Assembly (NCBI GenBank): GCA_963169765.1
Contig: CAUJEN010000073.1
Location: forward strand, 10,932-74,931
Length of the DNA: 64,000 nt
Source of the DNA: Vulcanimicrobiota bacterium
GTDB taxonomy: Bacteria; Vulcanimicrobiota; Xenobia; Xenobiales; QWHO01
Reading direction: 5' to 3'
Shown here: positions 1 through 64,000 of the stretch, piece by piece
How positions within the stretch are numbered: position 1 is the first letter of the stretch
Layout: every line of letters starts with the position of its first letter
Translations under genes and position numbers: made by a program
The notes under the pieces: model-generated
Database searches by the model: none
Seen by the model: the letters and a program-made list of their open reading frames with translations, nothing else
What the model was told of the DNA's origin: nothing

Positions 1-1
1 C

Positions 2-2560
2 CGTCAGGTGCAGACCGTGGAGGGCCTGGGAGGCAACCATCCCCTGCAGCGGGCATTTGACGCTTGTGGAGCAGCCCAGTGCGGCTTCTGCACCCCCGGC
101 ATGCTGATGAGCGCGGCGGCCTTTCTCGAGAGCAGCCCCGATGAGGTCACCCGGGAGACCATCTCCGAGGCGCTCTCGGGCAATCTGTGCCGCTGTACCG
201 GCTACACCAAGATCCTCGAGGCGGTGGAGCAGGCCTGGCAGGAGATGCAGGGGCAGGCTCCCGGCCAGGCCGGCAGGCCGGGTATCGGGCAGCGCCACCG
301 CCGGGTGGATGGCTACGAGCGCGTCACCGGAGCGACTCAGTTCACCGACGACCTCTGCCTGCCCCGCATGCTGCACTGCAAGATCCTGCGCTCTCCCCAC
401 GCTCACGCCCGCATCCTGGCGGTGGACGCGAGCCGGGCCCTGGCCCTGGAGGGCGTCCTGGCGGTGGTGACCGGCCAGGACTTCCCGATCTCCTACGGCA
501 TCCTGCCCTGGACGCGAGACGAGCACGCCCTCTGTCTGGAGAAGGCCCGTTACGTGGGAGACGCGGTGGCAGCCGTGGCGGCGGTGGACGAAGAGACGGC
601 CAACCTCGCGCTCGACCTCGTCAAGGTGGACTACGAGGTCCTGCCCGCGGTCCTCGACCCTCGCCAGGCGCTGGAGAGCACCGCGGTGCGGATCCACGAT
701 AAGGGCAACCTGTCCAAGGAGGTGGAGCTCGAGTTCGGGGAGGTGGCCTCGTGCCTGGCCCGGGCCGACCTGGTGGTGGAGGGCGATTACTCCTTTCATG
801 GCAGCACCCACGCTCCCCTCGAGCCCCACTGCGCCCTGGCCCACTATGATGCCGGCGGGCTGCTGACCGTCTGGTCGGCCACCCAGGTGCCCCACTACCT
901 GCACCGAGAGCTGGCCCGCGTGCTGGAGCAGCCAACCAACCGGATCAGAGTGATCGCCACCAACGTGGGAGGCGCGTTCGGGGGCAAGAGTGAGCCCTTT
1001 GATCTGGAGTTCGTTGTGGCCCGGCTGTCCATGCTCACCGGCCGGCCTGTGAAGTGTCTCTACACCCGCGAAGAGGTCTTCCTGGCCCACCGCGGACGGC
1101 ATCCGTGCCAGATGACCATGCGGCTGGGCTTGAGCCAGGACGGCCGCATCCTGGGCCTGGACGCGCGCAGCCTGCTGGATGGCGGGGCATACTCTTCCTT
1201 CGGCCTGGTCACCACCTATTACACCGGGCAGTTGCTGGGCTCTCCCTACAAGATGGAGAGCTACCGTTTCCACTCTACCCGGGTCTATACCAACAAGCCC
1301 GCCTGCGGGCCCAAGCGCGGGCACGGCTCGGTGCAGCCGCGCTTTGCCCTGGAGGTCCAGCTCGACAAGGCGGCCCGGGCCCTGGGCCTGGACCCCATCG
1401 AGCTGCGCCGGCGCAACTTCATTGGGGCCGATGCCCGCACGATCAACGAGTTCCAGCTCGGCTCCAACGGCTTTCTGGAGTGCCTCGAGCGCGTGGAGCA
1501 GGCCTCGCTCTGGAAGCAGCGCTATGGCAAGCTTCCTCCCGGCCGCGGGCTGGGGGTGGCCGGCAGCACCTACATCTCCGGCACCAACTATTGCATCTAC
1601 CCCAGCGAGCTGCCCCAGTCCGGGGTGCAGATCTGTCTTGATCGTTCCGGTCGCGTGCGCCTGTTCGCGGGCGTCTCGGATATCGGGCAGGGAGCGGCCA
1701 CGGTGCTGGCCGTGGTGGCCTGCCAGGAGCTGGGGGTAGAGTTGGAGGACGTGCGCGTGGTCACGGCCGATACCGATCTGTGCCCGGTCGACCTGGGAGC
1801 CTATTCCTCCAGGGTCACCCTGATGGCCGGCCAGGCCTGCTTGATGGCCGCTCGTGACCTGGGCAGCAAGGTGCGCCGGGTGGTGGCTGAGCGGTGGCAA
1901 TGCTCGCCGGCCCAGGTGGTGCTGGCCGGCCGGCGAGCCCAGCGCCTGGACGACCCGGATACCTTCATGAGCATCCAGGAGGCCTTCGTGCTGGCCGAGG
2001 AGGCACTGGGAACGATGGGCAGCGTGGGTCACTACCAGAGCCCCCGCAGCGGGGTTCATGGAGACTATCGCGGGGCTACCATCGGGGCCTCCCCGGCCTA
2101 CTCCTACACAGCCCACGTGGCCGAGGTCGAGGTGGACCGGGAAACCGGTCAGGTCCACCTGCTCCAGATCTGGGCCGCCCACGACTGCGGCAAAGCGCTC
2201 TCGCCGGTCCTGGTGGAAGGGCAGATCGAAGGCTCGGTCTACATGGGGGCGGCGGAAGCGCTGTTCGAGCACCACCAGGTGGACGAGCGGGGTCTTCTGA
2301 CCGCGAGCTCGCTGCTCGATTACCGCCTGCCCACCTCGCTGGACGTGCCCGCGATCCAGGCTCTGATCGTGGAGCACCCCGATCCGCGTGGCCCCTACGG
2401 GGCTAAGGAGGCGGGCGAAGGGCCCCTGCACCCGGCCCTGCCGGCCATCGCCAACGCTGTATTTGATGCCGTGGGGGTGCGCATCGACCAGCTTCCGATC
2501 ACTCCCGAGAAGGTCCTGGCAGCGCTCAAGGGCCAGTCCCAGGAGGCCGCGCGGTGCTGA
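2..2560 (+). CDS. Xanthine dehydrogenase/aerobic CO dehydrogenase family protein, C-terminal part of [2Fe-2S] domain fused to molybdopterin-binding large subunit; 5' end truncated by window edge
   Basis: Translation shows second 2Fe-2S cluster motif (CGFCTPGM ... CRCTGY) continuing without stop into a Mo-cofactor binding XDH/CoxL-like domain (GQRHRRVDGYERVTGATQFTDD ...). The ORF runs to the window edge. Confidence 0.85.
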   Translation, partial: RQVQTVEGLGGNHPLQRAFDACGAAQCGFCTPGMLMSAAAFLESSPDEVTRETISEALSGNLCRCTGYTKILEAVEQAWQEMQGQAPGQAGRPGIGQRHRRVDGYERVTGATQFTDDLCLPRMLHCKILRSPHAHARILAVDASRALALEGVLAVVTGQDFPISYGILPWTRDEHALCLEKARYVGDAVAAVAAVDEETANLALDLVKVDYEVLPAVLDPRQALESTAVRIHDKGNLSKEVELEFGEVASCLARADLVVEGDYSFHGSTHAPLEPHCALAHYDAGGLLTVWSATQVPHYLHRELARVLEQPTNRIRVIATNVGGAFGGKSEPFDLEFVVARLSMLTGRPVKCLYTREEVFLAHRGRHPCQMTMRLGLSQDGRILGLDARSLLDGGAYSSFGLVTTYYTGQLLGSPYKMESYRFHSTRVYTNKPACGPKRGHGSVQPRFALEVQLDKAARALGLDPIELRRRNFIGADARTINEFQLGSNGFLECLERVEQASLWKQRYGKLPPGRGLGVAGSTYISGTNYCIYPSELPQSGVQICLDRSGRVRLFAGVSDIGQGAATVLAVVACQELGVELEDVRVVTADTDLCPVDLGAYSSRVTLMAGQACLMAARDLGSKVRRVVAERWQCSPAQVVLAGRRAQRLDDPDTFMSIQEAFVLAEEALGTMGSVGHYQSPRSGVHGDYRGATIGASPAYSYTAHVAEVEVDRETGQVHLLQIWAAHDCGKALSPVLVEGQIEGSVYMGAAEALFEHHQVDERGLLTASSLLDYRLPTSLDVPAIQALIVEHPDPRGPYGAKEAGEGPLHPALPAIANAVFDAVGVRIDQLPITPEKVLAALKGQSQEAARC

Positions 2561-3519
2561 GAATCCCCGCCCTGCAGGTGCTCTCTCCCACGAGCTGGGA
2601 CGAGGCCGCCCAACTTCTGAGCCGCCACCCCGAGGCCAGGGTCCTGGCGGGGGGCACCGACATGCTCCCGGCACTCAAGACCGGACAGGTCAAGACACCC
2701 ACCCTGATCAGTGTGAGTCGGCTGCCCGGTTTCTCGGGGATCGAGCTGACCACGGGCGGTCTGCGAATTGCAGCGGGCACTCCCCTGGCCGATCTGGCCC
2801 GAAGCCCCCTGGTTCCGACAGCGCTGGCCGTGGCCGCCGGCCTGGTAGCCGGCCCGCAGATCCGTCGCACGGCCACCCTGGGCGGCAACCTCTGTCTGGA
2901 TACCCGCTGCCGCTACGTCAACCAGAGCCCGCTCTACCGACAGTCTCTGGGAGGATGTCTCAAGTCTCACGGGGACACCTGTCATGTGGTCGCGGGAGGC
3001 ACGAGCTGCGTGGCCGCCCTTTCGGCCGACACCGTCCCCGTGCTGGTGGCGCTGGAAGCCGAGCTCGACCTGGTTGGACCGGCCGGAGCCAGGGGATTGG
3101 CCCTGTCCGAGCTCTACAATTCAGATGGACGCCAGCACCTGAGCCTGCGGCCAGGCGAGCTCTTGCGCTCGGTGCGCCTGCCCCGGCTGGAGGCCTCGAC
3201 CCGGGTGGTCTACCGCAAGTGGCGACCTCGCCACAGCCTCGACTTCCCGCTCGTCTCCCTGGCCCTTCGGCTCGACCTGGATCCGCCCTGCGTGCGGGAC
3301 GGACAGCTGGTGGTCGGGGTGCTGGGCCCGCGTCCCCGGGTGCTGCCCCTCACCCGGCTGGCGGGAAGGCCCCTCGACCGCGAGCTGGCCGAAGAGATCG
3401 GGCGACTGGCCGGCAGCTGCCGGCCCCTGGCCAATGTCCCCTACGATGAGGCCTATCGCAGACAGCGACTCGAGGTAGAAGCGCGTCGAGCCGCCCTGGA
3501 GATCGAGAGACTCTCGTGA
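2554..3519 (+). CDS. FAD-binding subunit of xanthine dehydrogenase/CO dehydrogenase family (CoxM-like)
   Basis: GTG start overlaps the upstream stop (GTGCTGA). VLAGGTDMLPALK FAD-binding PCMH-type domain signature. Co-directional with the Mo subunit. Confidence 0.85.
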   Translation: MLRIPALQVLSPTSWDEAAQLLSRHPEARVLAGGTDMLPALKTGQVKTPTLISVSRLPGFSGIELTTGGLRIAAGTPLADLARSPLVPTALAVAAGLVAGPQIRRTATLGGNLCLDTRCRYVNQSPLYRQSLGGCLKSHGDTCHVVAGGTSCVAALSADTVPVLVALEAELDLVGPAGARGLALSELYNSDGRQHLSLRPGELLRSVRLPRLEASTRVVYRKWRPRHSLDFPLVSLALRLDLDPPCVRDGQLVVGVLGPRPRVLPLTRLAGRPLDRELAEEIGRLAGSCRPLANVPYDEAYRRQRLEVEARRAALEIERLS

Positions 3520-3601
3520 GCGAGATCTTGCCTTTTCGCGTTCAGACCGACCGCAGAGAGCGACTTGAGGCGCGAGCGCGTCGGGAGAGGGAGAGACTGT
3601 C

Positions 3602-4825
3602 ATGAGCGATCTCTTGCACGACTGGAACAGCCCCGCGCCCGGCCGGGTCTTCACCCTGCTCGACGAGACCCTGCGCGATGGGATTCAGTCTCCTTCGGTG
3701 CGCAATCCGGAGATCGAGCAAAAGCTCGAGCTGCTTCACTGCATGGAAGCCTGCGGCATTCAGCACGTGGATGTGGGGCTGCCCGGCGCGGGCGAGCAGG
3801 CCGTGGCGGATGTGACCCGGTTGGTCGAGGAGATCCGCAACCAGCGCCTCCAGATCCACCCCAATTGCGCGGCCCGCACTCACCCTCACGATATCCGAGC
3901 GGTGCTGCAGATCGCCCAGAAGACGGGTCACAGCATCGAGGTGTGCGCCTTTCTGGGTAGCTCTCCCATGCGCCGCTTGATCGAAGGGTGGAGCCTGGAG
4001 CAGCTCGAGCGCTTCGTGGCCGAATCCATCGAGATGGTGGTGGCCCACGATCTACCGGCCAGTTTCGTCACCGAGGATACCATCCGCACCGACCCCTCCA
4101 CTCTCCGCAGGCTCTTCCGCGTGGCGGTCGACGCCGGCGCGAGCCGCCTGGTGCTGACCGACACCGTCGGCCACGCCACGCCTTCAGGCCTGGCCAACCT
4201 GGTCCAGTTCACCCGAGGTCTGCTGCGAGACTGGCAAGCCGAGTCTGTCCAGCTGGACTGGCACGGGCATAACGACCGGGGGCTGTCCCTGGCGCTCTGC
4301 CTGAGCGCGCTCGAGGAAGGGGTGGACCGCCTGCACGGGACCTGCCTGGGTGTGGGCGAGCGAGTCGGCAATGCCCCCATCGACCTTCTGATCCTGAATC
4401 TGCGCCTGCTGGGCCTGTGGGGAAGAGACCTTCGCGCCCTGCGCGAGTATGTGGAGAAGGCCAGCCGCTACTACGCCGTTCCCATCGGCTGCAATTACCC
4501 GGCCTTCGGACGCGACGCTTTCCGCACCAGCACAGGCGTCCACGCCGCCGCCATCCTCAAAGCATTGAAATCGGGGCGACCAGAGTTGGCCGACCGCATT
4601 TACTCCTCGGTTCCCGCCTCCGAGCTCGGCCGCAGTCAACAAGTCGAGGTGGGCTATTACAGTGGCCGCGCCAATGCGCAGATCTGGCTGACCGAGCACG
4701 GCCTGGAGTGTGACGAGGAGCGCATGCAGGCCATCCTCGAGCTGGCCAAGGGCAGTCGGCACACCCTTCCCGAGAAAGAGATCGTCGAGCACCTCCACAG
4801 GTTGGGCCTGGGAGCTCCGGCTTGA
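3602..4825 (+). CDS. DRE-TIM metallolyase (LeuA/HMG-CoA-lyase-like pyruvate carboxyltransferase domain) protein
   Basis: N-terminal LLDETLRDGIQSP motif and TIM-barrel metal ligands (HGHND) are typical of isopropylmalate/homocitrate synthase-like enzymes. The short form (407 aa) lacks a regulatory domain. Confidence 0.7.
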   Translation: MSDLLHDWNSPAPGRVFTLLDETLRDGIQSPSVRNPEIEQKLELLHCMEACGIQHVDVGLPGAGEQAVADVTRLVEEIRNQRLQIHPNCAARTHPHDIRAVLQIAQKTGHSIEVCAFLGSSPMRRLIEGWSLEQLERFVAESIEMVVAHDLPASFVTEDTIRTDPSTLRRLFRVAVDAGASRLVLTDTVGHATPSGLANLVQFTRGLLRDWQAESVQLDWHGHNDRGLSLALCLSALEEGVDRLHGTCLGVGERVGNAPIDLLILNLRLLGLWGRDLRALREYVEKASRYYAVPIGCNYPAFGRDAFRTSTGVHAAAILKALKSGRPELADRIYSSVPASELGRSQQVEVGYYSGRANAQIWLTEHGLECDEERMQAILELAKGSRHTLPEKEIVEHLHRLGLGAPA

Positions 4826-5460
4826 AGCCTCGCTATCGCGGCTGGATCCACCAGCAGGCCAGCTACTGGTCCGTGGCGGCCGGTGCTGTGCTCGTCTGGC
4901 TGGCGCCTACCCCTCGAGCCGCCCTGGCTGCCGCCATCTACTCGCTGGCCCTGGTCGCCATGCTGACCGTGAGCGCCCTCTACCACCGCAGGAACTGGAG
5001 CCCACGCTTGCGCGAGCGCATGCGCAGCCTCGACCACGCCACCATCTTCGTGCTCATCGCCGGCAGTTACACCCCCTTCTGCCTGCTCGCCCTGCGCGGA
5101 GAAGACGGCCACCGGCTGTTGCTCATCGCCTGGGTGGGAGCGGCCGCTGGCATCGCTCAGTCGATCTTCTGGGTGAGGGCGCCCCGAGCGCTGACCGCCT
5201 GTCTTTACCTTGCCCTGGGCTGGTTGGTGACCCCCTATCTTCCTTCGCTGGCCAGATCTCTGGGCGCGCTGGGACTGAGCTTGCTGGCCACGGCCGGTTT
5301 ATTCTTCACGGTGGGGGCGATCATCTACGTGATCCGACGCCCCGACCCGGCTCCCGCCACCTTCGGCTACCACGAGGTGTTCCACTCGCTGATCACCGCC
5401 GCTTGCGGCTTCAAGTTCGCCGCGGTGGCGCTGCTGGTTACCCGGCACGCATTCCCTTGA
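4822..5460 (+). CDS. Hemolysin III / PAQR family membrane protein
   Basis: Seven-TM-like hydrophobic profile. Conserved motifs WIHQQASYWS, DHATIFVLIAGSYTPF and HEVFH. Confidence 0.8.
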   Translation: MKPRYRGWIHQQASYWSVAAGAVLVWLAPTPRAALAAAIYSLALVAMLTVSALYHRRNWSPRLRERMRSLDHATIFVLIAGSYTPFCLLALRGEDGHRLLLIAWVGAAAGIAQSIFWVRAPRALTACLYLALGWLVTPYLPSLARSLGALGLSLLATAGLFFTVGAIIYVIRRPDPAPATFGYHEVFHSLITAACGFKFAAVALLVTRHAFP

Positions 5461-5506
5461 CTCAGGTCAATGTCTCCGGACGGCCCCCGGTGCTAAGGTG
5501 TGCGAG

Positions 5507-6145
5507 ATGAAGCTTTACACGCACCCTCCCTCCCCCAACTGCATCAAGGTGATGGCCGTGGCCAACCAGTTGGGGCTGACGCTCGAGCAGGTGTCGATGG
5601 ATCCGGCCGACTGCAAGAAGCCCGACTATCTGGCCAGGAACCCGAACGGGAAGGTGCCCACGCTGCAAGACGACGATTATATTTTGTGGGAATCCAACGC
5701 CATCATGGTCTACCTGGCCCAGAAGGTTCGGGGCCATTCCCTGCTGCCCCGCACCGCCCGCAACAAGGCCGAGCTTTGGCGCTGGATGAGCTGGAGCATG
5801 GGTCACTGGAATCCCGCCACCCGAACATTCCTGTATGAGCGCATGGTCCGACCGATGATCATGGGCCAGGCCACCGATGAAGAAGCTCTGAAGCGAGCCG
5901 AGGCGGCCTTCCACCCGCTGGCCGCCCTTCTGGACCGGCATCTGGCCGACAAAACCTTCGTCCTGGGCCCCAAGCTGAGCCTGGCAGACTTTGCGCTGGG
6001 CGCCAACCTCGTCTACTCCGGGATGGCCGGCATTCCGCTGGAGCCCTACCCCGGCATTCGTGCCTGGTATGACCGGATCGCCGCCCTGCCGAGTTGGCAG
6101 GAAGCTATTCCCGAGATGGTCCCAGCTGAAGTCAAAGCCCGCTGA
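5507..6145 (+). CDS. Glutathione S-transferase
   Basis: MKLYTHPPSPNCIKV ... NPNGKVPTL ... ESNAIMVYL is the thioredoxin-like GST N-domain signature, followed by a helical C-domain. Confidence 0.8.
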   Translation: MKLYTHPPSPNCIKVMAVANQLGLTLEQVSMDPADCKKPDYLARNPNGKVPTLQDDDYILWESNAIMVYLAQKVRGHSLLPRTARNKAELWRWMSWSMGHWNPATRTFLYERMVRPMIMGQATDEEALKRAEAAFHPLAALLDRHLADKTFVLGPKLSLADFALGANLVYSGMAGIPLEPYPGIRAWYDRIAALPSWQEAIPEMVPAEVKAR

Positions 6146-6148
6146 GCC

Positions 6149-7375
6149 ATGCAGGTCGGCATCATCGGGGCCGGAATGGCTGGCTGCGCGGCCGCCCGCC
6201 GCCTCGTCCAGGGCGGCGCCCAGGTAACCGTCCTGGAGGCGCGCGACCGACCCGGCGGGCGCATCTGGACCGACCGGAGCCTGGGCTGCCCCATCGACCT
6301 GGGGGCTGCCTGGTTGCATGGAGCCGAGGCCAATCCCCTGAGCGCCCGCGCGCGCAGCCTGGAGCACCTCGACAGCGACGTGCTCAACAACCTCTTCTTC
6401 AACCCTCTGGGCGAGCCCCTCACGATGGAGCTGAGTCGCCAGGTGCAGGAAGCGGGGCTGGATCTGGCTGCCCAGGCCATGGACCTGGCCTCGCGCAGTC
6501 CCGAGCCGCTTTCCATGGCCGAGGCCATGGGCCGGGTCTTTCTCGAGTCGGGTGACCCGGGGCCCTGGCGGGCCCGTGTGCGCAGCCTGCCCATCGCCGA
6601 CATGACCGCCTTCGCGGCCCGCCCGGACGCGCTCTCGGGGCCGCCCCTGGAAGGCCTGGATCGATTCCTCCCTGGGGGTCTGGATCAGATGCTGGATTGG
6701 AGATCGTGCAACCTGCTCCTGTCCACCCCTGTCCACCGGCTGACCTGGACAGACTCGAAGGTCGAGGCGGCCACCTCGCGGGGCTCGTTCCGCTTCGACC
6801 GGGTCATCCTGACTCTGCCTCTGGGAGTTCTTCAGGGCGAGCGGGTCCAGTTCGACCCTCCCCTGCCCGACTGGAAGAAAGACGCCATCCGGGCCCTGGG
6901 TACCGAGGTTCTCAACAAGGTTGCCCTGCGCTTCGATCAGGCGGTCTGGCCACTCGAGCCCGACTTCCTCAGCCTCAACCAGCCGGACGGGGAGACGGAC
7001 GTCTTCTTCAACGGCCACAAGGCCCTGGGACAGCCGGTGCTGGTAGGCTTCGTGGTGGGCCAGCGAGCCAGAGCCTTCGAGTCAGCGGGGAGCGAGAAGA
7101 CCGTGGAGTGCCAGCTTGCAAGCCTGCGCCGCGCCTTCCCCGGGCTGGGCCGACCGCAGGCCGTGCTGGTCAGCTCGTGGGGCTCCGATCCCTACAGCCT
7201 GGGCGCGTACTGCCTGAGACCCCCGGGCGTCGAAGGCGAAGCGCACGACCTCCTGGCCAGGCCGGTCGGGCCCCTGGGCTTTGCCGGCGAGGCGACCAGC
7301 AGAGCCTATCCGGGCACGCTGCTGGGGGCCTGGTTGAGCGGTCGGCGCGAAGCCGATCGGCTCGTTTCGCCCTGA
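6149..7375 (+). CDS. Flavin-containing amine oxidase (polyamine/monoamine oxidase family)
   Basis: N-terminal Rossmann motif GIIGAGMAGCAAA ... VLEARDRPGGRIWT. C-terminal GEATS motif typical of amine oxidases. Confidence 0.85.
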   Translation: MQVGIIGAGMAGCAAARRLVQGGAQVTVLEARDRPGGRIWTDRSLGCPIDLGAAWLHGAEANPLSARARSLEHLDSDVLNNLFFNPLGEPLTMELSRQVQEAGLDLAAQAMDLASRSPEPLSMAEAMGRVFLESGDPGPWRARVRSLPIADMTAFAARPDALSGPPLEGLDRFLPGGLDQMLDWRSCNLLLSTPVHRLTWTDSKVEAATSRGSFRFDRVILTLPLGVLQGERVQFDPPLPDWKKDAIRALGTEVLNKVALRFDQAVWPLEPDFLSLNQPDGETDVFFNGHKALGQPVLVGFVVGQRARAFESAGSEKTVECQLASLRRAFPGLGRPQAVLVSSWGSDPYSLGAYCLRPPGVEGEAHDLLARPVGPLGFAGEATSRAYPGTLLGAWLSGRREADRLVSP

Positions 7376-7439
7376 CCGCTCAACAGATTTTTTTCTGGCT
7401 GCCAGGAACTTTCTGGGCAGCCCGGAAGTCGGGGATACT

Positions 7440-7772
7440 GTGAAGCGAACCCTGTGGATCTGGCTGGCTTTGATGTTGCTGGCGCTGCCCGGCTCCTCTG
7501 CCCCCTGTGGCGACGAGCCCGCCGCCGGCTGCTGCTGCGCCGACCCGGCCCAGGTGGTTTGCTGCTGCGAGCCCGAATCGGGTCCGTCGCAGTCTCCGGC
7601 TCCCCCCGCCGCAGCCAGCCCTGAATGCGCGCTGAGCTCGAGCGGAGAGCGAGCCATCGCCCCTCCCGCCCCGGCCCCGCTGCTCGCTTATCAGGTCGCT
7701 CGACCCGAGCCCCGACGGGCCGACTGGGGCTCTCCTCAAAGCGCAGAGCGCGCTCCCCCTCGCTGCGCCTGA
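7440..7772 (+). CDS. Secreted Cys-rich (CCC-motif) low-complexity protein
   Basis: Signal peptide MKRTLWIWLALMLLALPGSSA, then CGDEPAAGCCCADPAQVVCCCEPE and a Pro/Ala-rich tail. First of three co-directional Cys-rich genes. Confidence 0.5.
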   Translation: MKRTLWIWLALMLLALPGSSAPCGDEPAAGCCCADPAQVVCCCEPESGPSQSPAPPAAASPECALSSSGERAIAPPAPAPLLAYQVARPEPRRADWGSPQSAERAPPRCA

Positions 7773-7829
7773 GCCTCGCGGCTCACGCGGTGACTTGAAA
7801 CTATATCAAGAGATGGGAGACTATTCATC

Positions 7830-8243
7830 ATGCGTTTTCTGAAACTGTCTTTGCTGGCCGTGGTGGCCAGCATCCTGAGCCTGGGGACCGCTATGGCCGC
7901 CAGCAACTGCTGCCCGAACGGTGCTTGCTGTGTTCCGGGCGCTGCCTGCTGTGAATCGAAAGATTCCAAAGCGGCTGACTGCTGCCCCAACGGTCCCTGC
8001 TGCGCCACCGGCGAGAGCTGCTGCACGGCCAGGGCTCAGTCCGCCTCGCAAACGGCTGACTGCTGCCCCGACGGTCCCTGCTGCGCCACCGGCGAGAGCT
8101 GCTGCGCGGCCAAGGCTCAGCCCGCCTCGCAAACGGCTGACTGCTGCCCCGACGGTCCGTGCTGCGCCACCGGCGAGAGCTGCTGCGAGAACAGCCAGGC
8201 TGTTGCTCTCCCGGCCCAGCTGGCGAGCTGCTGCGGCCAGTAA
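7830..8243 (+). CDS. Secreted Cys-rich tandem-repeat protein (CCPxGxCCxxGxxCC units)
   Basis: Good RBS (GGGAGA) before ATG and a signal peptide. Three near-identical about 60-bp tandem DNA repeats (8041-8220) encode TADCCPDGPCCATGESCC units. Followed by a rho-independent terminator. Confidence 0.6.
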   Translation: MRFLKLSLLAVVASILSLGTAMAASNCCPNGACCVPGAACCESKDSKAADCCPNGPCCATGESCCTARAQSASQTADCCPDGPCCATGESCCAAKAQPASQTADCCPDGPCCATGESCCENSQAVALPAQLASCCGQ

Positions 8244-8251
8244 ATAGCCTG

Positions 8252-8290
8252 GGAAAGGGCGCCAGCCTTCAGGGTTGGCGCCCTTTTTCA
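8252..8290 (+). terminator. Rho-independent terminator
   Basis: GC-rich hairpin (agggcgccagcc ... ggttggcgccct) followed by TTTTTC, immediately after the stop of the 7830-8243 gene. Confidence 0.6.
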
Positions 8291-8358
8291 TGGCGAAGGG
8301 TTTGCCTCCCCTCCCCTAGAACCCAATTCACGCAAGAATGGAAAGGAGCCCCTGAACA

Positions 8359-8904
8359 ATGCTTACACGCCTGACCGGACTCTTACTCGGACTGGCGCTG
8401 CTGATCACCCCGGCCTTCGCGGGCGGAGATTGCAAAGACGGCCAGAAATGCGAGCAGGGCCAGACCTGCGATCAGAGCGGCAAGAACGGCGGCGACTGCT
8501 GCGACAAGGGCGGCAAGAGCGGCGGCGATTGCTGCGATCAGGGCGGCAAGGACGGCGGAGACTGCTGCGACAAAGGCGGCAAGAGCGGCGGCGATTGCTG
8601 CGATCAGGCCAAGGACGGCAAGGACGGTTGCGCCGACTGCAAGGACGGTGGGCAGGGCGCCTGCAATCAGGTTTGCGCCGAGTGGAGCTACGCCGAGGCT
8701 TCCCAGTACACCCGTTGCGACCAGCACACCTGCCCGAACGACCTGGCCATGCAAGAGGGTAAGCAACCCAAGCGCTGGGCGGCTGGCAACCCCAACTATG
8801 GCCTGACAGTGAGAAACGACTGTTGCTGGCCGGATCGCGTCGAGAATGTCCGCAATGCGTGCCGCAATAACTTTAACCTCGGCATGCCCGTGTGGCCCTG
8901 GTAA
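8359..8904 (+). CDS. Secreted Cys-rich tandem-repeat protein (GGDCCD[KQ]GGK units) with Cys-rich C-terminal domain
   Basis: Signal peptide MLTRLTGLLLGLALLITPAFA. Four tandem 30-bp-unit repeats encode GGDCCDKGGKSGGDCCDQGGK. The C-terminal domain has further conserved Cys residues. Confidence 0.6.
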   Translation: MLTRLTGLLLGLALLITPAFAGGDCKDGQKCEQGQTCDQSGKNGGDCCDKGGKSGGDCCDQGGKDGGDCCDKGGKSGGDCCDQAKDGKDGCADCKDGGQGACNQVCAEWSYAEASQYTRCDQHTCPNDLAMQEGKQPKRWAAGNPNYGLTVRNDCCWPDRVENVRNACRNNFNLGMPVWPW

Positions 8905-8929
8905 AGCAAGCCTGAAGGTCCCTGTTACC

Positions 8930-8963
8930 AGTCTGAGCGGGCGGAATACCGCCCGCTCAGACT
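8930..8963 (+). terminator. Perfect 15-bp stem hairpin downstream of the Cys-rich gene cluster (no U-tract)
   Basis: agtctgagcgggcgg-aata-ccgcccgctcagact is a perfect inverted repeat 26 nt after the stop at 8904. No T-run follows, so it could be a factor-dependent terminator or an RNA-stability element. Confidence 0.35.
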
Positions 8964-9036
8964 GTTGAGACGCAAGCGGTCGTGCTACCGTACCGAGCCC
9001 AGGAAGCTCTGGCAGAGTGATGCCCTGCACAATATC

Positions 9037-9186
9037 TTGTGGTGGCGGAGCTTTACAACGCGCAGGAACGCAGATCCGGCGCGATCGACGAAGCGCGGCC
9101 ACTGCTCGGGCAAGAACGGTAAGGCGATGTTGGGCGTCGCGCAGCCGGAAGACCTTGTCAGGGGGGCTTCCGGCAGCGCTCCTGGG
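9037..9186. repeat. Interspersed intergenic repeat element, copy A
   Basis: Shares 'ctttacaacgcgcaggaacgcag.tccggcgcg' with copy C (33823-33860). Shares the 3' hairpin module 'atgttgggcgtcgcgcagccggaag..cttgtcagggg..cttccggcagcgctcctgg' with copies B, C and D. Confidence 0.6.
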
Positions 9187-9293
9187 TGCAGCGTTCGCAA
9201 ACTCCCCTGCCGAGACCCCTCCTCCGTGGATTCAGGAGAGAGAGCCGGGAGATCAGAGGATTTGCTCTCCCCGATCCCCACTCAACCTCCACT

Positions 9294-10547
9294 CTAGCGA
9301 GGTCCCCCGAAGCCCATCAGGCGCATCCGCTCCTGCGCCTCGGCCATCAGGGCGGCGCCGGCCCTGATGCGCTCCACCCCCTGCTCGAGGTGAGAGCGAT
9401 GGGACTCGACGAAGAAGCGCTCAAGAAGCTCCACGCCCTCCAAGAACAAGCGGCTGGACGCCTCCATGCTCTTGCGGGAAGCCTCGGCGCCCTGGCGCAG
9501 CTCTTCGGAAGGGAAGCTGGCCGGGGGCTTGAGGTTGTCCAGGGCCCGCCTGCCCTGGCGCACGTTGGCCGCGAACCACTCCACCGTGGGCCTGAGCTCG
9601 GCGGCCGCCAGACGGTCGTCCAGGAAAGCCTCCACGGCCTCCTCCAGGCGCACGATGTAGGCAAAACGAGCCTGACCGGGGAGCCCGGCCTCGACCTCGA
9701 AAGTGCTTGCCGGCCCCATGGCCAGCTCTGGCAGGCGGGCCTGACATTGGCGGCACACCTTGCTGCCGGGCGCATTTGACTCCGAGCAGCGGGGGCAGAC
9801 CAGCCTGGGGGCGGCCGCTTCCAGCACCTTCTTGCGCAGCCCGAGCAGGTGGCTGGCCGTCTCCAGCACCATCTCACAGCCCTTCTTGAGATGCTCGCGA
9901 TTCTTGTCGGAGAAGTAGCGACTCATTTCCTTGAGCCCGCGCTTCATCTTCTCCATGCCCCGGGTGATCTCGGGGATCAGGGCCAGAACCTGCTCATTTT
10001 CAGCCGGGCTCTTGACCCACTCGCGAGCGTCGCCCATGGCCTGCTTCCAGTGGCTGTAGAAGGCGTCCAGGCGAATACGCAGAGGCTCGTCGGGGATCTG
10101 GCCCCGGGCCACGCCCAGGGCCACGCTGGCCAATTCGTTGACCAGCGGCGACTCGGAGTAAGTCGGAAAAGACTCCTCTTCCTGGCGCAGGCGGTCAAAG
10201 GCCCCCAGCATGCTGTCGGCCGCCTCCTGAGCTTCCCGACAGCCCCGCACCAGGTGGTCGGCCTGGCGGTCGTCGAGCCAGCGGTCGATGCGCTTGAGAG
10301 CGGTCTTCAGCCGTTCGAGCTCCTGGCGAATGAGCGGGTCGAGCTCTTTGATCAGGCTTGTGGACGGGCGCAGCTCCTTGCTGGAGCGATACTGCGCGCG
10401 CAACTGGTCCACGAAGATAGCCATGAACTTGAGGCGGGCCGCCAGCTCACGGGCCAGGGTCTTGTCCTGGGAGTTCTCAGAGCAAGCGCGTGCTGCCCGG
10501 ATCAGCTCGTTGAGCGCGGCTGATCGGGATAGCTCGAACGCCGGCAC
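9294..10547 (-). CDS. Hypothetical helical protein with central zinc-ribbon (CPRC ... CRQC)
   Basis: 417-aa ORF rich in charged helical segments, with a CxxC-x12-CxxC ribbon. Immediately downstream of and co-directional with the Gly-zipper micro-protein gene. Confidence 0.5.
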   Translation of the reverse strand: MPAFELSRSAALNELIRAARACSENSQDKTLARELAARLKFMAIFVDQLRAQYRSSKELRPSTSLIKELDPLIRQELERLKTALKRIDRWLDDRQADHLVRGCREAQEAADSMLGAFDRLRQEEESFPTYSESPLVNELASVALGVARGQIPDEPLRIRLDAFYSHWKQAMGDAREWVKSPAENEQVLALIPEITRGMEKMKRGLKEMSRYFSDKNREHLKKGCEMVLETASHLLGLRKKVLEAAAPRLVCPRCSESNAPGSKVCRQCQARLPELAMGPASTFEVEAGLPGQARFAYIVRLEEAVEAFLDDRLAAAELRPTVEWFAANVRQGRRALDNLKPPASFPSEELRQGAEASRKSMEASSRLFLEGVELLERFFVESHRSHLEQGVERIRAGAALMAEAQERMRLMGFGGPR

Positions 10548-10550
10548 GGA

Positions 10551-10853
10551 CTAGAAGCCGAAGGAACCGGCCAACCAGCCCAGGCTGGAGCCGAGCATGT
10601 TCCCCACGAACATTCCCGTCATCCCCGCCCAGGGATTGTTCATTCCACCGGCTGCAAAATAGCCCAGCGCGCCGCCCAGGCCGCCGCCGATCATACTGCC
10701 CGCAAAGCCCCCGTACATCGACATGGGGCTGAACATCATGGGGCCCATGAACATGCTCGAGCAGCCCCACAGGCCGCCCATATAGCTCCCAAACATCGGG
10801 GCTGGCCCCCAGAATCCGGGTGTTGCGAACGGACTACAACCGATTCCCCACAT
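10551..10853 (-). CDS. Small Gly/Met-rich glycine-zipper (YMGG-motif) protein
   Basis: 100-aa ORF with GC-rich third codon positions and an AAGGGG Shine-Dalgarno about 12 nt upstream. Contains SYMGG and repeated GxxxG/GGxGG zipper motifs. Confidence 0.45.
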   Translation of the reverse strand: MWGIGCSPFATPGFWGPAPMFGSYMGGLWGCSSMFMGPMMFSPMSMYGGFAGSMIGGGLGGALGYFAAGGMNNPWAGMTGMFVGNMLGSSLGWLAGSFGF

Positions 10854-10959
10854 GTTAGCTCTCTACCCCTTCTGTTGACTGCTCCCCATCATAACCGGAT
10901 CGAACCTTTTTGAGAAGCACCCGGTTGTAAACCTCTCTCGAAAGGACTCTCCTCCGCCG

Positions 10960-11835
10960 GTGGCGCACCATTCCCCTCCCATGCGCAGTCTGCTCCTGAA
11001 ACTGGCCTACAGCAACCTCTGGATCGCCCTGCAGGCAGGCGGGCAGGCCCTGATGACCCAGGCGATGCTGGGCCTGCCCTTCGACCTGAGGGCCTGCTGG
11101 CTCTGTTTTCTCTGCATGTTCTTCGTCTACACCTTCGCCAAGACGGTGCGTTTCGATCCCACTGCCGACGCCCTCAACGACCCCGAGCGGACCAGCTTTC
11201 TGTTGCGCTGGCGCGTTCCCCTCATCGCTCTCGGGGTTCTGCTCTTCACAATCGGAACCTGGCAGGCCCATCGCTGGCAGGTGCTCTGGCTCTACCTCTT
11301 TCCAGTTCTGACGGCCGTGCTCTACGACATCAAGATCCTGCCGGCCAGGTTTCACTACCGGCGTCTCAAGGACCTCACCGGGGTCAAGAGCGTGGTGGTG
11401 GCCATCGCCTGGTCGGTGCTCGGCACGCTGGTGCCGGTCAGCCTGGCGGGCCAGGGCTCGGGCCCGGGAGTGTACTTCCTGCTGACCTGGTACTTTGCCA
11501 TGTTCTTCGTCAACACGGTCTATTTCGATCTGGGCGACATGCGCGGCGATCGCGCCGAGGGAACCCTGACCCTCCCCCTCTGGCTGGGCTTCCGATTCAC
11601 GCGCGTCATGCTGCTGGCCATCACGCTGGCGTGCGCCGGAGCCCTTTGGGCCGCAGCCCACAGCGGCCTTGTGAGCCCTGCAGGCCACTGGATCAATGTG
11701 CTGTGCCTGTATCAGCTGGCCTTCGTGTGGCTGGCCCGAGATGAAGAAACGAATCTGGGCTTTCTCTGCGACGTGGTCGCCGACGGAGCGTTCCTGGTGG
11801 GAGGTCTGCTGGCTCTGGCCAGCAGATGGGCCTGA
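10960..11835 (+). CDS. UbiA-like prenyltransferase family membrane protein (tentative)
   Basis: Polytopic membrane protein with ND-containing loop and DLGDMRGD (DxxDxxxD-like) Asp-rich motif. Confidence 0.45.
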   Translation: MAHHSPPMRSLLLKLAYSNLWIALQAGGQALMTQAMLGLPFDLRACWLCFLCMFFVYTFAKTVRFDPTADALNDPERTSFLLRWRVPLIALGVLLFTIGTWQAHRWQVLWLYLFPVLTAVLYDIKILPARFHYRRLKDLTGVKSVVVAIAWSVLGTLVPVSLAGQGSGPGVYFLLTWYFAMFFVNTVYFDLGDMRGDRAEGTLTLPLWLGFRFTRVMLLAITLACAGALWAAAHSGLVSPAGHWINVLCLYQLAFVWLARDEETNLGFLCDVVADGAFLVGGLLALASRWA

Positions 11836-11842
11836 GAAGCGG

Positions 11843-12208
11843 CTATTCCGCCACCATCTTCTCGGCTTCCAGGCGGATCTCGGCCAGCTCTTCCGGCTCG
11901 ATCTGCAACTGCCTGGCGATGGCGTTGAGGTAGCGCAACTCGGCAATCTGGATGGTGCCATCGGCCACCGACAGGCTGCAGAGCACCTTCATCAACTTGC
12001 GCCGGCTGTCGTGGCGAGGGAACAAGCCATCCAGGTCGGGGGCCACGCCCTCTTGCATGAACCGGGCCACCTCTTGAATCTCGTCCTCACGGTAGCCCAG
12101 CCGCAGCAGAATATTGCCAAGGATGGCCCTCTCCTTGTCGCTCACCTCCCCGTCGGCCCAGATCACTCCGACCAGGCTCTTGAGCACTTCCCGTTCACGA
12201 TCGTCCAC
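11843..12208 (-). CDS. TerB-like (tellurite resistance TerB/DjlA-N domain) protein
   Basis: Duplicated LVGVIWADGEVSDKERAILGNIL / LCSLSVADGTIQIAELRYLNAI pattern typical of the TerB fold. Confidence 0.65.
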   Translation of the reverse strand: MDDREREVLKSLVGVIWADGEVSDKERAILGNILLRLGYREDEIQEVARFMQEGVAPDLDGLFPRHDSRRKLMKVLCSLSVADGTIQIAELRYLNAIARQLQIEPEELAEIRLEAEKMVAE

Positions 12209-13535
12209 CGGCTGGCTGCCCTCCGCTTTTGTTATCCGCCCTTTCGGGGGCAGCGGCGCGAGCCCTGCTGAGCCAGTTGGCCGCCCCCACGCCGGCGGCC
12301 CGGCCGGTGGCCAGGCAGGCAGTCAGAAGATAGCCCCCGGTGGGTGCCTCCCAGTCGAGCATCTCGCCGGCTGCGAACACGCCCGGCAGGCGACGCAGCA
12401 TCAGGTCCGGTCCCAGCTCGTCGAAGACCAGGCCGCCGGCGGAGCTGATGGCCTCCTCCAGAGGGCGAGTGGCCCGCAGGCGAAGAGGGAGCGCTTTGAT
12501 GCAAGCTCCCAGGCGACTCAGGTCCTCCTCCAGGCTAGCGCTGACCAGCTCACGCAGCAAACCGGCCTTGACTCCTTCGATATGGGCTCGGCGGCGCAAG
12601 TGCTCGCTCAGCGAGCGGCTGCCCCGGGGCAGGGCGAGCTCGCGCTGCAGGCGCTCCAGCGTTCGGTCGGGGGCCAGGTCGAGCTGGACGGTCGCCTCCC
12701 CCCGGGCTTCGATCTCGTCGCGCAAGGCCGGCGAGTAAGGGTAAATCAGGCTCCCTTCCAGACCATACTCGGTGACCATGAGCTCACCCCGCCGGACCAC
12801 CTCCGCGTGGCTCAAGGTCACCGACTTGACCGGGTGGCCGGCATATCGTTGGCGGAATTTCTCGCTCCATTCCACCTCGAAACCGCAGTTGGAGGGCCGC
12901 AGCGTGGCCACTGCCAGACCGCGCTGGCGAAGCCACGGAACCCAGGCCCCGTCCGATCCGAGCCGACTCCAGCTCGCACCGCCCAGGGCCAGGACCACGG
13001 CCGGCGCCGCCACCGTGATCTCGCCCTCGGGAGTGCGCACGAGCAGCTCTCCTCCCGCAGTCCAGCCCACCCAGCGATGGCGCGAGTGCAGCTTCACCCC
13101 CTGCTCGCGCAGTCGGCGCAGCCAGGCGCGCAACAATGGCGCCGCCTTCATCTCGCGAGGAAACACCCGACCCGAGCTGCCCACGAAGGTGGAGATGCCC
13201 AGTTGGGCAGCCCAGTCTCGCAACTGGGAGGGGCCGAATGCCCGCAGATGGGGCTCGAGCCGGGCCCGACCAGGGCCGTATCGCTCCAAAAAGTTCTCGA
13301 AGGGCTCGGAATGAGTCAAGTTCAGCCCGCCCTTGCCCGCCAGCAAGAACTTGCGAGCTGGCGTGGGCATGGAGTCGTACAATTCCACCGAGAAGCCCCG
13401 CTCCAGCAGGGCCTCGGAGGCCATCAGCCCGGCCGGTCCGGCCCCGATCACCGCAGCATCCAAGTCCTGATCTCCGCTCCTTGCGCACCCGGCGTCCGAT
13501 ACATTACAACAAATCGATGAGAACCCTGCTGGCAT
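12195..13535 (-). CDS. NAD(P)/FAD-dependent oxidoreductase (HI0933/BaiN-like flavoprotein family)
   Basis: N-terminal DAAVIGAGPAGLMA Rossmann motif and GRVFP / C-terminal GG motifs of HI0933-like flavoproteins. Exact start uncertain. Confidence 0.75.
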   Translation of the reverse strand: MPAGFSSICCNVSDAGCARSGDQDLDAAVIGAGPAGLMASEALLERGFSVELYDSMPTPARKFLLAGKGGLNLTHSEPFENFLERYGPGRARLEPHLRAFGPSQLRDWAAQLGISTFVGSSGRVFPREMKAAPLLRAWLRRLREQGVKLHSRHRWVGWTAGGELLVRTPEGEITVAAPAVVLALGGASWSRLGSDGAWVPWLRQRGLAVATLRPSNCGFEVEWSEKFRQRYAGHPVKSVTLSHAEVVRRGELMVTEYGLEGSLIYPYSPALRDEIEARGEATVQLDLAPDRTLERLQRELALPRGSRSLSEHLRRRAHIEGVKAGLLRELVSASLEEDLSRLGACIKALPLRLRATRPLEEAISSAGGLVFDELGPDLMLRRLPGVFAAGEMLDWEAPTGGYLLTACLATGRAAGVGAANWLSRARAAAPERADNKSGGQPAGGRS

Positions 13536-13611
13536 TCTGGCTCCTCACCCCGCTGGCGACCGAGGTCCCTGGGCCTGGGCCGAGCCGTGGTGCGGCCCCG
13601 CTGAGCCCCTG

Positions 13612-14193
13612 ATGGCCCGGCCGACCTGCCCGAGTTGCCACCGGGCCCTGCCGGTCTGCCTTTGCCATCTAGTGAAGTCCTTCACGGCTGCGGCAGAAAT
13701 CCTGATCTTGCGCCATCCCCGCGAGCAGCGCTCGCGTCTGGGGGTGAACACGGCCCAGCTGGTGGCCCTGGCGGTAAAGAACTGTCGGCTACTCGACGGG
13801 CTCGACTTCGAGCGCGATCTGAAGCTGCGAAGCTGGCTGACCGGAGCCTGCCTGGTCTATCCCGGGCGCCTGGCAGTCGACCTGGCCAGCCAGACCGAAG
13901 CCCCTCGCCGCCTGGTCTTCCTGGACGGGAGCTGGCGCGGGGCGGCCCACATCCTGCGCCGCAACGACCTGCTGGCCCGCCTGCCCCGCCTCACCTTCCA
14001 GGCCCCCGCCTCGCGCTACCTGTTTCGCCGGCAGCCCCGTCCCGAGTGCACCTCCACCGCCGAGGCCGTCTACTGGTGCCTGGAAAAGATGCCAGGGAGA
14101 AGCTCGCAAGAGCACGCCAATCTGCTCGAGCTGCTCGACTACCTGGTGGCCTGCCAGGCTCGCGCCTCGGCGGCGACGAATCCTGAAGGGTGA
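13612..14193 (+). CDS. DTW domain protein (tRNA-uridine aminocarboxypropyltransferase family)
   Basis: N-terminal CPSCHRALPVCLC Cys cluster and the diagnostic LVFLDGSWRGAAHI (D-G-S-W) motif. Confidence 0.75.
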   Translation: MARPTCPSCHRALPVCLCHLVKSFTAAAEILILRHPREQRSRLGVNTAQLVALAVKNCRLLDGLDFERDLKLRSWLTGACLVYPGRLAVDLASQTEAPRRLVFLDGSWRGAAHILRRNDLLARLPRLTFQAPASRYLFRRQPRPECTSTAEAVYWCLEKMPGRSSQEHANLLELLDYLVACQARASAATNPEG

Positions 14194-14948
14194 AATCCAC
14201 CAGCGGAAAGATCGCCCGCGCCCTGGCCCACCAGACCCAGAAGGTGGTGCCCAGAACACGCGAGCGCCGCTTTCACTCCCTCTTGTTCATCCTGGCCACC
14301 GTGCCGCTCTTCGTGTTGACCTGGTTCGTGCCGCGTCATGCCCTGGTGGCCGCCCACGCGGCTGCCGCCCGGGGCGACCTCGAGCGGCTCGAGCGGCTCT
14401 ACAGCAAGAATCCCGAGTCACTCTCCCACGAGGACGTGGGAGGAGCCAGGGCGCTGCATTATGCCGCCCTGAACCACCAGCTCGAGGCGGCCCGCTTTCT
14501 CGTCGACCACGGGGTGGAGGTGGACGCCACCAACCTGCAGGGCCAGTCAGCCCTGTTCTATGCCGTCAGCGCCAACAACCCCGATATGGTCGATTTCCTG
14601 GTCGCCTCCGGGGCCGATCCGGATCGCATCGACCGGCACGGATTGACCCCGCTCTACCTGGCGGTGGCCCGGGGATTTCCCGGTATGGTCGAGAGCCTGG
14701 CCGGCTATCGGGTCAGGACCGAGGTCGAGCACGCCTCGGGTCAGTGCGTTTTGCACGAGGCCGTGCTGCGCGGCAACTCCTCCATCGTGCGATTGTTGCT
14801 GCGCATGGGGGCCGACAAGAACCGACCCGATCGGCGCGGAGAGACCCCGCTGCAAATCGCTCAGCGCTTGAAGCTGCTGGAGGTCGAGGGGGTGTTGCGC
14901 GAGAGCCCCACCGTCGGCGCAGGAACCGTACGCTCGAAGCGGAACTAA
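14190..14948 (+). CDS. Ankyrin-repeat protein
   Basis: Several 33-residue ANK repeats (GARALHYAALNHQLEAARFLVDHGVEVDATN ...). Start overlaps the upstream stop. Confidence 0.7.
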   Translation: MKSTSGKIARALAHQTQKVVPRTRERRFHSLLFILATVPLFVLTWFVPRHALVAAHAAAARGDLERLERLYSKNPESLSHEDVGGARALHYAALNHQLEAARFLVDHGVEVDATNLQGQSALFYAVSANNPDMVDFLVASGADPDRIDRHGLTPLYLAVARGFPGMVESLAGYRVRTEVEHASGQCVLHEAVLRGNSSIVRLLLRMGADKNRPDRRGETPLQIAQRLKLLEVEGVLRESPTVGAGTVRSKRN

Positions 14949-14998
14949 CGACCGCCCCTGCGGCACCTGCATCTAGCTGACGGAGTTCGAGAATACCT

Positions 14999-15904
14999 AT
15001 GAAACCCTACTTCCTGTGCGCTCTGCATCCGAGTCGACCGCTGTCTTTGCGCGGCACTTCCGAGGGCGACGTGGGCTGGGTCGATTGGAACGAGCGCAAG
15101 GTGGTGTCCCACTGGAGCACCGGCCAGAAAGGTCTGTCGGCCGTGGCAATGGAGCCCTCTACCCAGCGCTGCGCCACGCTGGGCACGGGCCTGGTGAAAG
15201 TGTGGGAAGGCCAGCGCGAGCTGGGCGCTTATCCCATCGAGGGCACCAACCTGGCCTTCGCCGGGGGCCTCTTGTGGGTGGGCCGACCGGGCTCGCTGGT
15301 GGGGCTCGACCCGACAACCGGCGAGGTGCGCCACGAGCTCTTGGAGGAGAAGTTCTCCAACCTGAGCCTGTTTGCCGTGCACGAGAGCACGCTGGCCTGG
15401 TCGGGCATGGGTGCCGCTGACGTGCTGGTGGTGGACGCCTCCACCGGCACCATCAAGAACCGCGTCGAGTCGGTGGGCGAGATCTTTGCGCTGGCCATCC
15501 ATCCCGACGGACAGCGCCTGGCCGCCAGCCTGACCGGCAGCGGCAACACCGTCATGCACGCGGTCCAGATCTGGAAGCTCGAGTCCGGCCTGCATGAGCG
15601 GAAATTCTCGGTCCCCTTCCAGGCCATGTCCCTGGCCATCAGCCCGGACGGCTGCTGGGTCGTCACCGGCGACTCCATGGGAGCCCAGTTGTGGGACTAC
15701 GCCCGCGGTGGGCCCGAGCGGCGCTATGCCATGCGTGAGACGGCCGCCGTCGAGGGCCTGGGCCGCATCGAGCGTCCCAGGGCCGGTCTGGTCACCGCCG
15801 TTCGCTTTGACGGTGAGCAACTGATCACCGACGGTCAGGAGCTGGCCGTGTGGGATCTGACCGGCGGCGAGCGGTTATGGGCGCTGGAGGTCACCGGTGT
15901 TTGA
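14999..15904 (+). CDS. WD40/PQQ-like beta-propeller repeat protein
   Basis: Repeated about 40-aa units ending in W-D/E-like dipeptides (VKVWEG, VQIWKLESG, AQLWDY, LAVWDL). Confidence 0.55.
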   Translation: MKPYFLCALHPSRPLSLRGTSEGDVGWVDWNERKVVSHWSTGQKGLSAVAMEPSTQRCATLGTGLVKVWEGQRELGAYPIEGTNLAFAGGLLWVGRPGSLVGLDPTTGEVRHELLEEKFSNLSLFAVHESTLAWSGMGAADVLVVDASTGTIKNRVESVGEIFALAIHPDGQRLAASLTGSGNTVMHAVQIWKLESGLHERKFSVPFQAMSLAISPDGCWVVTGDSMGAQLWDYARGGPERRYAMRETAAVEGLGRIERPRAGLVTAVRFDGEQLITDGQELAVWDLTGGERLWALEVTGV

Positions 15905-16766
15905 GGTCTCCCGGGCGTCCGAGCATCCCGAAATCTACCTTCTGAAGGATACCGACAGCGGAACCGAAGCCCGGGTGGCTCCCCATCGAGGGGGAATGCT
16001 GATGAGCCTGGTGGTGGATCACAAGGAGGTCTTCTTTCTCGACCGCGAGACCTTCGACGACCCCAGTAAGAACGTGCGCGGGGGCATGCCCCTGCTGTTC
16101 CCCATCTGCGGCCCCCTGCAGGATGGCCGCTACCAGGTGGACGGCGTCGAGCACAAGATGGGCCAGCACGGCTTCGCACGTGGGCGCCGCTGGCGGGCCA
16201 TGGAGACGAGTACCCGGGAAGCCGCCTCGGTCATGCTCGAGCTCGAGTCTGACCGCGAGACCCAGCGCTCGTACCCCTGGGATTTCCGCCTCGACTATGT
16301 CTACTCGGTCAAGGGCAAGACGCTGCGGCTGGAGCAGATCTTCAAGAACCGCTCCGAAACCTCCATGCCGATCCAGTTCGGCCTCCACCCTTACTTCCGG
16401 GTGGGTGACAAGGAGCGGCTCGAGCTCGAGATCCCCGCCCATCGCTACCAGGACACCCGCAACTGGATCGAGGGCGACTACTCAGGCCGCTTCCCCTACG
16501 AGCAGGACGCCGTCGACTGGGTGTTTCTGGACGTTTCCCGCCACCAAGCCATCCTGCGTGATCCCGAGCGGGGCCTCAAGCTGCGCCTGCGCTTCGATCA
16601 GGCTTATTCCTACCTTGTTTTCTGGACCATCAAAGGAGCCGAGTTCGTCTGTCTCGAGCCCTGGAGTGCCCGGCGCTTTGCCATGAACACAGGTCAGGGA
16701 CTGGTCAAGGTACCTCCGGGAGAGACCTTCCGCACCTGGTTCGAGCTTTCCGCCGAAGCGCTGTAG
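15897..16766 (+). CDS. Aldose 1-epimerase family protein (glucose-6-P/galactose mutarotase-like)
   Basis: GGMPLLFPICG ... HGFAR ... motifs of the aldose-1-epimerase superfamily. Overlaps the upstream gene stop. Confidence 0.75.
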   Translation: MFEVSRASEHPEIYLLKDTDSGTEARVAPHRGGMLMSLVVDHKEVFFLDRETFDDPSKNVRGGMPLLFPICGPLQDGRYQVDGVEHKMGQHGFARGRRWRAMETSTREAASVMLELESDRETQRSYPWDFRLDYVYSVKGKTLRLEQIFKNRSETSMPIQFGLHPYFRVGDKERLELEIPAHRYQDTRNWIEGDYSGRFPYEQDAVDWVFLDVSRHQAILRDPERGLKLRLRFDQAYSYLVFWTIKGAEFVCLEPWSARRFAMNTGQGLVKVPPGETFRTWFELSAEAL

Positions 16767-16813
16767 GGCTCAGCCGGAGGACAGGGGCCGACCGCTCCCG
16801 AAATCAACACAGC

Positions 16814-17890
16814 ATGCGACCCATGCTGGTGGGGTTATGCGTGCTGCTCGCACTGGCGGCAGCGCGAGCCGGCGAGCCTCCTCCCAAAGGGCCGCCCTGG
16901 CTGCGTGAGCTCGGGGAGGCGCAGTCCGATGCGCTCAAGCACCGACGTCCGCTTTTCATCTACTTTACGAAGACCCATTGACCCCACTGCGTCCCCATCG
17001 AGAAGCAGTTGCTTCCGAGCCCAGATCTCGCCCCGGTCTACGACCGGGTCACCTGGGTTTACGTGAATCGCGACTTCAGCGGAACTCCCTCCGACCGCGC
17101 TGCTGAACGGATCATGCTGCGGTTTGGCCTGTCGAGCTATCCCCATCTGCTCCTGGTCGATCCGGGTGACTTCACGGTGCTGGAGGAAATCGGGCGGAGC
17201 AAACCGCAGCTCCTCTCAGCTCTCCAATCTCAGCGACAACTGGCCTGGACAAAGGCGGCCGTGGATCGCTACCAGCGGGCCGAGCGGAAGGCCATTCGAC
17301 TCGAGCAAGCGCAAGACGCAAGCCAGGCCCTGGCCGCGCTCGAGGACGAGGACCTGGTGGTGCGCACGCGCGCTGTCGAGATCGCGGCGAAGAAACGTCC
17401 AGAGGCGCTGGCCTCCCGAGCGGCCAGACTGCTTGAAGACCCGTCCGACGTGATTCGCTTCCAGGTGCTGGCGGTGCTCGCAGAGCATGGCAATGAGAAG
17501 CTGGCCCGTCCGATCGAGCGCCTGTTGACCAGCCCGCCGAGCGGGAGCAAGAACCCCAACGTCTTGAGATCGTATGCGGCTGCGGCCCTGGCCGCCTGCG
17601 GGGACGCTCGGTCGATCGACGCGCTGGCCGGCCTGGCCACCTCGGGTGATGCCAACAACATCCTGACCGCAGAGGCCGTGAAAGGACTGGTCGGAATCGG
17701 TCAACGTCATCCCCAGACCCGTTCGCGGGTGGTGGCCCTCCTGGTCCAGGCCTACCCGGCTCCAGGTCGAACCGGCGAACGCCTGGCACGCCGCGTGCAC
17801 GAGGGTCTGGCTCAGTTGACCGGAAAGAAACTGCCGTTTCCGCAGCCTTACGATGCGGCTGCCCGCGAGCGCCTGCAGAAGTCCTGGTAA
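16814..17890 (+). CDS. Putative secreted selenoprotein: thioredoxin-like domain with UxxC redox motif (Sec encoded by TGA 16979-16981) fused to HEAT-repeat domain
   Basis: ATG 16814 opens a signal peptide (MRPMLVGLCVLLALAAARA). The frame reaches ...PLFIYFTKTH-TGA-PHCVP... and continues uninterrupted, in the same frame, into the supplied ORF 17009-17890. The TGA sits exactly where a thioredoxin/DsbA CxxC first Cys lies (beta-strand FIYF then U-P-H-C). The C-terminal half has PBS-lyase/HEAT-like repeats (DEDLVVRTRAVEIAA ... DPSDVIRFQVLAVLAEHG). Confidence 0.55.
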
Positions 17891-17970
17891 GAGGTCGGCA
17901 AGCTCGGCTCGCGACTCAGACTTGCTCTCGCCGCCCACCTGATGGCGATGGAGAGTTACCGGCTGCGAAC

Positions 17971-18693
17971 CTAAAAGAGCGCCTCCCGGCTGACCTGCTC
18001 GCTCTGCTCGCGCAGAGCCTCGCGAAAGGCCGCTTTCAACTCGTCGTAGTAACTGGCCGGAATGGCCTTCAACCCCTCGCGCAGGCGCTCGATCACCGGG
18101 GCGAGAGCCTTCTGCTCTTCCTCCTCCGCCGCCTCGATCACCTCCAGGGCCGCCTCGGCCTCCCGCTCGGGCGGTGGGGGCGTCTGCTTGCGCAGCCGGC
18201 GCGCCAGCTCCTGACCGGCCTGGCGCAGCTTTTTCCCGGCCCCGCCCAGAACGCTTTGAAAGACCCGGCCCACCGGGCTGGTGCTCACCCGGGCGGCGGC
18301 TTGATCCTGGGCATCGCGCAGGCGGGGAGCATTGCCGTGATAGAGGCCCTCCGAGAAAGCCACCTGCAGCAGGTAGCCCGATACGAAGGAACGGCTGGCT
18401 GCCTCCACGGTCCGGTTGAGATCCCACACCACCAGCAGGCGGGCCAGCACCTTCTTGAACGGCCACAGAAAGAGCGAAAGGAGGCACCCCGAGCAACAGC
18501 CGGTGCGATCCTCGGTGAGCACCTTCACCTCCTCCTTGCTCAGCTCGCGCTGGTAGGCGGCGGCCAGGCGTTTCACCATGCGCTCGTGGGCCGCCTGGCG
18601 CAGGGCGTCATCGAGGATGGGCAGGGGAACGTAGCGGGTCAGGGCCATCAAGATAGCGTGGAAGAGGACATCGCGCTCGAGCTGGGGAGGCAT
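17971..18693 (-). CDS. Hypothetical protein
   Basis: Long ORF with plausible codon bias and no recognisable domain. Start taken at MPPQLERDV. Central CCSGC motif. Confidence 0.3.
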   Translation of the reverse strand: MPPQLERDVLFHAILMALTRYVPLPILDDALRQAAHERMVKRLAAAYQRELSKEEVKVLTEDRTGCCSGCLLSLFLWPFKKVLARLLVVWDLNRTVEAASRSFVSGYLLQVAFSEGLYHGNAPRLRDAQDQAAARVSTSPVGRVFQSVLGGAGKKLRQAGQELARRLRKQTPPPPEREAEAALEVIEAAEEEEQKALAPVIERLREGLKAIPASYYDELKAAFREALREQSEQVSREALF

Positions 18694-18962
18694 CCTGCTT
18701 CCTTCGGGGTGAAAGTCCCTGTGCATTCTGCAAGACAATCCTGATACAATCAGCCCATCCACCGTGGGGCGACCTCGCGTGGACTGCCGGCTGACTCGCT
18801 GGCGCTCCCCCACCAGATCCGCACCATCGCAAAGCACCGACTGCAGCCCCCGGCATAGGGTCGGATTGTGGACTCAAATCTGCCTACCCGGATCGCCCGG
18901 GCCGTGCTGCGTCACCCGGGTCTGACCAGCCTCGCTTTGCTCTCCCCGGGGGACTCGCGGCC

Positions 18963-19931
18963 TCACATCACCTCGCGCACCACGCCGCGGGGCTCCTTGT
19001 CCAGCACGAACCCCTTGAAGCTGGCCTGACGAATCTTGCCGTGGCTGGTCCAGTCCAGGAACTGCACCTCGCACACCAGCACCGGCTCGAGATAGACGTG
19101 GGTGGACTCTGCCTGGCGGTTGACGAACAGCGTCCGGGGACGTTCCAGACGAGGCAAGAGCTCCTTGAGGGCGCCCACGGTTTCCTGAGCAAAGCCCACC
19201 TCCACGGTGCCGGCGTAATGCAGCTCGTCGCCCTGAAAGCAACCCAACATCAGCCCTCCCAGCCAGCCGTCGGCCCCCTCGGGATCTTCTTTGTACCCCC
19301 CGATCACGAACTCTTGCCGGCACCAGTTCTTGATCTTGCGCCAGTGATCAGAGCGCTGACCCGGGAAATAGGCGCTGTCAAGCCGCTTGGCCACCAATCC
19401 CTCCAGGCCCGCCGCCCGGCTGGCCTGGAGCAGGGCCTGGCCTCCGGCTCCCCGATGAATGGAGGGCACCATCCAATGCTCACTCAGAAGGCCCAGCTCT
19501 TCCAGGCGGGCTCGGCGCGCGGAGTAAGGCAGTGACAGGAGCGAGCGCTCGTCGAGGTAGAGCAGGTCAAAGACCTGATAGCAAATCGGATACTGCAGCC
19601 CGGGAGGGCGGCGAATGCGGCTCTCATCGGGGAAGAACCCTGTGCGGGTCTGCATGCGCTCAAAGTCAGGCCGCCCCGCTTCGTTGAAGGCCACGATCTC
19701 CCCGTCGAGCAAACATGACCGACCGATCACCGCCGCCAGCGGCGCCAGCTCGGGGTAGAAGAAGGTCATGCTCTTCAGGCTGCGGCTCTGCAGGCGGGTC
19801 TGTCCGTCCGAGCAGAACGCCAGGGCGCGGAAGCCATCGAACTTGACCTCGTAGGCCCAGCCCGACTCCTCGGCGGGCACCTCGCGGGCGGCCACGGGCA
19901 GCATGGGACTCAGCTCGGCGGGCAGGCTCAT
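18963..19931 (-). CDS. ATP-dependent DNA ligase (LigC/LigD ligase-domain type)
   Basis: Adenylation motif I YEVKFDGFRA (KxDG), motif III/IV, and OB-fold region. Stand-alone about 320-aa ligase domain. Confidence 0.8.
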   Translation of the reverse strand: MSLPAELSPMLPVAAREVPAEESGWAYEVKFDGFRALAFCSDGQTRLQSRSLKSMTFFYPELAPLAAVIGRSCLLDGEIVAFNEAGRPDFERMQTRTGFFPDESRIRRPPGLQYPICYQVFDLLYLDERSLLSLPYSARRARLEELGLLSEHWMVPSIHRGAGGQALLQASRAAGLEGLVAKRLDSAYFPGQRSDHWRKIKNWCRQEFVIGGYKEDPEGADGWLGGLMLGCFQGDELHYAGTVEVGFAQETVGALKELLPRLERPRTLFVNRQAESTHVYLEPVLVCEVQFLDWTSHGKIRQASFKGFVLDKEPRGVVREVM

Positions 19932-19972
19932 GCCAGGAAGGGTAGCACAGCGGCGGCGGGAAGGCTCGCTCC

Positions 19973-20794
19973 ATGCCAAAGCGCGTTCTTCTGCTGCTGA
20001 TGGTCTTGCTCTCCCCGGTGCTCTCGGCCCCTCGCTCCGAGCTGGTCTTCAAGTATCGCGGCGAGCCGATCAAGATCCTGACCCTGGCCGAGCTGGAAAA
20101 GCTGGTGCCCCCTCGCGAGCTGACCATCTACGAGCCCCACGAGATGCGCCCGCGCAGCTATCGGGTGATTGCGCTGGAAGACCTGCTCAAGGCCGTCTAC
20201 CAGTTGCAGTGGGACGGTCACGACGAGCTCATGATCACCTGCCTGGACGGCTACCAGCCCACTGTGCCGGGACCTTATGTGCAGGCCCACAAGGGTTACC
20301 TCGCCTTCGCCAGCGCCGATGACTCGCCTTTCAGGCTCAACACCGAGACCCGAGGGGTGCAAGAGTGTGGGCCCTTCTACCTGATCTGGGACAACCAGAC
20401 CGACCCCACCATGCACAGGGATGAATCGCACTACTGGCCCTACCAGGTGCAGGTGCTCGACCTGATCCGCTTCGACGAGAAGTTCGCCCGCGTGATTCCG
20501 CCCGAGGGAGCTTCCCCGGCCGCCCGGCGCGGCTTTGCCGACTTCCGGCGCTTCTGCATCATGTGCCACGCCATCAACGGTCAGGGGGGGATCAAGGCCG
20601 AGCTGAACTATCCGGTCAACGTGACCGAGTACTGGGAGCCTGGCTTCCTGGCCCGGTGGATCAAGAGCCCCCAGAGCATCCGCCACAAGGCCGAGATGAA
20701 GGGTCTGGCCGAGAGCCTGCCCGAGCGCGATCAGGTGGTGAGCGACCTGATCGAGTATCTCAAAGCCATGAAAGAGCGCAAGATCGCCCCCTGA
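19973..20794 (+). CDS. Secreted protein with C-terminal mono-haem cytochrome c domain
   Basis: Signal peptide MPKRVLLLLMVLLSPVLSA and a single haem-binding CIMCH (CxxCH) motif near residue 197. Confidence 0.6.
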   Translation: MPKRVLLLLMVLLSPVLSAPRSELVFKYRGEPIKILTLAELEKLVPPRELTIYEPHEMRPRSYRVIALEDLLKAVYQLQWDGHDELMITCLDGYQPTVPGPYVQAHKGYLAFASADDSPFRLNTETRGVQECGPFYLIWDNQTDPTMHRDESHYWPYQVQVLDLIRFDEKFARVIPPEGASPAARRGFADFRRFCIMCHAINGQGGIKAELNYPVNVTEYWEPGFLARWIKSPQSIRHKAEMKGLAESLPERDQVVSDLIEYLKAMKERKIAP

Positions 20795-20808
20795 CTCCAG
20801 CAGGAAAA

Positions 20809-20826
20809 ATACCGTCCAGACGGTAT
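20809..20826. promoter_or_regulatory. Perfect 8-3-8 palindrome, candidate TetR operator
   Basis: ataccgtc-cag-gacggtat lies 13 nt upstream of the TetR-family gene start (20839), the typical placement of an autoregulatory operator. Confidence 0.4.
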
Positions 20827-20838
20827 AGTATCTCCACC

Positions 20839-21378
20839 ATGGTCACCCGCCCCTCCAAGAGACTGGCGTTGCTCCAGGCTGCGGGCCGCGTGGTCGAGCG
20901 TCAGGGCTCGGCCCAGCTCACCCTGGAGGCGGTAGCAGCCGAAGCGGGTCTGAGCAAAGGGGGCCTGCTCTACCACTTCCCCACGAAACAGGCCTTGATC
21001 GAGGCCATGGTCGCTCTCCTGGTGGAGGAGTTCAGCCAGGACGTGGCCGAGCGACGCAAGGGGGGCGCGTTTTTGCCGGCTTACATCCGGGCCACCTTCG
21101 ACTACCACCCCCGGTTGAGCGTGGCCAGCGTGCTGGCCGCCGCTCTGAGCCATGATCCGCCCCTGCTCGAGCCTTTGCAGAAGGGTTTTGAAGCCTGGCG
21201 CCAGGCGGCTCTGGCCGACCCCGTGCCCGGGTCGCGCTCCGACCTGATCCGCCTGGCCGTGGATGGCCTCTGGTTTACCGAGCTCTTCGCGCTGGCCCCC
21301 CTGGCCGGCAAGGATCGAGGCCGGCTGCAACAGGAGCTGCTGGCCCTTTGCCAAGAAAGGACCCCCCCAGGAAAATGA
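20839..21378 (+). CDS. TetR/AcrR family transcriptional regulator
   Basis: N-terminal HTH signature (LTLEAVAAEAGLSKGGLLYHFPTKQAL) with helical C-terminal ligand domain. Confidence 0.8.
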   Translation: MVTRPSKRLALLQAAGRVVERQGSAQLTLEAVAAEAGLSKGGLLYHFPTKQALIEAMVALLVEEFSQDVAERRKGGAFLPAYIRATFDYHPRLSVASVLAAALSHDPPLLEPLQKGFEAWRQAALADPVPGSRSDLIRLAVDGLWFTELFALAPLAGKDRGRLQQELLALCQERTPPGK

Positions 21379-21710
21379 CCGCCTATCTCTTTCTCGTCCT
21401 GGCCATCCTGGGCGAGATCATCGCAACCAACTTTCTGAAGGCCTCCGAAGGCTTTACCCGGCCCGCTCCCACGCTGGCCTCGCTGACCCTGTATGCCCTG
21501 GCCTTCTACTCGCTCAGCCTGAGCCTGCGCCATGTCCCGCTGGGAGTGGCTTACGCCATCTGGTCGGGGGTGGGCACGGCCGCCACCGCCTGGATCGGGT
21601 ACATGCTCTGGAACGAGTCCCTGAAGGCACCCCAGCTGGTGGGCCTGTTGCTGATCGTGGGGGGAGTACTGATGCTCAACCTGGGCGGCACGACGCACGC
21701 CACCGAATGA
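21375..21710 (+). CDS. SMR family small multidrug resistance efflux protein (EmrE/QacE-like)
   Basis: ATGA overlap with the TetR stop. Four TM helices with conserved E in TM1 (ILGEIIATNFLKASEGF) and the WSGVG motif. Confidence 0.8.
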   Translation: MTAYLFLVLAILGEIIATNFLKASEGFTRPAPTLASLTLYALAFYSLSLSLRHVPLGVAYAIWSGVGTAATAWIGYMLWNESLKAPQLVGLLLIVGGVLMLNLGGTTHATE

Positions 21711-22591
21711 TCACCGCCGTGGCCCACCCGCTGGCTGCCAGAAGTCGAGTGTGGCTCGAGACCCTCCAGGAGCTGGAGCAACGCGGGGTCGTGCTCAAAA
21801 CAGAGAGCAGTCGCTTTGCGGGCCACTCGCGCGAGCTGGCCGCTCAGCTGGCTGGCCAGGCCGAGCTGATGCTGGTGCTGGGAGGCGACGGCACCATCCA
21901 CGAGGTGGTCAACGGCCTGTTCGACCAGTCCGGACCCCGCCCGACGCTCTGCCTGGTGCCGCTGGGCACCGGCAACGACCTGTGCCGGGGGCTGGGCGTG
22001 CGCCTGGAGAAAGACCGCCTGGTGCAGACCGTGCTGAAGGGCGTGCGCAGGCAGATGGACCTGGGCCGCCTGACCTGCGACGGGGGTAGGGTCTTGTTCG
22101 GCTGCACCTGCTCGGCCGGATTTGCGGCCGAGGTGGCCCGCCGCACCGACGAGCTGGCCACCAAATCAAAGCTGCGCGGGCTCTCCTACTCGGTGGCCCT
22201 GCTTTTGTGCCTGACCGGCTTCAAGAGCCCGCGGGCCCACTTCACCATTGACGGCACCGAGCACCGCGCTCCCCTGCTCTTCAACCTGAACCTGTGCAAC
22301 ACGCGCTACTACGGGGGCGGAATGACGGCAGCTCCGAGGGCCGAGCCCTTCGACGGGGAGCTGGACATGGTGAGCATGGAGCTCAACCGCTTGCAGGTCT
22401 TGCAGGCTCTGCCCCGCAACTACTCGGGCAATTTCGGGGGCATCGCCGGGGTGGTGCAGCAGCGGGTGCGCCGCCTGCGCCTTGAGACCGATCCGCCGGT
22501 GCTGGTGCAGGCCGACGGCCAGATCGTGGGGCGCACTCCGCTCGAGGTGGAGGTCGTGCCGGCCGCTCTGGAGCTGGTGCTACCGCCATGA
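21707..22591 (+). CDS. Diacylglycerol kinase catalytic-domain family lipid kinase (YegS/DagK-like)
   Basis: ATGA overlap with upstream stop. Motifs MLVLGGDGTIHEVVNGL and LGTGNDL typical of DAGK_cat. Confidence 0.75.
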   Translation: MITAVAHPLAARSRVWLETLQELEQRGVVLKTESSRFAGHSRELAAQLAGQAELMLVLGGDGTIHEVVNGLFDQSGPRPTLCLVPLGTGNDLCRGLGVRLEKDRLVQTVLKGVRRQMDLGRLTCDGGRVLFGCTCSAGFAAEVARRTDELATKSKLRGLSYSVALLLCLTGFKSPRAHFTIDGTEHRAPLLFNLNLCNTRYYGGGMTAAPRAEPFDGELDMVSMELNRLQVLQALPRNYSGNFGGIAGVVQQRVRRLRLETDPPVLVQADGQIVGRTPLEVEVVPAALELVLPP

Positions 22592-23379
22592 TCCGCCTGG
22601 TCGTTTTGGACCTGGACGGAACCATCTTCGACCCGGCCGGCCGACCGCGCATCAGCCTCCGGGTGGTGCAGGCGGTCGGTGCCGTGCAACAGCGTGGGGT
22701 CGGGGTCACGCTGGCCACCGGGCGCACGCTGGAGTATTCCCGCGAGCTGGCCCGCGAGCTGGGCCTCTCGCTGCCCATGGTGGCCGCCGGGGGCGCGGTG
22801 GTGGGTTATCCCCTGACCGGCGCGACGCTCTACCAGGCCCCCATCGAGCCCTTCGCGGAGGTGCTGGACTGGTTCGCCCGCACCGAGCGCGAGGTATGCC
22901 TCTACCTGCGGGGTCCGCAGGGCTTGCGACTGCTGCAAAACCGGGCCCCGCGAGCGGACAGCTACTACGAGCAGCTCTTCGGAGGGCCTCGCCAACTGAC
23001 CCGCCAGGCAACCCTGGAGCCGGGCGAAGTGTTGCTCAAGTTCATCATCGTCAGCCCGGACGAGCTTCCGGCCGGCGAGATCGAGGTTGTCCCGCTGGTT
23101 CGCACCCATCCCGATCTGATCGAAGGGGCCGCTCCGGGAGTGGACAAGGGCACCGGTCTGGAGGTGCTGCTGGGCCACCTCGGGACGGCCGGCTCGGAGG
23201 TGCTGGCCGTGGGCGACAACGACAACGACCTGCCCCTGTTTGCCCGGGTGGGTCTTGCTGTAGCCATGGGTCACGCCACCGAGCGGGTGCGGGCGGCGGC
23301 CAGCTGGGTGGCTCCGCCCTTTGAGGAGGATGGAGCCGCGGTGGCGCTGGAGCGTTTCTTGATTTCAAGAAACTTTTAG
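22588..23379 (+). CDS. HAD-superfamily hydrolase, Cof-type (HAD-IIB)
   Basis: Start overlaps the previous stop. Motif I VVLDLDGTI, motif II LATGR, motif IV GDNDND. Confidence 0.75.
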   Translation: MIRLVVLDLDGTIFDPAGRPRISLRVVQAVGAVQQRGVGVTLATGRTLEYSRELARELGLSLPMVAAGGAVVGYPLTGATLYQAPIEPFAEVLDWFARTEREVCLYLRGPQGLRLLQNRAPRADSYYEQLFGGPRQLTRQATLEPGEVLLKFIIVSPDELPAGEIEVVPLVRTHPDLIEGAAPGVDKGTGLEVLLGHLGTAGSEVLAVGDNDNDLPLFARVGLAVAMGHATERVRAAASWVAPPFEEDGAAVALERFLISRNF

Positions 23380-23401
23380 TCGAGCCGATTAGGCTGGCAC
23401 C

Positions 23402-24499
23402 GTGAACATCGGATCTCTTTCGAGCGCCACTTTTCGCCACCCTCAACGCGCCTCTCTCCAGGCCGTGGAAGAGACGCCCGGCCTCGAGCAAGTAACCCTG
23501 AGCAGTGGGCCCACCCCTCCGCGGGTGACTCCCGACGCCAGCCCGGCCGCCTCCCTGGTGGGCGGCCCCCTGGCCGGGCCCATCGTGATCGGCCACCGGG
23601 GCGCCAGCGGCTACCTGCCCCAGCACACCCTGGCCGCCTACGAGCTGGCCATCAAACAGGGGGCCGATTTCATCGAGCCCGACCTGGTGATGACCAGGGA
23701 TCGGGTGCTCATCACCCGCCACGAGAACGAGATCTCCCTGACCACCGACGTGGCTGCACGGCCCGAGTTCGCCGACCGCAAGACCACCCGGCAGATCGAC
23801 GGCAAGCCGGTCACGGGCTGGTTCACGGAAGACTTCACTCTGGCCGAGCTCAAGAGCCTCAAAGTGACGGGAGCCCCCCACGACGGACCGGAGTTTCGCA
23901 TCGCCACTTTCGAGGAGGTGCTGGATCTGGTGGATCGCACCGGACGCAAGGTGGGGCTGTATCCCGAGACCAAGCATCCCACCCACTTCGACCAGCTGGG
24001 CCTGAGCCTGGAGGAGCCCCTGGTGCAAGCTCTCCGTCGGCGCGGCTACGAGGGGGCCGAGGCCCCCATCTTCATCCAGTCTTTCGAGGTGGGCAACCTC
24101 AAAGAGCTCAATCAAATAACCGATCTGCGTCTGGTGCAGCTGGTGGAGGCCGAAGGCTACCCGGCTGACAGCCCGGTTCCCTACAGCCAGATGCTCACGC
24201 CCGCTGGCCTGGCCGAGGTGGCCACCTACGCCGACGGCATCGGCCCCTGGAAAGGGCAGGTGCGGGGCACCACGCTGGTCCAGGACGCTCACAGCCAGGG
24301 GCTGCTGGTTCACCCCTACACTTTCCGGGCCGAAAACCAGTACCTGCCGCCCGAGCTGCGCGGCACCGACCCATCCGGGCTGGGCGACCTGGAGAGCGAG
24401 GTGCGCAGCTACTTCGAGGCCGGCGTGGACGGCGTGTTCGCCAACCACCCCGACCTGGCCGTGCGCGCCCGGGACAAGTTCTTGCAGGCACGGCCCTGA
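23402..24499 (+). CDS. Glycerophosphodiester phosphodiesterase
   Basis: IVIGHRGASGYLPQHTLAAYELAIKQGADFIEPDLVMTRD is a classical GDPD active-site region. Confidence 0.8.
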   Translation: MNIGSLSSATFRHPQRASLQAVEETPGLEQVTLSSGPTPPRVTPDASPAASLVGGPLAGPIVIGHRGASGYLPQHTLAAYELAIKQGADFIEPDLVMTRDRVLITRHENEISLTTDVAARPEFADRKTTRQIDGKPVTGWFTEDFTLAELKSLKVTGAPHDGPEFRIATFEEVLDLVDRTGRKVGLYPETKHPTHFDQLGLSLEEPLVQALRRRGYEGAEAPIFIQSFEVGNLKELNQITDLRLVQLVEAEGYPADSPVPYSQMLTPAGLAEVATYADGIGPWKGQVRGTTLVQDAHSQGLLVHPYTFRAENQYLPPELRGTDPSGLGDLESEVRSYFEAGVDGVFANHPDLAVRARDKFLQARP

Positions 24500-24586
24500 G
24501 CCTGACCTGCCAACGCTCGGCATCTCAAGAAGCTTACGAAAGCTCGAAACGAGGGGGGGAGCTACGGCCCTCGAACGGGAGCTGTC

Positions 24587-25048
24587 ATGCTGATCGGCGT
24601 CATCTCGGACACACACGGATTCTTGCGCCCCGAAGCCATCGAAGCGCTGCGGGGGGTGGAGCAGATCTTGCACGCCGGCGACATCGAAGACCCCTACACC
24701 CTCGAGCAGCTCTCCGAGCTGGCCCCGGTCACGGCGGTGCGAGGAAATTGTGACACGGGCGAGCTGCGCGCCCTGCCCCTCAGCGTGGCGCTGGAGTGGG
24801 CAGGCGTGCGCATCTTCATGCTGCACATCCAGGAAGACCTGGATCTGGATCCGGCCACCGCCGGCTTTCAGGTGGTGATCGTGGGCCACACCCACCAGCC
24901 CCGCATGGAGGAGCGCCAGGGCGTGCTCTACCTCAACCCCGGCAGCGCCGGGCCTCGCCGCTTCAAGCTGCCCGTTTCGCTCGCCCGCCTGCGCCTGGAG
25001 CAGGGTCGGGCCGAAGCCGAGATCGTGCAACTTTTCAAACCGATTTGA
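24587..25048 (+). CDS. Metallophosphoesterase (YfcE/MJ0936 family phosphodiesterase)
   Basis: MLIGVISDTHG ... HAGD ... GNCD ... GHTH metal-ligand motif series. Confidence 0.8.
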   Translation: MLIGVISDTHGFLRPEAIEALRGVEQILHAGDIEDPYTLEQLSELAPVTAVRGNCDTGELRALPLSVALEWAGVRIFMLHIQEDLDLDPATAGFQVVIVGHTHQPRMEERQGVLYLNPGSAGPRRFKLPVSLARLRLEQGRAEAEIVQLFKPI

Positions 25049-25106
25049 GCCTTGAGGAGTAGGTTACAAGTTAAAGAGAGAAACATCCTCTGGGGGTAAC
25101 ATTCCG

Positions 25107-26294
25107 ATGCTCATTCAACCAAACCTGGCCCTGGCCTCAACCGCTCCTGTGACGGCCGCCTCACGCAGCCGCTCCAGGGCCGAGACGGCCGAGGCGGCGC
25201 CAGCGGATGGCGCCCAGGTCCTCGCTCCCCCGGTGCTCGAGAACCCCGACGACGCCGTCAAGAAGCTGGCGGTGGGTTTTGGCTACACCGAGTTCCCCCA
25301 GGTCTCACCCGATGGCGAGAAGCTCGTCTTCAACACGGTAGGCGACTTCACCACCTCCCAGATGCTGATCATGGATGCCAGGGGCGGCAAGGTGCGCTCG
25401 CTCTTCACCGGCGAGGAGGTCACCTCCGACAACGTCAAGGCCTTCCTGGCCAGGCACAAGGACCACATCGACGAGCAGGCCACCTGGAGCCTGGACGGCA
25501 AGTCACTCTTCTTCCGCACCAACCGCCAGGGCACGTTCGCCCTGGCCCGCTACGACTTCAAGTCCGAAGAGCAGACCGTGCTGGCCCACGATCCCAAGCT
25601 GAACATGAAGCACCCCGCCGAGACCGAGGACGGCTGGCTGGTGGCCTACGGCGGGCCGCCTTCCGAGAAGTATGCCACGGTGGACCAGTACACCAACCTG
25701 TTCTTGGTCAACCCCGAGAACGGCCAGGTGCGGATGCTGACCAACACCGACGGCAGCGTCAGCTACAAGCATCCCATCGCTTACGGTGACAAAGTGCTGG
25801 CCCACAAGGAGATGGGCCAGGAAGGCTCCGAGCAGGCCGACCTGGTGCTGATCGACCCCGCTACCGGAGCCGAGACCAACCTGACCAACACCCCCGGCGC
25901 TATCGAGCGCCACCCGATGTACTGCGAGAAACGGCATCTCATCGCTTTTCACTCCGACGAGACGGGGGACAAGAACATCTGGATCGGCGACCCGGACGGG
26001 GGGCGCAAGTGCCAGCTCACCTTCTATGGCCGGGCGGCCCAGTCGCCCTGCTGGTCTCCCGGCGGCAAGAAGATCTACTTCGTCAAGAAGGACATCCGCC
26101 AGGCCGAGGACGAGCCGTTCTACGCCCGCCAGGCCGAGATCCGCGTGCTGGACGTGAAGGACGCCCTCAAGGATCTGGCCAAACAGGCCCGGGCCCAGGT
26201 GAAAGACCTCGAGAAAGCCGATGCGCCCGCCGAGCAGGTTGCCGCCGCCCGCCAGCGCTACGAGGATTACAAATATTTCCTGGATCGCTACTGA
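25107..26294 (+). CDS. Periplasmic TolB-like (PD40) beta-propeller repeat protein
   Basis: Repeated PD40-like blades (SPDGEKLVF, SLDGKSLFFRTNRQG, SPCWSPGGKKIYF). Confidence 0.6.
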   Translation: MLIQPNLALASTAPVTAASRSRSRAETAEAAPADGAQVLAPPVLENPDDAVKKLAVGFGYTEFPQVSPDGEKLVFNTVGDFTTSQMLIMDARGGKVRSLFTGEEVTSDNVKAFLARHKDHIDEQATWSLDGKSLFFRTNRQGTFALARYDFKSEEQTVLAHDPKLNMKHPAETEDGWLVAYGGPPSEKYATVDQYTNLFLVNPENGQVRMLTNTDGSVSYKHPIAYGDKVLAHKEMGQEGSEQADLVLIDPATGAETNLTNTPGAIERHPMYCEKRHLIAFHSDETGDKNIWIGDPDGGRKCQLTFYGRAAQSPCWSPGGKKIYFVKKDIRQAEDEPFYARQAEIRVLDVKDALKDLAKQARAQVKDLEKADAPAEQVAAARQRYEDYKYFLDRY

Positions 26295-26337
26295 CCTTCA
26301 GAGCTCTTTCAGGCCGGCCCGGTAGAATGAGCCCAAG

Positions 26338-26532
26338 ATGATTGACAACAGCCTTCGCGTAACCGCCTCCAACAACTACCTGATGAGCAGCGCCGCCGGT
26401 GCGGCCTGCCTGCCGCCCCCGACTCACGGAGAGCTCGTGCTCGACAGCGGACTGAGCAGCCTGGCCTGGCTCGAGCAGCCGATGAGCTTCTCGGAGATGT
26501 GCCACAGCGGCGCCTCCAGCTTCATCCTGTAA
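26338..26532 (+). CDS. Small hypothetical protein (64 aa)
   Basis: Short ORF between convergent genes, followed directly by a strong rho-independent terminator. No homology recognised. Confidence 0.25.
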   Translation: MIDNSLRVTASNNYLMSSAAGAACLPPPTHGELVLDSGLSSLAWLEQPMSFSEMCHSGASSFIL

Positions 26533-26539
26533 CAAGCAC

Positions 26540-26572
26540 GAAGAAGCCCGGCCAGCAAGCCGGGCTTCTTTT
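26540..26572. terminator. Rho-independent (bidirectional-capable) terminator
   Basis: aagaagcccggc-cagcaa-gccgggcttctt followed by TTC on the plus strand. Sits between convergent genes (26338-26532 + and 26592-27878 -). Confidence 0.6.
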
Positions 26573-26591
26573 CATGAGGCCGAGGACTTGC

Positions 26592-27878
26592 TCAGTAGCG
26601 GTCGTGGGAGAGAATCTGGAGGTTGACCGCCCCGCCCGAGCTGTTCTGCAGCTCCATGTCATAGGTCACCTTGGAGCTGCTCTCGAGCGTGACCGACCTG
26701 CCGATCACCGAGCCGTAGAGCTGCCCCTGCTCGTCGAGCTTCACGTCGGCGTCCGGGGCATAGACCGAGTAGTAGCCTTTGGTGGGCACCCCGCCCTTCT
26801 TGGCCTTCAGCCCCACCGGGCCCTGGGACACGAACACCTTGAGCAGGGGAGGCTTGAGCGAGTCGTTGACCACCGCGCCATCGAGCATCGCCATGGTCTT
26901 CTTGATGTAGAGCGAGGTGGGAAGAACGGTGTTGGGAAGCTGGATGGCCGAATCGTCGCGCACGGTGAGGCTGGCGAAGGTGTATTCGCCCCCGGGAACC
27001 AGGGTCAGGATGCCGCCTGCCTCCACGACGACATCTCCGTAAGCTCCCGGAGGCAAGGGAGGGGCGGCAGTGTTCACCGTCAGGTCGGCATAGGGCACGT
27101 CGGCCGCGTCGGGGTTCAGCGGATCGGTGCCGGTAGTCGGATCGAGGCCTTCCGGGTCGACCGGGAGGGAGACGGCCTTGAAGTTGACCGGGGAAGGCAT
27201 GGTGATCTGGCCGCCCACCACGTTGCTGGTCCCGTCCACGATGATCCCTCCTGGATTGATCACCCCGGGCGCGGTATAGGCCCTGCCGTTCACGGTGGAG
27301 TTGGTCTCGACTTTGATGGAGTTCGCGGTATTGCTGTTGGTGGCCACGTGGCCGTGGGCACCATCTGGGAGGGGATTTCCCTCCGAGTTATAGAAGTCAA
27401 CCTGGGATCCAGTCTCGATCATGACCGCATTCCGCGCGAACACGGCATAGCTGAACATGCTCTGGGTGACGCGGGCCAGCAGCCCGACCCGGCGGGTCGC
27501 GCGGATCTCAAAGCCGTCGTTTTGAGCCCGCCCCTCGGAGAGGATGTAGCGATACTCCGATCCCACAACCCCGGCGGGAAAGCCTGCATCGCCCTGGCGA
27601 AAAACCTTGGTGTCAAAAGAGTCGCGACTCGGGCTTGCCCCGACGAGCAAGAACTCGCTTGAGCCAGCGTGATTCACGTCAGCCTGGAGACGATTGAGAG
27701 TGATGGCCAGGCCCGCCTCGGCGGCATAGTAGGCTCGCTCACCCTGGGCCTGGGCGTTGGCCAGGCCCAGGCTTCCCGTGCCCAGCGCCACCACCCCGGC
27801 CGCGATGACCGCCATGACCGTCAAGACGAGAAGCACCACGATGATCGCGACCCCTTGCTTGTTACCCGTTCTTCTCAT
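26592..27878 (-). CDS. Type IV pilus assembly protein PilX-like (minor pilin, large secreted)
   Basis: N-terminus MRRTGNKQGVAIIVVLLVLTVMAVIAAG is the characteristic PilX_N hydrophobic segment. Large secreted body. Confidence 0.6.
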   Translation of the reverse strand: MRRTGNKQGVAIIVVLLVLTVMAVIAAGVVALGTGSLGLANAQAQGERAYYAAEAGLAITLNRLQADVNHAGSSEFLLVGASPSRDSFDTKVFRQGDAGFPAGVVGSEYRYILSEGRAQNDGFEIRATRRVGLLARVTQSMFSYAVFARNAVMIETGSQVDFYNSEGNPLPDGAHGHVATNSNTANSIKVETNSTVNGRAYTAPGVINPGGIIVDGTSNVVGGQITMPSPVNFKAVSLPVDPEGLDPTTGTDPLNPDAADVPYADLTVNTAAPPLPPGAYGDVVVEAGGILTLVPGGEYTFASLTVRDDSAIQLPNTVLPTSLYIKKTMAMLDGAVVNDSLKPPLLKVFVSQGPVGLKAKKGGVPTKGYYSVYAPDADVKLDEQGQLYGSVIGRSVTLESSSKVTYDMELQNSSGGAVNLQILSHDRY

Positions 27879-27890
27879 CGGCTCACCTTC

Positions 27891-28560
27891 TCAGAAGCGA
27901 TTTTGGAGATACGCCCGGGTGGTCGTCTCCAACCTGGTAAATTTGTTTGTGCCCGTTGCCTCTTCCGCGTGCAACTCGATGTGTAAAACCTCCGGAGGGT
28001 CAATCGGGACCCTCCACACCCTGAACTTGACGATGTTGCGAGCGATCACGCGCAGGTTCGGGCCCGAAAAGGTAAAACTGGCATAGGGCGGGATGGTGTT
28101 GGGCGGTACAACGCTCGGCAGTCCGGGAGCGACGGGAGGCGCGAGCTCCTGCCGCTCCAACTCACCGGTGGCCGTGCGCCGGTAACAAACCCACTTCTGC
28201 CAGTTGATCATCCCCAGCGGGCTATGCTGCAACGGTCCATCATTGGGCATCGGCAGCTCGGCGGAGAGAAAGATGAGGTGCTCGACGGGGACACCGCTGG
28301 AAAACCAGCAATTCGGGCGCGAGTCCTGCAACTCGGCCAGAAGTTTCTTCGTGGCGATCGTGCACTGGTTCTGGACCGTCTGGTAAGCCCGGCCCTGCTG
28401 GAAATAGCGCATGCCGCCCACCATCAGGAGGTAACAGGCGCCCAGAAGAAAGAGCAAAAGCGAGCCAGCCACCAGCACTTCGATGATGGAGAACCCCGCT
28501 CGGCGGGGCTGACGGGGGGAGGCCGGACCTCGAGTTACCACGCGGTTCCGGCTCCGCTCC
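27891..28560 (-). CDS. Type IV pilin-like protein (prepilin N-terminal methylation domain; PilW-like)
   Basis: RRAGFSIIEVLVAGSLLLFLLGA matches the prepilin cleavage/methylation consensus (G|F-S-I-I-E). Start proposed at GTG 28560; upstream sequence belongs to repeat copy B. Confidence 0.55.
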
Positions 28561-28715
28561 TGGAAGTCCAGCCGCAAACTCCCTTGGGGTGTCGGAGGGA
28601 ACCTCCGACACCCCAAGATATTGTAGGCGGCCGGACTTCTAGCACAAGATGCTGGGCGTGGCGCAGCCGGAAAGCTGTGTCAAGGGGGTTTCCGGCTGCG
28701 CTCCTAGAAGTCGGC
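28545..28715. repeat. Interspersed intergenic repeat element, copy B (partial unit plus complete unit in tandem)
   Basis: Contains hairpin 'ggggtgtcggagggaacctccgacacccc', core 'aagatattgtaggcggccggacttctagcacaagatgctgggcgtggcgcagccggaaa ... tttccggctgcgctcctagaagtcggcc'. The 3' terminal 'ttccggctccgctcctggaagtc' is also present at 28551-28580. Confidence 0.6.
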
Positions 28716-29075
28716 CACATAGCTCTGCAGCCTCACACTTCTCGCAATGCTGCCCTCCGTCCAGGTCACCTCGGAGACGACGTTGTTGACGCCGGGCCAG
28801 CCCTGCGCAGCGACCGTGACCTGGCACGTAAAGGTCGTACTGACCGCCACTCCATTGACCTCGCCCAGGACGGTCGTGGCTTGTGGACCCCAATTGGCCG
28901 CATTGGCATAACCCCTGGCCATCGTCGTTTCGAGATGCTCGCGAGCGAGATTGGTGGCCACCAGGACATTCTTGGCCTGGGTGGTGGCCCGGTGGCTGGT
29001 CGGGAAAATGCCGAACAGGAGTAACAGGGAAACGCAGAAGAGCCCGAGACCGAAGATGATCTCGAGCAGCATGCT
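28704..29075 (-). CDS. Type IV pilin-like protein (PilV-like pseudopilin)
   Basis: Start chosen at MSMLLEIIFGLGLFCVSLLLLF (prepilin-type N-terminal hydrophobic helix with Glu). Co-directional with the other pilin-like genes. Confidence 0.45.
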   Translation of the reverse strand, partial: SMLLEIIFGLGLFCVSLLLLFGIFPTSHRATTQAKNVLVATNLAREHLETTMARGYANAANWGPQATTVLGEVNGVAVSTTFTCQVTVAAQGWPGVNNVVSEVTWTEGSIARSVRLQSYVADF

Positions 29076-29178
29076 CATCCCCCGCTGGCTCTTGCGACTC
29101 CTCACGAAAGAATCGTACCACAAGGGCAAAACAAAGGAAAGCTTGCCCCTAAAAAGAATTGCCCGGAAGAATCCAACT

Positions 29179-32100
29179 GTGCGAACCAGAGCGCGCAACT
29201 GGCGCGCGCCCTACCAATCAATCTTGCGCCCACTCATTCTGGCTCTCTTTTTCTGCTCGGGCCTGTCGGGCCTGGTCTACGAGGTGCTCTGGACGCGCCG
29301 CCTGACCCTGACCTTCGGCCACTCGGTGCTGGCCGCCAGCACCGTGGTGACGGCCTATATGCTGGGGCTGGCCGCCGGGAGCCTGTGGGCCGGCCGGCGG
29401 GTGGACCGAGCCACGGCCTCGCGGGGAACCTTCCTGACCACCTACGCCTGGCTCGAGATCGGCATCGCGCTCTGGGCAGGGGGCTCTCCATGGCTTCTGA
29501 TCGGAATCGACCAGCTCTGGTTTTCTCTGGCAGCCTCCGGCTGGACCTCGCTCTGGCTCTGGCTGGCCGCCTTCCTGGCGGCGCTGGCCGCCCTCACTCC
29601 CCCGACCTTCCTGATGGGAGCGACCCTGCCGGTGTTGAGTCGGGCGCTGGTGGGCGAGAGCCGTCAGCTGGGCCGCTCGCTCTCCTGGCTGTATGGCGTC
29701 AACACTCTGGGAGCCTGCGCCGGCGCCGGGCTGGCGGGCTGGTTCTTGCTACCCGGTCTGGGCCTGACAACCTCCTTGCTGATCACGGCCGGGCTCAACC
29801 TGGGCCTGGGAGCTCTGGCCTGGTTGCTGGGCTGGGCCTGGCCCGGCCAGCCGGCCAGCCCTCCAACCCTCCGCGAGGAGATCGCCGCTTCCAGCCCGAC
29901 GGCCCTGGCCGCCCCGGCCATGGCCCTGGCCGGGCTGGCATCCATGGCCCTGCAGTTGGGCTGGATGCGGGCCATGGCGCAGCTGCTGGGCTCCTCGGTC
30001 TACGCCTTCTCGACCACGCTGGCCGTATTTCTGGCTGGCCTGGGGCTGGGCGGGGCACTGTTCTCCCTGCTGCCTTCCTCGCGGCGCCCTCGCTCGTGGC
30101 ATCTGGGCCTGACGCTGGCCCTGACCGGTCTGGCCGCGGCCGGAAGCTACCTGGTGATCGACTGGCTGCCCGGCCTGGCCCTGCAGCTCCATCGCATGGT
30201 GCGCCCCGACATTCTGGGCACGGTGGCGCCCACGGCCGGTCTGGCCGGGCTGGTGATCCTGCCGCCCACTTTGCTGATGGGCCTGGCCCTGCCGCTGGCC
30301 AGCGCGCTCGAGGCTCACCGCCGCGACGCGCTGGGGCGTGGGCTGTCGGCCGTCTACAGCGCCAATACGGCCGGCTGTATCGCCGGAGCCGCCCTGGCCG
30401 GCCTGGTGGCCATTCCCTTCCTGGGCGTGCAGCTCACCCTCAAGCTGGCCGCCCTGGCCTACCTGGCAGCCGCCCTGCTGGTCTGGCCGCGCGCCTGGCC
30501 GGCCCTGCTCCCGGGCCTGGCCGTGCTGATCCTACCCGCCTGGAATCTAGCCCTGATCGCTAACGGGCCCGGCGTCTACTCCGACTTTCTGGCTCGCGCC
30601 AGATCCACAAATACCCTGCGGCCACCGGCCTTCTATCGAGACGGCCTCTCCAGCACGGTCACGGTCAACGTCTACGGGCCCAACGAGCAGGCCCTGCGCG
30701 TCAACGGCAAGGTGGACGCCTCCCTGGGTCTGCCCGACATGCAGACCATGCTGCTGCTTGGCTACATCCCCGCAGCTTATCACGTCGGGCTGCGCAAGGC
30801 GGTCGTGATCGGGCTGGGAAGCGGATTCAGCCTCCGCGCCCTGGCCAATCTGTCCGCGCTCGAGCGGCTCGACTGCGTCGAGCTCGAGCCGGCCGTGGTG
30901 GAAGCGGGCCGGTACTGGGCGGGCTACAACGGGCGGGTGCTGGAAGATCCTCGCCTGCGAATGCACCTGACCGACGGGCGCACCTTTATCCAGGCCTCCC
31001 GCGAGAAGTATGACCTGATCGCCAGCGAGCCTTCCAACCCCTGGATCGCAGGGGTCGCCAACCTCTACACCCGTGAGTTCTACCTCTCCTGTGTGCAGCG
31101 CCTCGAGCCGGGCGGAATCATGGCTCAGTGGGTGCAGCTCTACGGGCTGTCCCAGCAAGATCTGCACTCTGTCCTGCGCACCTTCTTCGAGGTCTTTCCC
31201 CACGGGGCTGTGTGGCAAACCTCCAGCGGCGACCTCTTGCTGCTCGGCTCGCTCACCCCCCTCCCCTTCGATCTTGCTCGCCTGGAGAAACTGAGCGCCG
31301 CCTCCCCCGCCATCCGCCGGGACCTGGCCGCCATCCAGCTCTACCGGCCGGCCATGCTGCTCGGCCACTACCTGGGCGAGCGCGATCCCTTCTATGCCGC
31401 CTTTCGGGCCGCTCCGCGCAACACCGACGACCGGCCCCGGCTCGAGTTCACGGCCCCCTTCGGGCTGTTCCGCGACAACACTCCGGGCAACCTGCTCTCG
31501 CTGGATCTGGCACGCACCGGACAAAGCCCCCTGCCACCGGGGGTCGATCCCTCTCCCGAGCGACGGATCGAAGCCGCCCACGGACAGGTCAACCTCAATC
31601 GCGTGGGGGACATCCAGCTCCTGGCCCCCCTTAAAGACGTGCCCGGCTGCAGCCTGGTGGCCGCCCGCTCAGCCGAGCGCGAGCAAGACGAGCTGACCCC
31701 CCGACTCTATGAGCAGGCGCTCCAGGAGCAACCCGACGACCCGGTCACCTTGTGGCTCTCGGCCCTCTACCTTCTGACGCGAGGAAACCTTGCCGACGGG
31801 GCAAAACTGCTGGCCCGACTGGAGAAAAGCCCTCCGGACGGCCTGGAGGAAAGCGTGCTGGTGGTGCGAGCCCAGGTGCTGCACCGACTGGGCCGTTTGC
31901 AGGAGGCTGAAGCCTGCTTGCTGCGGGCGATCGGGCTGAAGACCGGCTACAGCACGGCCTGGACCTGGTTGGGACGCATCCAGGCCGCCTCCAACAAGCC
32001 ACAAGCCGCCCTGGAGAGCTTCGAGCAAGCTCTGAGTCTGAACGCTTACGACCCGGACGCTCGCGCCGGCAAGACCTTGGCGCTGATGGCTCTGAAGCGC

Positions 32101-32313
32101 TTTCCGGAGGCGATTACCGCCGCTCGAGCCATGCTCGAGTTGCAAAGCGACAACGCCGAAGGCTGGATGTACCTCTCCACCGCCTTGCAGGCGTCGGGGG
32201 ACGCGAGAGGGAGCGAGCAGGCCCGGGCCCGGGCCCGCCAGCTCGACCCCAAGATCGGTCGTCCCGACCAGCTCTTCGAGCCCCCGGACAAGAACCAGCT
32301 GCCCCAGCGCTGA
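29179..32313 (+). CDS. Fused polytopic-membrane (MFS-like)/spermidine-synthase-like protein with C-terminal TPR repeats, paralog 1
   Basis: About 12 TM N-terminal region aligned with paralog 2 (LSGLVYEVLWTRRLTLTFGHSV...). Central spermidine-synthase fold (GSGFSLRALANL ... DLIASEPSNPW ... LYTREFY). C-terminal TPR. Start ambiguous (GTG 29179 or TTG 29224) because the upstream frame overlaps the divergent pilin gene. Confidence 0.7.
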   Translation: MRTRARNWRAPYQSILRPLILALFFCSGLSGLVYEVLWTRRLTLTFGHSVLAASTVVTAYMLGLAAGSLWAGRRVDRATASRGTFLTTYAWLEIGIALWAGGSPWLLIGIDQLWFSLAASGWTSLWLWLAAFLAALAALTPPTFLMGATLPVLSRALVGESRQLGRSLSWLYGVNTLGACAGAGLAGWFLLPGLGLTTSLLITAGLNLGLGALAWLLGWAWPGQPASPPTLREEIAASSPTALAAPAMALAGLASMALQLGWMRAMAQLLGSSVYAFSTTLAVFLAGLGLGGALFSLLPSSRRPRSWHLGLTLALTGLAAAGSYLVIDWLPGLALQLHRMVRPDILGTVAPTAGLAGLVILPPTLLMGLALPLASALEAHRRDALGRGLSAVYSANTAGCIAGAALAGLVAIPFLGVQLTLKLAALAYLAAALLVWPRAWPALLPGLAVLILPAWNLALIANGPGVYSDFLARARSTNTLRPPAFYRDGLSSTVTVNVYGPNEQALRVNGKVDASLGLPDMQTMLLLGYIPAAYHVGLRKAVVIGLGSGFSLRALANLSALERLDCVELEPAVVEAGRYWAGYNGRVLEDPRLRMHLTDGRTFIQASREKYDLIASEPSNPWIAGVANLYTREFYLSCVQRLEPGGIMAQWVQLYGLSQQDLHSVLRTFFEVFPHGAVWQTSSGDLLLLGSLTPLPFDLARLEKLSAASPAIRRDLAAIQLYRPAMLLGHYLGERDPFYAAFRAAPRNTDDRPRLEFTAPFGLFRDNTPGNLLSLDLARTGQSPLPPGVDPSPERRIEAAHGQVNLNRVGDIQLLAPLKDVPGCSLVAARSAEREQDELTPRLYEQALQEQPDDPVTLWLSALYLLTRGNLADGAKLLARLEKSPPDGLEESVLVVRAQVLHRLGRLQEAEACLLRAIGLKTGYSTAWTWLGRIQAASNKPQAALESFEQALSLNAYDPDARAGKTLALMALKRFPEAITAARAMLELQSDNAEGWMYLSTALQASGDARGSEQARARARQLDPKIGRPDQLFEPPDKNQLPQR

Positions 32314-32338
32314 AAGGGTTCCATCCGCTTTCCCTGGA

Positions 32339-33799
32339 ATGGCCGGGCCCATGCCCATGATGAAACTGCGCGAAGAGCTTGGCCTGACATTCGACGACGT
32401 GCTGATCGTGCCCCGGCACTCCCCCATCTCCAGTCGCTACGGGGTAGACACCGGCACCCAGCTGACCCCCCGCATCCGCTGCCAGATCCCCATCCTGTCG
32501 GCCAACATGGACACCGTCACCGAGGCCCAGATGGCCGTGGCCATCGCCCGCGATGGTGGGCTGGGCATCATCCACCGCTTCCTGAGCCCCGAGCGGCAGG
32601 CGGCCGAGGTCACCCGGGTCAAGCGCGCCGAGAGCTTTGTGGTGGAAGATCCTGTCACCCTGCCAGCGGACGCCCCGCTGGCCCGCGCCCGCGAGGCCCT
32701 GCGCGAAGTGGGCGGCGTGATGGTGGTGGACGCGGACGGAAAGCTTTGCGGCATCCTGACCCGTCGCGACCTGGTGCTCTACGAGTCAGAAAACGGCCTG
32801 GTGAAGGAGCTGATGACCCCCCGCGAGCGGCTGATCACCGGCCCGCGCGGCATCGGGCAAGACGAGGCCCGCGAGCTGTTGCACAGGCATCGCATCGAGA
32901 AGCTGCCCCTGATCGATGAGGACGGCCGTCCGGCCGGACTCATCACCTCGCAGGACATCATCAAGCTGCAGCGCCACCCCCACGCCACCAAGGACGAGCG
33001 GGGCCGGTTGCGGGTGGGTGCAGCCGTAGGCGTGCGCGCCTCGGACGTGGAGCGGGCCGAGCGGCTGCTGGCCGCCGGGGCCGACCTGCTGGTGGTGGAT
33101 GTGGCCCACGGCCACTCCGACCTTTGCATCGACATGGTCAAGCGGCTCAAGCAGAACTTCCCCGATTGCGAGGTCATGGCTGGCAACGTGGCCACCGCCC
33201 AGGGAGTGCGCGACCTGGCCGAGGCGGGCGCTTCCTCCATCAAGGTGGGAGTTGGCTCGGGCTCGATCTGCATCACCCGCGTGGTGACCGGTGCCGGGGT
33301 GCCCCAGCTGACGGCCGTGCTCGAATGTGGCCTGGCGGCCCGCGAGGTGGGGGTGACCCTGATCTCCGACGGCGGCATCCGCAATTCGGGCGACATCACC
33401 AAGGCCCTGGCCGCGGGCGGCCACGCGGTGATGGTGGGCAGCCTGCTGGCCGGCACCACCCAGAGCCCGGGCGCCAGCGTGGTGCGCGACGGGCGACGCT
33501 TCAAGGTGGTGCGCGGCATGGCCTCGCTGACGGCCAACATCGACCGGCTCGAAGTCGAGTCGCGCCGCGAAGTGGACCCGGAAGACTGGGAGCGCGTCGT
33601 CCCCGAGGGCGTTGAGGCGGTGGTGCCCTACCGGGGCGACGTGCACGACATCCTGCACCAGCTGATCGGCGGCCTGCGCTCGGGCATGACCTACGTGGGC
33701 GCCCACAGCCTCGAGGAGCTGTACGACAAGGCCGAGCTCGTGCGCATGACGGGCGCCGGCATGGCCGAGAGCGGTGCCCACGACGTCACCAAGCTCTAA
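32339..33799 (+). CDS. guaB: IMP dehydrogenase
   Basis: Full-length IMPDH. Catalytic loop [20 protein letters not shown]. Tandem CBS domains. C-terminal [12 protein letters not shown]. Confidence 0.9.
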
Positions 33800-33800
33800 A

Positions 33801-33826
33801 GTGCAAGGCCTTTGGTCTTGCACTTT
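33801..33826 (+). terminator. Hairpin after guaB stop (weak U-tract)
   Basis: agtgcaag-gcctttggtc-cttgcact followed by TTACA, 2 nt after the TAA stop. Confidence 0.35.
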
Positions 33827-34055
33827 ACAACGCGCAGGAACGCAGTTCCGGCGCGTTCGTTAGATTGTGCTAATGTGCAAAACCAAAGTGCGAGCACATT
33901 AGAAGGCGGGCCGCACCCCCCATGGGGTGTCGAAAGGGCTGCCCCCGCCTCCACAAGATATTGTAGGCGGCCGGACTTCTAGCACAATATGTTGGGCGTC
34001 GCGCAGCCGGAAAACCTTGTCAAGGGAGTTTCCGGCTGCGCTCCTGGCTCTCAAC
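33815..34055. repeat. Interspersed intergenic repeat element, copy C (longest)
   Basis: Contains the 5' module shared with copy A, an internal palindrome ctaatgtgc...gcacattag, and the core 'cacaagatattgtaggcggccggacttctagcacaatatgttgggcgtcgcgcagccggaaaaccttgtcaagggagtttccggctgcgctcctgg'. Confidence 0.6.
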
Positions 34056-34203
34056 TGGCGCAGGCGGCCAGCGGCTCGTCAGCGGACGGGAGGGGTAGTT
34101 GCGTGGCGCCCGGGACTGGACCCCTTGTGGACGACGGATCCGGCACCCGGTGCCACGCAGACCTCAATCTACTCCAGAGTCGGGCCCGGATCTGTGATCC
34201 AGA

Positions 34204-35397
34204 TTACTGCCTGCGGGGAACCCGCACGCCCCCGACCAGCACGTAGTCGGCCAGTTGGGCGACCTGGTTACCCCCACCACCGTTCTTGAGGTGGTCGGCC
34301 AGGTAGCCCAGGTCCGTGTTGTGGGCGCTTTGCGTCCACAGGGTGAGGCTGTAGTCCAACAGGCTGACGGCCAGCTGCTTGCCATCGGGCGAAAAGCTGA
34401 TCTGGCGGATCCCCTCGGCACTGGCCATGCCCGGGGTGTGGGGCAGCTCCTGGCGGCGGACCTCCCCGGTGGCCAGGTTCCAGTCGTGCACCGCGTTTCT
34501 GATGGCCTCGCCGACCAGAAGGTGGTTGCCGTCCGGAGTGAAGGCCAGGCTGCGCGCCCCGCGGATGGCCCGGGCGTCGACCTCGCGACCGGTCTCAACG
34601 TCGAAGACCTTGATCTCTTTCTCGAAGACAGCCGCCACCTTCGTGCCGTCGGCCGAGAGGGCCATCCCACCACCGCCCTCTTTGCGCGTATCCTCGAGCT
34701 TATGCAGGAGCCTCTGCTCGCGGGCGTCCCAGATGGCCACTCCACCCCGGTAGCGGGTCACGATCTTGGAGCCGTCAGGCGTGAAGGCGATGTCGGTGAC
34801 CCAGTCGGGGTGCTGCAGGCAGCCGGTCTGCTCGCGAGCCTCCGGATCCCAGAGCAAGAGGCGTCCGTCCATCGCGCCGGTGGCCAGCGTGCGACTGTCA
34901 GGCGAGAAGGCCACGCTGCGCACGTCGTCGTTGTCGAACAAAATGCCAAGAGCATTCGGTTTTGCGGTGGGACAGTGGGTCTGGTGGGTGATCTCAACGC
35001 CCCGAGAGGAGAAAACCGAGAACTTGCCGTCCTCCCAGCCCACAGCCACAAGCTCACCGTCGCCCGAGGCTGCCACCGGGCCGATGCGAACGTTCTTGTG
35101 CGCCACCTGGAAGCTCTGGGGCTCGCCTCCTTGCAGGTCCCAGAGGCGGAGCTTGCTGGGAGTGCCCACCAGGCTGGGCGACTCGGTGCTGATCAACTTG
35201 CCCCCCGGCGTCCAGCAGAAGCCCTCGATAGGATGGGTATGCTTGAGCGCAGGAGTGTCCCTGGGCGGATGCAGCGTGACCGTCCTCAGTCGCAGATCGA
35301 CCCGATCGGCAGGGCCTGCCGGCTCTTTTGTCTCGCCCTCGGGGCGCGAAACGGATGAGACCGGCAGGGCAAACAGGGCCAGGGGTTGGATCCTCAT
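34204..35397 (-). CDS. Secreted WD40-repeat beta-propeller protein
   Basis: Signal peptide, then canonical WD repeats (LRLWDLQ, LLLWDPE, VAIWDAR, IKVFDVE, LTLWTQ). Confidence 0.7.
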   Translation of the reverse strand: MRIQPLALFALPVSSVSRPEGETKEPAGPADRVDLRLRTVTLHPPRDTPALKHTHPIEGFCWTPGGKLISTESPSLVGTPSKLRLWDLQGGEPQSFQVAHKNVRIGPVAASGDGELVAVGWEDGKFSVFSSRGVEITHQTHCPTAKPNALGILFDNDDVRSVAFSPDSRTLATGAMDGRLLLWDPEAREQTGCLQHPDWVTDIAFTPDGSKIVTRYRGGVAIWDAREQRLLHKLEDTRKEGGGGMALSADGTKVAAVFEKEIKVFDVETGREVDARAIRGARSLAFTPDGNHLLVGEAIRNAVHDWNLATGEVRRQELPHTPGMASAEGIRQISFSPDGKQLAVSLLDYSLTLWTQSAHNTDLGYLADHLKNGGGGNQVAQLADYVLVGGVRVPRRQ

Positions 35398-35605
35398 GGC
35401 CCTAGCCTACCGACCGGGTCTGAAAAAAGCCTTACCGGAGAGCCCGGGAGGCCTGACGGACCAGAGAGTGACTATCCTGGCGCGAGTCAGCCGAGAGCTC
35501 CCAGAGAAAGCCTTGCAATTTTTTCAGCCAGCTGCTAGACTTGGGGAGTTCCCGGCCACCTGCTTCCAGAGGCGAAGCGCATTCGGTCGAGGACGGAGGG
35601 TCCTG

Positions 35606-36145
35606 ATGAAAGGAGACCCCAGGTTGCAGGAACTGCTCGAGCTGATCGAGACGATCGAACGAACTTCCAGACAGAGCTGTCGTCGCTGGAAACGAGTGGG
35701 TGAGCGACTCGACGAGTGGATCGCGATTTCATTGAAGATGCAAGAGGCGCTGGCCTCGATGCAAGAGGCGCAAGTTGCGACCATCAGGTCGCTGGCCGCC
35801 ACCCAGGAATCGCTGGCCGCCACCCAGGAATCGCTGGCCGCTACCCAGGAATCGCTGGCCGCCACCCAGGAATCGCTGGCCGCTACCCAGGAATCGCTGG
35901 CGGGGACACAAGGGGCGCAAGTCTCCATGCAGGCGTCTCTCAACACGCTCGAGGAGGCACAGTCCTCGACCAGCCAGGCCGTGCTCCGGCTGCGGGCCGA
36001 CCTCGACCAGGCGCAGGCCAGCGACGAGGCCCAGGAGAGAAATCTAGGCAAGGTCGTCCGGGTCCTGAACACCTTCGTGGATGGCTACGAATTGCGCCTG
36101 TCCAACGTCGAGCAGCGCCTCGAGCGGTTGGAGAAGAGCGCCTGA
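35606..36145 (+). CDS. Coiled-coil protein with 5x tandem heptad repeat (SLAATQE)
   Basis: GGAGGG RBS 6 nt before ATG. Heptad-periodic sequence throughout. Perfect 21-bp DNA tandem repeats encode SLAATQE x5. Confidence 0.5.
   Translation: MKGDPRLQELLELIETIERTSRQSCRRWKRVGERLDEWIAISLKMQEALASMQEAQVATIRSLAATQESLAATQESLAATQESLAATQESLAATQESLAGTQGAQVSMQASLNTLEEAQSSTSQAVLRLRADLDQAQASDEAQERNLGKVVRVLNTFVDGYELRLSNVEQRLERLEKSA
35789..35900 (+). repeat. 21-bp tandem repeat x5.3 (tcgctggccgc[ct]acccaggaa) inside coiled-coil gene
   Basis: Five consecutive 21-bp units differing only at one C/T position, plus a partial sixth unit. Confidence 0.85.
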
Positions 36146-36164
36146 AGGTCCGTCCGCTAACGTC

Positions 36165-36250
36165 TTTGCTTCCTGCGCTCCAATCTGCTGGGCGTCGCGC
36201 GGCCGGAAAACGTTGTCAACGGGGGGTTCCGGCTGCTCTCCTGAGAACCG
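36165..36250. repeat. Interspersed intergenic repeat element, copy D (3' hairpin module only)
   Basis: 'ctgctgggcgtcgcgcggccggaaaacgttgtcaacggggggttccggctgctctcctg' matches the 3' module of copies A-C, with stem gccggaa/ttccggc retained. Confidence 0.55.
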
Positions 36251-36290
36251 GACCAGGGCCGGGGCCGGAAGGCACGAACCTCAAGGGGTG

Positions 36291-37310
36291 GATCCGCTGC
36301 GCCCCACCTCCCCCCCCACACCGGTCCTGCGCTCCAACCAGCCCGCCCGTGTGACCGAGGGAGGACCGGCCGATGGCTTCCTCCCCGCCCAGGTGCGCCC
36401 GGGTCGCCCGGCTCGCGGGAGCGAGGCTCCCATCGAGCTGATCCACCCTGCTACGGCCGAGGAATTCCGACCCGAGCTGCAGGCTGCCCTCAAGCTGCTT
36501 CCACGCCGCCTGCTGGCCGGCATCGCCGAGCAGGGCTACCGGCTGCATGTGGTGGACAGCCAGGCAGCTCACTGCCTGACCCTGGAGGTGGAGGAGGTCT
36601 GCGACCCGCCTTTGGAAGAGCTCTACGCAGAAGCCTCCAGCCTGGGTGAGCTGGCTCGCCAGCGAGGACTCGTGCCGGGTCCGCAGTGGTTGCAGCGCGT
36701 GCTGCCGGCCAACCCCGAGCTGAACGTGCTGCGCGACCACCCGGCCGAGACCCCGCTGACCCCCGGTCAGGTTCTGCAGGTCCCCGCCTGCTACGGATGG
36801 CAGGGCCGCTGGATCAGCCCGGCCGCCTGGAGCTTTCTGACCGCCCCGCGGCTGAACAACCTGGCCGGAATGGTGGTCAACGGCGAGCAGGCCGGCTTGC
36901 GGGGCCGGCAACTGGCCATCGTGCTGTGGGACAAAGTTTTCCGCCGAGGAGACGGCCTGACCGACTGGTACGTCCTGCACGAGCTGGGCCACACCACCGA
37001 CTTCAGTTTCGCCTTCCGCCAGCCCGAGCCCTGGCGCGCCTGGCGGGGGCGCCTGGAGGCTGCCTTCGCTCAGGCCAACTTCCTCACGCGCTACGCGGGC
37101 GAGAGCCCTGTGGAATACTTCGCCGAGGGATTTGCCGCCTGGGCCACCCCGGCCGGCCATCGCCGCGCTCCCCGGCCGGGAGTCGAGCCCGAGCCGCTGG
37201 CCCGACAGCGCTACGAGGTCGACCGCAGCGTGCTGCAGGAGCGCGATCCGGGGCTCTACTCGCTGATCCAGGAGGCCGTGCGACTTACGCTCACCTCGAA
37301 GGATTCCTGA
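36291..37310 (+). CDS. Hypothetical HExxH-motif protein (putative zinc metallopeptidase-like)
   Basis: Contains WYVLHELGHTTDF (HExxH) and a downstream EYFAEGFA region. Start uncertain (GTG candidates at 36291/36348/36393) because the upstream ORF reads through repeat copy D. Confidence 0.45.
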   Translation, partial: DPLRPTSPPTPVLRSNQPARVTEGGPADGFLPAQVRPGRPARGSEAPIELIHPATAEEFRPELQAALKLLPRRLLAGIAEQGYRLHVVDSQAAHCLTLEVEEVCDPPLEELYAEASSLGELARQRGLVPGPQWLQRVLPANPELNVLRDHPAETPLTPGQVLQVPACYGWQGRWISPAAWSFLTAPRLNNLAGMVVNGEQAGLRGRQLAIVLWDKVFRRGDGLTDWYVLHELGHTTDFSFAFRQPEPWRAWRGRLEAAFAQANFLTRYAGESPVEYFAEGFAAWATPAGHRRAPRPGVEPEPLARQRYEVDRSVLQERDPGLYSLIQEAVRLTLTSKDS

Positions 37311-37319
37311 TCGTCGATG

Positions 37320-37460
37320 CCGTCCAGGAAGTCTGGCCGCAAACCCCCTTGTGGTATCGGAGGGGCTACGCCCTCGGGGGCCCCTACCCCCGCCTCCGCC
37401 ACCACAAGCCGTGTCCAGGGGGGGCCGGCTATGCTCCTCGCTCAGCGCAGGAATGCGCCG
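37320..37460. repeat. Interspersed intergenic repeat element, degenerate copy E (5' module)
   Basis: 'caggaagtctggccgcaaacccccttgtggtatcggagggg ... cccctacccccgcctccgccaccacaag' parallels the 5' portions of copies B (28570-28640) and C (33911-33960). Lies directly upstream of the second fused MFS/spermidine-synthase gene. Confidence 0.4.
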
Positions 37461-37508
37461 GGGAGGGTGCAACAAAGTTGGAGATGACTTTGCGACCCGA
37501 GGGATAGC

Positions 37509-40184
37509 GTGGGGCGAGGGCGTTATCTGGCCATCAGCGCGCTGTTTCTGTTTTCCGGAGCAGCCGGCCTGATCTTGCAGCTCATCTGGGCCCGGCGCCT
37601 GGCCCTTGTCTTCGGCAGCACGGTCCACTCAACGTCCACCACCGCCTCCGCCTTTCTGCTGGGTCTGGGTGTAGGTGCCTACCTCGCCGGGCGCTACCTC
37701 ACCCGGCGCCCCAACCTGCTGGGCATCTTCGGTCTGTTGGAGCTGGGGGTGGGCGCCTCGGGCCTGGCGGTGACCTGGCTCATCCCCCAGATCGTGCCCC
37801 TGGCCGTTCAGCTGACCCGTACCCACCCCGACGAGGCGGTTTTCGGAGGACTTCGCTTCGCCATCGTCTTCGTCATGCTGATCGTGCCCTGCACCCTCAT
37901 GGGGGCCACCCTGCCCGTGCTGACCCACTTCCTGGTCTCTCAGGAGGGTCTCTTCGGGCCCATCCTGGCCAGGCTGTACACGGTGAACACGCTGGGCGGG
38001 GCCATCGGAGTCATGCTGGCCGACTTTGCCCTGGTGGGCCGGCTGGGGGTCTTCCAGACGGCGGTGGTGGCCGCTCTGTTCGACATGGCTGTTGGTCTTC
38101 TGGCCCTGCTGGCCTCCAGCCGGTTCCCTGGCCCCGCTGAGCAACCCGACGAGTCGCCCTCCGGCCGAGTGCCGCTCTCGCTCTCCTTGCTGCTGTTCGT
38201 CATCGGCTTCTGCGGGCTGGCGCTGGAGATTCTCTGGACGCGGCTGCTGGTGTTCGTGAACGGCACCGACATTCACGCCTTCTCGCTGGTGCTGGCGGTC
38301 TTTCTGGTGGGCCTGGTCGGGGGTGGATTCCTGGCCGGGCGCTACCTGCGCGCTCGATCCGAGGAGAGGGTTCTGGCCGCCCTGCTGGTGGCTCTGGGCT
38401 GGCTCAGCCTGGCGAGCCTGCTGACGGTCGCTTTCATGAGAAATCTCAGCCTGGCTCTGATCGGAATGCTTGGCATCGATGGCTCGCGGGTGGTGGTCAA
38501 CGCCCTGCTGGTGCTGCCCTGCGCGCTGGTGCTCGGGGCCCTGTTTCCGCTGATCAACTCGGCCCTCTACCGCCAGCTTCAATCGGCCGGCCCGGCGGTG
38601 GGACAGGCCTACGTCTGGAACACGGCCGGCAACATGCTGGGCTCATTGATGGCGGGATTCGTGCTCATCCCTCTGCTGGGGCTGCAGCGGAGCCTGTTGC
38701 TGGTGGCCCTGCTGGCAGGCATCGCGGGCCTTTGCTGGCAGCGCCGTCCGGCCCTCTGGGCGGCGGTGATCGCCCTGGCCTTCACCAGCCTGTTGCTGCC
38801 CGGGGATTACCTGCTGCGCCAGCTTTATGCCAGGGATTATCCCAACATCCTCTACCACGCCGAGGATCATCTCAGCTCGGTGGCCCTGGTCAAGCAGTGG
38901 AGCGAGCTCGAGCTCGACTCCAATCCCAACCTCATCGTGGACGGCTTCACGATGATGCACAACGACCTGCGCAGCAAACGCTACGCCACCATGCTGGGGC
39001 TGGTGCCGTGCACGCTGCATCCGGAGCCCAGAGAGGTTCTGGTGATCTGTCTGGGGCTGGCCAACACCCTGTCGGCCGTCACCCGCAACCCGCGGACCGA
39101 GCGAGTGGATTGCGTGGAGCTCTCGCCCAAGGTCAATGAGGCCATCCGGCTTTTGCCCTACGCCCGGGAAACGCTGGAAAGCGACAAGGTCAAGGTCCAC
39201 CTGGGGGACGGCCGCAACTACCTTCTGACCACCGACCGGCTCTATGACGTGATCACTGCCGAGCCGCCGCCACCTCGCAACGCCGGCATCGTGAGCCTCT
39301 ATTCGCGGGAATACTACCAGTTGTGTCGCAGCCGTCTCAAGCCGGGCGGGCTGGTGGCTCACTGGCTGCCCATCGGCCTGATGACCCGGTTCCAGGCCCG
39401 GGCAACCCTGCGCGCCTTTCAGGACGTCTTTCCTTACACCTACCTGTTTCAAGGCGAGGATCTGCACATCGTCATGCTGGGCTCGGATCGCGCTCTGGAC
39501 CTGCTCTCGGTGGACCTGCCTGGGGAGGCCTGGCTGGAGGAGTTGGGCCTGGCGCCAGGAGCGCTCTTCGCGGCCGCCTACCTGCGCGGGCCCGAGGAGG
39601 TGCGCAGGTATGTGGCCAACACCCCACCCCTGACCGACGATCACCCCTACCTCCAGTATGACCTGGGCCTGGAGGAGCCCGACTGGGAATTCTTCTTCTC
39701 CGGCTCACTGCCGTCTGAGCTCTGGACTCCCGAGACCAGGAAGGCCCAGGTGGCCCTGCGCACGCTGCCCCTGGTGGTGTGGACCCGTAGCGGCAACCCG
39801 CTGCTCGATCGCCTGGTGCAGCTCGAGGCCGCCCGGGCCGTGCTGAAGGGGTTTCCCGACAACGCTTATTTTCGGATGACCACGCGCACCAGTGAGCAGC
39901 ACCAGGCTCACTACCAGGGCCTGCCTGGAGCGGACGGGGCCTACAACCGCGCCCGCGTAGCCTTCAGTACGGGCGACTTCCCCACCGCGCTGCGCGAGAT
40001 CGACAGTCTGAAGGTGCCCGACAACCCCGAGCTGGCTCTCTTCTTGCAGCTGTTTCGAGCCCTGGTACTGACCGAGGCTGGCCGGCTGGAGGAGGCGGCG
40101 GCCCTCTACCAGGCCGCCTCCAGCCCGGACCCGCGCCTGGACGGCTACATCAAGAGCAAGAGAGGCTCGAGCAAGGCACCCTGA
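37509..40184 (+). CDS. Fused polytopic-membrane (MFS-like)/spermidine-synthase-like protein with C-terminal TPR repeats, paralog 2
   Basis: GTG start. N-terminal TM region alignable to paralog 1 (LFSGAAGLILQLIWARRLALVFGSTV...). Spermidine-synthase core (DVITAEPPPP ... SLYSREYY). TPR-like C-terminus. Confidence 0.75.
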   Translation: MGRGRYLAISALFLFSGAAGLILQLIWARRLALVFGSTVHSTSTTASAFLLGLGVGAYLAGRYLTRRPNLLGIFGLLELGVGASGLAVTWLIPQIVPLAVQLTRTHPDEAVFGGLRFAIVFVMLIVPCTLMGATLPVLTHFLVSQEGLFGPILARLYTVNTLGGAIGVMLADFALVGRLGVFQTAVVAALFDMAVGLLALLASSRFPGPAEQPDESPSGRVPLSLSLLLFVIGFCGLALEILWTRLLVFVNGTDIHAFSLVLAVFLVGLVGGGFLAGRYLRARSEERVLAALLVALGWLSLASLLTVAFMRNLSLALIGMLGIDGSRVVVNALLVLPCALVLGALFPLINSALYRQLQSAGPAVGQAYVWNTAGNMLGSLMAGFVLIPLLGLQRSLLLVALLAGIAGLCWQRRPALWAAVIALAFTSLLLPGDYLLRQLYARDYPNILYHAEDHLSSVALVKQWSELELDSNPNLIVDGFTMMHNDLRSKRYATMLGLVPCTLHPEPREVLVICLGLANTLSAVTRNPRTERVDCVELSPKVNEAIRLLPYARETLESDKVKVHLGDGRNYLLTTDRLYDVITAEPPPPRNAGIVSLYSREYYQLCRSRLKPGGLVAHWLPIGLMTRFQARATLRAFQDVFPYTYLFQGEDLHIVMLGSDRALDLLSVDLPGEAWLEELGLAPGALFAAAYLRGPEEVRRYVANTPPLTDDHPYLQYDLGLEEPDWEFFFSGSLPSELWTPETRKAQVALRTLPLVVWTRSGNPLLDRLVQLEAARAVLKGFPDNAYFRMTTRTSEQHQAHYQGLPGADGAYNRARVAFSTGDFPTALREIDSLKVPDNPELALFLQLFRALVLTEAGRLEEAAALYQAASSPDPRLDGYIKSKRGSSKAP

Positions 40185-40579
40185 TCGGTTCGGGGGGCAG
40201 GCAAGGCAAGGTCTCAAGCAGAACAGATTCTTCGTCTTCGTGCTGCCCTGGCTGGTGATGCTGGGGTGGCTGCGGTGATCTGTTCAGCAACGGCCGGATG
40301 ATGGTCACCTCGACCTACCTCTACTGGCGGTGGTATCACTCATGTGCTCGCAATTTGGTCTTGCAAATCAGCACAATCAGACGAATGCGCCAGAGCTACG
40401 GCCTCTCGCGCATCGACCAGCGCAAGGGTCCGCCGGTGGGCCGACTGGACGACTGGACATCTACCTGCTCGGCACAGGCTCGGTCTTGCCTGCTTTGAGA
40501 CAGGCGAAGAGAAATTGACACATTCAATGATGCGAGAGCTCGAGGAAAACTTTCCTCCGGCTGGCCGGTTCCACCTGGC

Positions 40580-41506
40580 ATGAGGAAGAAAGCCCGCCTC
40601 CTGCTTCTCCTTGTCTGCCTGGTCGCAACAGCAGCGGTCTGGGCCAAACGAGACGACGGTCTCCTGGAGGGCAAACTGACGGTGGATGGGCGCGAGCGCA
40701 CCTATCGCCTGACCCTTCCGGCGAACCTGGAGCCCGGCCGACCGGTTCCGCTGGTGCTGGTCTTCCACGGTGGAGGCGGCAACGCGCGCCAGATGGCCCG
40801 CCACACAGGTTTCCCCAAACTGGCCCGGCAGGAGGGCTTCATCGCCGTCTTTCCGGATGGCTGGAAGAAGAACTGGAACGATGGCCGTGAGGACTTCAAA
40901 GTACCCACCTTCACCGAGAACGTGGACGATCTGGCCTTCATCCGGGCCCTGCTCGACGAGCTTACCGCCAAATATCCCGTAGACGCTCAACGCATCTACG
41001 CCACCGGCATCTCCAACGGGGGTATCTTCTCCCACTTTCTGGCCGCGCGGATGGCCGACCGCATCCGAGCCGCCGCTCCCGTGGTGGGAGGCATGGCCGA
41101 GCCGGTGGCGGCCTCCTTTGCACCTTCTCGCCCGGTGTCGCTGCTCATCATTCAAGGGACGGACGATCCGCTGGTGCCCTACGCCGGAGGTGGGATCGGA
41201 TTTCGGGGCGAGCGGGGTCGGATCGTCTCCACCCAGAAAGCGCTCGAGCTCTGGCGCGCGGTCGATGGATGCCAGGACCAGGCCAGCAGCCATGAGTTGC
41301 CGGACCTCGACCCCGGGGATGGTTGCCGGGTGACCTGCTCATCATGGAGCGGAATCGACGGTACGGAGGTGGTCCTCTACACCGTCCAGGGGGGCGGTCA
41401 CGGCTGGCCGGGCGCCTCGCAGTACCTGCCCCGGCGCACCATCGGCACAGTCTGCCGGGACTTCGAGGCCACCAGGGTCATCTGGGAATTCTTCAAGTCT
41501 CACTGA
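40580..41506 (+). CDS. Secreted alpha/beta-hydrolase esterase, PHB-depolymerase (LpqC-like) family
   Basis: Signal peptide, then LVLVFHGGGGNARQMARHTGF ... GISNGG (GxSxG nucleophile elbow) ... GTDDPLVPY pattern of esterase/PHB depolymerase family. Confidence 0.7.
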   Translation: MRKKARLLLLLVCLVATAAVWAKRDDGLLEGKLTVDGRERTYRLTLPANLEPGRPVPLVLVFHGGGGNARQMARHTGFPKLARQEGFIAVFPDGWKKNWNDGREDFKVPTFTENVDDLAFIRALLDELTAKYPVDAQRIYATGISNGGIFSHFLAARMADRIRAAAPVVGGMAEPVAASFAPSRPVSLLIIQGTDDPLVPYAGGGIGFRGERGRIVSTQKALELWRAVDGCQDQASSHELPDLDPGDGCRVTCSSWSGIDGTEVVLYTVQGGGHGWPGASQYLPRRTIGTVCRDFEATRVIWEFFKSH

Positions 41507-41599
41507 GACGGGACTGGACTGGACCCTGTTGGAGGACCCTCTCGGCCCGTAAGAGAATGCACGCCCGCGCGTCCCATTCCCCGATCGGAGCTTTGTGCC

Positions 41600-43165
41600 A
41601 TGCTGAAATTCAAAGTCACTTACGCCACCTTGACGGCTGATAATACCGAGTTGCACGCCCAGCTCGACGAAGCCTTTGCCCGCGTCAAGGGCCAGTTCGG
41701 CAAGGAGTTTCCCCTGCTCATCAACGGCCAGCAGAAGACCGGCCAGGAGACCATCTCCAGCTTCAGTCCGGCAGATTCCGGCGTGCTTCTCGGCAAAGTG
41801 CACGCCGCCACCGAGGCTGACGTGAAAGAGGCCGTGGCTGCCGCCAGAGCGGCCTACCCCGCCTGGCGCCGGACCCCCTGGCAGGAGCGCTGCCGATTGC
41901 TCGAGCGAGCCGCCGAGATCATCCGCGAGCGCTCCTACGAGCTGACCGCGTGGCTGGTTTTCGAGAACGGCAAGAACCGGGTCGAGGCTCTGGGCGAGAT
42001 CGAGGAGACGGCTGACCTCTACGATTACTACGCCCAGCAGATGCGGGCCAACGACGGGTTCGTGCGCGAGATGAGCAAGCTCTCGCCGGCCGACAGCAAC
42101 ACCAGCGTGCTGCGCCCCTACGGCGTGTGGGCCGTGGTAGCTCCCTTCAACTTCCCATACGCCCTGCTGGGCGCGCCCATGGCGGCCGCGCTGGTGGCGG
42201 GCAACACGGTGGTGGGCAAGCCCTCCTCCGAGACCCCCATCTCGGGCGCCCTGCTCGCCGAGATCTTCCACCAGGCCGGCTTCCCGGCCGGGGTGGTCAA
42301 CCTGGTGGCAGGCGGCGGCCGGGTGGTGGGCAAGACCCTGGTCGAGCACCCGGACGTGGACGGCGTGACCTTCACCGGGTCCTATGACGTTGGCTTCAAG
42401 CAACTGTTCAAGAGCTTCAGCCAGCGCTATCCCAAGCCGTGCATCGCCGAGATGGGCGGCAAGAACCCGGCCGTGATCACCCAGCACGCCGATCTCGACC
42501 GGGCCGTGCAGGGCGTCTTCCGCTCGGCCTTCGGGATGGGCGGCCAGAAGTGCTCGGCCTGCTCGCGCGTCTTCGTGCACGAGGAGGTGGCCGACAAGTT
42601 CCTGGCCGCGCTCAAGGAGATGGCCGAGAAGGCGGTGATCGGCGATCCCAGCGACAAAAACGTCTTCTTGGGACCGGTGGGCCTGAGATCCGGCTATGAG
42701 GACTACAAACGCTTCGCCGAGCTGGCCCGCAAGGACGGCACGGTGGTCACCGGCGCCGAGGTCATCAGCGAGGGACCGCTGTCGAAGGGCTACTTCGTCA
42801 AGCCCACCATCGTGACCGACCTGCCCTCCGACCACGAGCTGGTCAAGACCGAGCTCTTCTTGCCCATCGTGGTGGTAGAGCGGGTCAAGAGCCTGGACGA
42901 GGGCCTGCGCAGAGCCAATGATACCGACCTGGGCCTGACGGCAGGGTTCTTCAGCCAGCGTCAAGACGAGGTGGACGAGTTCCTTGACCGCATCGAAGCC
43001 GGCGTGGTCTACGTCAATCGCGCCGCCGGAGCCACTACCGGCGCCTGGCCGGGCGTGCAGCCGTTCGGGGGCTGGAAGGGGTCGGGTTCCACCGGCAAGA
43101 ATATCGGCGGGCTTTACACCGTGCAGTGCTATCTGCGCGAGCAGAGCCGCACCATCACCTCCTAG
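41600..43165 (+). CDS. L-glutamate gamma-semialdehyde (1-pyrroline-5-carboxylate) dehydrogenase, aldehyde dehydrogenase family
   Basis: N-terminus MLKFKVTYATLTADN and length (521 aa) match stand-alone RocA/PruA-type P5CDH. ALDH catalytic motifs EMGGKNP and FGMGGQKCSACSR. Confidence 0.85.
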   Translation: MLKFKVTYATLTADNTELHAQLDEAFARVKGQFGKEFPLLINGQQKTGQETISSFSPADSGVLLGKVHAATEADVKEAVAAARAAYPAWRRTPWQERCRLLERAAEIIRERSYELTAWLVFENGKNRVEALGEIEETADLYDYYAQQMRANDGFVREMSKLSPADSNTSVLRPYGVWAVVAPFNFPYALLGAPMAAALVAGNTVVGKPSSETPISGALLAEIFHQAGFPAGVVNLVAGGGRVVGKTLVEHPDVDGVTFTGSYDVGFKQLFKSFSQRYPKPCIAEMGGKNPAVITQHADLDRAVQGVFRSAFGMGGQKCSACSRVFVHEEVADKFLAALKEMAEKAVIGDPSDKNVFLGPVGLRSGYEDYKRFAELARKDGTVVTGAEVISEGPLSKGYFVKPTIVTDLPSDHELVKTELFLPIVVVERVKSLDEGLRRANDTDLGLTAGFFSQRQDEVDEFLDRIEAGVVYVNRAAGATTGAWPGVQPFGGWKGSGSTGKNIGGLYTVQCYLREQSRTITS

Positions 43166-43176
43166 AAAGCTGCACG

Positions 43177-44457
43177 ATGATGTCTGAAGTCATGGATCTC
43201 GCAACCCATCCCATCCTGCTGCGCACCGAGCTGCCCGGACCTCTGGCAAAGGCGGCCATCGAGCGCGACAAGCAGCACATGTCGCCCTCGCTCATCCACT
43301 GCTATCCGCTCTACGTCAAGAAGGCGGCCGGCTGCATGGTGGAGGACCTGGACGGCAACATCCTGCTCGACTGTCAGGCGGGGGTGGCCACCGCCTCGAC
43401 CGGCCACTGCCATCCGGCCGTGGCGGCTGCCGTCAAGGAGCAGGTGGACACCCTGATCCACATCTGCGGCACCGACTTCTTCTACCCCGGCTATGGGGCG
43501 CTCTGCGACCGGCTTGACCGGCTCGCTCCCAAGGTGGACAACGGCTGGCAGGTATTCTTGTCCAACTCGGGCACCGAGTCGGTGGAGGCGGCCATCAAGC
43601 TGACCCGCTACCACACGGGCCGACACCACATGATCGCCTTCCGGGGCGGGTTCCACGGACGCTCCATGGGCTCGCTCTCGCTCACGGCCAGCAAAACCAA
43701 GTATCGCAAGGGCTTCGGGCCGCTCATCCCGGGCATTCACCACGTGGAATATGGTGACATCGAAGCCATCGAGAAGGGGCTGTTCCGCTCCACCCTGCCG
43801 GCCAACGAGGTGGCTGCCATCGTCGTGGAGCCGATCCTGGGCGAGGGCGGCTACATCGTGCCAGACAAGAGCTTCTTGCTCGAGCTGCGCGAGATGTGCG
43901 ACGAGCACGGCATCCTGCTGGTGTTCGACGAGGTGCAGGCGGGCATGGGACGCACCGGCAAGATGTTCGCCTGCGAGCACTTCGCCGTCACGCCCGATGT
44001 GATCTTGCTGGCCAAGGGCATCGCCTCGGGCTTCCCGCTGGGAGCCATGATGGCCCGCAAGGAGTTCATGACCTGGCCGGCCGGATCGCACGGCTCTACC
44101 TGCGGCGGCAACCCGGTCTGCATCGCCGCCGCCATGGCCACTCTGGACCTGTTGGAGGGCTCGCTCGTCAAGAACGCCGCCGAGGTGGGCGCTTTCTTTA
44201 AGAATGCTCTGCACGACAGACTGACCTCCAATCCCATCGTTAAGGACGTGCGCGGACTGGGGCTGATGCTGGGGGTGGAGTTTGATACCCACGAGCATTC
44301 CGAGCGGGTCGCCAACCGCTGTTACGAGCGGGGCCTGCTGGTTCTCGAGTGCGGGGCCAGCACCATCCGCATCTCCCCGCCTCTGGTCATCACCCGCGGG
44401 CAGGCCCAGGTGGCCGCCGACCTCTTCGCCCAGGTGTGCCAGGAGGTGGCCGCCTGA
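43177..44457 (+). CDS. Class-III (omega) aminotransferase, PLP-dependent (GABA/ornithine aminotransferase-like)
   Basis: ATGATG start. SNSGTESVEAAIKL and the DEVQAGMGRTGKMFA PLP-lysine region. Confidence 0.85.
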   Translation: MMSEVMDLATHPILLRTELPGPLAKAAIERDKQHMSPSLIHCYPLYVKKAAGCMVEDLDGNILLDCQAGVATASTGHCHPAVAAAVKEQVDTLIHICGTDFFYPGYGALCDRLDRLAPKVDNGWQVFLSNSGTESVEAAIKLTRYHTGRHHMIAFRGGFHGRSMGSLSLTASKTKYRKGFGPLIPGIHHVEYGDIEAIEKGLFRSTLPANEVAAIVVEPILGEGGYIVPDKSFLLELREMCDEHGILLVFDEVQAGMGRTGKMFACEHFAVTPDVILLAKGIASGFPLGAMMARKEFMTWPAGSHGSTCGGNPVCIAAAMATLDLLEGSLVKNAAEVGAFFKNALHDRLTSNPIVKDVRGLGLMLGVEFDTHEHSERVANRCYERGLLVLECGASTIRISPPLVITRGQAQVAADLFAQVCQEVAA

Positions 44458-45728
44458 GCGAGCTGGTCACCCGCCAGTCCGAGCGGGTCTTCTTCACCTG
44501 GACGGCCCAGAAGAAGGCGGCTCCGCTCGAGATCATCGGCGGCGAAGGGGCCCGCTTCGAGACGGCCGACGGGGCCTGGTGGTGGGACCTGGGCAGCACG
44601 ACCTGGAACGCCAATCTGGGCCACGGACATCCGGCCATGCGCGCGGCTCTGACCGAGGCAGCCTCGCGCGGCCTGGTGGCCGGGCCCGCCGCCGTCTTCC
44701 CGGACAAAGCCCGGGCAGGCGAGCTGCTGGCCGAGGTGTCCCCGCCCGGATTGAGCAAGAGCTTTCTCTGCCTGTCGGGGGCCGAGGCCAACGAGAATGC
44801 CATCAAGATCGCCCGGCTCGTGACCGGGCGCTCCAAAGTGGTCAGCCGCACTCGCAGCTACCATGGCGCGACCCTGGCCGCCCTCTCCATCTCGGGCGAC
44901 CCGCGGCGCGAGCCCTTCGAGCCGGGCTATCCCGGGGTGGTGCGCATGACCGATCCTTACTGCTACCGCTGCAGCTTTGGCCTGGCCAGCGACACGTGCC
45001 AGCGCGAGTGTGCTCAGGATCTGGAGCGAGCGCTGCTCGAGGCCGGCCCGGAGACGGTGGCGGCGGTGATTGTCGAAGGCGTGACCGGGGCCAACGGGGT
45101 CTTCCCCGCGCCTCCCGGCTATTTTACCCGCCTGCGCGAGCTGTGCGACCGCTACGGAGTGCTCTTGATCGCCGACGAGGTGCTGTCTGGCTTCGGCCGC
45201 ACGGGCAAGTGGTTTGCAGTGGACCACGAGCCGGTCGTGCCCGACCTTCTGACCTGCGCCAAGGGGCTCACCGGGGGTTACGCGCCCGGAGGCGCGGTGG
45301 TGGTGCACGAGCGCATCGCCAGGCATTTCGACGAGGAGGTGCTCTTGTGCGGGCTGACCGCCTATGCCCACCCCCTCACCTGCACCGCCATCCGGGCCGC
45401 CATCGGGACCTACCGGGCCGACAACTTGATCGAGCGGGCCGCGCAACTTGGCCAGTGGCTGGGAGGGCGTCTTGCGAGCCTGCTGCAGCGGCCCTGCGTC
45501 GGTGACGTGCGCGGCCTGGGCCTCCTGTGGGCGGTCGAGCTGGTGCGCCCCGGCACCCGAGAGCCGCTGGACGCGACCGGGGTCTACAACGCTTTGAAAA
45601 AGCGCCGGGTGTATACCCACCGGCGCGACAACATGATCTACCTGGCGCCTCCGCTGGTGATCGGCCAGGAGCAGCTCGACGAGGTCGTCGGGCTGCTCGA
45701 GCAGGCGCTGGACGAAGGGACAGCATGA
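44436..45728 (+). CDS. Class-III aminotransferase, second paralog (beta-alanine/taurine-pyruvate transaminase-like)
   Basis: GHGHP ... SGAEANENAIKIAR ... ADEVLSGFGRTGKWFA motifs. Start uncertain (GTG 44436 or CTG 44454) and overlaps the upstream stop. Confidence 0.8.
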   Translation: MPGGGRLSELVTRQSERVFFTWTAQKKAAPLEIIGGEGARFETADGAWWWDLGSTTWNANLGHGHPAMRAALTEAASRGLVAGPAAVFPDKARAGELLAEVSPPGLSKSFLCLSGAEANENAIKIARLVTGRSKVVSRTRSYHGATLAALSISGDPRREPFEPGYPGVVRMTDPYCYRCSFGLASDTCQRECAQDLERALLEAGPETVAAVIVEGVTGANGVFPAPPGYFTRLRELCDRYGVLLIADEVLSGFGRTGKWFAVDHEPVVPDLLTCAKGLTGGYAPGGAVVVHERIARHFDEEVLLCGLTAYAHPLTCTAIRAAIGTYRADNLIERAAQLGQWLGGRLASLLQRPCVGDVRGLGLLWAVELVRPGTREPLDATGVYNALKKRRVYTHRRDNMIYLAPPLVIGQEQLDEVVGLLEQALDEGTA

Positions 45729-46423
45729 AAGTCGTCAAGGACGCCCGCGAGGCCCTGCAGGGGCTGGAGTCGGGCATGAGCGTGATGTCCGGGGGCTTCG
45801 GCCTGTGCGGCAACCCCGAGCAGTGCATCAAGACCCTGGCCGAAAGCGGGATCAAGGACCTCACCATCATCAGCAACAACTGTGGCAACCAGGGCCGTGG
45901 CCTGGCGGCCCTGCTGCAGAATCGCCAGGTCTCCAAAGTGATCTGCAGCTTCATCGGGGGCAATCCCGATCTGGCCACCCAGTACCTGGCCGGCGAGGTG
46001 CAGGTCGAGCTCAACCCGCAGGGCACCCTGGCCGAGCGCATCCGGGCCGGCGGGGCCGGGCTGGGGGGCTTCTTCACCCCCACCGGGGTGGGTACGGCTG
46101 TGGCCGATGGCAAGGAGCTGCGAGAGATCGACGGGCGCCTGTATCTGTTCGAGAAGCCCCTCAAGGCCGACTTCGCCCTGGTGCGAGCAGCCGTGGGGGA
46201 CAAGCTCGGCAACCTGCGCTTTTACCGAACCTCGCGCAACTTCAATCCCCTGATGGCCATGGCCGCCCGGGTGACCGTGGCCGAGGTGGACACTCTCGTG
46301 GAGGTGGGCGAGCTGGACCCGGACGACATCCACCTGCCAGGACTTTTCGTCGACCGCATCTTTGAAGCGAGCCACGAAAACCCCATCGAGCACCGCACGG
46401 TGCGGACCAGGGAGGCCAGATGA
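45725..46423 (+). CDS. 3-oxoacid CoA-transferase subunit A
   Basis: ATGA overlap with upstream stop. MKVV ... GMSVMSGGFGLCGNPE ... signature of ScoA/AtoD. Confidence 0.85.
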   Translation: MKVVKDAREALQGLESGMSVMSGGFGLCGNPEQCIKTLAESGIKDLTIISNNCGNQGRGLAALLQNRQVSKVICSFIGGNPDLATQYLAGEVQVELNPQGTLAERIRAGGAGLGGFFTPTGVGTAVADGKELREIDGRLYLFEKPLKADFALVRAAVGDKLGNLRFYRTSRNFNPLMAMAARVTVAEVDTLVEVGELDPDDIHLPGLFVDRIFEASHENPIEHRTVRTREAR

Positions 46424-47055
46424 GCTGGAGTCGAGAGGAGCAAGCCCGGCGCGCCGGGGCCGAGCTGAAGGACGGAGACATCGTCAACCTGGGCATCGGC
46501 CTGCCCACCGAGGTGGCCAACTACGTGCCCCGGGGCATCCAGGTGATGTTTCACTCCGAGAACGGGCTGCTGGGGATGGGGCCGTTCCCTTACGAGGACG
46601 AGCTCGATCCGCAGATCATCAATGCCGGCAAACAGACCGTGACCCTGGCGCCGGGCGCCAGCCTGTTTGATTCGGCCCTTTCCTTTGCCATGATCCGGGG
46701 GGGTCACGTGGACGTGGCCATCCTGGGCGGGCTGGAGGTGGCCCAGAACGGCGACCTGGCCAACTGGATGATCCCCGGTAAGATGGTCACCGGCATGGGG
46801 GGCGCCATGGATCTGGCCGGCGGCGCCAAGAAGACGCTGGTCATGCAGACCCACACCTCCAAGACGGGTGAGAGCAAGCTGATGGATCGGCTCAGCCTGC
46901 CCCCCACCGCGCTGGGCTGCGTCAACCGCGTGATCACCGAGCTGGGTGTGTTCGACTGCTGCGGGGACCACTTTCTGTGTCTGGAGCTGGCTCCCGGGGT
47001 CAGCCGCGAGGAGGCTGTGGCCAGGACGAAAGGCGAGCTGCGGTTCGCAGGATAA
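46420..47055 (+). CDS. 3-oxoacid CoA-transferase subunit B
   Basis: Overlapping start. IVNLGIGLPT ... SENG (catalytic Glu region) of ScoB/AtoA. Confidence 0.85.
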   Translation: MSWSREEQARRAGAELKDGDIVNLGIGLPTEVANYVPRGIQVMFHSENGLLGMGPFPYEDELDPQIINAGKQTVTLAPGASLFDSALSFAMIRGGHVDVAILGGLEVAQNGDLANWMIPGKMVTGMGGAMDLAGGAKKTLVMQTHTSKTGESKLMDRLSLPPTALGCVNRVITELGVFDCCGDHFLCLELAPGVSREEAVARTKGELRFAG

Positions 47056-47288
47056 GAACTGGGGCCATGGTGCCTTGCAGAGTTGACGGCTTCTGCGTGA
47101 GCTGACACCGAGCGTGTCGACTTTGGGCAACATCTTCTCGATCGTCAGGCTGAAATGGCAACGACGATTGAGGTCTACCGAAAAATCCAGGGCGACCACT
47201 TTCGGCTCGCCAGCCTGCCGCCCTGACTTTCGGAGGCTTTTCAGAGTTTGGCTTTAAGCTGATTGCAACACAAACAGGGAGGGTCACC

Positions 47289-47831
47289 ATGATCAACACC
47301 AGCTTCGCTTCCGCCACCGTGGCAACCATCGCCAACCGGCCCAGCGTGGCCGCTTCCCAGAGCCAGGGCCAAACGGCCGAGACCGGTGGCCCCCAGGAGA
47401 CCGTCAGCCTGAGCGAGACCCCCGCCCGCAAGAGCTGGTTGGGCCGGACGCTGAGCAAGACCGGCCTGATCCTGGGACTGGGAGCCGCCCTCTTCTGCGC
47501 CTCGGTTCCCGCCGCCAATGCTCAGAGTTACTACTACCATCAGCCTGTTCCGGTCTGCGGTCAGGTCCAGACCGGCAGCCAGACCGGCATCAGCATCGAC
47601 CATCGTGGCAACGTCGGTATCTACACCACCCAGCAGAGCGTCAACACCTGCAACGGCACGGTCCAGCAGAACACGGTCGGAATCAACCAGAACGGCGTCG
47701 TCATCCAGCAGCAGACCGGCGTTCCAGGCTGGGGAGTCTTCAACGGACCCACGGTGGTCTTCCCCTCCCACCGCGGCGGTCATCACGGCCATCACGGCCA
47801 CCACGGACACCACGGCGGCTATTACCGCTAA
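47289..47831 (+). CDS. Secreted hypothetical protein with His-rich C-terminal tail (HGHHGHHGHHG)
   Basis: GGGAGGG RBS 6 nt before ATG. Internal hydrophobic signal-like segment (LILGLGAALFCASVPAANA). Gln/Thr-rich middle. Terminal (HHG)n tract. Confidence 0.45.
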   Translation: MINTSFASATVATIANRPSVAASQSQGQTAETGGPQETVSLSETPARKSWLGRTLSKTGLILGLGAALFCASVPAANAQSYYYHQPVPVCGQVQTGSQTGISIDHRGNVGIYTTQQSVNTCNGTVQQNTVGINQNGVVIQQQTGVPGWGVFNGPTVVFPSHRGGHHGHHGHHGHHGGYYR

Positions 47832-47862
47832 CCGCGCGCAAAACTCACTCCTGAAGGCCGCC

Positions 47863-48540
47863 TCAGGCGGGGTCGCAGAACGGGCAGTTGAGCTCGGAGA
47901 AGGGCAGCTCTACCTCCCCCACCGGCGCCTCGGCCACGTAGGTGAGCTCGAAATCGCACTGCTTGCAGGCGAAGACCATGCGCGACTCGCCCTGATGGCG
48001 GAACACCCGGGCTGACCAGCGCTCCTGCCAATCGCGCTGCAATCGTGGCATGATGCGCAGCCGTCTGGGCAGCTCGCTCCCCTCCAACTCGGCTTGAGCC
48101 ATGGACTGCTCCAGCATCCAGGTGGCCCGGCGAGCGGTGGCCAGCCCCCGGTCCAGGTCGCCCAGAGACTTCTGCTCCACGAAAGCGCGCACTGAGGCCA
48201 TCGCTTGCTCGAGCTCGTCCAGCCCCTCCAGCCCACCTCCGGCAAGCCAATGGCGAACCTCCGCCAGATGGCGCTCAAGCCGAGTGAAGCCATAGGCGAA
48301 GTCGACTGCGAAGATCTTCTGGGCCAGCACCTCCTCGACCAGGTTTTCGAGGTGGCGGGCTGGATTGACGGGTTGCTCCACGAGGACTGCTTCGTCTGTC
48401 TGGGAGGGTTTCCCGGCTGTGAGCCAGAGCACCGGATATTTGTCATCCAGACCACAGAGGAGGTCTGCCTGGAGAGCTATGCCTTGAGTATCAGAAAGGC
48501 AGGCAATCAAGATGCTCAAGAAATCGTTTCTCAAGATCAT
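47863..48540 (-). CDS. Hypothetical protein with C-terminal CxxC ... CxxC zinc-ribbon
   Basis: ORF with CKQCDFE ... CPFCDP at the C-terminus. No family recognised. The 5' end overlaps the divergent 48512 gene, so the true start is probably internal. Confidence 0.3.
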   Translation of the reverse strand: MILRNDFLSILIACLSDTQGIALQADLLCGLDDKYPVLWLTAGKPSQTDEAVLVEQPVNPARHLENLVEEVLAQKIFAVDFAYGFTRLERHLAEVRHWLAGGGLEGLDELEQAMASVRAFVEQKSLGDLDRGLATARRATWMLEQSMAQAELEGSELPRRLRIMPRLQRDWQERWSARVFRHQGESRMVFACKQCDFELTYVAEAPVGEVELPFSELNCPFCDPA

Positions 48541-49120
48541 ACTGCTGGGAGCCCTACTCTCCCCGATGGCTCAGGCCAGCCCCACAGGCCCGGTCGACTG
48601 CGGCGGCGGGCATACGGTCGATGCCCCCCGCATCATCTTCAGCGAGCCCCTGAGTGACAATGAGCCCGACCCGCCCCGCTATCGCGATGGCTACTACCAG
48701 GATGCCAAGAAGGACCAGACTACGGTGGTGGTTCGCAAGCCCCGCTGGCGCGTCTACGCCGTGGACCGCGAGGAACCGAAGTCCACGACGGCTCAAATTC
48801 AAGAGACCATTAAGGACTGGCTGAAGGACAAAGCCCTGTCGGCTCTCCAGAAGGTCGCCGACAGCATCCCACTGACCAGGATCATCAAGAACGCCGACAA
48901 GACAGCCGATGCCCTGGCTTCGGGCGACTTCCGCCGGGGAGTGTGGGTTACCTACATCCGCGAGGGCTCCAACGGCGAGGTGCTCGAGAGCATAGTGGAG
49001 CGTCTCAGCGGCGACGACGAGTTGCCCTGGCAGATCAAGGGCGGCGACGAGGCCGGCCAGCAGAAGGTGCTCAAAAAACACCTGACGGCCATGAACCGAG
49101 CCGCGGATGCTGGCAAGTAG
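48512..49120 (+). CDS. Secreted hypothetical protein
   Basis: Signal peptide MLKKSFLKIILLGALLSPMAQA. Lys/Asp-rich mature region. Noticeably lower GC than neighbours. Confidence 0.4.
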   Translation: MLKKSFLKIILLGALLSPMAQASPTGPVDCGGGHTVDAPRIIFSEPLSDNEPDPPRYRDGYYQDAKKDQTTVVVRKPRWRVYAVDREEPKSTTAQIQETIKDWLKDKALSALQKVADSIPLTRIIKNADKTADALASGDFRRGVWVTYIREGSNGEVLESIVERLSGDDELPWQIKGGDEAGQQKVLKKHLTAMNRAADAGK

Positions 49121-49305
49121 CGCCTCCAGGAGAGGTGCCCAGGACGCTGCAGGAGCGCGGCCGGAATCCCTTGACACGGGTTTTCGGCCGCGGCTCGTTT
49201 GAGGTCGGACCTCTCCGGGCCGCTACACAATGCTGGTTTGCGGCCGGGCTCCTGGCTGCCCTGTGCGTGCAAGGATTCCCCACCCTGTGACCGAAAAACA
49301 ACCCT

Positions 49306-50553
49306 GTGAAGAGCGATCTCGACATCCTGCTGGAAACCTTGCCCCCCGAGTCGCGCGAGACGGCCCGGGCCCTGTGGGCCGGGATGCCGGCCGACATGCG
49401 CCGCGAGCTGACCCTCACGCTGGGAGCGTTCGTGGGGCTCTTGCGCCAGAGGCCGGGCACGGCCGCCGATCTGGTCAAGATGATCCGTCGGCTGGCCGCC
49501 CCGGTCTATGCGCCGGTCACGAAGGTGGCCATCGTGGGGCCGGTCAACGTGGGAAAGTCCACTCTGTTCAATGCTCTGGTGAATGACCCCGAGTTGCAGG
49601 CCGAGGTCTCGCCGATTCCGGGCACGACCCGGGCGGCGCTCACCTCGGACAAAGGGCTGTTCGCGCTGGTGGACACGCCCGGGGCCGACCGCCCTCAAAC
49701 CATGGGCCTGGAAGAGCGCGAACGAGCCTTCAAGGCCGCAGCCGGGGCGGACTTCCTGCTGATTGTTTTCGATGCCACGGTGGGGGTGAACACCTCGGCC
49801 CGCATCCTGTTCGGCGAGCTGAAGGCGCTGGGCAAGCCCTACCTGGTCTGCCTGAACAAGATCGACATGGTGACGGGCAAGCTGAAAGCCGAGGTGGTGC
49901 GCTCGGCGGCCCAGGTGCTCGACCTCGACCCGGAAACTGTCGTGCCGGTCTCGGCCCAGGAAGGTAACGGGGTGGAGCGGCTGTTGCTCGAGCTGGCAGC
50001 GGCCGAGCCGCGCCTTCTGGGCAAGCTGGGTGAGGTCCTCACCCCGCTGCGGCGCAAGCTGGGCTGGCAGGCCGTGCGCCGGGCAGCGGTGGCCTCGGGG
50101 CTGGTGGCCCTTTCGCCCATCCCGATTCTGGACCTGATCCCGCTGACGGCCATCCAGGCCACCATGGTGCTGACCCTGGCTCGCATCTACGGGCGCGAAA
50201 TGACCTGGAAGCGGGGACTGGAGATCCTGGCCACCTTCGGGGCAGGCTTGCTGGGCCGCACTCTGTTCCAGCAGCTGTCCAAGCTCGGCGGGGTGCCCGG
50301 CTGGGCTCTCTCGGCCTCAGTTGCCAGCTCAGCCACCGTGGCCATCGGCTTTGCGGTGATGCGCTGGTTTGAGACCGGCCAGAAGCCGACCCACAAGGAT
50401 ATGCTGGAGGTGGCCTCCCAGACCCAGAAGGCGCTGACGGCAAAGCTGCGCGGCAAGAAGCCGGGCAAGCAACAACTCACCGAGGACCTGGAAGAGCTGC
50501 TGCCCGAGGTCACAAAACAGCTCGATCCCGAGGATGCCCCCCGGCCCGAGTGA
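49306..50553 (+). CDS. GTP-binding protein with C-terminal DUF697-like membrane-associated domain (YcjF/YcjC-type)
   Basis: P-loop GPVNVGKSTLFNAL; G3 DTPG; G4 NKID. The C-terminal half has hydrophobic segments (PILDLIPLTAIQATMVLTLARIYG) resembling DUF697. Confidence 0.65.
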   Translation: MKSDLDILLETLPPESRETARALWAGMPADMRRELTLTLGAFVGLLRQRPGTAADLVKMIRRLAAPVYAPVTKVAIVGPVNVGKSTLFNALVNDPELQAEVSPIPGTTRAALTSDKGLFALVDTPGADRPQTMGLEERERAFKAAAGADFLLIVFDATVGVNTSARILFGELKALGKPYLVCLNKIDMVTGKLKAEVVRSAAQVLDLDPETVVPVSAQEGNGVERLLLELAAAEPRLLGKLGEVLTPLRRKLGWQAVRRAAVASGLVALSPIPILDLIPLTAIQATMVLTLARIYGREMTWKRGLEILATFGAGLLGRTLFQQLSKLGGVPGWALSASVASSATVAIGFAVMRWFETGQKPTHKDMLEVASQTQKALTAKLRGKKPGKQQLTEDLEELLPEVTKQLDPEDAPRPE

Positions 50554-50595
50554 GCCGGCAGGCCTTTCCTGGGAGGGCCAGAAAGGTTTCCCAAG

Positions 50596-51045
50596 ATGCT
50601 TGCGGATGCACCCTACGAAACCACAGAGCCGGTCATGCACCCGCTGGTCGGCCTGGTCGCCGGCCTGGCGGCAGGCGGAGCCATGCTGGGCACCTCGGCC
50701 CTGGCCCACAAGCTCACCCCGATGGCGCTCGCCTTCGGGCTGGGCGACGCCACCCGGGGGCTGGTCGCCTGGCTGGCCCTGGCTGCCTTTCTTGGTCTGA
50801 TGTACGGGATCTCCCAGTTGCAAGCGCGCCCCCGAGACCTGATCGGCGTGGGCATCTTTTACGGGATCTTTCTCTGGATTGCCCCGGCCGTCTTCGGTCG
50901 GCTGTTCTTCGGGCAGTCCACCGCCATGCTGCGAACATTCCCCTGGTTTGTGAGTTGCCTGGCCTTCGGGCTGACGCTGGGAATTCTGGCGGTGCTGGCG
51001 GAGCGCACCCGCTCCACCTCCACGGCCGTGGTGGCAAGAGATTGA
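50596..51045 (+). CDS. Hypothetical integral membrane protein
   Basis: Four predicted TM helices. No motif recognised. Confidence 0.4.
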   Translation: MLADAPYETTEPVMHPLVGLVAGLAAGGAMLGTSALAHKLTPMALAFGLGDATRGLVAWLALAAFLGLMYGISQLQARPRDLIGVGIFYGIFLWIAPAVFGRLFFGQSTAMLRTFPWFVSCLAFGLTLGILAVLAERTRSTSTAVVARD

Positions 51046-51058
51046 GGGAGGTTGCAAG

Positions 51059-51229
51059 ATGAGCACGCTCAAGGGCATGCTGGCCACGATCCGAGAGCTG
51101 ATGGGCTTCTTGTGGGCCAACAAACTGTGGTGGATGTCGCCCATCGTGGTCGTGCTGCTGCTGGTGGGCGGGCTGGTCGTGCTGGGCTCGAGCACCGGCC
51201 TGGGGCCGTTCGTCTACTCGCTGTTCTGA
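51059..51229 (+). CDS. DUF5989-like small membrane protein
   Basis: 56-aa ORF MSTLKGMLATIRELMGFLWANKLWWMSPIVVVLLLVGGLVVL... matches the small conserved protein usually found just upstream of SxtJ/carbamoyltransferase genes. Its stop overlaps the next start (TGATG). Confidence 0.5.
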   Translation: MSTLKGMLATIRELMGFLWANKLWWMSPIVVVLLLVGGLVVLGSSTGLGPFVYSLF

Positions 51230-51444
51230 TGCTGACGGCCTGGCGAGAGATCTCGATGGCCTTCGGCAGCTTCCAGGCCCGCTGGCTGCTGACGCTGGTC
51301 TACTTCAGCCTGGTGGCCCTGTCTGCCGTGCCGGCCTACTTCGCCGACCGGCTGCAGCTGCGAGGGCGACCCGGAGCGAGCACGGCCTGGAACGAGCGCC
51401 CCCCCACTCCCACCGATCTGGCCTCGGCCACCCGTCAGTTTTAA
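51229..51444 (+). CDS. SxtJ-like small membrane protein
   Basis: 71-aa ORF (MLTAWREISMAFGSFQARWLLTLVYFSLVALSAVPAYFADR...) typical of the SxtJ family that accompanies NodU/CmcH carbamoyltransferases. Confidence 0.5.
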   Translation: MLTAWREISMAFGSFQARWLLTLVYFSLVALSAVPAYFADRLQLRGRPGASTAWNERPPTPTDLASATRQF

Positions 51445-51448
51445 CCGA

Positions 51449-53233
51449 GTGCACATTCTGGGAATCTCCGCCTTCTATCACGACTCGGCCGCCGCCCTCC
51501 TGCGCGACGGCGAACTGGTCGCAGCGGTGCAAGAGGAGCGTTACAGCCGTGTCAAGTTCGACGCAGGCTATCCAGCCGCGGCCATTGGCTACTGCCTGCG
51601 CTCAGCCGGCATCACCGCCAACGAACTGGACTATGTGGTGTTCTATGAAAAGCCGCTGCCCAAGTTCGAGCGCATCCTCTCCTCGCAGCTGGCCTCCTTC
51701 CCGAGCTCGTGGAAGGTATTCCGGGAGGCAGCCATCGCCTGGCTGGGGGACAAGCTGTGGGTCAAGACCACGCTCTCTCGCAACCTGGGCGTCCCGCTGG
51801 AGAAGGTCTTGTTCGTCGAGCACCACCTCAGCCACGCTGCCAGCGCCGTCTTCTGCGCCCCTTTTCAGGAGACGGCCGTGCTCACCATCGACGGGGTGGG
51901 CGAGTGGACCACCACGGCCCTGGGCAGAGCCAGCACCGACTGGCAGGGGGGCTCCGGGCCCAACCGCATCGAGTTGACCCGCGAGCTACGCTTTCCCCAC
52001 TCGCTGGGTCTGCTCTACTCCACCTTCACCGCCTGGCTGGGGTTCAAGGTGAACAGCGGCGAGTACAAGCTGATGGGCATGGCCCCCTACGGCGAGCCGC
52101 GCTATCTCGACAAGCTGGAGAAGCTGGTGCGGGTTTTTCCGGACGGCAGCTTCCGGCTGAACATGGAGTATTTCAGCTTCCACCGCTCGCTGACCCGGAG
52201 CTACAGCCCCCGCTTCTGCCAACTGCTCGGTCCGCCCCGCGAGCCCGAGAGCCCGTTCTTCACGGCCACCACGGGGGACGACCTGACAGGACGCGAGGAG
52301 GCTGCCCGCCAGAACCAGTACTACGCTGATGTGGCTGCCAGCCTGCAGCGGTTGACCGAGGACATCCTGCTCAAGATGGTGGTCCAGTTGCACCGCGAGA
52401 CCGGCCTGAAGAACCTCTCGGTGGCCGGAGGTGTGGCCCTGAACAGCGTGGCCAACGGGCGCATCATGCGCGAGTCGCCCTTCGAGCAGGTCTACATCCA
52501 GCCCAACGCGGGCGACGCGGGGGGCGCTCTGGGAGCTGCTCTTTACGCCTACCACGTCCTGCTGGGCAAACCCCGCAAGTTCGTCATGGAGCACGCTTAC
52601 TACGGCGAGGAGTCCGAGCCCGACGCCATCTCTGCTGCCATCCAGGCTCAGGGCCTTCCCTGCGAGCAGTTGGAAGACCCGCTCGCTCAGGCCGAGCGGC
52701 TGGTGGACACCATGCTCAAAGGCGGCGTAGTGGCGGTGCACCAGGGACGGGCCGAGTGGGGTCCGCGCGCCCTGGGCAACCGCTCTATCCTGGCCGATCC
52801 GCGCCGCGACGAGATGAAAGAGATCGTCAACAGCAAGGTCAAATTCCGCGAAAGCTTCCGCCCCTTTGCCCCGGTGGTGCTCGAAGAGCGAGCCGAGGAG
52901 TTCTTTGCGCTCGGGCGCTCGGCCGGCCAGTATCCCCAGCGCTTCATGCTCATGGTCAGCCCGCTGGTGGAGGGGCGCGAAACCGACATCCCGGCCGTTT
53001 CCCACATGGGCACGGGGCGCCTGCAGGTGGTCCGTCCCGAGTGGAACGCGCTCTATGCCGAGTGCATCGCCCGCTTCGGGCACGAGACCGGGGTGCCGGT
53101 GCTGCTCAACACCAGCTTCAACCTGCGCGGGGAGCCGCTCGTGAATACGCCCGCCGAGGCCCTGAACACCTTTGGGGCCAGCGATATCGACCTGCTCTCC
53201 ATCGGTCCCTACCTGGTGCGCAAGCGAGACTGA
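51449..53233 (+). CDS. Carbamoyltransferase (NodU/CmcH family)
   Basis: GTG start. N-terminal ILGISAFYHDSAAALLRDGELVAAVQEERYSRVK. HHLSHAASAVF motif. C-terminal YrdC-like domain (VLLNTSFNLRGEP). Confidence 0.85.
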   Translation: MHILGISAFYHDSAAALLRDGELVAAVQEERYSRVKFDAGYPAAAIGYCLRSAGITANELDYVVFYEKPLPKFERILSSQLASFPSSWKVFREAAIAWLGDKLWVKTTLSRNLGVPLEKVLFVEHHLSHAASAVFCAPFQETAVLTIDGVGEWTTTALGRASTDWQGGSGPNRIELTRELRFPHSLGLLYSTFTAWLGFKVNSGEYKLMGMAPYGEPRYLDKLEKLVRVFPDGSFRLNMEYFSFHRSLTRSYSPRFCQLLGPPREPESPFFTATTGDDLTGREEAARQNQYYADVAASLQRLTEDILLKMVVQLHRETGLKNLSVAGGVALNSVANGRIMRESPFEQVYIQPNAGDAGGALGAALYAYHVLLGKPRKFVMEHAYYGEESEPDAISAAIQAQGLPCEQLEDPLAQAERLVDTMLKGGVVAVHQGRAEWGPRALGNRSILADPRRDEMKEIVNSKVKFRESFRPFAPVVLEERAEEFFALGRSAGQYPQRFMLMVSPLVEGRETDIPAVSHMGTGRLQVVRPEWNALYAECIARFGHETGVPVLLNTSFNLRGEPLVNTPAEALNTFGASDIDLLSIGPYLVRKRD

Positions 53234-54288
53234 ATCTCGGGCTCGAGTTGCTCGGCCACGAACCGGTGCCCGTCCCGGTTGAAGTGAGACTCCTGCCGGA
53301 AGTAGAGCGAGCCGGCCTTCTCAGGGCCCAACGCGCGCAGGGCTGGGTTGAGGTTCAGGTAGGGGATCTGCTCACGCTGGCACAGTTCCTCCAGAAAGCG
53401 CTCCGGCTTGAGCAGGTCATACTTCTGGTCGAAGCCGGGATAGCTCTCTTTCCAGCGCTCGGCCGCCAGGCTGTCCACCACCTGGCGCTCGGAGAAGAAG
53501 ACCACCAGAAAGCGGGCCCCGTTCTTCTCGATCTCGGCCTTCAGTTGGGGAAGGATCGCAGCCGTCTCGCGATATGCCTGCTCGACTTCGCTCTCCGGCT
53601 GACGCTGGAAAATCCGCATTGCCGCAGGGGGGGGTTCCCAATCACGCCCCTTCCTGACCTGGCCGCGGAGCACGCGCTGGCGAAACCGGTAGATATCAAA
53701 GAGAAGCTTGAGCTTGAGCTCGCGAGGCTTATTGGTGGGGAAAGGGGCCACGCGGCTGATCAGCTCGTTGTTGGGGCGGCTTTCCCAGTCCAGGTTGCCG
53801 ATCACGTCGTTGCCAAGGAACAAAGCGAGCACCACCAGGTCTGGCTTGAGCTCGGCGAGATGGGCACGAGCGAAGTGCAACTGGTGGATCAGCTCCCAAC
53901 CGCCCACTCCGCAGTTGACCACCTCCACCCCTAGCTTTTGCTCGAGCAGATCGGCAAAAATCTCACTCTGCTCGACTCCGTGCCCGGCGGTGTAGGAGTC
54001 CCCAAGCAGCACGATGCGCTGGCCCTGTTTGGGACCGATCTCCCGGTCGCGCAGCCCCAGGCTGTTGGTCTTGAAGGCAACGTCGTAGTAGGTGCTGATC
54101 ATTCTCTGGTTGAGATGAGGAGCGAACTTGTAGCCGGTCTCGCGACTCGGGTCCCAGGGATACCACAAAGCAGGCGGGTAGTCGACCACCTGTAGCACAA
54201 CCTCGCACAGGGCCAGCGCCAAGAAGGCCGAGAGCACGGAAACCAGTGCCAGCAGCACCGGCCGAGGCCTTTTTCTGGTCACTGACAA
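53209..54288 (-). CDS. SGNH/GDSL hydrolase family protein (AlgX/AlgJ-like)
   Basis: N-terminal TM anchor. IVLLGDSYTAGHG (GDS block I). Convergent with the carbamoyltransferase, overlapping 3' ends by 25 nt. Confidence 0.65.
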   Translation of the reverse strand: MSVTRKRPRPVLLALVSVLSAFLALALCEVVLQVVDYPPALWYPWDPSRETGYKFAPHLNQRMISTYYDVAFKTNSLGLRDREIGPKQGQRIVLLGDSYTAGHGVEQSEIFADLLEQKLGVEVVNCGVGGWELIHQLHFARAHLAELKPDLVVLALFLGNDVIGNLDWESRPNNELISRVAPFPTNKPRELKLKLLFDIYRFRQRVLRGQVRKGRDWEPPPAAMRIFQRQPESEVEQAYRETAAILPQLKAEIEKNGARFLVVFFSERQVVDSLAAERWKESYPGFDQKYDLLKPERFLEELCQREQIPYLNLNPALRALGPEKAGSLYFRQESHFNRDGHRFVAEQLEPEIQSRLRTR

Positions 54289-54506
54289 GGCTTTTCCCTG
54301 GCCCCCTTCAGATCCTTTTCAGGTCGAAACGGTAATGTTCCGGCAACAACACTTTCAGAGAAACGGAAGAGCCAGAGATGATTCAGACCAACTTCACCAG
54401 CTATGTCCCCACGGGCAGCTTTGTAAGCCGGGCCAGTTCGGGTGGCCAGGATGCCCCACCAGAAGCTCAGGATGGCCCTGGCCCCGCTCGTGAGGACGCC
54501 GGGCTG

Positions 54507-54866
54507 ATGCCCAGCCGCCTGCCGGGAAGCCAGGCCGAATCCCGGCCGAATCGCTCGAGCTCCTTCGGCGCTCTTGGCCGCACGGTTGCCCTGTGCGTGG
54601 CTCTGCTGGCTGCCGGCGGACTGAGCGGCTGCGCCAGCATGGGCCAGCACGGCCGCGGTCCCAACCAGGAGCCGCCCAGCGCCAGCTACCAGACCGGCCA
54701 GGGGATGCGCCAGGTCGGTCAGGGCTTCCGGGATCTTGGAGTGGGGCTCTATGAAGGCGTGCTCAAGCCCATCGGTCACGCCGCCCGCGACAGTGCCCGC
54801 GACTTCAGTCGGGGCATCTCGGGCCAGCCGCCGCAGGAGCAGCCGCCCGCTCAGCAGCGACGCTGA
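54507..54866 (+). CDS. Putative lipoprotein, Gln/Gly-rich
   Basis: Lipobox LLAAGGLSGC after a hydrophobic stretch. Start set at ATG 54507; upstream part of the 54378 ORF lacks a signal peptide. Confidence 0.35.
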   Translation: MPSRLPGSQAESRPNRSSSFGALGRTVALCVALLAAGGLSGCASMGQHGRGPNQEPPSASYQTGQGMRQVGQGFRDLGVGLYEGVLKPIGHAARDSARDFSRGISGQPPQEQPPAQQRR

Positions 54867-54921
54867 CCTTCGTCGCCGCGCAGGTTTCACAACAACTCAG
54901 GAAAGCGCGTTTCTCACCGGT

Positions 54922-55689
54922 TCAAGGCTCGGCCAGGTTGCGCTCGATCTCGCGGGCGCCCTGGCCGTAGATCATCGTGAAGTGATCCCCGGCCACCGTG
55001 GCCAGCTCCAACTGCGGGATGGCTGAGCGCGTCGCCTGGAGCTGCTCCGGACCCACGATCCCGTGCTCGGCCTTGAGCAACCGAACCGGTTGCCGAACTC
55101 GGGCGGCCAGTCCCAACCAGTCCTCTCCCTGCACGGCTGTCAGGAGCCGGGCCAGGGTCTCGGGACGGGTGCGGCAGATCACCTGCCCAGAGGGCAGCTC
55201 GCGCACGTCGGCCCGGCAGAAGGGCTCGGCTTCGGCCGGCCAACCGGCCGCCCGGGCCTTTTCGAAGTAGGCCTCGAAGCTGGCGTAGGTGCGGCCCAAC
55301 CTCTGCAGCGAAGGGCCGATCACCTCCAGCGTGCGAGGGTTGGCCACCCCCACGGCAGCATCGAGCAGCATCACGCGGGCGATCTTCTCCGGGTAGCAGG
55401 CGGCCAGGTAGAGGCCGAGCAGCCCTCCGAAGGAGTGCCCCACCACGGTGGTGGCCCCCTCGATCAGCTCGAGCACGTCCAGGGCATGCTCCTCCAGCGA
55501 GTAAGCGTCCTCGGGCTGATCGCTCAGTCCACGGCCCCGCATGTCGGGCAGCCTGGCAGCCGCCGGGAAGGCCAGCGAGTCAAAGGCTCGGGCGTTGGCC
55601 GTCAGCCCGTGCAGCACCAGCCAGGGCGAAGCGGGGCCGCTCCGCTCGAGGAAGTGCAAATGGACAGCGCCGCGACGGTAGAGAGGCAT
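54922..55689 (-). CDS. Alpha/beta-fold hydrolase
   Basis: LVLHGLTANARAF ... VVGHSFGG (GxSxG) ... catalytic His region. Start at MPLYRRG. Confidence 0.75.
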   Translation of the reverse strand: MPLYRRGAVHLHFLERSGPASPWLVLHGLTANARAFDSLAFPAAARLPDMRGRGLSDQPEDAYSLEEHALDVLELIEGATTVVGHSFGGLLGLYLAACYPEKIARVMLLDAAVGVANPRTLEVIGPSLQRLGRTYASFEAYFEKARAAGWPAEAEPFCRADVRELPSGQVICRTRPETLARLLTAVQGEDWLGLAARVRQPVRLLKAEHGIVGPEQLQATRSAIPQLELATVAGDHFTMIYGQGAREIERNLAEP

Positions 55690-55771
55690 CCGGGCCGATT
55701 CTCGGGATCGGTTTACGCAGCCTTCACATCGGTTACAAAACATCAACAGTCGCTCTGGCCTGAAGGCAAGG

Positions 55772-56473
55772 ATGGCAGGCTACCATCAGGGCATGCAACT
55801 CGCCCTGCCCGCCCCCCATGGCCTGGCCGCTTTCTTCGGTCCCCGACGCGACCCGAAAGTGGAGCGCCAGGTGCAAGAGCAAGCCAGCGACCGGTTCGAG
55901 CTGAACAAACCTCGCATGGCCGCAAGCTGGGGGGCCGCCATGGCCGGCTCCTACCTGGCCGGAGCGGCGGTCAACGCCGGCTGGCAGGCCCTTGGACTTG
56001 CCCCCACCGCCAACCTCGGACCGGTGGGCATGCTGATCGGAGGAGGCATCGGAGCCGCGGCCACCTACTTTCTGACCCGCGAGAAGCTGGGCACCGTCAA
56101 GGCGCTGGGCGCGGCGGCCCTGGCCGGGGTGGCCTCGGCCGCGGCCTGGAGCACCTTCGGGCTGGCCGGGCTGCGCGAAGGATTGGGCATGGCGCTGGGC
56201 GGAGGGGTGGGGGTGGCCATCGGGCTCAAGTCGGTGCCCGAGCAAAACCGCTCGCTCCTGGGCACGGTCGCGGCCGGAGTGCTGGGGCTGGGATTCTGCC
56301 ACTCGGCCGGCATCGTGGGGGCGGCCACCGGCTTCGCGGTGCCCGCCCTGGCCATCGGCCTGACGGGCACCTACGCCGCCCTGGGGGCCGGGGCCGGCAA
56401 CCTGGTGGCGCGGGCCAACCAGCGCGCCCTGCGCCGCTTGCTCTCACGCCAGATTGGAGCTGCCGCCAGGTGA
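55772..56473 (+). CDS. Gly/Ala-rich hypothetical membrane protein
   Basis: Repeated GxxxG/AxxxA small-residue zipper segments. No motif recognised. Confidence 0.35.
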   Translation: MAGYHQGMQLALPAPHGLAAFFGPRRDPKVERQVQEQASDRFELNKPRMAASWGAAMAGSYLAGAAVNAGWQALGLAPTANLGPVGMLIGGGIGAAATYFLTREKLGTVKALGAAALAGVASAAAWSTFGLAGLREGLGMALGGGVGVAIGLKSVPEQNRSLLGTVAAGVLGLGFCHSAGIVGAATGFAVPALAIGLTGTYAALGAGAGNLVARANQRALRRLLSRQIGAAAR

Positions 56474-56594
56474 GCTCCCCCAGGATGCGGGGCCCGAGAG
56501 GTAGGGCCCGGCTCGCAGCCAGCATCGGGTAGGGAATTCCCTGGAGCGCTTCTGTCGTCGCTGAATTTCTGGGCGCCTCGCCCTCTGGGAAGAT

Positions 56595-57152
56595 TCACTC
56601 GGTGGGCACGATCAGGTAGCAGGTGCTGCCCGAGTAGAGACCCTGGAAGGCTCCCGAGCCGGTGGGCACCTCCACTTTGCGCGACTTCGAGGCCGGCCTG
56701 GCAAGCCAGGGCTGCACCGCCGCCAGAATCTCCTCACGCGAGCGCAGCAGCTTGAAACTCGACGTGTAGGCCGCCTGCTCGCCCCGAGCCGGCGGGTGCT
56801 TGAGGCTGAGAACCCGGCGCACCGAATGGCCGCGCCAGAAGGCCAGCAACTCCTCCCCCTCTTGTGGCTGGGAGTTGAGCTCGCCCGGCCGGGCCGAGTC
56901 CAGCACCAGGATGCCATAGGTGGTGGTAGGTGGAGGCTGACCCTTGAGTGCCTTCACCAGCGCCAGCTTGAGGGTGGTCTGGATATAGCCGACATCGTCG
57001 CGATTCTCTCGGACCGCTCCCTCCACCCGCATCACCGCAACGGTCGGGCTTGAGACCACCAGCCACTCCAGGCTGTCGGCCACCATGATCTCGGCCCGGG
57101 CCAGAGCGGCCAGCACCATCAAGGCCAGTAGAACGCGCCCCCCAGCCCCCAT
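56595..57152 (-). CDS. Secreted hypothetical protein
   Basis: Signal peptide MGAGGRVLLALMVLAALARA. Co-directional with and just downstream of the metallopeptidase gene. Confidence 0.4.
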   Translation of the reverse strand: MGAGGRVLLALMVLAALARAEIMVADSLEWLVVSSPTVAVMRVEGAVRENRDDVGYIQTTLKLALVKALKGQPPPTTTYGILVLDSARPGELNSQPQEGEELLAFWRGHSVRRVLSLKHPPARGEQAAYTSSFKLLRSREEILAAVQPWLARPASKSRKVEVPTGSGAFQGLYSGSTCYLIVPTE

Positions 57153-57159
57153 CAGCGCC

Positions 57160-58926
57160 TCAGCAGGTCACGATGGGCGAGCGCCGCAGCACCGGCTTGC
57201 CGCCCTCGCTGACCACGTTCAGTTGCAGATACTGGCTGGCGAACTTGCCGTGCTTGCAGGTGCGGTCGCCCGGCTCGCACCTGGCCGAGGGGCTGTCGGA
57301 GCGAGGGGTCAGGCCCGAGGCCACCAGCATCTCGGCCGACACGGCCGACTTGAGGTGGTTCTTGACCTCCTCGATCTCGCGCTCGGTCACCTTGTCGTGG
57401 TTGGAGGCGAAGAGCTTTCTCTCGGCGTCGAAGGCCAGCACCAGACCACCGTTCATCCGGGCCCGAGCGCCTTCCATCACCCCGTAGTCGGGGCCTTCCA
57501 GGTCGACGTCCTGGTGATACTTGTAGAGCACAAAGGTCTCTCCGCGATTGTTGGTGTGGGCCTGGTCGAACTCGAAGGGCAGGTCCTTGCCCAGCTTGAG
57601 CTCATCGCGGTGGTTGTCCAGGAACTCCAGGGCCGCTTCCTCCGATTCGATGGCCGCCCGGTCCAGGGTCAGCTTGGGCAAGGTGGCCTCGTGCTTGTCA
57701 AAGGCCTCCAGATCGGCTTCGCTGAGGATCTTGCGACCCACGAAGACGCTCTCGAGCAGGGGGCGCAGTGCGCCGTCGAAGTCGACCTGATCGGCCTTGA
57801 GCATGGCCAGGGCCACCTCGCGATAGGTCGGCTCGCCCACCGGAGCGAACTCGGTGCCGCGCATCAACAGCATGCCGGCCATGTCGCGCGCCTCGCCCAG
57901 GGACTCGGCGAACGAGCGGGACGTATCCGACGAGGTGACGCTGTAGAGCCCGAACAAGACCTCGTAGAAGGCGCCGGTGAAAAGATTCGCGTAGGCGTGC
58001 GGCTCCTGGCCCAGGCCGCTAAAGGGGTCCTTGGCATCGATGTAGGGCAGGAAGTGCTGGTCTTTGTACTTGTGAGAATTGAGAGCCTGGCGCAGGCAGT
58101 TGGTATCGATGCCATCCATCTTGCCGGCCACCGAGCCCAGGTTCTCGGCCACGCTGGAGACCAGGTTGGGGATGGCCAGGTTGCCCTGGGTCTCCTGCTG
58201 CAACGCCTCCACCACCTGAGGATCGTTGAGAGCCACCAGCATGGCCAGCATGTCTCCGAACGACTCGTGGAAGCCGCCCGCCGACACGGTCAGCGAGCTG
58301 AGGTAGTTGTGGCGAATGCCGTCGAGCACCGCGTGTCCGGTCTCGTGGGCCACGATGTCGGCCGAGGTGCCGGTGCGGTGCAACTCACTGGTGGAAGGGT
58401 CGGTGAAGTGAAAGAAGTTGATCGAGCCCGCCTCGGAATGATAGAAGGCGTTGGCGGTGTCTCCCCCGGCGTGGGGATGGATGAGCATCTGCTGGCGCTC
58501 GAGGTCGTCGGTGAAGCCCCAGGGGATCTCGCGCCCGAGGTACCCCTCGGCGACCTCCAGGGCCCGGTTTGCGGTGTAGAAGGCGTTGGTGGAGTCAAAG
58601 CGCGGGTCGTCCAGGTCGTAGACCATGTTGCCGTTCTCATCAGGGCGGGCCACCGGCATGTTGCGCGGCACGGAGACCTTGAAGCGCTCGTTCGCCGGGC
58701 CGCCGCTGGTGGGCTCGAACTCCATGGGAGCCTTGCCCGGCGGCAGCATCCCCTCGTCTTGAGGCAAATAGCTCACCACGCCCTTGGGCGGCTCCTCGGG
58801 AGGGGCCTGCGACTTCTTAAAGGTTTCCCTGGGCTCGGCGGCGGCTTCCGCTTTCGGCTGCTTGGCCGAGCGGGCGCGACGAGCGGCCTCGAGGCTCACC
58901 TGGCTGACTGCGTTCAAGACTTCCAC
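57160..58926 (-). CDS. Putative secreted zinc metallopeptidase (HExxH gluzincin-like)
   Basis: VAHETGHAVLDG (HExxH) followed about 20 aa later by HESFGD (candidate third ligand Glu). Large multi-domain protein with low-complexity N-terminus. Confidence 0.6.
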   Translation of the reverse strand: MEVLNAVSQVSLEAARRARSAKQPKAEAAAEPRETFKKSQAPPEEPPKGVVSYLPQDEGMLPPGKAPMEFEPTSGGPANERFKVSVPRNMPVARPDENGNMVYDLDDPRFDSTNAFYTANRALEVAEGYLGREIPWGFTDDLERQQMLIHPHAGGDTANAFYHSEAGSINFFHFTDPSTSELHRTGTSADIVAHETGHAVLDGIRHNYLSSLTVSAGGFHESFGDMLAMLVALNDPQVVEALQQETQGNLAIPNLVSSVAENLGSVAGKMDGIDTNCLRQALNSHKYKDQHFLPYIDAKDPFSGLGQEPHAYANLFTGAFYEVLFGLYSVTSSDTSRSFAESLGEARDMAGMLLMRGTEFAPVGEPTYREVALAMLKADQVDFDGALRPLLESVFVGRKILSEADLEAFDKHEATLPKLTLDRAAIESEEAALEFLDNHRDELKLGKDLPFEFDQAHTNNRGETFVLYKYHQDVDLEGPDYGVMEGARARMNGGLVLAFDAERKLFASNHDKVTEREIEEVKNHLKSAVSAEMLVASGLTPRSDSPSARCEPGDRTCKHGKFASQYLQLNVVSEGGKPVLRRSPIVTC

Positions 58927-59104
58927 AATGATGGCTCCTTGGAGAGGTTCCCCCGGGCTGCATTGTAAGGGCTGAAAAAAGTCTCAATGGTTGCTCGGAT
59001 GTGAACGGATTCTCTGCAGGCAAGATCGGTGAGCAGTGGTTTGGCCGGAGCCGTCGAACCGGGCTGGATGCGCGCCGCGAACCCGCTCTCCCGGCACTGA
59101 GCTG

Positions 59105-60115
59105 ATGCACGCCAAAATTGCCTCCCTGACGGCCTGGCTCGGACTGTTCCTCCTGTTGAGCGGGTGCGCCCCCCGACCACAGTCGCCCGAGGTTGTCGTC
59201 TATACCTCGGTGGACCAGGTCTTCTCCGAGCCTGTGCTCAAGGAGTTCGAGAAGAGCAGCGGGGTCCGGGTCCTGGCAGTTTACGACGTGGAAGCCGCCA
59301 AGACGACCGGACTGGTGAATCGACTCCTCGCCGAGAAAAAGCGGCCCGCGGCTGATGTCTTCTGGAGCGGGGAGATCGCCCAGACCTTGCTTTTGAAAGA
59401 GCAGGGAGTCCTGGCTCGGTATGTTTCTCCGTCCGCTTCCACGCTGCCCGAGCATTACCGGGACAAGGAAGGATGCTGGACGGCCTTCGGGGGACGGGTG
59501 CGAGTCTTTCTCGTGAACACGAAACTCCTCTCGAAGGAGCGCTATCCCACCTCAATCGAGGACCTGCGCAAGAAAGACTATCCAGCCGACAAGATCGCCC
59601 TGGCCTCTCCCCTCTTCGGCACCACCGCCACGCATGCGGCCGCCCTGTACGCCGCCCTGGGCGAGGAGGAAGGGCGCGCCTACTACCGTGACCTTCAAGC
59701 CAGGGGACTGCGGATCGTGGATGGAAACTCGACGGTCCGAGACCTGGTGGCGAGCGGTCAGGTGTGGTTCGGACTGGTGGATACCGACGACGCCGCCGTC
59801 GCCCTGAAACGGGGAGACCCGGTCGCGATTGTCTTTCCCGACCAGGAAAAAGGGGGCCTGGGGGCCCTGTCGATCCCGAACACGGTTGCGCTGGTGAAGG
59901 GCTCTCCCCACCCAACCGAGGGCAAACGCCTGGTGGACTTCCTGCTCAGCAGGTCGGTGGAGGAGCGGCTTCGGGACGAAGGGTGGCTCTACCGGTCCAC
60001 CCGAGGGGCCAACGACAATGTGGTCGAGGTGGTGACCATGAAGACCAGCCCCGGGCAGGTCTTTGAGATGCTGAAGATCTCCAGAAGCGACATGACCAGA
60101 CTTTTTCTGCGATGA
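59105..60115 (+). CDS. ABC transporter substrate-binding lipoprotein, Fe(III)/thiamine (FbpA/AfuA) family
   Basis: Lipobox LLLSGC. VVVYTSVDQVFSEPVLKEFEKSSGVRV ... typical of ferric-binding periplasmic proteins. Confidence 0.8.
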   Translation: MHAKIASLTAWLGLFLLLSGCAPRPQSPEVVVYTSVDQVFSEPVLKEFEKSSGVRVLAVYDVEAAKTTGLVNRLLAEKKRPAADVFWSGEIAQTLLLKEQGVLARYVSPSASTLPEHYRDKEGCWTAFGGRVRVFLVNTKLLSKERYPTSIEDLRKKDYPADKIALASPLFGTTATHAAALYAALGEEEGRAYYRDLQARGLRIVDGNSTVRDLVASGQVWFGLVDTDDAAVALKRGDPVAIVFPDQEKGGLGALSIPNTVALVKGSPHPTEGKRLVDFLLSRSVEERLRDEGWLYRSTRGANDNVVEVVTMKTSPGQVFEMLKISRSDMTRLFLR

Positions 60116-61626
60116 AAGCTTTCTCTCGCATCGGGGAAGCCGTCTACCTGCTGGTAGTGGCGGGGCCGGTGCTGATGCTGGCGCTGACTTCCCTCCCGAG
60201 GGCTCCCGAGCTCTGGGAGCTGGCCTTCCCGAGGGGACAAAGCCTCAATCTCCTCTCCAACAGCCTGGTGCTGGCGACCGCAGTCGCTCTGAGCGATCTG
60301 GTCTGCGGGACCCTCATCGCCGTCTTCCTGTGGCGCCGGTCGGGTCGCCTGGGTGGCGGACTGCGCTTGCTCGTGCTGCTCACGGCTCCTCTCCCGCCAT
60401 ACATTCACGCTCTGGCCTGGATTTTCGCCTTCGACACAGTGAACTTTCGCGCGCTCACAGGCCTGGTCGGAGCCTGGTGGGTTGAGGTGATGGCCTATCT
60501 GCCCCTCTCCACCTGTCTTGCCCTGCTGGCCCTGGAGATGGTGCAACCCGACCTGCTCGAGGCGGGGAAACTTCTGGCACCGGACCAACGCGTGCTCACA
60601 CGCATTCTTGGCCCCCTGGCCACCCCCTTTGCGGCGGCAGGAGCGGGGCTCATCTTCCTGCTCTGCCTGCTGGACTACGGGGTGCCCTCGATCTTCGGGG
60701 CCGCAACCTATCCTCTCGAGATCTATGCGGAGTTCAGCTCCTCAGGAGACCCCGCGCGCGTGTTCTTCATGGCCCTCCCCCTGTTTGCCGCTGCGGCGCT
60801 GGTGCTCCTGGCCACCTTTGCCGGCTACCGCGGCAGCGCCCTGAACCGCGCCTGGAGCAGGCCAGGAGTGGACCTGCCGTTCCATTGGCCGGCCTGGTTG
60901 CGATGGGCCCAGGGGGCCGCGCTTCTCCTCCTGGCCGCCCAGGTCATCGTGCCGGTGGCGACGATCCTGACGCTCACGAAGTCGCTGGCAATGCTCGGGC
61001 AGGTGCTGGCCTTCTCAACCGCCGAGACCCGGGTCAGTTTTCAGGTCTCCCTGCTGGCCTCGCTCCTGAGCCTGAGCCTGGGGGCAGTCGTGGCCCACCG
61101 ACTGCGCCAACCCGGCCCGATGCAAGCGCTCTGGTGGGCTGTCGTGGTCCTGCCCCTGGCCCTGCCCGCGTCGCTTGTTGGAGCTGGCCTGATCGATCTG
61201 TGGAACCGGCCATCCATGTTGGCCCTGCACGGAACCTGGGCGATGCCGGTCCTGGCGGCAACAGCCCGTTTTGCCCCTGTGGCCACACTTGTGATACTCG
61301 TTCAGCTCAGCCGCACCGATCCTCGCCTGCTGGAGGCGGCCGAGATCCTCGCTCCGTCCCGAATCCGAGCCTGGGTGGGAGTGCGAATCCCCCTGCTCCT
61401 CCCGGGCCTGCTCGCTTCGGCTGGTCTGGTCTTCATCCTTACTGCCGGGGAATTGGCAACGACCCTGATGGTGGTGCCCCCGGGAGGGAGTACCCTGGTC
61501 CTCAAGGTCTACAACTACCTGCATTACGGCTCCACCGAGACGGTGGCCGCCCTCTGTCTGCTCCTCACCCTGGCCACCTTGCTCCCGGGGGCTGTCGTTG
61601 TGCGCCTCGTGAGGCGACGAAAATGA
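60112..61626 (+). CDS. ABC transporter permease, duplicated-domain FbpB-type
   Basis: 504 aa, two tandem BPD-transporter permease domains (about 12 TM). Start overlaps upstream stop. Confidence 0.8.
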   Translation: MKAFSRIGEAVYLLVVAGPVLMLALTSLPRAPELWELAFPRGQSLNLLSNSLVLATAVALSDLVCGTLIAVFLWRRSGRLGGGLRLLVLLTAPLPPYIHALAWIFAFDTVNFRALTGLVGAWWVEVMAYLPLSTCLALLALEMVQPDLLEAGKLLAPDQRVLTRILGPLATPFAAAGAGLIFLLCLLDYGVPSIFGAATYPLEIYAEFSSSGDPARVFFMALPLFAAAALVLLATFAGYRGSALNRAWSRPGVDLPFHWPAWLRWAQGAALLLLAAQVIVPVATILTLTKSLAMLGQVLAFSTAETRVSFQVSLLASLLSLSLGAVVAHRLRQPGPMQALWWAVVVLPLALPASLVGAGLIDLWNRPSMLALHGTWAMPVLAATARFAPVATLVILVQLSRTDPRLLEAAEILAPSRIRAWVGVRIPLLLPGLLASAGLVFILTAGELATTLMVVPPGGSTLVLKVYNYLHYGSTETVAALCLLLTLATLLPGAVVVRLVRRRK

Positions 61627-61630
61627 AGGC

Positions 61631-62263
61631 ATGATCGAGCTGCGCCAGGTCTCGAAATCCTACGGCCCGGTTGGTGCAGCTCGGGATGTGACCCTGACCG
61701 TTGCCGATGGCCAGGCAATTGTGCTCTTCGGACCCTCCGGATGTGGCAAAACCACGGTCCTGCGCCTGATCGCCGGGCTGGAGGCGCCCGACTGCGGGGA
61801 AGTGCTCATCGATGGAGAAGTGGCCAGCCGGCCCGGATGGCTGAAAGCCCCCCGTGAGCGGAAAGTCGGCTTCGTTTTCCAGACACCTGCCCTGTGGCCC
61901 CATATGACCGTGGCTGAGAACATACGCTTCGGCTTGAAAGACCGCAAAAGCGAGGCCTTCGAGCAGGTGTTGGGCGTTCTTGACCTGGTGGGCCTGAAAA
62001 ACCGCTTTCCGGACGAGCTTTCCGGAGGAGAGGCCCGTCGTGTGGCCCTGGCCAGGACGCTGGCCGCCCGCCCCCGGCACCTGCTGCTCGACGAGCCCCT
62101 GTCCAACCTCGATCTCGATTCGCGGGAGAGCCTACTTCGCGTCATCTTGCAGGCCCACCATGAAAGCGGCGGAGCGCTCATCTACGTGACCCACGACACC
62201 GACGAGTCCGAGGCCATCTCGCCGAAGAGGATTCGAATGCAGAACGGGCGGTTGCTGCAATGA
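61631..62263 (+). CDS. ABC transporter ATP-binding protein
   Basis: Walker A GPSGCGKTT; signature LSGGEARRVALAR; Walker B LLLDEPLSNLD; H-loop YVTHD. Confidence 0.85.
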   Translation: MIELRQVSKSYGPVGAARDVTLTVADGQAIVLFGPSGCGKTTVLRLIAGLEAPDCGEVLIDGEVASRPGWLKAPRERKVGFVFQTPALWPHMTVAENIRFGLKDRKSEAFEQVLGVLDLVGLKNRFPDELSGGEARRVALARTLAARPRHLLLDEPLSNLDLDSRESLLRVILQAHHESGGALIYVTHDTDESEAISPKRIRMQNGRLLQ

Positions 62264-63312
62264 GACCAGGCAGGTGGCGCGCCTTCCTGGCGGTCCTCCC
62301 GCTGGCGCTGATCCTTGCGGTGGGCGGACTGCTCGAGCGCAGCCGGCTCGAGCAGTCAAAACCACGACCATTGCCAGGCTGGAGCATCCTTCGGCCACCC
62401 GGGGACGTCTCCGCTCTGGCGATTCAGGGAGAGACCGTCTGGGCCGGGGGGAAGGAGGGTGTCTTCGCCATCCCGCGCGCGGGCCGGGGTCCAGTGAGGC
62501 GGCTGGCCTGCGAGCAGCCCCTGGCCTCTGTGCAGGCCTTGCTCGTCGACCCCGAAGGAGCGCTCTGGATCGGCCATGCCACGGGCCTGACGCGATGGAC
62601 GCCCGAGGGATGGCACACTTTCACGCCCGGAGAAGGCCTTCCCGGCGGCGAGGTTCTGGCACTCTTGCGCGACCAGGAGGGGGGCATCTGGGCCGGTACC
62701 AGGGCCGGTGCCGCTGTCTGGGAAGGCGATTCCTGGAGGGTTCTCACCACGGCCGACGGCCTGGCCGACGACATGGTCAACGTCCTGCTCCAGGATCGAC
62801 AGGGGGGCATGTGGTTCGGCTCTTCCTCGGCGCCGCGAGGGGGGCTGACGCGCCTGGAGGGCGGGAGGGTATGGATCTTTTCCACCGCCAACGGACTGCC
62901 GCACAACAATGTAACCGCTCTGGTGGAGGATCGAGAGGGGACCGTCTGGGCGGGGACCGGTCTTCTGGATCGGGGAGGAGCAGCCTCGATCGCCAGAAAG
63001 GACGGTGAGTGGGTGATCGAGAGGGTTCTGACCAGACGAGACGGACTGGCCGGGGAGAAAGTGAGGTCCCTTTTTCAAGATCAGAGCGGCGTCTTCTGGC
63101 TCGGCTCGGAGTATGATGGCCTGACTCGATGGGAGAACGGCCGAATGCGTGTTTTCAGCGTGCCGGAGGGCCTGTCCAACCCCGAGGTCAAAGCCATCGC
63201 CCAGGACCGGGACGGCAATGTCTGGCTCGGAACGCGCGATGGAGTAACCCGTATCGGGGCCGGCGGCCTGAGATGGTTGCGGGAGGACGGCGAGACAACC
63301 CCTAGAAAGTGA
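62260..63312 (+). CDS. Secreted two-component-regulator-propeller (Reg_prop) repeat protein
   Basis: Signal/TM anchor, then at least 6 Reg_prop-like repeats (GLTRWTPEGW, GIWAGTRAG, GGMWFGS, TVWAGT, GVFWLGSEYDGLTRWENG, NVWLGTRDGVTRI). Confidence 0.6.
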   Translation: MRPGRWRAFLAVLPLALILAVGGLLERSRLEQSKPRPLPGWSILRPPGDVSALAIQGETVWAGGKEGVFAIPRAGRGPVRRLACEQPLASVQALLVDPEGALWIGHATGLTRWTPEGWHTFTPGEGLPGGEVLALLRDQEGGIWAGTRAGAAVWEGDSWRVLTTADGLADDMVNVLLQDRQGGMWFGSSSAPRGGLTRLEGGRVWIFSTANGLPHNNVTALVEDREGTVWAGTGLLDRGGAASIARKDGEWVIERVLTRRDGLAGEKVRSLFQDQSGVFWLGSEYDGLTRWENGRMRVFSVPEGLSNPEVKAIAQDRDGNVWLGTRDGVTRIGAGGLRWLREDGETTPRK

Positions 63313-63336
63313 GCGACCGATGGGAGGTTTGCCACC

Positions 63337-63999
63337 ATGCGATTCGACGAAGTCGAGCAGAAGTACCGGAGCCTGAAAGAAGAACTGGCGTCGGGCCAAA
63401 TCTCCGCCCAGGACTACTCCGTGCGAGCGAACGCACTACGGCTTCAAGACCAGGCCGGAACCTGGTGGCAGATTCGCGAGGCGGATGGAGCCTGGATGCG
63501 ATGGGACGAGACAGCCTGGGTGCAAGACCACCACCCTGCCGAGCCGCCGCCGTCTCCACCCCCTCCGCCACCGCCACCGCCACCTCCGCCACCCGCTCCG
63601 GCTGCACCGGCAGCGACATCGGTGCCCGTTGTCCGGGTGATGGCCCCTCCGGCACCCCCGCCAACAGAGTTGAAGCCTTTGACAAAGGTTCCCAAACGAC
63701 CCGCAGAGCCTGCGGCAGCGCCCCCGCTCCCAGACCCGGTGGCGACTCCGGTCGCTGCGCCGGCGGCGGCCACGGCAGCTCCGGTACCTCCGGCAGCAGT
63801 GCCGGCTGCGCCCGCTGCCCCGATAGCCGATGCTCCTGCCCATCCTCCGGCCACAACCCCAGGTCCGTCATGTGCTCACTGTCATGCCCGGGTTGCAGAG
63901 GGCGCGAAGTTCTGTCCCCATTGCGGGAAGCCGACCTCTCAAATCCATGCGGCAACCGACCCCCATACCTGCTCGAAGTGCGGCAACCGTGGCGCTCCC
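63337..63999 (+). CDS. Pro-rich protein with C-terminal zinc-ribbon (partial, continues past window)
   Basis: GGGAGG RBS 10 nt upstream of ATG. N-terminal about 60-aa globular segment, (P)13 tract, Ala/Pro-rich linker, then CAHCHARVAEGAKFCPHCG ... CSKCG zinc-ribbon. No stop before the window edge. Confidence 0.45.
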   Translation, partial: MRFDEVEQKYRSLKEELASGQISAQDYSVRANALRLQDQAGTWWQIREADGAWMRWDETAWVQDHHPAEPPPSPPPPPPPPPPPPPAPAAPAATSVPVVRVMAPPAPPPTELKPLTKVPKRPAEPAAAPPLPDPVATPVAAPAAATAAPVPPAAVPAAPAAPIADAPAHPPATTPGPSCAHCHARVAEGAKFCPHCGKPTSQIHAATDPHTCSKCGNRGAP

Positions 64000-64000
64000 A

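Follow-up and report, generated by a model that had tools for sequence, protein, structure and literature searches.

A two-gene cassette with a CC-triplet repeat protein in Candidatus Xenobia, possibly an extracytoplasmic metallothionein-like thiol scaffold

Metallothioneins (SmtA/BmtA, MymT and the eukaryotic MTs) are small, modular proteins with 20-23% Cys for which no stable apo fold is predicted, and MT alpha domains contain CC doublets. The protein encoded by the second of the three cysteine-rich genes described here (g1, g2 and g3) shares these properties. It shows the low mass, high Cys content and scarcity of aromatic residues by which metallothioneins are operationally recognised, at a size somewhat above that of the classical MTs, and two loci related to g2 adjoin metal-homeostasis genes. 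However, we found no homology between g2 and metallothioneins and no match to Pfam Metallothio_Pro or other Pfam MT families, and g2 is predicted to be exported or membrane-tethered whereas MTs are cytosolic. It further differs in its strict triplets of CC doublets with Pro/Gly turns, in having no CxC or CxxC motifs, and in a dedicated partner gene. The Cys-rich bacterial proteins Csp1 and Csp3, of which Csp1 is exported, store many Cu(I) ions, but these are four-helix bundles with a Cys-lined core and folded Tat export, whereas g2 is not homologous to them, carries a Sec-type signal and is not predicted to form a helical bundle. In the mer system, vicinal CC pairs occur near a membrane helix or at the extreme C-terminus (MerT, MerF, MerC, MerA), and one cassette related to g1-g2 (locus L027) is preceded by a MerR-type regulator and a mer-like dyad as its operator; nevertheless, there was no homology to Mer transport proteins, and neither merA nor merP was found in any locus.

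Likenesses also exist to proteins stabilised by disulfides. Granulins (epithelins) carry consecutive CC doublets with short turn-rich spacers (CC-x8-CC-x6-CC-x5-CC), and these doublets give a disulfide-laddered hairpin stack. They differ from g2 in being eukaryotic and in the 12 Cys of each module, with single Cys on the flanks, and g2 had no match to Pfam Granulin. In chlamydial OmcA/OmcB and the keratin-associated proteins (KAPs), which are exported or structural, CC doublets occur together with Pro-rich spacers (CCxPxCC in KAPs); these proteins act by intermolecular disulfides, and OmcA and OmcB form a gene pair as well. OmcA, however, is a lipoprotein with a canonical lipobox, KAPs are eukaryotic, and no homology of either to g2 was detected. 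The motif strings of the cysteine-rich proteins were absent from the literature searched, and nothing relevant was found there on vicinal-Cys periplasmic proteins, on cysteine-rich proteins of Planctomycetes or on MauE/MerR.

The window analysed here is the whole 64-kb stretch of DNA, and the host of g1, g2 and g3 is a Candidatus Xenobia (Eremiobacterota) MAG lineage. All three genes lie on the plus strand, g1 with a GTG start (Table 1). Compared with their orthologues in loci L003 and L004, differences at codon positions 1/2/3 numbered 4/2/21 in g1, 13/5/16 in g2 and 19/12/32 in g3 against L003, and 17/8/30, 22/7/43 and 15/14/36 against L004. The pN/pS values were 0.11-0.34 for g1-g3 and 0.30 for the flanking amine oxidase. 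Because substitutions were biased to third positions and pN/pS resembled that of the amine oxidase, g1, g2 and g3 are real coding genes under purifying selection, with the coordinates that the initial annotation had given them. The same codon-position pattern ruled out as true genes two Ala-rich antisense ORFs on the minus strand (7821-8291 and 8383-9102); for g2 the antisense reading is excluded because the most variable plus-strand position, position 3, is position 1 of ORF 7821-8291. The ribosome-binding sites, the plus-strand terminator and the family evidence also spoke against both ORFs.

Table 1. Coordinates of genes, repeats and signals at the g1-g3 locus; positions are those of the window unless residue numbering is given
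Feature	Position	Strand	Description
Imperfect 17-nt inverted repeat	7392..7427	+	arms 7392-7408 / 7411-7427, 76% complementary
Gene 1 (g1)	7440..7772	+	110-aa predicted exported Cys/Pro-rich protein; coding test
Palindrome CTTGA-N7-TCAAG	7794..7810	+	g1-g2 intergenic
g2 ribosome-binding site GGGAG	7815-7819	+	3' of palindrome
Gene 2 (g2)	7830..8243	+	137-aa CC-triplet repeat protein; coding test and family HMM
g2 modules, Cys spans	27-41, 51-65, 78-92, 105-119	+	residue numbering
g2 modules, nucleotides	7908-7952, 7980-8024, 8061-8105, 8142-8186	+	
Tandem DNA repeat in g2	7967..8187	+	period 81 bp x 2.7 copies, 95% match
Intrinsic terminator after g2	8254..8291	+	GC-rich stem, 14-nt core arms 8254-8267 / 8273-8286, then TTTTT
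Gene 3 (g3)	8359..8904	+	181-aa predicted exported protein; coding test
Tandem DNA repeat in g3	8466..8608	+	33 bp x 4.2 (or 66 bp x 2.2)
Perfect 16-bp hairpin after g3	8929..8964	+	-38.4 kcal/mol, z -5.5, without U tract

All three proteins are predicted to be exported. As the initial annotation had proposed, each begins like a signal peptide, and by inspection we found a K/R n-region followed by a hydrophobic 12-mer with a mean Kyte-Doolittle value of 2.5-2.6, together with signal-like cleavage contexts in g2 (AMA|AS) and g3 (AFA|GG). Across the whole window, g2 and g3 are the only ORFs with at least three CC doublets. Searches of g1, g2 and g3 against Pfam and NCBIfam gave no family match at E <= 1 except two spurious low-complexity ones, and an Rfam scan across the window gave no match. 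The earlier view that no family could be named for these proteins thus stands, with no significant solved structure either and with every member in the databases named 'hypothetical protein'. In g1, the signal-like MKRTLWIWLALMLLALPGSSA is followed by PCG, GCCCADP, VVCCCEPE, a Pro/Ala-rich tail and a C-terminal PPRCA, which includes the CCCADP and CCCEPE motifs noticed before. All 9 of its Cys are invariant among four species, and the gene is preserved in L003, L004 and L012 even though it had not been called as a gene there.

The g2 protein is made up of a signal-like segment (residues 1-23), four modules of the form [D/N]CC-x4-CC-x5-CC and a C-terminal SCCGQ, where the initial annotation had counted 7 units. 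Modules are joined by Ala/Gln/Ser-rich linkers of 9 or 12 residues, modules 2-4 being spaced 27 aa from start to start, and the terminal CC lies at residues 134-135. None of the 26 Cys stands outside a doublet. The mature protein (114 aa) is 22.8% Cys and contains no F, W, Y, H or M. Apart from the final one, replaced by Trp in L004, every Cys is conserved, in contrast to the variable linkers. Modelling with AlphaFold on 69 sequences gave a pLDDT of 56.7 and no stable apo fold. Low pLDDT may simply reflect failure of AlphaFold on a sequence of this kind. A search of the PDB with the family profile returned no significant match and two weak ones only, of which one was granulin (E 7.5, 9.8 bits). 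At the DNA level, the three 60-bp repeats formerly placed at 8041-8220 proved to be a longer and earlier-starting tandem repeat (Table 1). Its near-identical copies had been taken as a sign of contingency-like expansion and contraction, which is not supported for g2, as the module number is four in all four species; near-identity is better read as concerted evolution because species-specific substitutions are common to the modules. The only difference within the same species was a 39-bp in-frame insertion in locus L001, and L002 had a contig break within the g2 repeat; an apparent extra module also showed up in these loci. Insertion and break could equally be short-read mis-assembly. The hairpin predicted after g2 was found to be real (8254-8286, -39.5 kcal/mol, z -7.1) and is kept in L003 and L004, with an extra U-A pair in L004.

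Sequence comparison places g2 in a previously undescribed and unannotated family of CC-triplet repeat proteins, defined by an N-terminal signal or anchor, at least two modules CC-x(4-5)-CC-x(4-5)-CC and nearly all Cys doubled. With four modules, spacers of 4,5 in each and no lone Cys, g2 has this architecture throughout. Against an HMM of the family from which it had been left out, g2 scored 72.7 bits, a value matched by none of 500 CC-preserving shuffles, and a profile made from the Xenobia orthologues alone retrieved protein P0007 at E 8.6e-7 among 5.8e9 sequences. Because of this profile match and the shuffle-beating score, membership rests on the arrangement of residues beyond mere composition. 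The family comprises 67 clusters among 1.84 billion proteins and 41 metagenome loci, the related-locus search having used a four-sequence subset of the family as query. Carriers are mostly Gemmataceae (Planctomycetes), one Gemmataceae member being HEY7327215.1, which has an upstream partner, and further look-ups of the taxonomy of clusters returned Gemmataceae and Bryobacteraceae only. Among 69 family proteins, CC doublets hold 95.4% of 1180 Cys and are grouped in threes, which gives six thiols per module. Between doublets, turn-forming spacers (e.g. YPGSP, PDGA, NPPQE) of 5 aa (285 cases) or of 4 aa (74) dominate, and 45 of the 69 proteins carry a terminal CC within the last 8 residues.

Directly upstream of the CC-triplet gene and on the same strand, 30 of 40 non-Xenobia metagenome loci encoded a second conserved Cys/Pro-rich protein (LPPGWCC...CVWLC), hereafter the partner, which has a signal peptide and no match in Pfam or NCBIfam. 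In the window this position is occupied by g1, on the same strand with a 57-bp gap before g2. Resemblances of g1 to the partner include similar size, a signal ending in 'LALPG', CCC runs, Pro-richness and a Cys near the C-terminus. Homology between the two could not be demonstrated in two tests: the hhalign probability was 3%, HMM scores ranged from -4.4 to 2.3 bits, and the real score was reached by 129 of 1000 shuffles. Since a strong terminator closes g2, we treat g1 and g2 as one cassette, whose synteny is stable across four Xenobia species, and the best explanation is that it represents the local version of a widespread, undescribed two-gene cassette. The three genes therefore do not form the tandem trio first proposed, as g3 follows that terminator and is found alone in three lineages.

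Metal-related context was found in 2 of about 15 loci with usable flanks, and most neighbours were unrelated housekeeping genes. One of the two was L027 (3068-5369), which encoded a MerR-type sensor (PF09278 at 3e-20; MerR, CueR, ZntR and CadR models at 5e-39 to 6e-30) scoring below every NCBIfam equivalog cutoff. In our alignment with Tn21 MerR, this regulator has no equivalent of Cys82 of the mercury-responsive MerR. Ahead of the sensor lies a promoter (TTGACT-CTGTAGTATGGTACGG-GATAAT, 19-20 bp spacer) with a mer-like dyad. Downstream of the sensor come an HMA-like/MauE fusion (gap 15 bp), the partner gene (34 bp) and the CC-triplet gene (183 bp), and no convincing terminator interrupts this series; the HMA-like assignment of the fusion is below significance (E 0.1-1) and HMA gave no Pfam match. 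The second case was L053, where a multicopper oxidase is encoded 49 bp downstream on the same strand. Searching all other loci by phmmer with the MerR and MauE-fusion proteins of L027 revealed no further copies. All-against-all BLAST of neighbours identified no third conserved cassette gene and showed sublineage synteny only (a PAS histidine kinase and a PhnS-like binding protein). Among the window ORFs from 1 to about 45.7 kb there was no metal regulator, metal transporter, Dsb gene or RiPP enzyme, so that the metal-responsive regulator for which a check of the neighbourhood had been advised is missing from this part. Support for the soft-metal sequestration suggested by the initial annotation is circumstantial and comes from the related loci L027 and L053.

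Our preferred reading, which we put forward tentatively, is that the g1-g2 cassette forms an extracytoplasmic metallothionein-like thiol scaffold. Export, the binding of metal and the role of the partner are inferences. Here g2 would be a chain of four six-Cys modules (CC-turn-CC-turn-CC) with flexible linkers and a terminal CC, and each module, reduced or reversibly oxidised, might wrap a small thiolate cluster of a soft metal (Cu(I), Cd, Zn or Hg type). In this way g2 could buffer metal in the periplasm or at the outer side of the cytoplasmic membrane, and the upstream Cys/Pro-rich protein, g1 in the window, may serve as its loading, redox or anchoring partner. A scaffold whose folding depends on its ligand would be expected to lack a stable apo fold, as is predicted for g2. 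Against metal binding count the facts that exported thiols are normally oxidised and that disulfide-laddered hairpin stacks just as typically have Pro/Gly turns separating their Cys pairs. The soft-metal binders known from the periplasm, moreover, rely on Met and His in place of Cys, and known metallothioneins are cytosolic and contain CxC and CxxC motifs besides CC. A bolder proposal, which we consider rather unlikely, takes the cassette as the first bacterial metallothionein-type system outside the cytoplasm, in which soft-metal thiolate clusters are caged by a polymer of (Cys)6 modules and a membrane-proximal partner (g1 being a diverged form) loads, reduces or anchors this polymer. This system would be widespread in Planctomycetota, would have reached Xenobia, and would have an architecture unrelated to known metal-binding folds. 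Should the modules bind metal, they would represent a new, sequence-unrelated class of bacterial metallothionein acting outside the cytoplasm, with thiol chemistry that is unexpected in a compartment where known soft-metal handling depends on Met/His proteins. The six-Cys module is compact enough to be of interest for metal capture and peptide engineering.

The main rival, possible although in our view doubtful and foreshadowed by the disulfide cross-linking that the initial annotation had named, is that g2 is a disulfide-laddered structural or envelope protein whose modules form cystine-stapled hairpin stacks or intermolecular cross-links in the envelope and with which the partner co-assembles; granulin stacks, KAPs and the chlamydial OmcA/OmcB complex would be its functional analogues. 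This fits the export signals, the even number of six Cys per module, the tight turns of the Pro-, Gly-, Asp- and Asn-rich spacers, and the weak, non-significant granulin match in the PDB (E 7.5), which runs across CC-x6-CC-x5-CC. The family is also concentrated in Gemmataceae, and planctomycete envelopes are classically reported to be cystine- and proline-rich, as is the partner itself in Cys and Pro. A SurA-like chaperone adjoins the cassette in L050, the L027 fusion contains a MauE domain, MauE being linked to the maturation of disulfide-rich proteins, and most loci have no metal genes nearby. If the modules do form disulfide ladders, the cassette would be a candidate part of these cystine- and proline-rich planctomycete envelopes. 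On the other hand, similarity to the granulin, KAP or chlamydial Omc families was not significant, AlphaFold produced no hairpin stack even with 69 sequences, the MerR-type operon of L027 and the multicopper oxidase of L053 are left unexplained, and the recurrent CC at the extreme C-terminus would be odd for a pure ladder. That same terminal CC would find a use as a swinging redox arm if g2 were an extracytoplasmic redox buffer or thiol sink, cycling between dithiol and disulfide against oxidants, electrophiles, metalloids (arsenite, tellurite, selenite) or reactive nitrogen species, with the partner as a re-reducing or relay protein. Vicinal dithiols are classic binders of arsenicals and electrophiles, and MerA and insect thioredoxin reductase have redox-active Cys pairs at the C-terminus to which the terminal CC is similar. 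In L027, the protein with the MauE domain is annotated as redox-associated, and the source habitats (anammox and wastewater reactors) are chemically reactive. We nevertheless regard this function as improbable, as no thioredoxin-fold, DsbD-like or reductase gene was linked in any locus and the stoichiometric capacity of one small protein is low. A TerB-domain gene near the Xenobia locus might seem to favour it, but its adjacency is ordinary synteny of close relatives, including those without g1 and g2.

Still less probable is that g2 is a secreted Cys-rich antimicrobial or signalling peptide, with the upstream gene encoding an immunity protein, a chaperone or a co-secreted partner. Small size, a signal peptide, Cys-richness, fast divergence, a two-gene arrangement without enzymes and the occurrence of stand-alone cassettes with long upstream regions would agree with such a role, but the loci encoded no bacteriocin-type transporter, processing protease or regulator, the partner has no clear transmembrane immunity-protein architecture, the N-terminal hydrophobic stretch of g2 is long enough for a membrane anchor, and chromosomal synteny is stable in four Xenobia species. 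The thioether cross-linking that the initial annotation had offered beside metal binding would make these proteins RiPP precursors, with a maturase encoded at another site turning their Cys into thioethers or different cross-links. Their small size and richness in Cys would suit such precursors, but the N-termini are Sec-type signals where a leader peptide would be expected, no radical-SAM, lanthipeptide, YcaO or other maturase was present in about 45 loci or the scanned part of the window, and no NCBIfam precursor model matched, which makes this origin barely conceivable. Whichever reading holds, direct tests are now within reach with a family definition, a partner gene and one metal-sensor-linked operon in hand, for a conserved two-gene unit that has so far been without any annotation in dozens of uncultured lineages.

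For g3, the best explanation is a separate Xenobia-specific exported protein, independent of g1-g2 because it is present without them in three related lineages. Homologues were found only in Xenobia (5 in 5.8e9 sequences). The signal-like N-terminus is followed by a variable Gly/Lys/Asp-rich region, in which the four GGDCCD(K/Q)GGK units noticed earlier are indeed present, and by a near-invariant C-terminal domain, rich in Cys and Trp and about 85 aa long (nt about 8641-8901). This domain may be the functional core, and the DCCD repeat a lineage-specific thiol-rich extension. The underlying DNA repeat, described before as 30-bp units at 8490-8600, has a longer period and extent (Table 1), and the encoded DCCD repeat varies from 0 to 4 units, a variation seen between species and not between strains. 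Membership of g3 in the CC-triplet family was rejected, with a doublet spacing of 9 residues and a family HMM score of 0.7 bits. Its profile had no significant match in the PDB, and the AlphaFold model from 5 sequences was unusable (mean pLDDT 35.7). The hairpin expected after g3 is real as well.

Two further inverted sequences lie near the cassette genes. The palindrome between g1 and g2 has identical arms in the window, L003 and L004 and a differing spacer, and with its short arms and a z of -0.7 may be due to chance. The imperfect inverted repeat adjoining the upstream side of the g1 start has a core, GCCAGGAACTTTC(T/C)GG, that is invariant in four species within variable flanks. Its RNA fold is unexceptional (z -1.8), and it is a candidate operator or 5' leader hairpin.

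In the window, which is chromosomal DNA with a GC content of about 66%, three plus-strand open reading frames (genes 1, 2 and 3) were found exactly where the initial annotation had placed them. Since a bare reading frame is weak evidence at such high GC, and since long antisense Ala-rich frames overlap genes 2 and 3, coding was tested directly against the orthologues in two related loci, L003 and L004. Substitutions fell mainly on third codon positions in all three genes, with pN/pS values of 0.11-0.34 (0.30 for the flanking amine oxidase). An antisense reading of gene 2 was ruled out: the codon position that varies most on the plus strand would be position 1 in the antisense frame. Plus-strand coding was also in line with the ribosome-binding sites (GGGAG 10 nt upstream of the gene 2 ATG, AAGGAG upstream of gene 3) and with the plus-strand terminators. 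Although missing from the L003 and L004 annotations, gene 1 is conserved in both loci, with 9 of 9 Cys invariant. The three reading frames are real genes, and the original observation holds with its details corrected.

The hairpins reported after genes 2 and 3 both proved real and were much more stable than shuffled controls. The one after gene 2 has a U tract and is kept in L004 with one extra base pair, which marks it as a canonical terminator. It follows that the first two genes, 57 bp apart, form one transcription unit and that gene 3 stands by itself, so that the first two members of the proposed tandem trio stay together but the third does not belong to the unit. Both inverted repeats flanking gene 1 are candidate regulator binding sites.

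Coordinates of features in the window and in related loci
Feature	Locus	Position (strand)	Remarks
Gene 1	window	7440-7772 (+)	
Gene 2	window	7830-8243 (+)	
Gene 3	window	8359-8904 (+)	
Inverted repeat 5' of gene 1	window	7392-7427	core GCCAGGAACTTTC(T/C)GG, invariant in four species
Inverted repeat 3' of gene 1	window	7794-7810	CTTGA-N7-TCAAG; arms conserved, spacer variable
Gene 2 DNA repeat	window	7967-8187	81 bp, 2.7 copies, 95% match
Gene 3 DNA repeat	window	8466-8608	period 33 bp (4.2 copies) or 66 bp (2.2 copies)
Gene 2, second assembly	L001	9433-9885	39-bp in-frame insertion (SASQTADCCPDGP)
Gene 2, third assembly	L002	1-270	contig end inside repeat
Gene 2-like gene	L014	1211-1666	nanopore-derived contig
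CCP...CC-rich protein	L045	1278-2195	305 aa
Tat-signal hydrolase 3' of gene 3	L012; L003; L004; L007; L010; L013	8608-9534; 6635-7570; 6617-7543; 6424-7371; 5635-6561; 8341-9381	
Zinc-ribbon/coiled-coil protein	window	9294-10547 (-)	417 aa
Small Gly/Met/Phe-rich ORF	window	~10551-10853 (-)	~80-100 aa
Zinc-ribbon protein and small ORF	L007; L010; L013	7495-9060; 6667-8272; 9468-11046	
TerB-domain protein	window	11843-12208 (-)	
HI0933-like flavoprotein	window	12195-13535 (-)	
TerB-flavoprotein fusion	L007	9104-10672	522 aa
Spermidine/spermine synthase-domain proteins	window	28951-32313; 37509-40184	1120 and 891 aa

Tandem Repeats Finder corrected the DNA repeats, given initially as 60 bp in gene 2 and 30 bp in gene 3. 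The gene 2 protein is built not of seven units but of four modules, [D/N]CC-x4-CC-x5-CC, and a terminal SCCGQ; linkers are 9 or 12 residues long, and modules 2-4 are spaced 27 aa from start to start. Its 13 doublets hold all 26 Cys (23% of the mature protein, from which aromatic residues, His and Met are absent), and structure prediction gave no stable apo fold. Module number was four in all four species compared, and species-specific changes in L004 and L012 (P to A, G to N) were common to several modules. Such sharing speaks for concerted evolution through intragenic recombination and against frequent gain and loss, which leaves the suggested contingency-locus behaviour unsupported. Two further assemblies of the window's species differ: an insertion disrupts one module in L001, and a module variant absent from the window occurs in L002. 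These may be true copy-number variants or short-read assembly artefacts. The gene 2-like gene of L014 appears frameshifted, since CC repeats in the wrong frame would read like its C-terminal 'LLRGRGLLLR', and further modules are likely in the true protein.

A profile made from Xenobia orthologues only retrieved the database proteins P0007 (E 8.6e-7) and P0008 (2.6e-5). When 1.84 billion cluster representatives were searched exhaustively with HMMER, 67 proteins passed E < 1e-3, and a metagenome scan with the motif [DS]CCP[DGN]GxCC gave 41 confirmed loci. Members of this family, which we term CC-triplet, have 67-170 aa and a hydrophobic N-terminus, often MLTKL.... Among 69 proteins, CC doublets hold 95.4% of 1180 Cys and come in groups of three, with mostly 5 (285 cases) or 4 (74 cases) residues between them in turn-forming sequences such as YPGSP, FPGSP, PDGA and NPPQE. 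There are two to three modules per protein, gene 2 being the maximum with four, and 45 of the 69 carry an additional CC inside the last eight residues. Gene 2 scored 72.7 bits against a family HMM from which it had been left out, while none of 500 shuffles preserving its CC doublets exceeded 27 bits; its likeness to the family thus lies in arrangement and not in composition alone. Judged by these profiles, gene 2 is a member of an undescribed family. All named members are annotated as 'hypothetical protein'; their sources are MAGs of Gemmataceae and a single MAG of Bryobacteraceae. In agreement with the initial view that no named family fits, searches of Pfam, NCBIfam and PDB gave no significant match, and the motif strings were absent from papers of the searched literature. 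Other CC-doublet-rich architectures were seen in a protein of L045 that looks similar to granulin and in P0064 (233 aa, a CC-x5-CC pair every 49 residues).

All-against-all BLAST of neighbouring ORFs revealed one recurring family directly upstream of the CC-triplet gene on the same strand. An HMM detected this partner gene in 30 of the 40 metagenome loci from outside Xenobia and in L018-L021; loci without a match mostly had no upstream sequence at all. Partner proteins (110-160 aa) have a predicted signal peptide ending in LALPPGWCC, a Cys/Pro-rich middle with CCC or CCCC runs (e.g. NCCCADRHATVPE) and an invariant C-terminus, ...LHxxxCVWLC; they had no match in Pfam or NCBIfam. Gene 1 occupies exactly the partner position and is similar in make-up (LALPG at the signal end, GCCCADP, CCCEPE, a Pro-rich tail, Cys two residues before the end). 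Homology was unsupported by profile-profile comparison (probability 3%) and by an HMM test in which 129 of 1000 shuffles scored equally well. We treat gene 1 as the positional and compositional counterpart of the partner, and possibly it is a diverged orthologue.

Most neighbourhoods of this two-gene cassette were unrelated, with two notable exceptions. L027, from the same reactor project as the window and a different organism, encoded four co-directional genes (gaps 15, 34 and 183 bp), between which no convincing terminator was found. The product of the first belongs to the metal-sensing clade of MerR-family regulators (PF09278 3e-20; MerR 5e-39, CueR 4e-38, ZntR 3e-36 and CadR 6e-30, these four all under equivalog cutoffs). 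Its C-terminal loop reads CHGDCSTTGCPILAALQG, and it lacks an equivalent of Cys82; this gene and the second together span 3068-4273. Upstream lies a predicted promoter, TTGACT and GATAAT with a 19-20 bp spacer; over-long spacers are typical of MerR promoters. The spacer holds a dyad, CTGTAG-TATG-GTACGG, which is similar to the Tn501 mer operator. The second gene encodes a fusion of an N-terminal NLNCGSCV domain with a MauE membrane domain (1.8e-13); the best PDB matches for the NLNCGSCV domain were HMA domains of Cu-ATPases at sub-significant E values (0.1-1). NCBIfam holds no model for this architecture, which may represent an undescribed metal-handling membrane protein. Partner and CC-triplet genes follow. 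In L053, the CC-triplet gene is followed after 49 bp by a multicopper oxidase gene in the same orientation.

These two contexts, the composition of gene 2 and the absence of an apo fold from its structure prediction favour a metallothionein-like extracytoplasmic thiol scaffold as the best single candidate for the cassette, tentative as it is; six thiols per module would leave room for small thiolate clusters. The soft-metal idea raised initially thus gains circumstantial context from L027 and L053, but not from most neighbourhoods; in the window, ORFs scanned up to ~45.7 kb were housekeeping genes only. The metal context comes from two loci, and the chemistry of oxidising compartments speaks against this reading. 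A disulfide-laddered or structural protein is somewhat less likely. In its favour, the CC-turn-CC pattern has the look of disulfide-laddered hairpin stacks as in granulin, a weak and non-significant PDB match, and the family's home in Planctomycetes would suit a cystine-rich envelope role. Redox-buffer, secreted-peptide and RiPP readings jointly take what likelihood these two leave. Cys-rich metal-binding or cross-linking repeat proteins are a known kind; new here are the sequence families themselves. What the analysis adds above all is the CC-triplet family definition, the partner gene and the separation of genes 1 and 2 from gene 3.

Membership of gene 3 in the CC-triplet family was rejected (doublets 9 residues apart, HMM score 0.7 bits). 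Only five homologues, all Xenobia-type, were found in 5.8 billion proteins, and three in GTDB genomes; an identical product occurs in MAGs named 'bacterium CPR1' by NCBI, and a reference-genome scan assigned the lineage to Candidatus Xenobia (Eremiobacterota/Vulcanimicrobiota), from anammox and wastewater reactors. Among the five sequences, the signal-like N-terminus and a Cys/Trp-rich C-terminal domain of ~85 aa (CAEWNYAE...CPNDLAMQEGKQPKRWAAGNPNY...NDCCWPD...) are near-invariant, while DCCD repeat units number 4, 2, 2, 0 and 0. Relatives without genes 1 and 2 (L007, L010, L013) likewise lack the DCCD repeats. PDB and Pfam gave no match and prediction no fold (pLDDT 36). In every relative an alpha/beta hydrolase of ~310 aa, whose N-terminus bears a twin-arginine motif (MNRRQFLAASAALLAAPVAHA), follows gene 3 on the same strand; it is absent at window 8905-9293, having been lost here or relocated elsewhere.

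A zinc-ribbon protein and a small ORF stay near gene 3 despite several inversions and rearrangements, which may reflect a functional link or plain synteny among close relatives. L003 and L011 (contig CAZWUN010000012.1), labelled 'uncultured Burkholderiales bacterium', are syntenic with Xenobia loci at 80-95% protein identity, and their label is probably wrong. The window further encodes two very large proteins with a spermidine/spermine synthase domain, one with C-terminal TPR repeats. A TerB-domain protein adjoins an HI0933-like flavoprotein in all relatives, and in L007 the two are fused.

Follow-up and report, generated by a model that had tools for sequence, protein, structure and literature searches.

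The interspersed repeats of the 64-kb window (the whole stretch of DNA that was analysed) are, with a probability of about 0.8, intact-to-decayed copies of a non-autonomous MITE specific to one uncultured lineage of Xenobia (Eremiobacterota), whose target, TA within CTAG, resembles that of IS630/Tc1-mariner elements. They represent a new family of a well-known kind and not a structured RNA gene. Mobility of the element is supported by its presence in the window and its absence from the orthologous site of one copy (copy B) in relatives, which is evidence of insertion. The probable transposase family is assigned from the target site alone.

Homologous sequence is present at all five loci (A to E) that a first-pass annotation, made from the letters alone, had described as sharing homology, and the patterns are well above expectation: the core 20-mer pattern has 4 matches in the window (0.25 expected) and the 3' pattern 7 (0.57 expected). 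A repeat search of the window recovered a 4-copy, 59-nt family (9127-9185, 28649-28707, 33989-34047 and 36185-36243) and one 104-nt pair with 89% identity. The earlier count of at least five copies stands, with a sixth, F, added on the minus strand (49150-49255); about 30 further unique copies lie in other Xenobia contigs. The full unit measures ~148 nt, made up of ~144 nt and the TA at either end. Homology of the window to other genomes is confined to this unit (145-153 nt), and the flanks never align; the same sharp ends recur in dozens of unrelated contexts. Related copies are 84-100% identical and are found only in Xenobia metagenome-assembled genomes. A search of related genomes, proposed in the first-pass annotation as a way of counting copies, did yield dozens of dispersed copies, limited to Xenobia: among the 104 loci returned by a scan of a genome collection, real copies belong only to Cand. 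Xenobia AMX-MBFR-33 and one other metagenome-assembled genome, and among the 27 loci returned by a metagenome scan, 11 contigs begin or stop within the element. Similarity among copies is star-like, with a mean identity of 94% within AMX-MBFR-33; copies B and C have an identity of 84% between them and of 87-92% with the copies of that genome. Three copies stand in tandem at L131, and a head-to-head pair at L111 has one CTAG in common.

The unit begins with 5' TA-GAAGTCCGGCCGCAAACCCCC and ends with GGGGGTTTCCGGCTGCGCTCC-TA 3'. Its terminal inverted repeats are imperfect: over 21 nt of the consensus, GAAGTCCGGCCGCAAACCCCC and GGAGCGCAGCCGGAAACCCCC (the reverse complement of the 3' end) match at 15/21 positions, and the inner part is identical at 13 of 14. 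Each terminal repeat also has a pairing partner inside the unit, which therefore, as DNA or RNA and on either strand, folds into two hairpins of 83 and 41 nt joined by the linker CACAATATGTTGGGCGTC. This fold is very stable (-85.8 kcal/mol, z -8.2) and equally strong on both strands, and the sequence of the linker and loop is highly conserved. The 13-bp stem GCGCAGCCGGAAA/TTTCCGGCTGCGC and the conserved loop described earlier are present. The 'outer stem' ascribed to copy B is not part of the element, since its 3' partner, ctagaagtcggcc (28704-28717), forms the original 3' end of the coding sequence (..V A D F stop) of the gene at 28704-29198(-) and is conserved in element-free relatives. Stop codons are absent from two of the unit's six reading frames, and these give no gene signal in gene calls, GC3 included; the spurious peptide that had been pointed out is indeed frame +0 of the element. 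Tc1-type MITEs are normally one long palindrome, and both the imperfect terminal repeats (15/21) and the two-hairpin layout are unusual for a MITE of that type.

Copy B (28560-28707, +) is a full 148-nt unit and provides the clearest record of an insertion. It does not lie upstream of a spermidine-synthase-like gene, as had been stated, but between two minus-strand pseudopilin genes. In tandem with it stands B' (28515-28562, +; GGCCGGACCTCGAG...TTCCGGCTCCGCTCC-TG); the 'duplicated terminus' of B, formerly read as a tandem insertion or a target-site relic, is thus a second, internally deleted tandem copy. Between 18.3 and 35.5 kb the window aligns collinearly, at ~85% identity, to AMX-MBFR-33 and JAANMT01, and the alignment to these relatives skips exactly 28506-28705. 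The relatives have two overlapping pseudopilin genes (..GTGGCCGACTTCTAAGGGCC..) without the element, and the site is empty in three related genomes (L133/L143, L134 and L137/L144), in DNA that is otherwise collinear at ~85% identity. The empty site reads C-TA-A and the filled junction TTC-TA-GGAGCGC. The insertion point is in the upstream gene of the pseudopilin operon (28704-29198, -), whose stop codon is TAA in the relatives and, in the window, the 3' terminal TAG of copy B (28704-28706 in the minus-strand reading). The insertion of B and B' also replaced the start and leader of the pseudopilin-like gene at 27891-28541(-), which carries the N-terminal methylation motif ..RRAGFSIIEVL: B', read on the minus strand, now encodes its N-terminal leader. 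This is the single clean empty/filled pair (n=1), and its far junction is obscured by B'.

The other copies in the window show various degrees of decay. Copy A (9028-9185, +), between the convergent genes 8359-8904(+) and 9294-10547(-), is a decayed mosaic of an inverted fragment of the 3' half of hairpin 1 (9028-9051), a fragment of a second repeat family, X (9051-9087), and the hairpin-2 module with the 3' terminal repeat (9127-9185), its flanking TA decayed to TG. Copy C (33899-34047, +), between the convergent guaB(+) and a WD40 gene (34204-35397, -), is a full unit in which the inner stem of hairpin 1 is degenerate and the 3' TA has decayed to TG; at its junction the relatives have two extra small genes. 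Copy D (36165-36244, +) consists of the hairpin-2 module only (36181-36244), preceded by the remnant of another 3' end (..CTGCGCTCCAAT), and starts 20 nt past the stop of an ORF ending at 36145. Copy E (37325-37440, +) keeps both termini, with both TA flanks decayed; its hairpin-1 loop bears a ~25-nt insertion, as in the subfamily copies L131b/c, and an internal deletion runs from the hairpin-1 3' arm to the hairpin-2 5' arm. Copy F (49150-49255, -), between genes 48512-49120(+) and 49306-50553(+), retains both terminal repeats around a deleted and diverged interior, and an A-T pair of the consensus stem of hairpin 2 is G-C in this copy.

Family X is independent of the main element, likewise TA-flanked and present in the same genomes. 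The 5' module common to A and C, previously taken as part of the element, belongs to it. Its full copy (33799-33900, +; TA-AAGTGCAAGG...GAGCACAT-TA) begins within the TAA stop codon of guaB (32339-33799) and has its 3' TA in common with copy C, and a partial copy lies at 40339-40400(-), with 82% identity over 62 nt. Junctions at which X and the main element have one TA in common were seen in two different arrangements.

The flanks of the element point to its target. Flanking direct repeats had been proposed as a check; a TA, the candidate target-site duplication, stands on both sides of at least 18 intact copies. Outer 5' ends read C-TA (18), T-TA (2) or G-TA (1) and outer 3' ends TA-G (21) or TA-C (1), the remainder having decayed to TG; ~90% of intact ends therefore show the outer context C-TA...TA-G. 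The same preference, for TA within 5'-CTAG-3', is attributed to IS630 (Tenzen and Ohtsubo 1991, in the account given by PMC2170065). CTAG itself is ~12-fold depleted in the window: base composition predicts ~200 occurrences and 16 are present, of which at least 4 are stop codons and 3 lie within elements. Of 29 unique copies, 16 supply with their terminal TAG the stop codon of a flanking ORF, and copies consequently look strictly intergenic. Seven copies run parallel and 10 antiparallel to neighbouring genes, a mixed orientation, and copies occupy convergent, tandem and intra-operon gaps.

Such flanks would also be produced by an IS5-group-derived MITE that duplicates 4 bp on insertion at CTAG or YTAA, like MITEPsy1, which is 100 nt long, has 18-nt terminal repeats and duplicates 4 nt at these targets (PMC3189936). 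Most copies have CTAG at both ends, the C-TA-G flanks are compatible with a 4-bp CTAG duplication, and the empty site of copy B, CTAA, is a YTAA. This origin is nevertheless unlikely. Three informative copies, L034 (T-TA...TA-G), L061 (C-TA...TA-C) and B, agree with a TA duplication of 2 bp, no further mutation being required, and disagree with one of 4 bp: under the 4-bp model an additional point mutation is needed both for L034 (TTAG versus CTAG) and for L061 (CTAG versus CTAC), and at B the predicted CTAA before GAGCGC is observed as CTAG. The 4-bp model further leaves ends, AAGTCC.. and GAGCGC.., that mismatch at their first bases and are unlike the IS5-type GGAAGGT or GAGNNTGT, whereas under the TA model both ends begin with G. 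The three copies thus favour insertion at TA with duplication of 2 bp, as suggested by these sequences, over duplication of 4 bp. Compared with the IS5-group class as defined by a 4-bp CTAG/YTAR duplication and GGAAGGT- or GAG-type ends, the element does not conform: L034, L061 and B each contradict an exact repeat of 4 bp, and the ends are of another type. It is less probable still that the element moves as single-stranded hairpin DNA through a Y1 (HUH) transposase, as a REP/REPIN (RAYT) or an IS200/IS605 PATE inserted 3' of a YTAG target without duplication. The two very stable subterminal hairpins, the extragenic position at gene 3' ends, the modules in mixed combinations, as in BIMEs, and the right junction of B, which also fits insertion 3' of TTAG, would agree with this. 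However, IS200/IS605 ends are without the true terminal inverted repeats that are present here, TA stands in a symmetric C-TA-G context at either flank, the unit has a length of 148 nt and not 20-40 nt, the GTAG head is absent and orientation is mixed; no Y1 transposase was found in the ORFs scanned, which is weak evidence for a single-copy gene. REPs and REPINs are recognized by a 20-40-nt imperfect palindrome, a GTAG head and a REP-flanked RAYT, and the 148-nt unit with CTAG flanks has a different build; IS200/IS605 PATEs have asymmetric ends, neither inverted repeats nor a duplication, and a target only to their left, and here repeats are present and the flanks symmetric.

It is very improbable that the element functions as a structured RNA, whether as a small RNA gene or as a cis-acting 3'-UTR or leader, and is selected for its secondary structure. 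In its favour are the strong fold, the highly conserved linker and loop, and a few paired changes: hairpin-1 inner stem GGGG/CCCC versus GTGG/CCAC in B and L131b, G-C at hairpin-2 pair 5 in F and L061, and the single compensatory change reported earlier, G-C in copy A versus A-T in B and C at the loop-proximal pair, which is real yet a single event in a decayed copy. Covariation, however, is not significant across the 18 distinct full copies: both-sided changes occur in 2 of 42 stem pairs, a result equalled in 48 of 500 shuffle controls, in a test of low power given that the copies are very similar. Common variants break pairs, with ~35 alignment cells disrupting pairing and an A.C mismatch in hairpin 2 in at least 6 copies. 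No covariance model of Rfam 15 matched the window at the gathering score, and a relaxed search gave sub-threshold matches only, chiefly generic miRNA-precursor hairpins (best 30 bits, gathering 90). No promoter or terminator consensus was found in the element, nor a T-run after either hairpin on either strand, and the single match of a terminator scan (28464-28476) lies outside the element. Copies furthermore lie in both orientations relative to genes and in all the kinds of gap listed above, copy B is missing from the orthologous site in relatives, and copies decay by deletion. Selection on structure, as first proposed, is therefore disfavoured by the covariation result, the lack of an Rfam match and the mixed orientation. 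The final possibility, that a protein-coding gene was duplicated and degraded and that the copies are its fragments, had been named in the first-pass annotation as the finding that would overturn its repeat family, and the two open frames do yield 'conserved peptides'. It is effectively refuted by identical sharp ends in dozens of unrelated contexts, by both orientations and by the palindromic sequence; remnants of a longer flanking ORF are absent, and the GC3 gene calls lend no support to coding. The original alternative of a MITE/REP-like element or a small structured RNA is thus retained in its MITE half, given the dispersed copies, sharp TA-flanked ends, inverted repeats and empty site, and dropped in its RNA half.

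For the preferred MITE, a mechanism may be proposed. A transposase supplied in trans would cut at the terminal repeats, and integration would occur at TA, preferably within CTAG, with duplication of the TA, much as IS630/Tc1-mariner elements behave. Because the element starts with G and ends with C, insertion would rebuild ..TAG at the 5' side and CTA.. at the 3' side; a stop codon struck by insertion would thereby be regenerated and the flanks would stay good targets, which could give rise to tandem and nested copies; the arrangements at L131 and L111 and the X junctions with a common TA are those expected from repeated use of flanking TAs. With CTAG scarce and much of the remainder made up of C plus a TAG stop codon, insertions would be funnelled to gene ends, a probable cause of the observed, seemingly 'strictly intergenic' pattern. 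Copies would then decay by TA-to-TG change and by deletions across a hairpin, which would leave relics reduced to hairpin 2, for example A and D. A search of 424 kb of Xenobia DNA and of the window ORFs recovered no autonomous element whose terminal repeats match, and neither inverted pairs of terminal repeats at a distance nor long repeats in multiple copies occur in the same 424 kb. In agreement with the earlier remark that no transposase is nearby, a transposase domain was found neither in the ~40 window ORFs scanned nor in the Pfam-annotated syntenic loci.

Among known systems, REP/BIME/REPIN (RAYT) sequences are similar in being extragenic palindromes at gene 3' ends with modular mosaics, but a REP measures 20-40 nt, bears a GTAG head and lacks the combination of terminal repeats and duplication, and the element departs from this definition on every point. 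MITEPsy1 of Pseudomonas syringae, derived from the IS5 group, is comparable in its size of ~100 nt and its insertion at CTAG or YTAA (PMC3189936); it differs in its 4-nt duplication and GGAAGGT-type repeats, since three copies of the element favour 2 nt and its ends are different. The Correia/NEMIS elements of Neisseria are 100-155-bp MITEs with a TA duplication, present in hundreds of often gene-adjacent copies; open frames of some size classes are fused to host ORFs, and hairpin transcripts can affect the expression of neighbouring genes (PMC2229807; PMC2649163). The element shares with them the small, TA-flanked MITE size class, gene-adjacent copies and open frames, but it belongs to a different phylum and has no sequence in common with them; the terminal repeats of Correia elements measure 26 bp, and these elements also carry an IHF site and outward promoters, whereas a promoter consensus was not found in the present unit. 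RUP (repeat unit of pneumococcus) is a 107-bp MITE whose mobilisation, at TA sites, is attributed to IS630-Spn1 (PMC2229807). Like the element, it is small, non-coding and intergenic, with terminal inverted repeats and TA targets. RUP exists in ~100 or more copies; its mobilisation in trans by an IS630-family transposase was inferred from its terminal repeats and target (PMC2229807). The two have no sequence similarity, a parent IS is known for RUP and none was found here, and all six frames of RUP contain stops whereas two frames of the element are open; the element is also set apart by its two hairpins and by the strong CTAG context. IS630 of Shigella sonnei, finally, is an autonomous element of ~1.15 kb encoding a DDE transposase, in contrast to a 148-nt unit with no coding capacity, and the likeness is one of target: as summarized in PMC2170065, it prefers TA in 5'-CTAG-3' and duplicates the TA, which is the flank pattern of the element described here.

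The family to which the dispersed repeats of the window belong is, with a probability that we put at roughly 0.8, a previously undescribed MITE (a non-autonomous miniature transposon) of a Xenobia lineage that targets the TA in CTAG. The boundaries of the element are set by comparison, since the match between the window and other genomes spans only about 148 nt and never extends into the flanks. The unit reads CTAGAAGTCCGGCCGC-AAACCCCCA-TGTGGTGTCGGAGG-GAA-CCTCCGCCACCACA-AGATATTGTAG-GCGGCCGGACTTCTAG-CACAATATGTTGGGCGTC-GCGCAGCCGGAAA-ACTGTGTCAAGGGGG-TTTCCGGCTGCGC-TCCTAG. The termini are 21-nt imperfect inverted repeats, identical at 15 of 21 positions, whose inner part (GCCG-N-AAACCCCC) is almost the same at both ends. 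The element folds into two hairpins (-85.8 kcal/mol, z = -8.2), as does its opposite strand (-84.8 kcal/mol, z = -9.2). Its frame +0 encodes the peptide that appeared to be conserved in the first-pass annotation and was rightly called spurious there.

All five loci initially grouped as homologous hold element sequence. A repeat search returned a four-copy family of 59 nt (9127-9185, 28649-28707, 33989-34047 and 36185-36243) and a 104-nt pair, with 89% identity, formed by copies B and C. The core pattern TGGGCGTNGCGCNGCCGGAA occurs four times in the window against 0.25 expected and the 3' pattern TTCCGGCNGCGCTCCT seven times against 0.57; the latter brings to light one more copy, F, at about 49.15 kb on the minus strand. 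Searched with a profile, the window gave A to F and nothing further of note. Copies B (28560-28707) and C (33899-34047) are full length. Two termini are kept and the interior is partly deleted in E (37325-37440) and F (49150-49255, minus strand), and A (9127-9185) and D (36181-36244) have been reduced to the hairpin-2 module plus the 3' end. Directly before B lies an internally deleted tandem copy, B' (28515-28562). The gaps occupied are convergent (A, C), tandem (D, E, F) or intra-operonic (B). Copy B had been placed upstream of a spermidine-synthase-like gene; it instead separates two minus-strand pseudopilin genes. Nor does the partner of the 'outer stem' proposed for B (ctagaagtcggcc, 28704-28717) belong to the element: gene 28704-29198(-) natively ends its coding sequence there (V-A-D-F-stop), and this V-A-D-F C-terminus is kept in homologues down to 54% identity, also in element-free genomes.

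Other repeats are present in the window. Coding sequence at 7969-8211 and 8466-8630 consists of tandem units, one of 81 nt (3 copies) and one of 33 nt (about 5 copies), rich in TGC/TGT codons; their peptides (..CCPDGPCCATGESCC.. and ..CCDKGGKSGGD..) have no Pfam match, and their composition suggests small cysteine-rich repeat proteins. A perfect hairpin (8930-8966) lies 3' of these repeats. ORF 34766-36145, which has no Pfam match, contains about 4.5 tandem copies of a 21-nt unit (GCTGGCCGCCACCCAGGAATC, 35791-35884).

Scans beyond the window extended the family. A scan of the genome collection was keyed on a 20-mer that proved too unspecific, so that about 95 of its 104 loci are chance matches; real copies were seen only in Candidatus Xenobia bacterium AMX-MBFR-33 (GCA_045863235, BTUM01; six loci) and in the metagenome-assembled genome CAZWUN01. 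A metagenome scan anchored on the linker gave 27 loci, nearly all in the JAANMV-JAANMY assemblies, and the two scans combined yield about 30 unique copies. Eleven contigs start or end within the element, as is characteristic of repeats present in high copy number. The copies resemble one another in a star-like pattern: mean identity within AMX-MBFR-33 is 94%, and copies B and C of the source genome, 'bacterium CPR1' (GCA_021404945, QWHO01), are 84% identical to each other and 87-92% identical to those of AMX-MBFR-33. The window is assigned to CPR1 by two neighbouring proteins, which match CPR1 entries at 99% and 100% identity. Locus L131 (9386-9843) carries three copies in head-to-tail order, joined at CTCC-TG-GAAG, and in two of these the loop of hairpin 1 holds an insertion of about 25 nt, as it does in window copy E; locus L111 (10344-10639) carries a head-to-head pair with one CTAG in common. 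At locus L113 (6061-6278) a copy is interrupted by a 68-nt AT-rich insert (agtgtttcaaccaaactaaatcc...), the composition of which is foreign to these genomes (~66% G+C).

The flanks of the copies point to the target. On the outer 5' side 18 copies have C-TA, 2 have T-TA and 1 has G-TA; on the outer 3' side 21 have TA-G and 1 (L061) has TA-C, the remainder having decayed to TG. The element-terminal TAG serves as stop codon of the flanking ORF in 16 of 29 unique copies. CTAG itself occurs only 16 times in the 64-kb window, against about 200 expected from base composition; three of these sites lie within elements and at least four are stop codons. Since CTAG is scarce and the remaining sites are often stop codons, an element that seeks CTAG is steered to gene ends, and with G as its first base and C as its last, the element would rebuild TAG at the site that is hit. 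Steering and rebuilding together would account for the 'strictly intergenic' pattern as well as for copies in tandem or nested order with one common TA. In three copies (L034, L061 and B) a 2-bp TA duplication fits without extra mutation, whereas a 4-bp duplication does not. Around old CPR1 copies the flanking TA has mostly been lost to TG (CTAG to CTGG), with the exception of copy B, where TAG is a stop codon.

One clean pair of empty and filled sites was obtained, at copy B. The window is collinear over about 18.3-35.5 kb, at ~85% identity, with loci of AMX-MBFR-33 (L143) and JAANMT01 (L144), and this alignment omits exactly 28506-28705. The two pseudopilin genes overlap in these relatives (...AGCTATGTGGCCGACTTCTAAGGGCCGTCGAGCGGGCTTTTCGATCATCGAAG), whereas CPR1 reads ...GCCGACTTC-TA-GGAGCGCAGCC... 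followed by the element, and the stop of the gene upstream of B has changed from TAA in the relatives to TAG. A second presence/absence difference is found at locus L107 (299-419) of a related genome, where a copy occupies precisely the CTAG stop that ends the orthologue of window gene 9294-10547(-); at 9294-9297 the window has the same CTAG without element. As the far end of the L107 copy is cut off, its two junctions cannot both be read. Elsewhere, synteny between L087 and L106, considered as an empty/filled pair, stops short of the site; a homologue search with ORF 34766-36145 gave nothing at E<=1e-10; the homologue closest to the 37509-40184 paralogue has different surroundings and no element copies; and an exact-protein look-up of guaB returned only a 1.5-kb contig.

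A second repeat family, X, is independent of the element. It is about 102 nt long, flanked by TA (TA-AAGTGCAAGG...GAGCACAT-TA) and has a short terminal inverted repeat. The window holds one copy (33799-33900) and fragments at 9051-9087 and 40339-40400(-); further copies lie at L121 98-203, L123 14628-14732, L117 8777-8885, L113 7266-7371, L124 6860-6965 and L128 8382-8484, those nearest the window copy being 94-98% identical to it and two others ~80%. X also occurs alone in other contigs, and it is best explained as a companion family in the same Xenobia lineage. The 5' module shared by A and C, once assigned to the element, belongs to X. The first bases of the window copy fall within the guaB stop codon, TAA, and the copy has one TA in common with copy C; X and C occupy the guaB/WD40 junction. 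Here (33805-34101) CPR1 is without two small genes (57 and 233 aa) present between guaB and the WD40 gene in AMX-MBFR-33 and JAANMT01, and the repeats sit at a rearrangement junction. At 35505/35506 CPR1 also lacks, relative to L143 and L144, a block of about 2.8 kb with a GH18/CBM2 chitinase.

The first-pass annotation had left open whether the family was MITE/REP-like or a small structured RNA. The TA/CTAG flanks and the empty site at B speak for a mobile element, whereas an RNA gene finds no support from Rfam or covariation. Rfam gave no match in the whole window at the gathering threshold, and only generic precursor-hairpin noise for copy B at a relaxed E-value. Around B and C a sigma-70 promoter scan returned nothing, a terminator scan found none inside the element and one match outside, and no T-run follows either hairpin. 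A minus-strand TTGTGC-N16-TACAAT, spotted by eye, fails the scan criteria and was dropped. Orientation relative to the abutting stop-codon gene is parallel in 7 cases and antiparallel in 10.

Among 18 distinct full copies 94.7% of stem cells pair; the variation in the stems is mostly pair-breaking, with an A.C mismatch at hairpin-2 pair 5 in at least six copies. The compensatory change reported for copy A is real, and further paired changes exist (a GGGG/CCCC variant in hairpin 1; G-C at hairpin-2 pair 5 in F and L061). All are isolated changes within a palindrome that descends from a master copy. Covariation, proposed as a check, amounts to a two-sided change in 2 of 42 pairs, a level reached by 48 of 500 shuffles; with copies so alike the test has little power, and its outcome for a structured RNA is 'no support' rather than disproof. 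A longer pairing within the hairpin-2 loop (CCTTG/CAAGG; CGTTG/CAACG in D) was rejected, as the three bases before TGTCAAGG vary freely and the pairs are not kept.

Individual copies might have been put to use by the host, which we regard as improbable. The element lies between two same-orientation pseudopilin genes at three independent loci: copy B (27891-28707(-)), L048 (6957-7529(-)) and L061 (2661-3380(-)). A fully open minus-strand frame (..LEVRPP..GGGGSLRHHMGVCGRTS) enters the mature prepilin N-terminus (G|F/L-x-x-x-E) in frame, and in-frame start candidates lie within the element or just upstream at these loci. The leader of the downstream prepilin, which prepilin peptidase would cleave off, seems to come from the element. 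The hairpin-2 module (TGGGCGTCGCGCAGCCGGAAAAC...) is very conserved and survives alone in old copies; it could be a hairpin used by the host as mRNA 3'-end stabiliser, processing site or protein-binding site. As a further point, the native coding end at the B site (GGCCGACTTCTAA; element-free relative L133, 3360-3375; window 28704-28717) agrees with the terminal repeat (GGCCGGACTTCTAG) in 12 of 13 bases. Such likeness seems unlikely to arise by chance, and the element may insert preferentially where the sequence is similar to its terminal repeat.

With this family, mobile-element activity is documented in Eremiobacterota, for which, to our knowledge, no repeat family has been described. Xenobia assemblies break at the element and at X, and both repeats give rise to false 'conserved peptides' and to ORFs that are called too long; stop codons are supplied or regenerated by them, and at least one pseudopilin gene has had its 5' end rewritten. 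A model of the element would help gene calling in this uncultured lineage. Besides genome annotation and possible co-option as pseudopilin leader, the family offers a clear case of a transposon that is led to stop codons, sites of nearly neutral insertion, by a palindromic target (CTAG) that is rare.

An autonomous partner with the element's terminal repeats was sought in window ORFs, syntenic loci and 424 kb of Xenobia DNA, and none was found: transposase domains are absent from the approximately 40 window ORFs scanned and from the annotated syntenic loci, the 424 kb hold no multi-copy long repeats, and scans for the terminal repeats, with mismatches allowed, and for inverted pairs of them at a spacing of 0.4-4 kb turned up nothing but chance matches, inside GspF-like and response-regulator genes of L123. 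MITEs are a well-known kind of element, and no new kind of mechanism is opened here. Target-site behaviour alone tips the class assignment slightly towards an IS630-type MITE: IS630 prefers the TA within 5'-CTAG-3' (Tenzen and Ohtsubo 1991, as cited in PMC2170065), a preference that the element shares, and RUP is an accepted IS630-type bacterial MITE (PMC2229807). IS5-type MITEs such as MITEPsy1, which target CTAG or YTAA (PMC3189936), have the CTAG target in common with the element, but their duplication is of 4 nt and their ends differ.

Follow-up and report, generated by a model that had tools for sequence, protein, structure and literature searches.

A single reading frame occupies positions 16814 to 17890 on the forward strand of the window, i.e. 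the whole stretch of 64,000 nucleotides that was analysed. It opens with an ATG at 16814, closes with a TAA at 17888-17890 and is interrupted only once, by a TGA at 16979-16981 (codon 56). If this codon is read as selenocysteine (Sec), the complete coding sequence comprises 358 codons followed by the TAA, and its translation runs across the TGA from RPLFIYFTKTH into PHCVPIEKQ. These are exactly the frame, TGA position and translation given by the initial annotation, from the ATG at 16814 to the end at 17890. A full-length homolog with cysteine (Cys) at this codon, P0002 (368 aa), aligns with the window protein from end to end. On sequence grounds, 16814-17890 is very probably one gene for an exported selenoprotein that joins a Sec-containing thioredoxin domain to HEAT repeats, and we put a high probability on the gene being genuinely Sec-decoded. 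The ORF listing of the window shows only 17009-17890, with TTG as start, and the database entry P0001 begins with MLPSPDL. This TTG (17009-17011, forward strand) is a leucine codon in the loop of the stem-loop described below; gene callers mistake it for a start, and this is how the annotation of a truncated 293-aa 'HEAT repeat protein' arose. A scan for promoters and terminators around the gene gave nothing informative.

The protein starts with a predicted Sec-translocon signal peptide, MRPMLVGLCVLLALAAARA (16814-16870, forward strand), with an A-x-A cleavage site, placed by the -3,-1 rule, before GEPPP. All homologs with upstream sequence have a hydrophobic N-terminus followed by a conserved AGSETPP/GEPPP-x-GPPW segment, and the signal peptide noted initially is predicted in every one of them. 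Next comes a Thioredoxin_7 domain of the DsbD-gamma-like kind (PF13899; residues 29-117, 16898-17164, forward strand), which spans the TGA. With U replaced by C it scores 29.6 bits for a cutoff of 27, a narrow margin, and covers profile positions 2-83 of 83. The TGA opens a U-P-H-C redox motif (16979-16990, forward strand), right after the beta-strand FIYF. AF2 models the domain of the Cys homolog as beta-alpha-beta-alpha-beta-beta-alpha, with a pLDDT below 50 in the active-site loop. The tripeptide S-Y-P (residues 108-110, 17135-17143, forward strand), invariant in homolog alignment A1, lies directly before strand beta-3 of that model and is probably the cis-proline loop facing the redox motif, the cis conformation being expected from general knowledge of the fold. 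The nearest solved folds found by Foldseek are C-terminal domains of DsbD (2fwf, 1uc7, 6dnu), with weak E-values, all of 1e-3 or higher. The domain had been described as DsbA-like. This is apt for the P-H dipeptide of CPHC, but not for the domain itself, which is Thioredoxin_7/DsbD-gamma-like: PF01323 gave no match at E <= 0.1, DsbA chains in the PDB reached only E = 0.36, and the inserted helical domain of DsbA is absent from the model.

The C-terminal part (17330-17887, forward strand) is a HEAT-like alpha-solenoid. HEAT_2 (PF13646) matches residues 173-242 (17330-17539), its 37.2 bits exceeding the cutoff of 27.7, and beyond this match the chain goes on as helical repeats up to the C-terminus. 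For the Cys homolog, AF2 predicts an entirely helical structure of residues 172-367, with a pLDDT of about 90. Foldseek matches for this part are alphaRep, the CpcE/F lyase and symplekin, with weak E-values, and a HEAT_2/PBS-lyase-type match says nothing on lyase activity. Both Pfam domains exceed their cutoffs in one frame, which bears out the proposed fusion of thioredoxin and HEAT repeats.

The codon aligned with the TGA takes two forms in the family. It is TGA in 36 distinct homologous loci, which are 39-50% identical and encode conserved protein on both sides of it, and TGC or TGT in 7 relatives. Cys forms are known from MAGs of Phycisphaerae, Brocadiaceae and Gemmataceae. The TGA loci come from independent metagenomes and metagenome-assembled genomes (Logan SRA assemblies, JGI, ENA and NCBI MAGs). 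The alignment suggested in the initial annotation yields pairs of Sec and Cys at the same codon. In unbiased searches with HEAT profiles most database entries begin exactly past this codon, and the full-length ones carry CPHC, CTPC or CPDC. Counted as database clusters, about 50 are of the Sec type versus about 11 with Cys at the aligned codon. Sec is the dominant state, in approximately 80% of loci and clusters alike.

Shortly after the UGA lies a bacterial SECIS stem-loop (16998-17018, forward strand) made of 3 bp, a bulged A (17001), 5 bp and the apical loop AGUU, which is found at 17007-17010, 25 nt after the UGA. Its core, gaagc-agtt-gcttc at 17002-17015, had already been noticed and called not canonical, which was wrong. 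The published bSECIS consensus has a loop of 3-9 nt with a G within its first two positions and then G/U, a stem of 4-16 bp, a distance of 16-37 nt from the UGA and an MFE of at most -7.5 kcal/mol (PMC13188914); the AGUU loop, the stem of 5+3 bp, the distance of 25 nt and the MFE of -9.3 kcal/mol agree with it on all four counts. Folding the sequence downstream of the TGA, as had been proposed, does reveal a structure of the SECIS type. The window contains this core pattern a single time in its 64 kb, versus 0.09 occurrences expected by chance.

Comparison of homologs shows that the stem-loop is conserved as RNA. The loop is AGUU in 35 of 36 sequences and AGGU in the remaining one, and the bulged A is present in all 36. 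Among 35 distinct sequences the upper helix is 95% paired, versus 39-48% in slid-register controls. Two pairs covary fully, namely 25/36 (AU in 21 sequences, GC in 14, none unpaired) and 21/39 (GC in 16, CG in 14), and the SECIS of the window is itself intact, with a compensatory A-U pair. The codons of the stem-loop GAG, RAG, CAG and TTG have a third-position entropy of 0 bits, compared with 1.2-1.6 bits at most surrounding codons. Rare codons occur in this region, i.e. TTG (8.4% of Leu codons in the window) and CTT (5.5%), and TTG stands at the loop codon in 34 of 35 sequences. The Cys forms retain 1-6 of the 8 SECIS pairs and lack the AGUU loop. The reference bacterial SECIS is that of E. 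coli fdhF, which has a bulged U, the loop GGUC and a distance of about 18 nt between UGA and loop. Ours resembles it in the short apical helix, the single bulged nucleotide, the four-base loop with G-U at positions 2-3 and the location within the coding sequence, shortly 3' of the UGA; it differs in the bulged base (A), the loop (AGUU) and the spacing (25 nt, inside the 16-37 nt of the consensus).

We searched for the Sec machinery around the gene. No tRNA-Sec was found in the 64-kb window with ARAGORN and Rfam, nor by a tRNA scan of 24 related loci. There is no selA, selB or selD in the fetched loci, and none in the window, where Pfam was run on about 34 of roughly 59 genes, including all those of SelA-, SelB- or SelD-like size. 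Other selenoprotein genes were also absent from the window and about 349 kb of fetched DNA; in the same search, this Trx-HEAT family alone had a TGA, adjacent to a Cys, with coding-like composition before and after it. TGA is the main stop codon of the window. Because it terminates 30 of 40 window genes, a global reassignment of this codon is ruled out. No neighbour genes that could point to a partner are conserved across 22 loci; the clusters obtained were antisense shadow ORFs, or else paired contigs that are close relatives of each other. Some Planctomycetes are known to have the Sec trait, with selA/B/C/D present, and planctomycete Trx-like selenoprotein candidates have been annotated as two genes (PMC4807772). 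One of the proteins encoded in the window has an identical counterpart in each of two assemblies, GCA_013328875.1 and GCA_021404945.1.

The TGA could simply be a real stop, so that the locus would encode a signal-peptide fragment of 55 residues and, separately, a HEAT-repeat protein initiated at the TTG at 17009. Gene callers and public records (P0001, P0003-P0005) annotate the locus in this way, and TGA is the normal stop codon in this genome. Yet such a stop would cut the thioredoxin domain through its active site, leave the HEAT part without a signal peptide and place its start within a conserved RNA hairpin loop. Furthermore, in every homolog the upstream 55 codons are conserved at the protein level and share the frame of the downstream part, and the Cys homologs are continuous. 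The initial annotation had pointed out that homologs with a genuine, separate N-terminal gene would speak against Sec; both sides are instead conserved as one frame, and we regard termination at this codon as extremely improbable. The same note had mentioned a sequencing error, and one might indeed imagine that sequencing or assembly turned a TGC or TGT into TGA. This is conceivable a priori only, since the same TGA is seen in 36 distinct sequences from independent projects, and we give it practically no chance. A chance or error origin is excluded: the TGA recurs in 33 further distinct loci and in L005 and L006, near-identical contigs that come from two other runs of sequencing.

The UGA might also be recoded to something other than Sec, e.g. 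if the hairpin stimulates a near-cognate tRNA, for Trp or Cys, to read through it, or if the element serves another recoding mechanism. Downstream RNA structures are able to stimulate read-through in general, and neither the 64-kb window nor the fetched loci yielded Sec machinery. However, the codon stands where a CxxC motif has its nucleophilic Cys, and its replacement by Cys in orthologs is the specific signature of Sec. A Trp there would abolish the redox chemistry, and the loop sequence of the hairpin, its spacing and its energy all fit the bSECIS consensus of the SelB type. We find this explanation very unlikely. The gene might also be a decaying relic, i.e. a pseudogene that terminates early in this genome after its lineage lost the Sec machinery. 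The absence of such machinery from the 64-kb window would fit this idea, and loss of the Sec trait is reported to be common in bacteria (PMC1794560). But the window copy has an intact frame, with no frameshifts or extra stops, as well as the signal peptide, all family-invariant residues and a perfect SECIS with its compensatory A-U pair; moreover, L005 and L006, from two other samples, have a TGA and a SECIS identical to those of the window. Decay is hence hardly credible. Sec at the first position of UxxC, as initially proposed, is strongly supported by the homologs, the SECIS and the domain spanning the TGA. The TGA at 16979 almost certainly encodes Sec, and the protein belongs to a widespread Planctomycetota family whose members are split in two by databases.

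How might a Sec-containing product of this gene work? Starting from the observed continuity of the gene, the Sec/Cys pairing, the covarying SECIS and the domain composition, we can sketch a picture whose functional specifics have, in our opinion, roughly even chances of being right. When the ribosome reaches the UGA at 16979, SelB carrying Sec-tRNA(Sec) would bind the mRNA stem-loop at 16998-17018, and selenocysteine would be inserted in place of termination. The Sec translocon would then carry the product, of approximately 339 residues once the signal peptide is removed, into the periplasm or out of the cell. There, the selenenylsulfide/selenol-thiol couple of U-P-H-C, opposite the cis-Pro loop, might exchange disulfides with client proteins. 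A redox function is what the motif suggests, and it could run in either direction, as oxidase or as reductase. The C-terminal HEAT solenoid would most likely serve as a scaffold binding clients or partners.

The initial annotation presented the fusion as undescribed. This is consistent with a non-exhaustive check, in which the Trx-HEAT family appeared neither among the selenoprotein models of NCBIfam nor in a catalogue of 119 families from 2026. Databases label its members "HEAT repeat" or "hypothetical" proteins and start them at the TTG inside the SECIS loop. If our interpretation is correct, some 50 or more Planctomycetota clusters that now go under "HEAT repeat domain-containing protein" or "hypothetical protein" are truncated selenoproteins. 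Once their annotation is corrected, the prokaryotic selenoproteome, with its 119 families in the 2026 catalogue, would grow by one. What would set the family apart is that Sec prevails over Cys in it and that its exported Sec-thioredoxin is coupled to a solenoid that binds proteins. It would be a useful handle on the envelope redox biology of Planctomycetota, and it provides a clean SECIS, supported by covariation, for better predictors of SECIS and selenoproteins in this phylum. Our understanding of Sec decoding is unchanged by it: the family is new, its kind well known. One might speculate further that this is the first example of an uncatalogued, Planctomycetota-wide family of exported, Sec-dominant proteins whose DsbD-gamma-like Sec-thioredoxin is permanently tethered to a HEAT domain selecting one dedicated client, and that the family represents an undescribed selenium-dependent extracytoplasmic redox pathway. 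We deem this larger proposal possible but rather doubtful.

Several known families share parts of this design. The only curated NCBIfam selenoprotein model with any signal for the window protein is NF041199, the Trx7/PDZ domain-containing (seleno)protein. It scores 14.5 bits versus a cutoff of 300, over approximately 40 residues around the motif, and with this as the best score membership of any curated NCBIfam selenoprotein family is rejected. The Trx7/PDZ selenoprotein is listed with Sec at the second position, CxxU (PMC13188914, Table 1). It shares with our protein a Thioredoxin_7-type Sec domain, a CxxC-type motif and a fused protein-binding module, but here the motif is UxxC and the module is a HEAT solenoid instead of a PDZ domain, to which our protein has no match. 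The DsbA-like selenoproteins of form 1 (PF01323, UxxC) also have Sec in place of the first Cys, and they and E. coli DsbA (CPHC) resemble our protein in the P-H dipeptide and the predicted export.

Sec at the first position is also found in the 'Trx-like 2' family of the GOS data, under cd02953, which we take to be the CDD model of DsbD gamma. It is dominated by Cys, with 22 Sec versus 2,098 Cys (PMC2398784), whereas the Trx-HEAT family is dominated by Sec. The 'Thiol:disulfide interchange protein' selenoproteins (PF13098) have the motif UxxC as well (PMC13188914, Table 1); PF13098 scores 22.1 bits on the window protein, below its cutoff of 27, and we compare with that family by description. 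Both families resemble ours in UxxC, where Sec takes the first, nucleophilic position of the motif, in a domain of the DsbD-gamma type or the Thioredoxin_2/7 clan, in extracytoplasmic thiol-disulfide exchange (predicted here) and in having Cys homologs, but no HEAT fusion is described for them. The best solved structural matches of the domain include DsbD gamma (2fwf, 2fwe, 1uc7, 6dnu), with TM-scores of 0.62-0.68 normalised to the target and an rmsd of 3.4-4.0 A, although E-values are weak (about 1e-2) and identity is 13-17%; the match to a Thermus thioredoxin (2lst) is similar. DsbD gamma works with Cys and is attached to an electron-transfer domain in the membrane, whereas the protein studied here is soluble, fused to HEAT repeats and contains Sec. 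A profile search for DsbD_N in the extra N-terminal domain of one sequence (L010) gave no match. This extra domain is carried by a subclade of the Cys forms, in which a sub-threshold match hints at a DsbD_N identity, and the arrangement echoes the alpha/gamma pairing of DsbD.

The candidate selenoprotein gene (16814-17890, + strand) can be read as a single frame. ATG 16814 is followed by a hydrophobic N-terminus, the frame continues as ...RPLFIYFTKTH-TGA(16979-16981)-PHCVPIEKQ... and, as described in the initial annotation, meets no further stop before TAA 17888-17890. The ORF caller reported an ORF at 17009-17890 with TTG as start codon. Once the TGA is translated as Cys, residues 29-117, directly across the TGA, match Pfam Thioredoxin_7 (PF13899; 29.6 bits, with 27 as cutoff) and residues 173-242 match HEAT_2 (PF13646; 37.2 bits, with 27.7 as cutoff), which bears out the proposed fusion of the two domains. 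The proposed signal peptide also holds: all homologs with upstream sequence have one, followed by A-G-S-E-T-P-P-x-G-P-P-W. The window version is MRPMLVGLCVLLALAAARA followed by GEPPPKGPPW, and we infer cleavage between the two. The candidate starts ATG 16814 and ATG 16823 are surrounded by a perfect 7-bp inverted repeat, CAGCATG-cgacc-CATGCTG (16810-16828), flagged on the minus strand by a terminator scan. It could serve in start-site occlusion or be there by chance.

The initial protein search yielded a single full-length homolog, plus four entries that were 'truncated'. The former (P0002, 368 aa, 49% identical) reads ...FIYFTKTHCPHCVPIEK... at the Sec site. In all the truncated entries the upstream DNA stays in frame across a TGA at exactly the Sec codon, and 5' of it encodes the conserved signal peptide and the GPPW segment. 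Scans of genome and metagenome collections added 40 loci. When homologs were aligned at this codon, a check put forward in the initial annotation, TGA was found in 36 distinct sequences and TGC or TGT in 7, within the motif T-K-T-[HYDV]-U-P-H-C-V. The scan patterns spanning the Sec position were back-translated using Cys, so any bias disfavours TGA forms. Two profile searches used only the region 3' of the TGA and were blind to the Sec or Cys form. One gave 94 clusters (50% identity level, E <= 1e-30), most beginning at most three residues from the position after the motif; around 12 were full length, with CPHC, CTPC or CPDC, or with the motif lost. The other gave 63 matches, about 50 truncated and 11 full length. 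By these sequences, Sec rather than Cys forms dominate the thioredoxin-HEAT family, the opposite of the GOS 'Trx-like 2' family (PMC2398784; 22 Sec against 2,098 Cys).

These comparative data also bear on the other ways of reading the TGA. A sequencing error is excluded since the codon is kept in near-identical copies of the gene from two other sequencing runs (loci L005 and L006) and recurs in other homologs. A split into two separate genes, with which the ORF caller's output would agree, is excluded because the upstream DNA of the homologs is in frame through the TGA, and the same data exclude a pseudogene. Global reassignment of UGA is rejected as well, given that 30 of the 40 window genes placed with confidence end in TGA. 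The core of the selenoprotein interpretation is supported by the Sec/Cys pairing at this codon and by the SECIS element.

The sequence 3' of position 16981 folds into a SECIS-type stem-loop, as the initial annotation had suspected. Its hairpin gaagc-agtt-gcttc is indeed present at 17002-17015, and its core pattern, for which chance alone would give 0.09 copies per window, is seen there a single time. The architecture is invariant in the 36 Sec forms (alignment of 48 nt from the TGA): an outer stem of 3 bp (16998-17000/17016-17018), a bulged A (17001), an inner stem of 5 bp (17002-17006/17011-17015) and the apical loop AGUU (17007-17010), for which AGGU in locus L041 is the sole variant. The E. 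coli fdhF SECIS is similar, with one bulged base and with G-U as the second and third bases of the loop. Pair counts over 35 distinct sequences put the pairing of the upper helix at 95%. At pair 25/36, 21 sequences have A-U, 14 have G-C and none lacks the pair; at pair 21/39, 16 have G-C, 14 have C-G and 5 have no pair. In a control where the 3' partners were slid by 1-3 columns, pairing fell from 86% to 39-48%. The lower helix from RNAalifold, 74% paired only, was not relied on. The covarying A-U/G-C pair joins a non-synonymous change (Lys AAG / Glu GAG) with a synonymous one (Leu CTT / CTC), a coupling that would be hard to explain without a constraint on the RNA. Synonymous sites of the stem-loop codons are frozen, with a third-position entropy of 0 bits at the GAG, RAG, CAG and TTG codons versus 1.2-1.6 bits in most neighbouring codons. 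TTG and CTT, both rare for the genome (8.4% and 5.5% of Leu codons), are used in the stem-loop by 34/35 and 20/35 sequences, respectively. Only 1-6 of the 8 pairs remain in the six Cys forms whose sequence extends far enough; these forms lack the AGUU loop and encode Leu by CTG. The hairpin had been labelled as not canonical, which is wrong. The published bacterial SECIS consensus (PMC13188914) has a loop of 3-9 nt with a G among its first two bases and, as a rule, G or U next, a stem of 4-16 bp, 16-37 nt from UGA to loop and an MFE <= -7.5 kcal/mol. The window element agrees on all four criteria: its loop is the 4-nt A-G-U-U, its stem has 5+3 bp, the UGA is 25 nt away and the MFE is -9.3 kcal/mol, which is also the family median.

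Some relatives depart from the main group. The Cys form in locus L046 (TGT; 2960-2992, + strand) still has, as far as its contig extends, the downstream sequence GAGAAGCAGTTG of the Sec type, lost in the other Cys forms, and may be a recent Sec-to-Cys conversion. A longer Sec-form subfamily with the same UGA and SECIS (loci L036, L039 and L041; proteins P0035, P0041, P0051 and P0066) has additional residues, which seem to separate the thioredoxin domain from the HEAT solenoid; in the three loci 378-391 residues follow the Sec codon, versus about 305 in the main group. The full-length relatives P0031, P0091 and P0116 keep the HEAT domain and have no CxxC motif (e.g. FTKESPKFYQ), so the HEAT scaffold may be redox-independent in some lineages.

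No tRNA and no Rfam match were found by scans of the window, nor SelA, SelB or SelD among the ~34 window genes scanned, including all of matching size. The fetched homologous loci yielded no tRNA-Sec, and these loci and the window no other credible selenoprotein gene. Two NCBI MAGs (GCA_013328875.1 and GCA_021404945.1) contain one protein each identical to a window-encoded protein. Some Planctomycetes have selA/B/C/D and Trx-like selenoprotein candidates annotated as two genes (PMC4807772). This literature, together with the purifying selection that UGA and SECIS are under, leads us to infer that the Sec machinery is probably present in this genome.

An AlphaFold2 model of a Cys homolog (pLDDT 77.6, pTM 0.75) has three parts: an N-terminal helix leading into a beta-alpha-beta-alpha-beta-beta-alpha thioredoxin fold, with the redox motif after beta-1 and an invariant S-Y-P before beta-3; a long linker helix; and an all-helical solenoid (pLDDT ~90). 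Foldseek matches in the PDB, all with E of at least 1e-3, were HEAT-like alphaRep proteins, CpcE/F lyase and symplekin for the solenoid. For the thioredoxin part they were, best, DsbD C-terminal (gamma) domains, at target-normalised TM-scores of 0.62-0.68, and also a Thermus thioredoxin, the sole match of a PDB sequence search (E = 0.009). The description as DsbA-like fits the P-H dipeptide only, since there is no DsbA profile match and no helical insert; the fold is Thioredoxin_7/DsbD-gamma-like. The protein is most likely a putative exported selenol/thiol-disulfide oxidoreductase whose HEAT domain would bind a client or partner. Its DsbA-type dipeptide would suggest an oxidant and its DsbD-gamma-like fold a reductant or isomerase, a side at which a DsbD_N match below threshold, seen in a Cys subclade with an N-terminal extension, also hints. 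Members of this subclade (535-580 aa; locus L010, 9404-11036, + strand; proteins P0019, P0050 and P0064) carry, behind their own signal peptide, an extra domain of ~230 residues with a Q-A-C-D-D-K-S-C-F-P-P type motif. DsbD_N (PF11412) falls exactly on the region of this motif, at 18.1 and 13.6 bits, below the cutoff of 25. Were the match real, DsbD-alpha-like and DsbD-gamma-like domains would be joined within one soluble protein. No conserved neighbouring gene was found around the homologous loci.

UxxC thioredoxin-fold selenoproteins with a SECIS in the coding region are a well-established type. In NCBIfam the only match is NF041199, 'Trx7/PDZ domain-containing (seleno)protein' (14.5 bits, cutoff 300). 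It is the nearest analogue in design, as it also combines a Trx7 Sec domain with a protein-binding module, but it has CxxU and PDZ where the window protein has UxxC and HEAT. A 2026 catalogue lists 119 prokaryotic selenoprotein families (PMC13188914, Table 1); HEAT, PF13646 and PF13899 are absent from the first part of this table and, by term search, from the remainder. Within the searchable literature library, no paper joins 'HEAT repeat' with selenocysteine terms. As far as this catalogue tells, the family and its domain architecture are new and the decoding mechanism is ordinary. Some 'hypothetical' or 'thioredoxin' candidate in PMC4807772 Table S9 may be a family member. Public records are named 'HEAT repeat domain-containing protein' or 'hypothetical protein', and the Cys forms 'thioredoxin family protein'; all come from Planctomycetota MAGs. 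The family matters for its systematic mis-annotation, its Sec dominance and its exported redox module, so far unexplored in Planctomycetota.

Just 5' of an aldose 1-epimerase gene and the selenoprotein gene lie consecutive DTW-domain, ankyrin-repeat and WD40-like protein genes (13612-15904, + strand), in an arrangement that recurs on three contigs carrying the adjacent HI0933-like gene, two from NCBI MAGs and one from Logan. The window also encodes an amine oxidase (6149-7375), a spermidine-synthase-domain protein (37509-40184) and, at 41600-45728 (+ strand), an aldehyde dehydrogenase and, after it, two class-III aminotransferase ORFs whose listed coordinates overlap (43126-44457 and 44349-45728); the latter group may form a cluster for the catabolism of amines or polyamines. 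At 8-2560 (+ strand) is a molybdenum hydroxylase of the xanthine dehydrogenase/aldehyde oxidase family (Fer2_2, Ald_Xan_dh_C, MoCoBD_1/2), a class in which some members use a labile selenium cofactor; the listed ORF starts at base 8, so the gene may actually begin outside the window.
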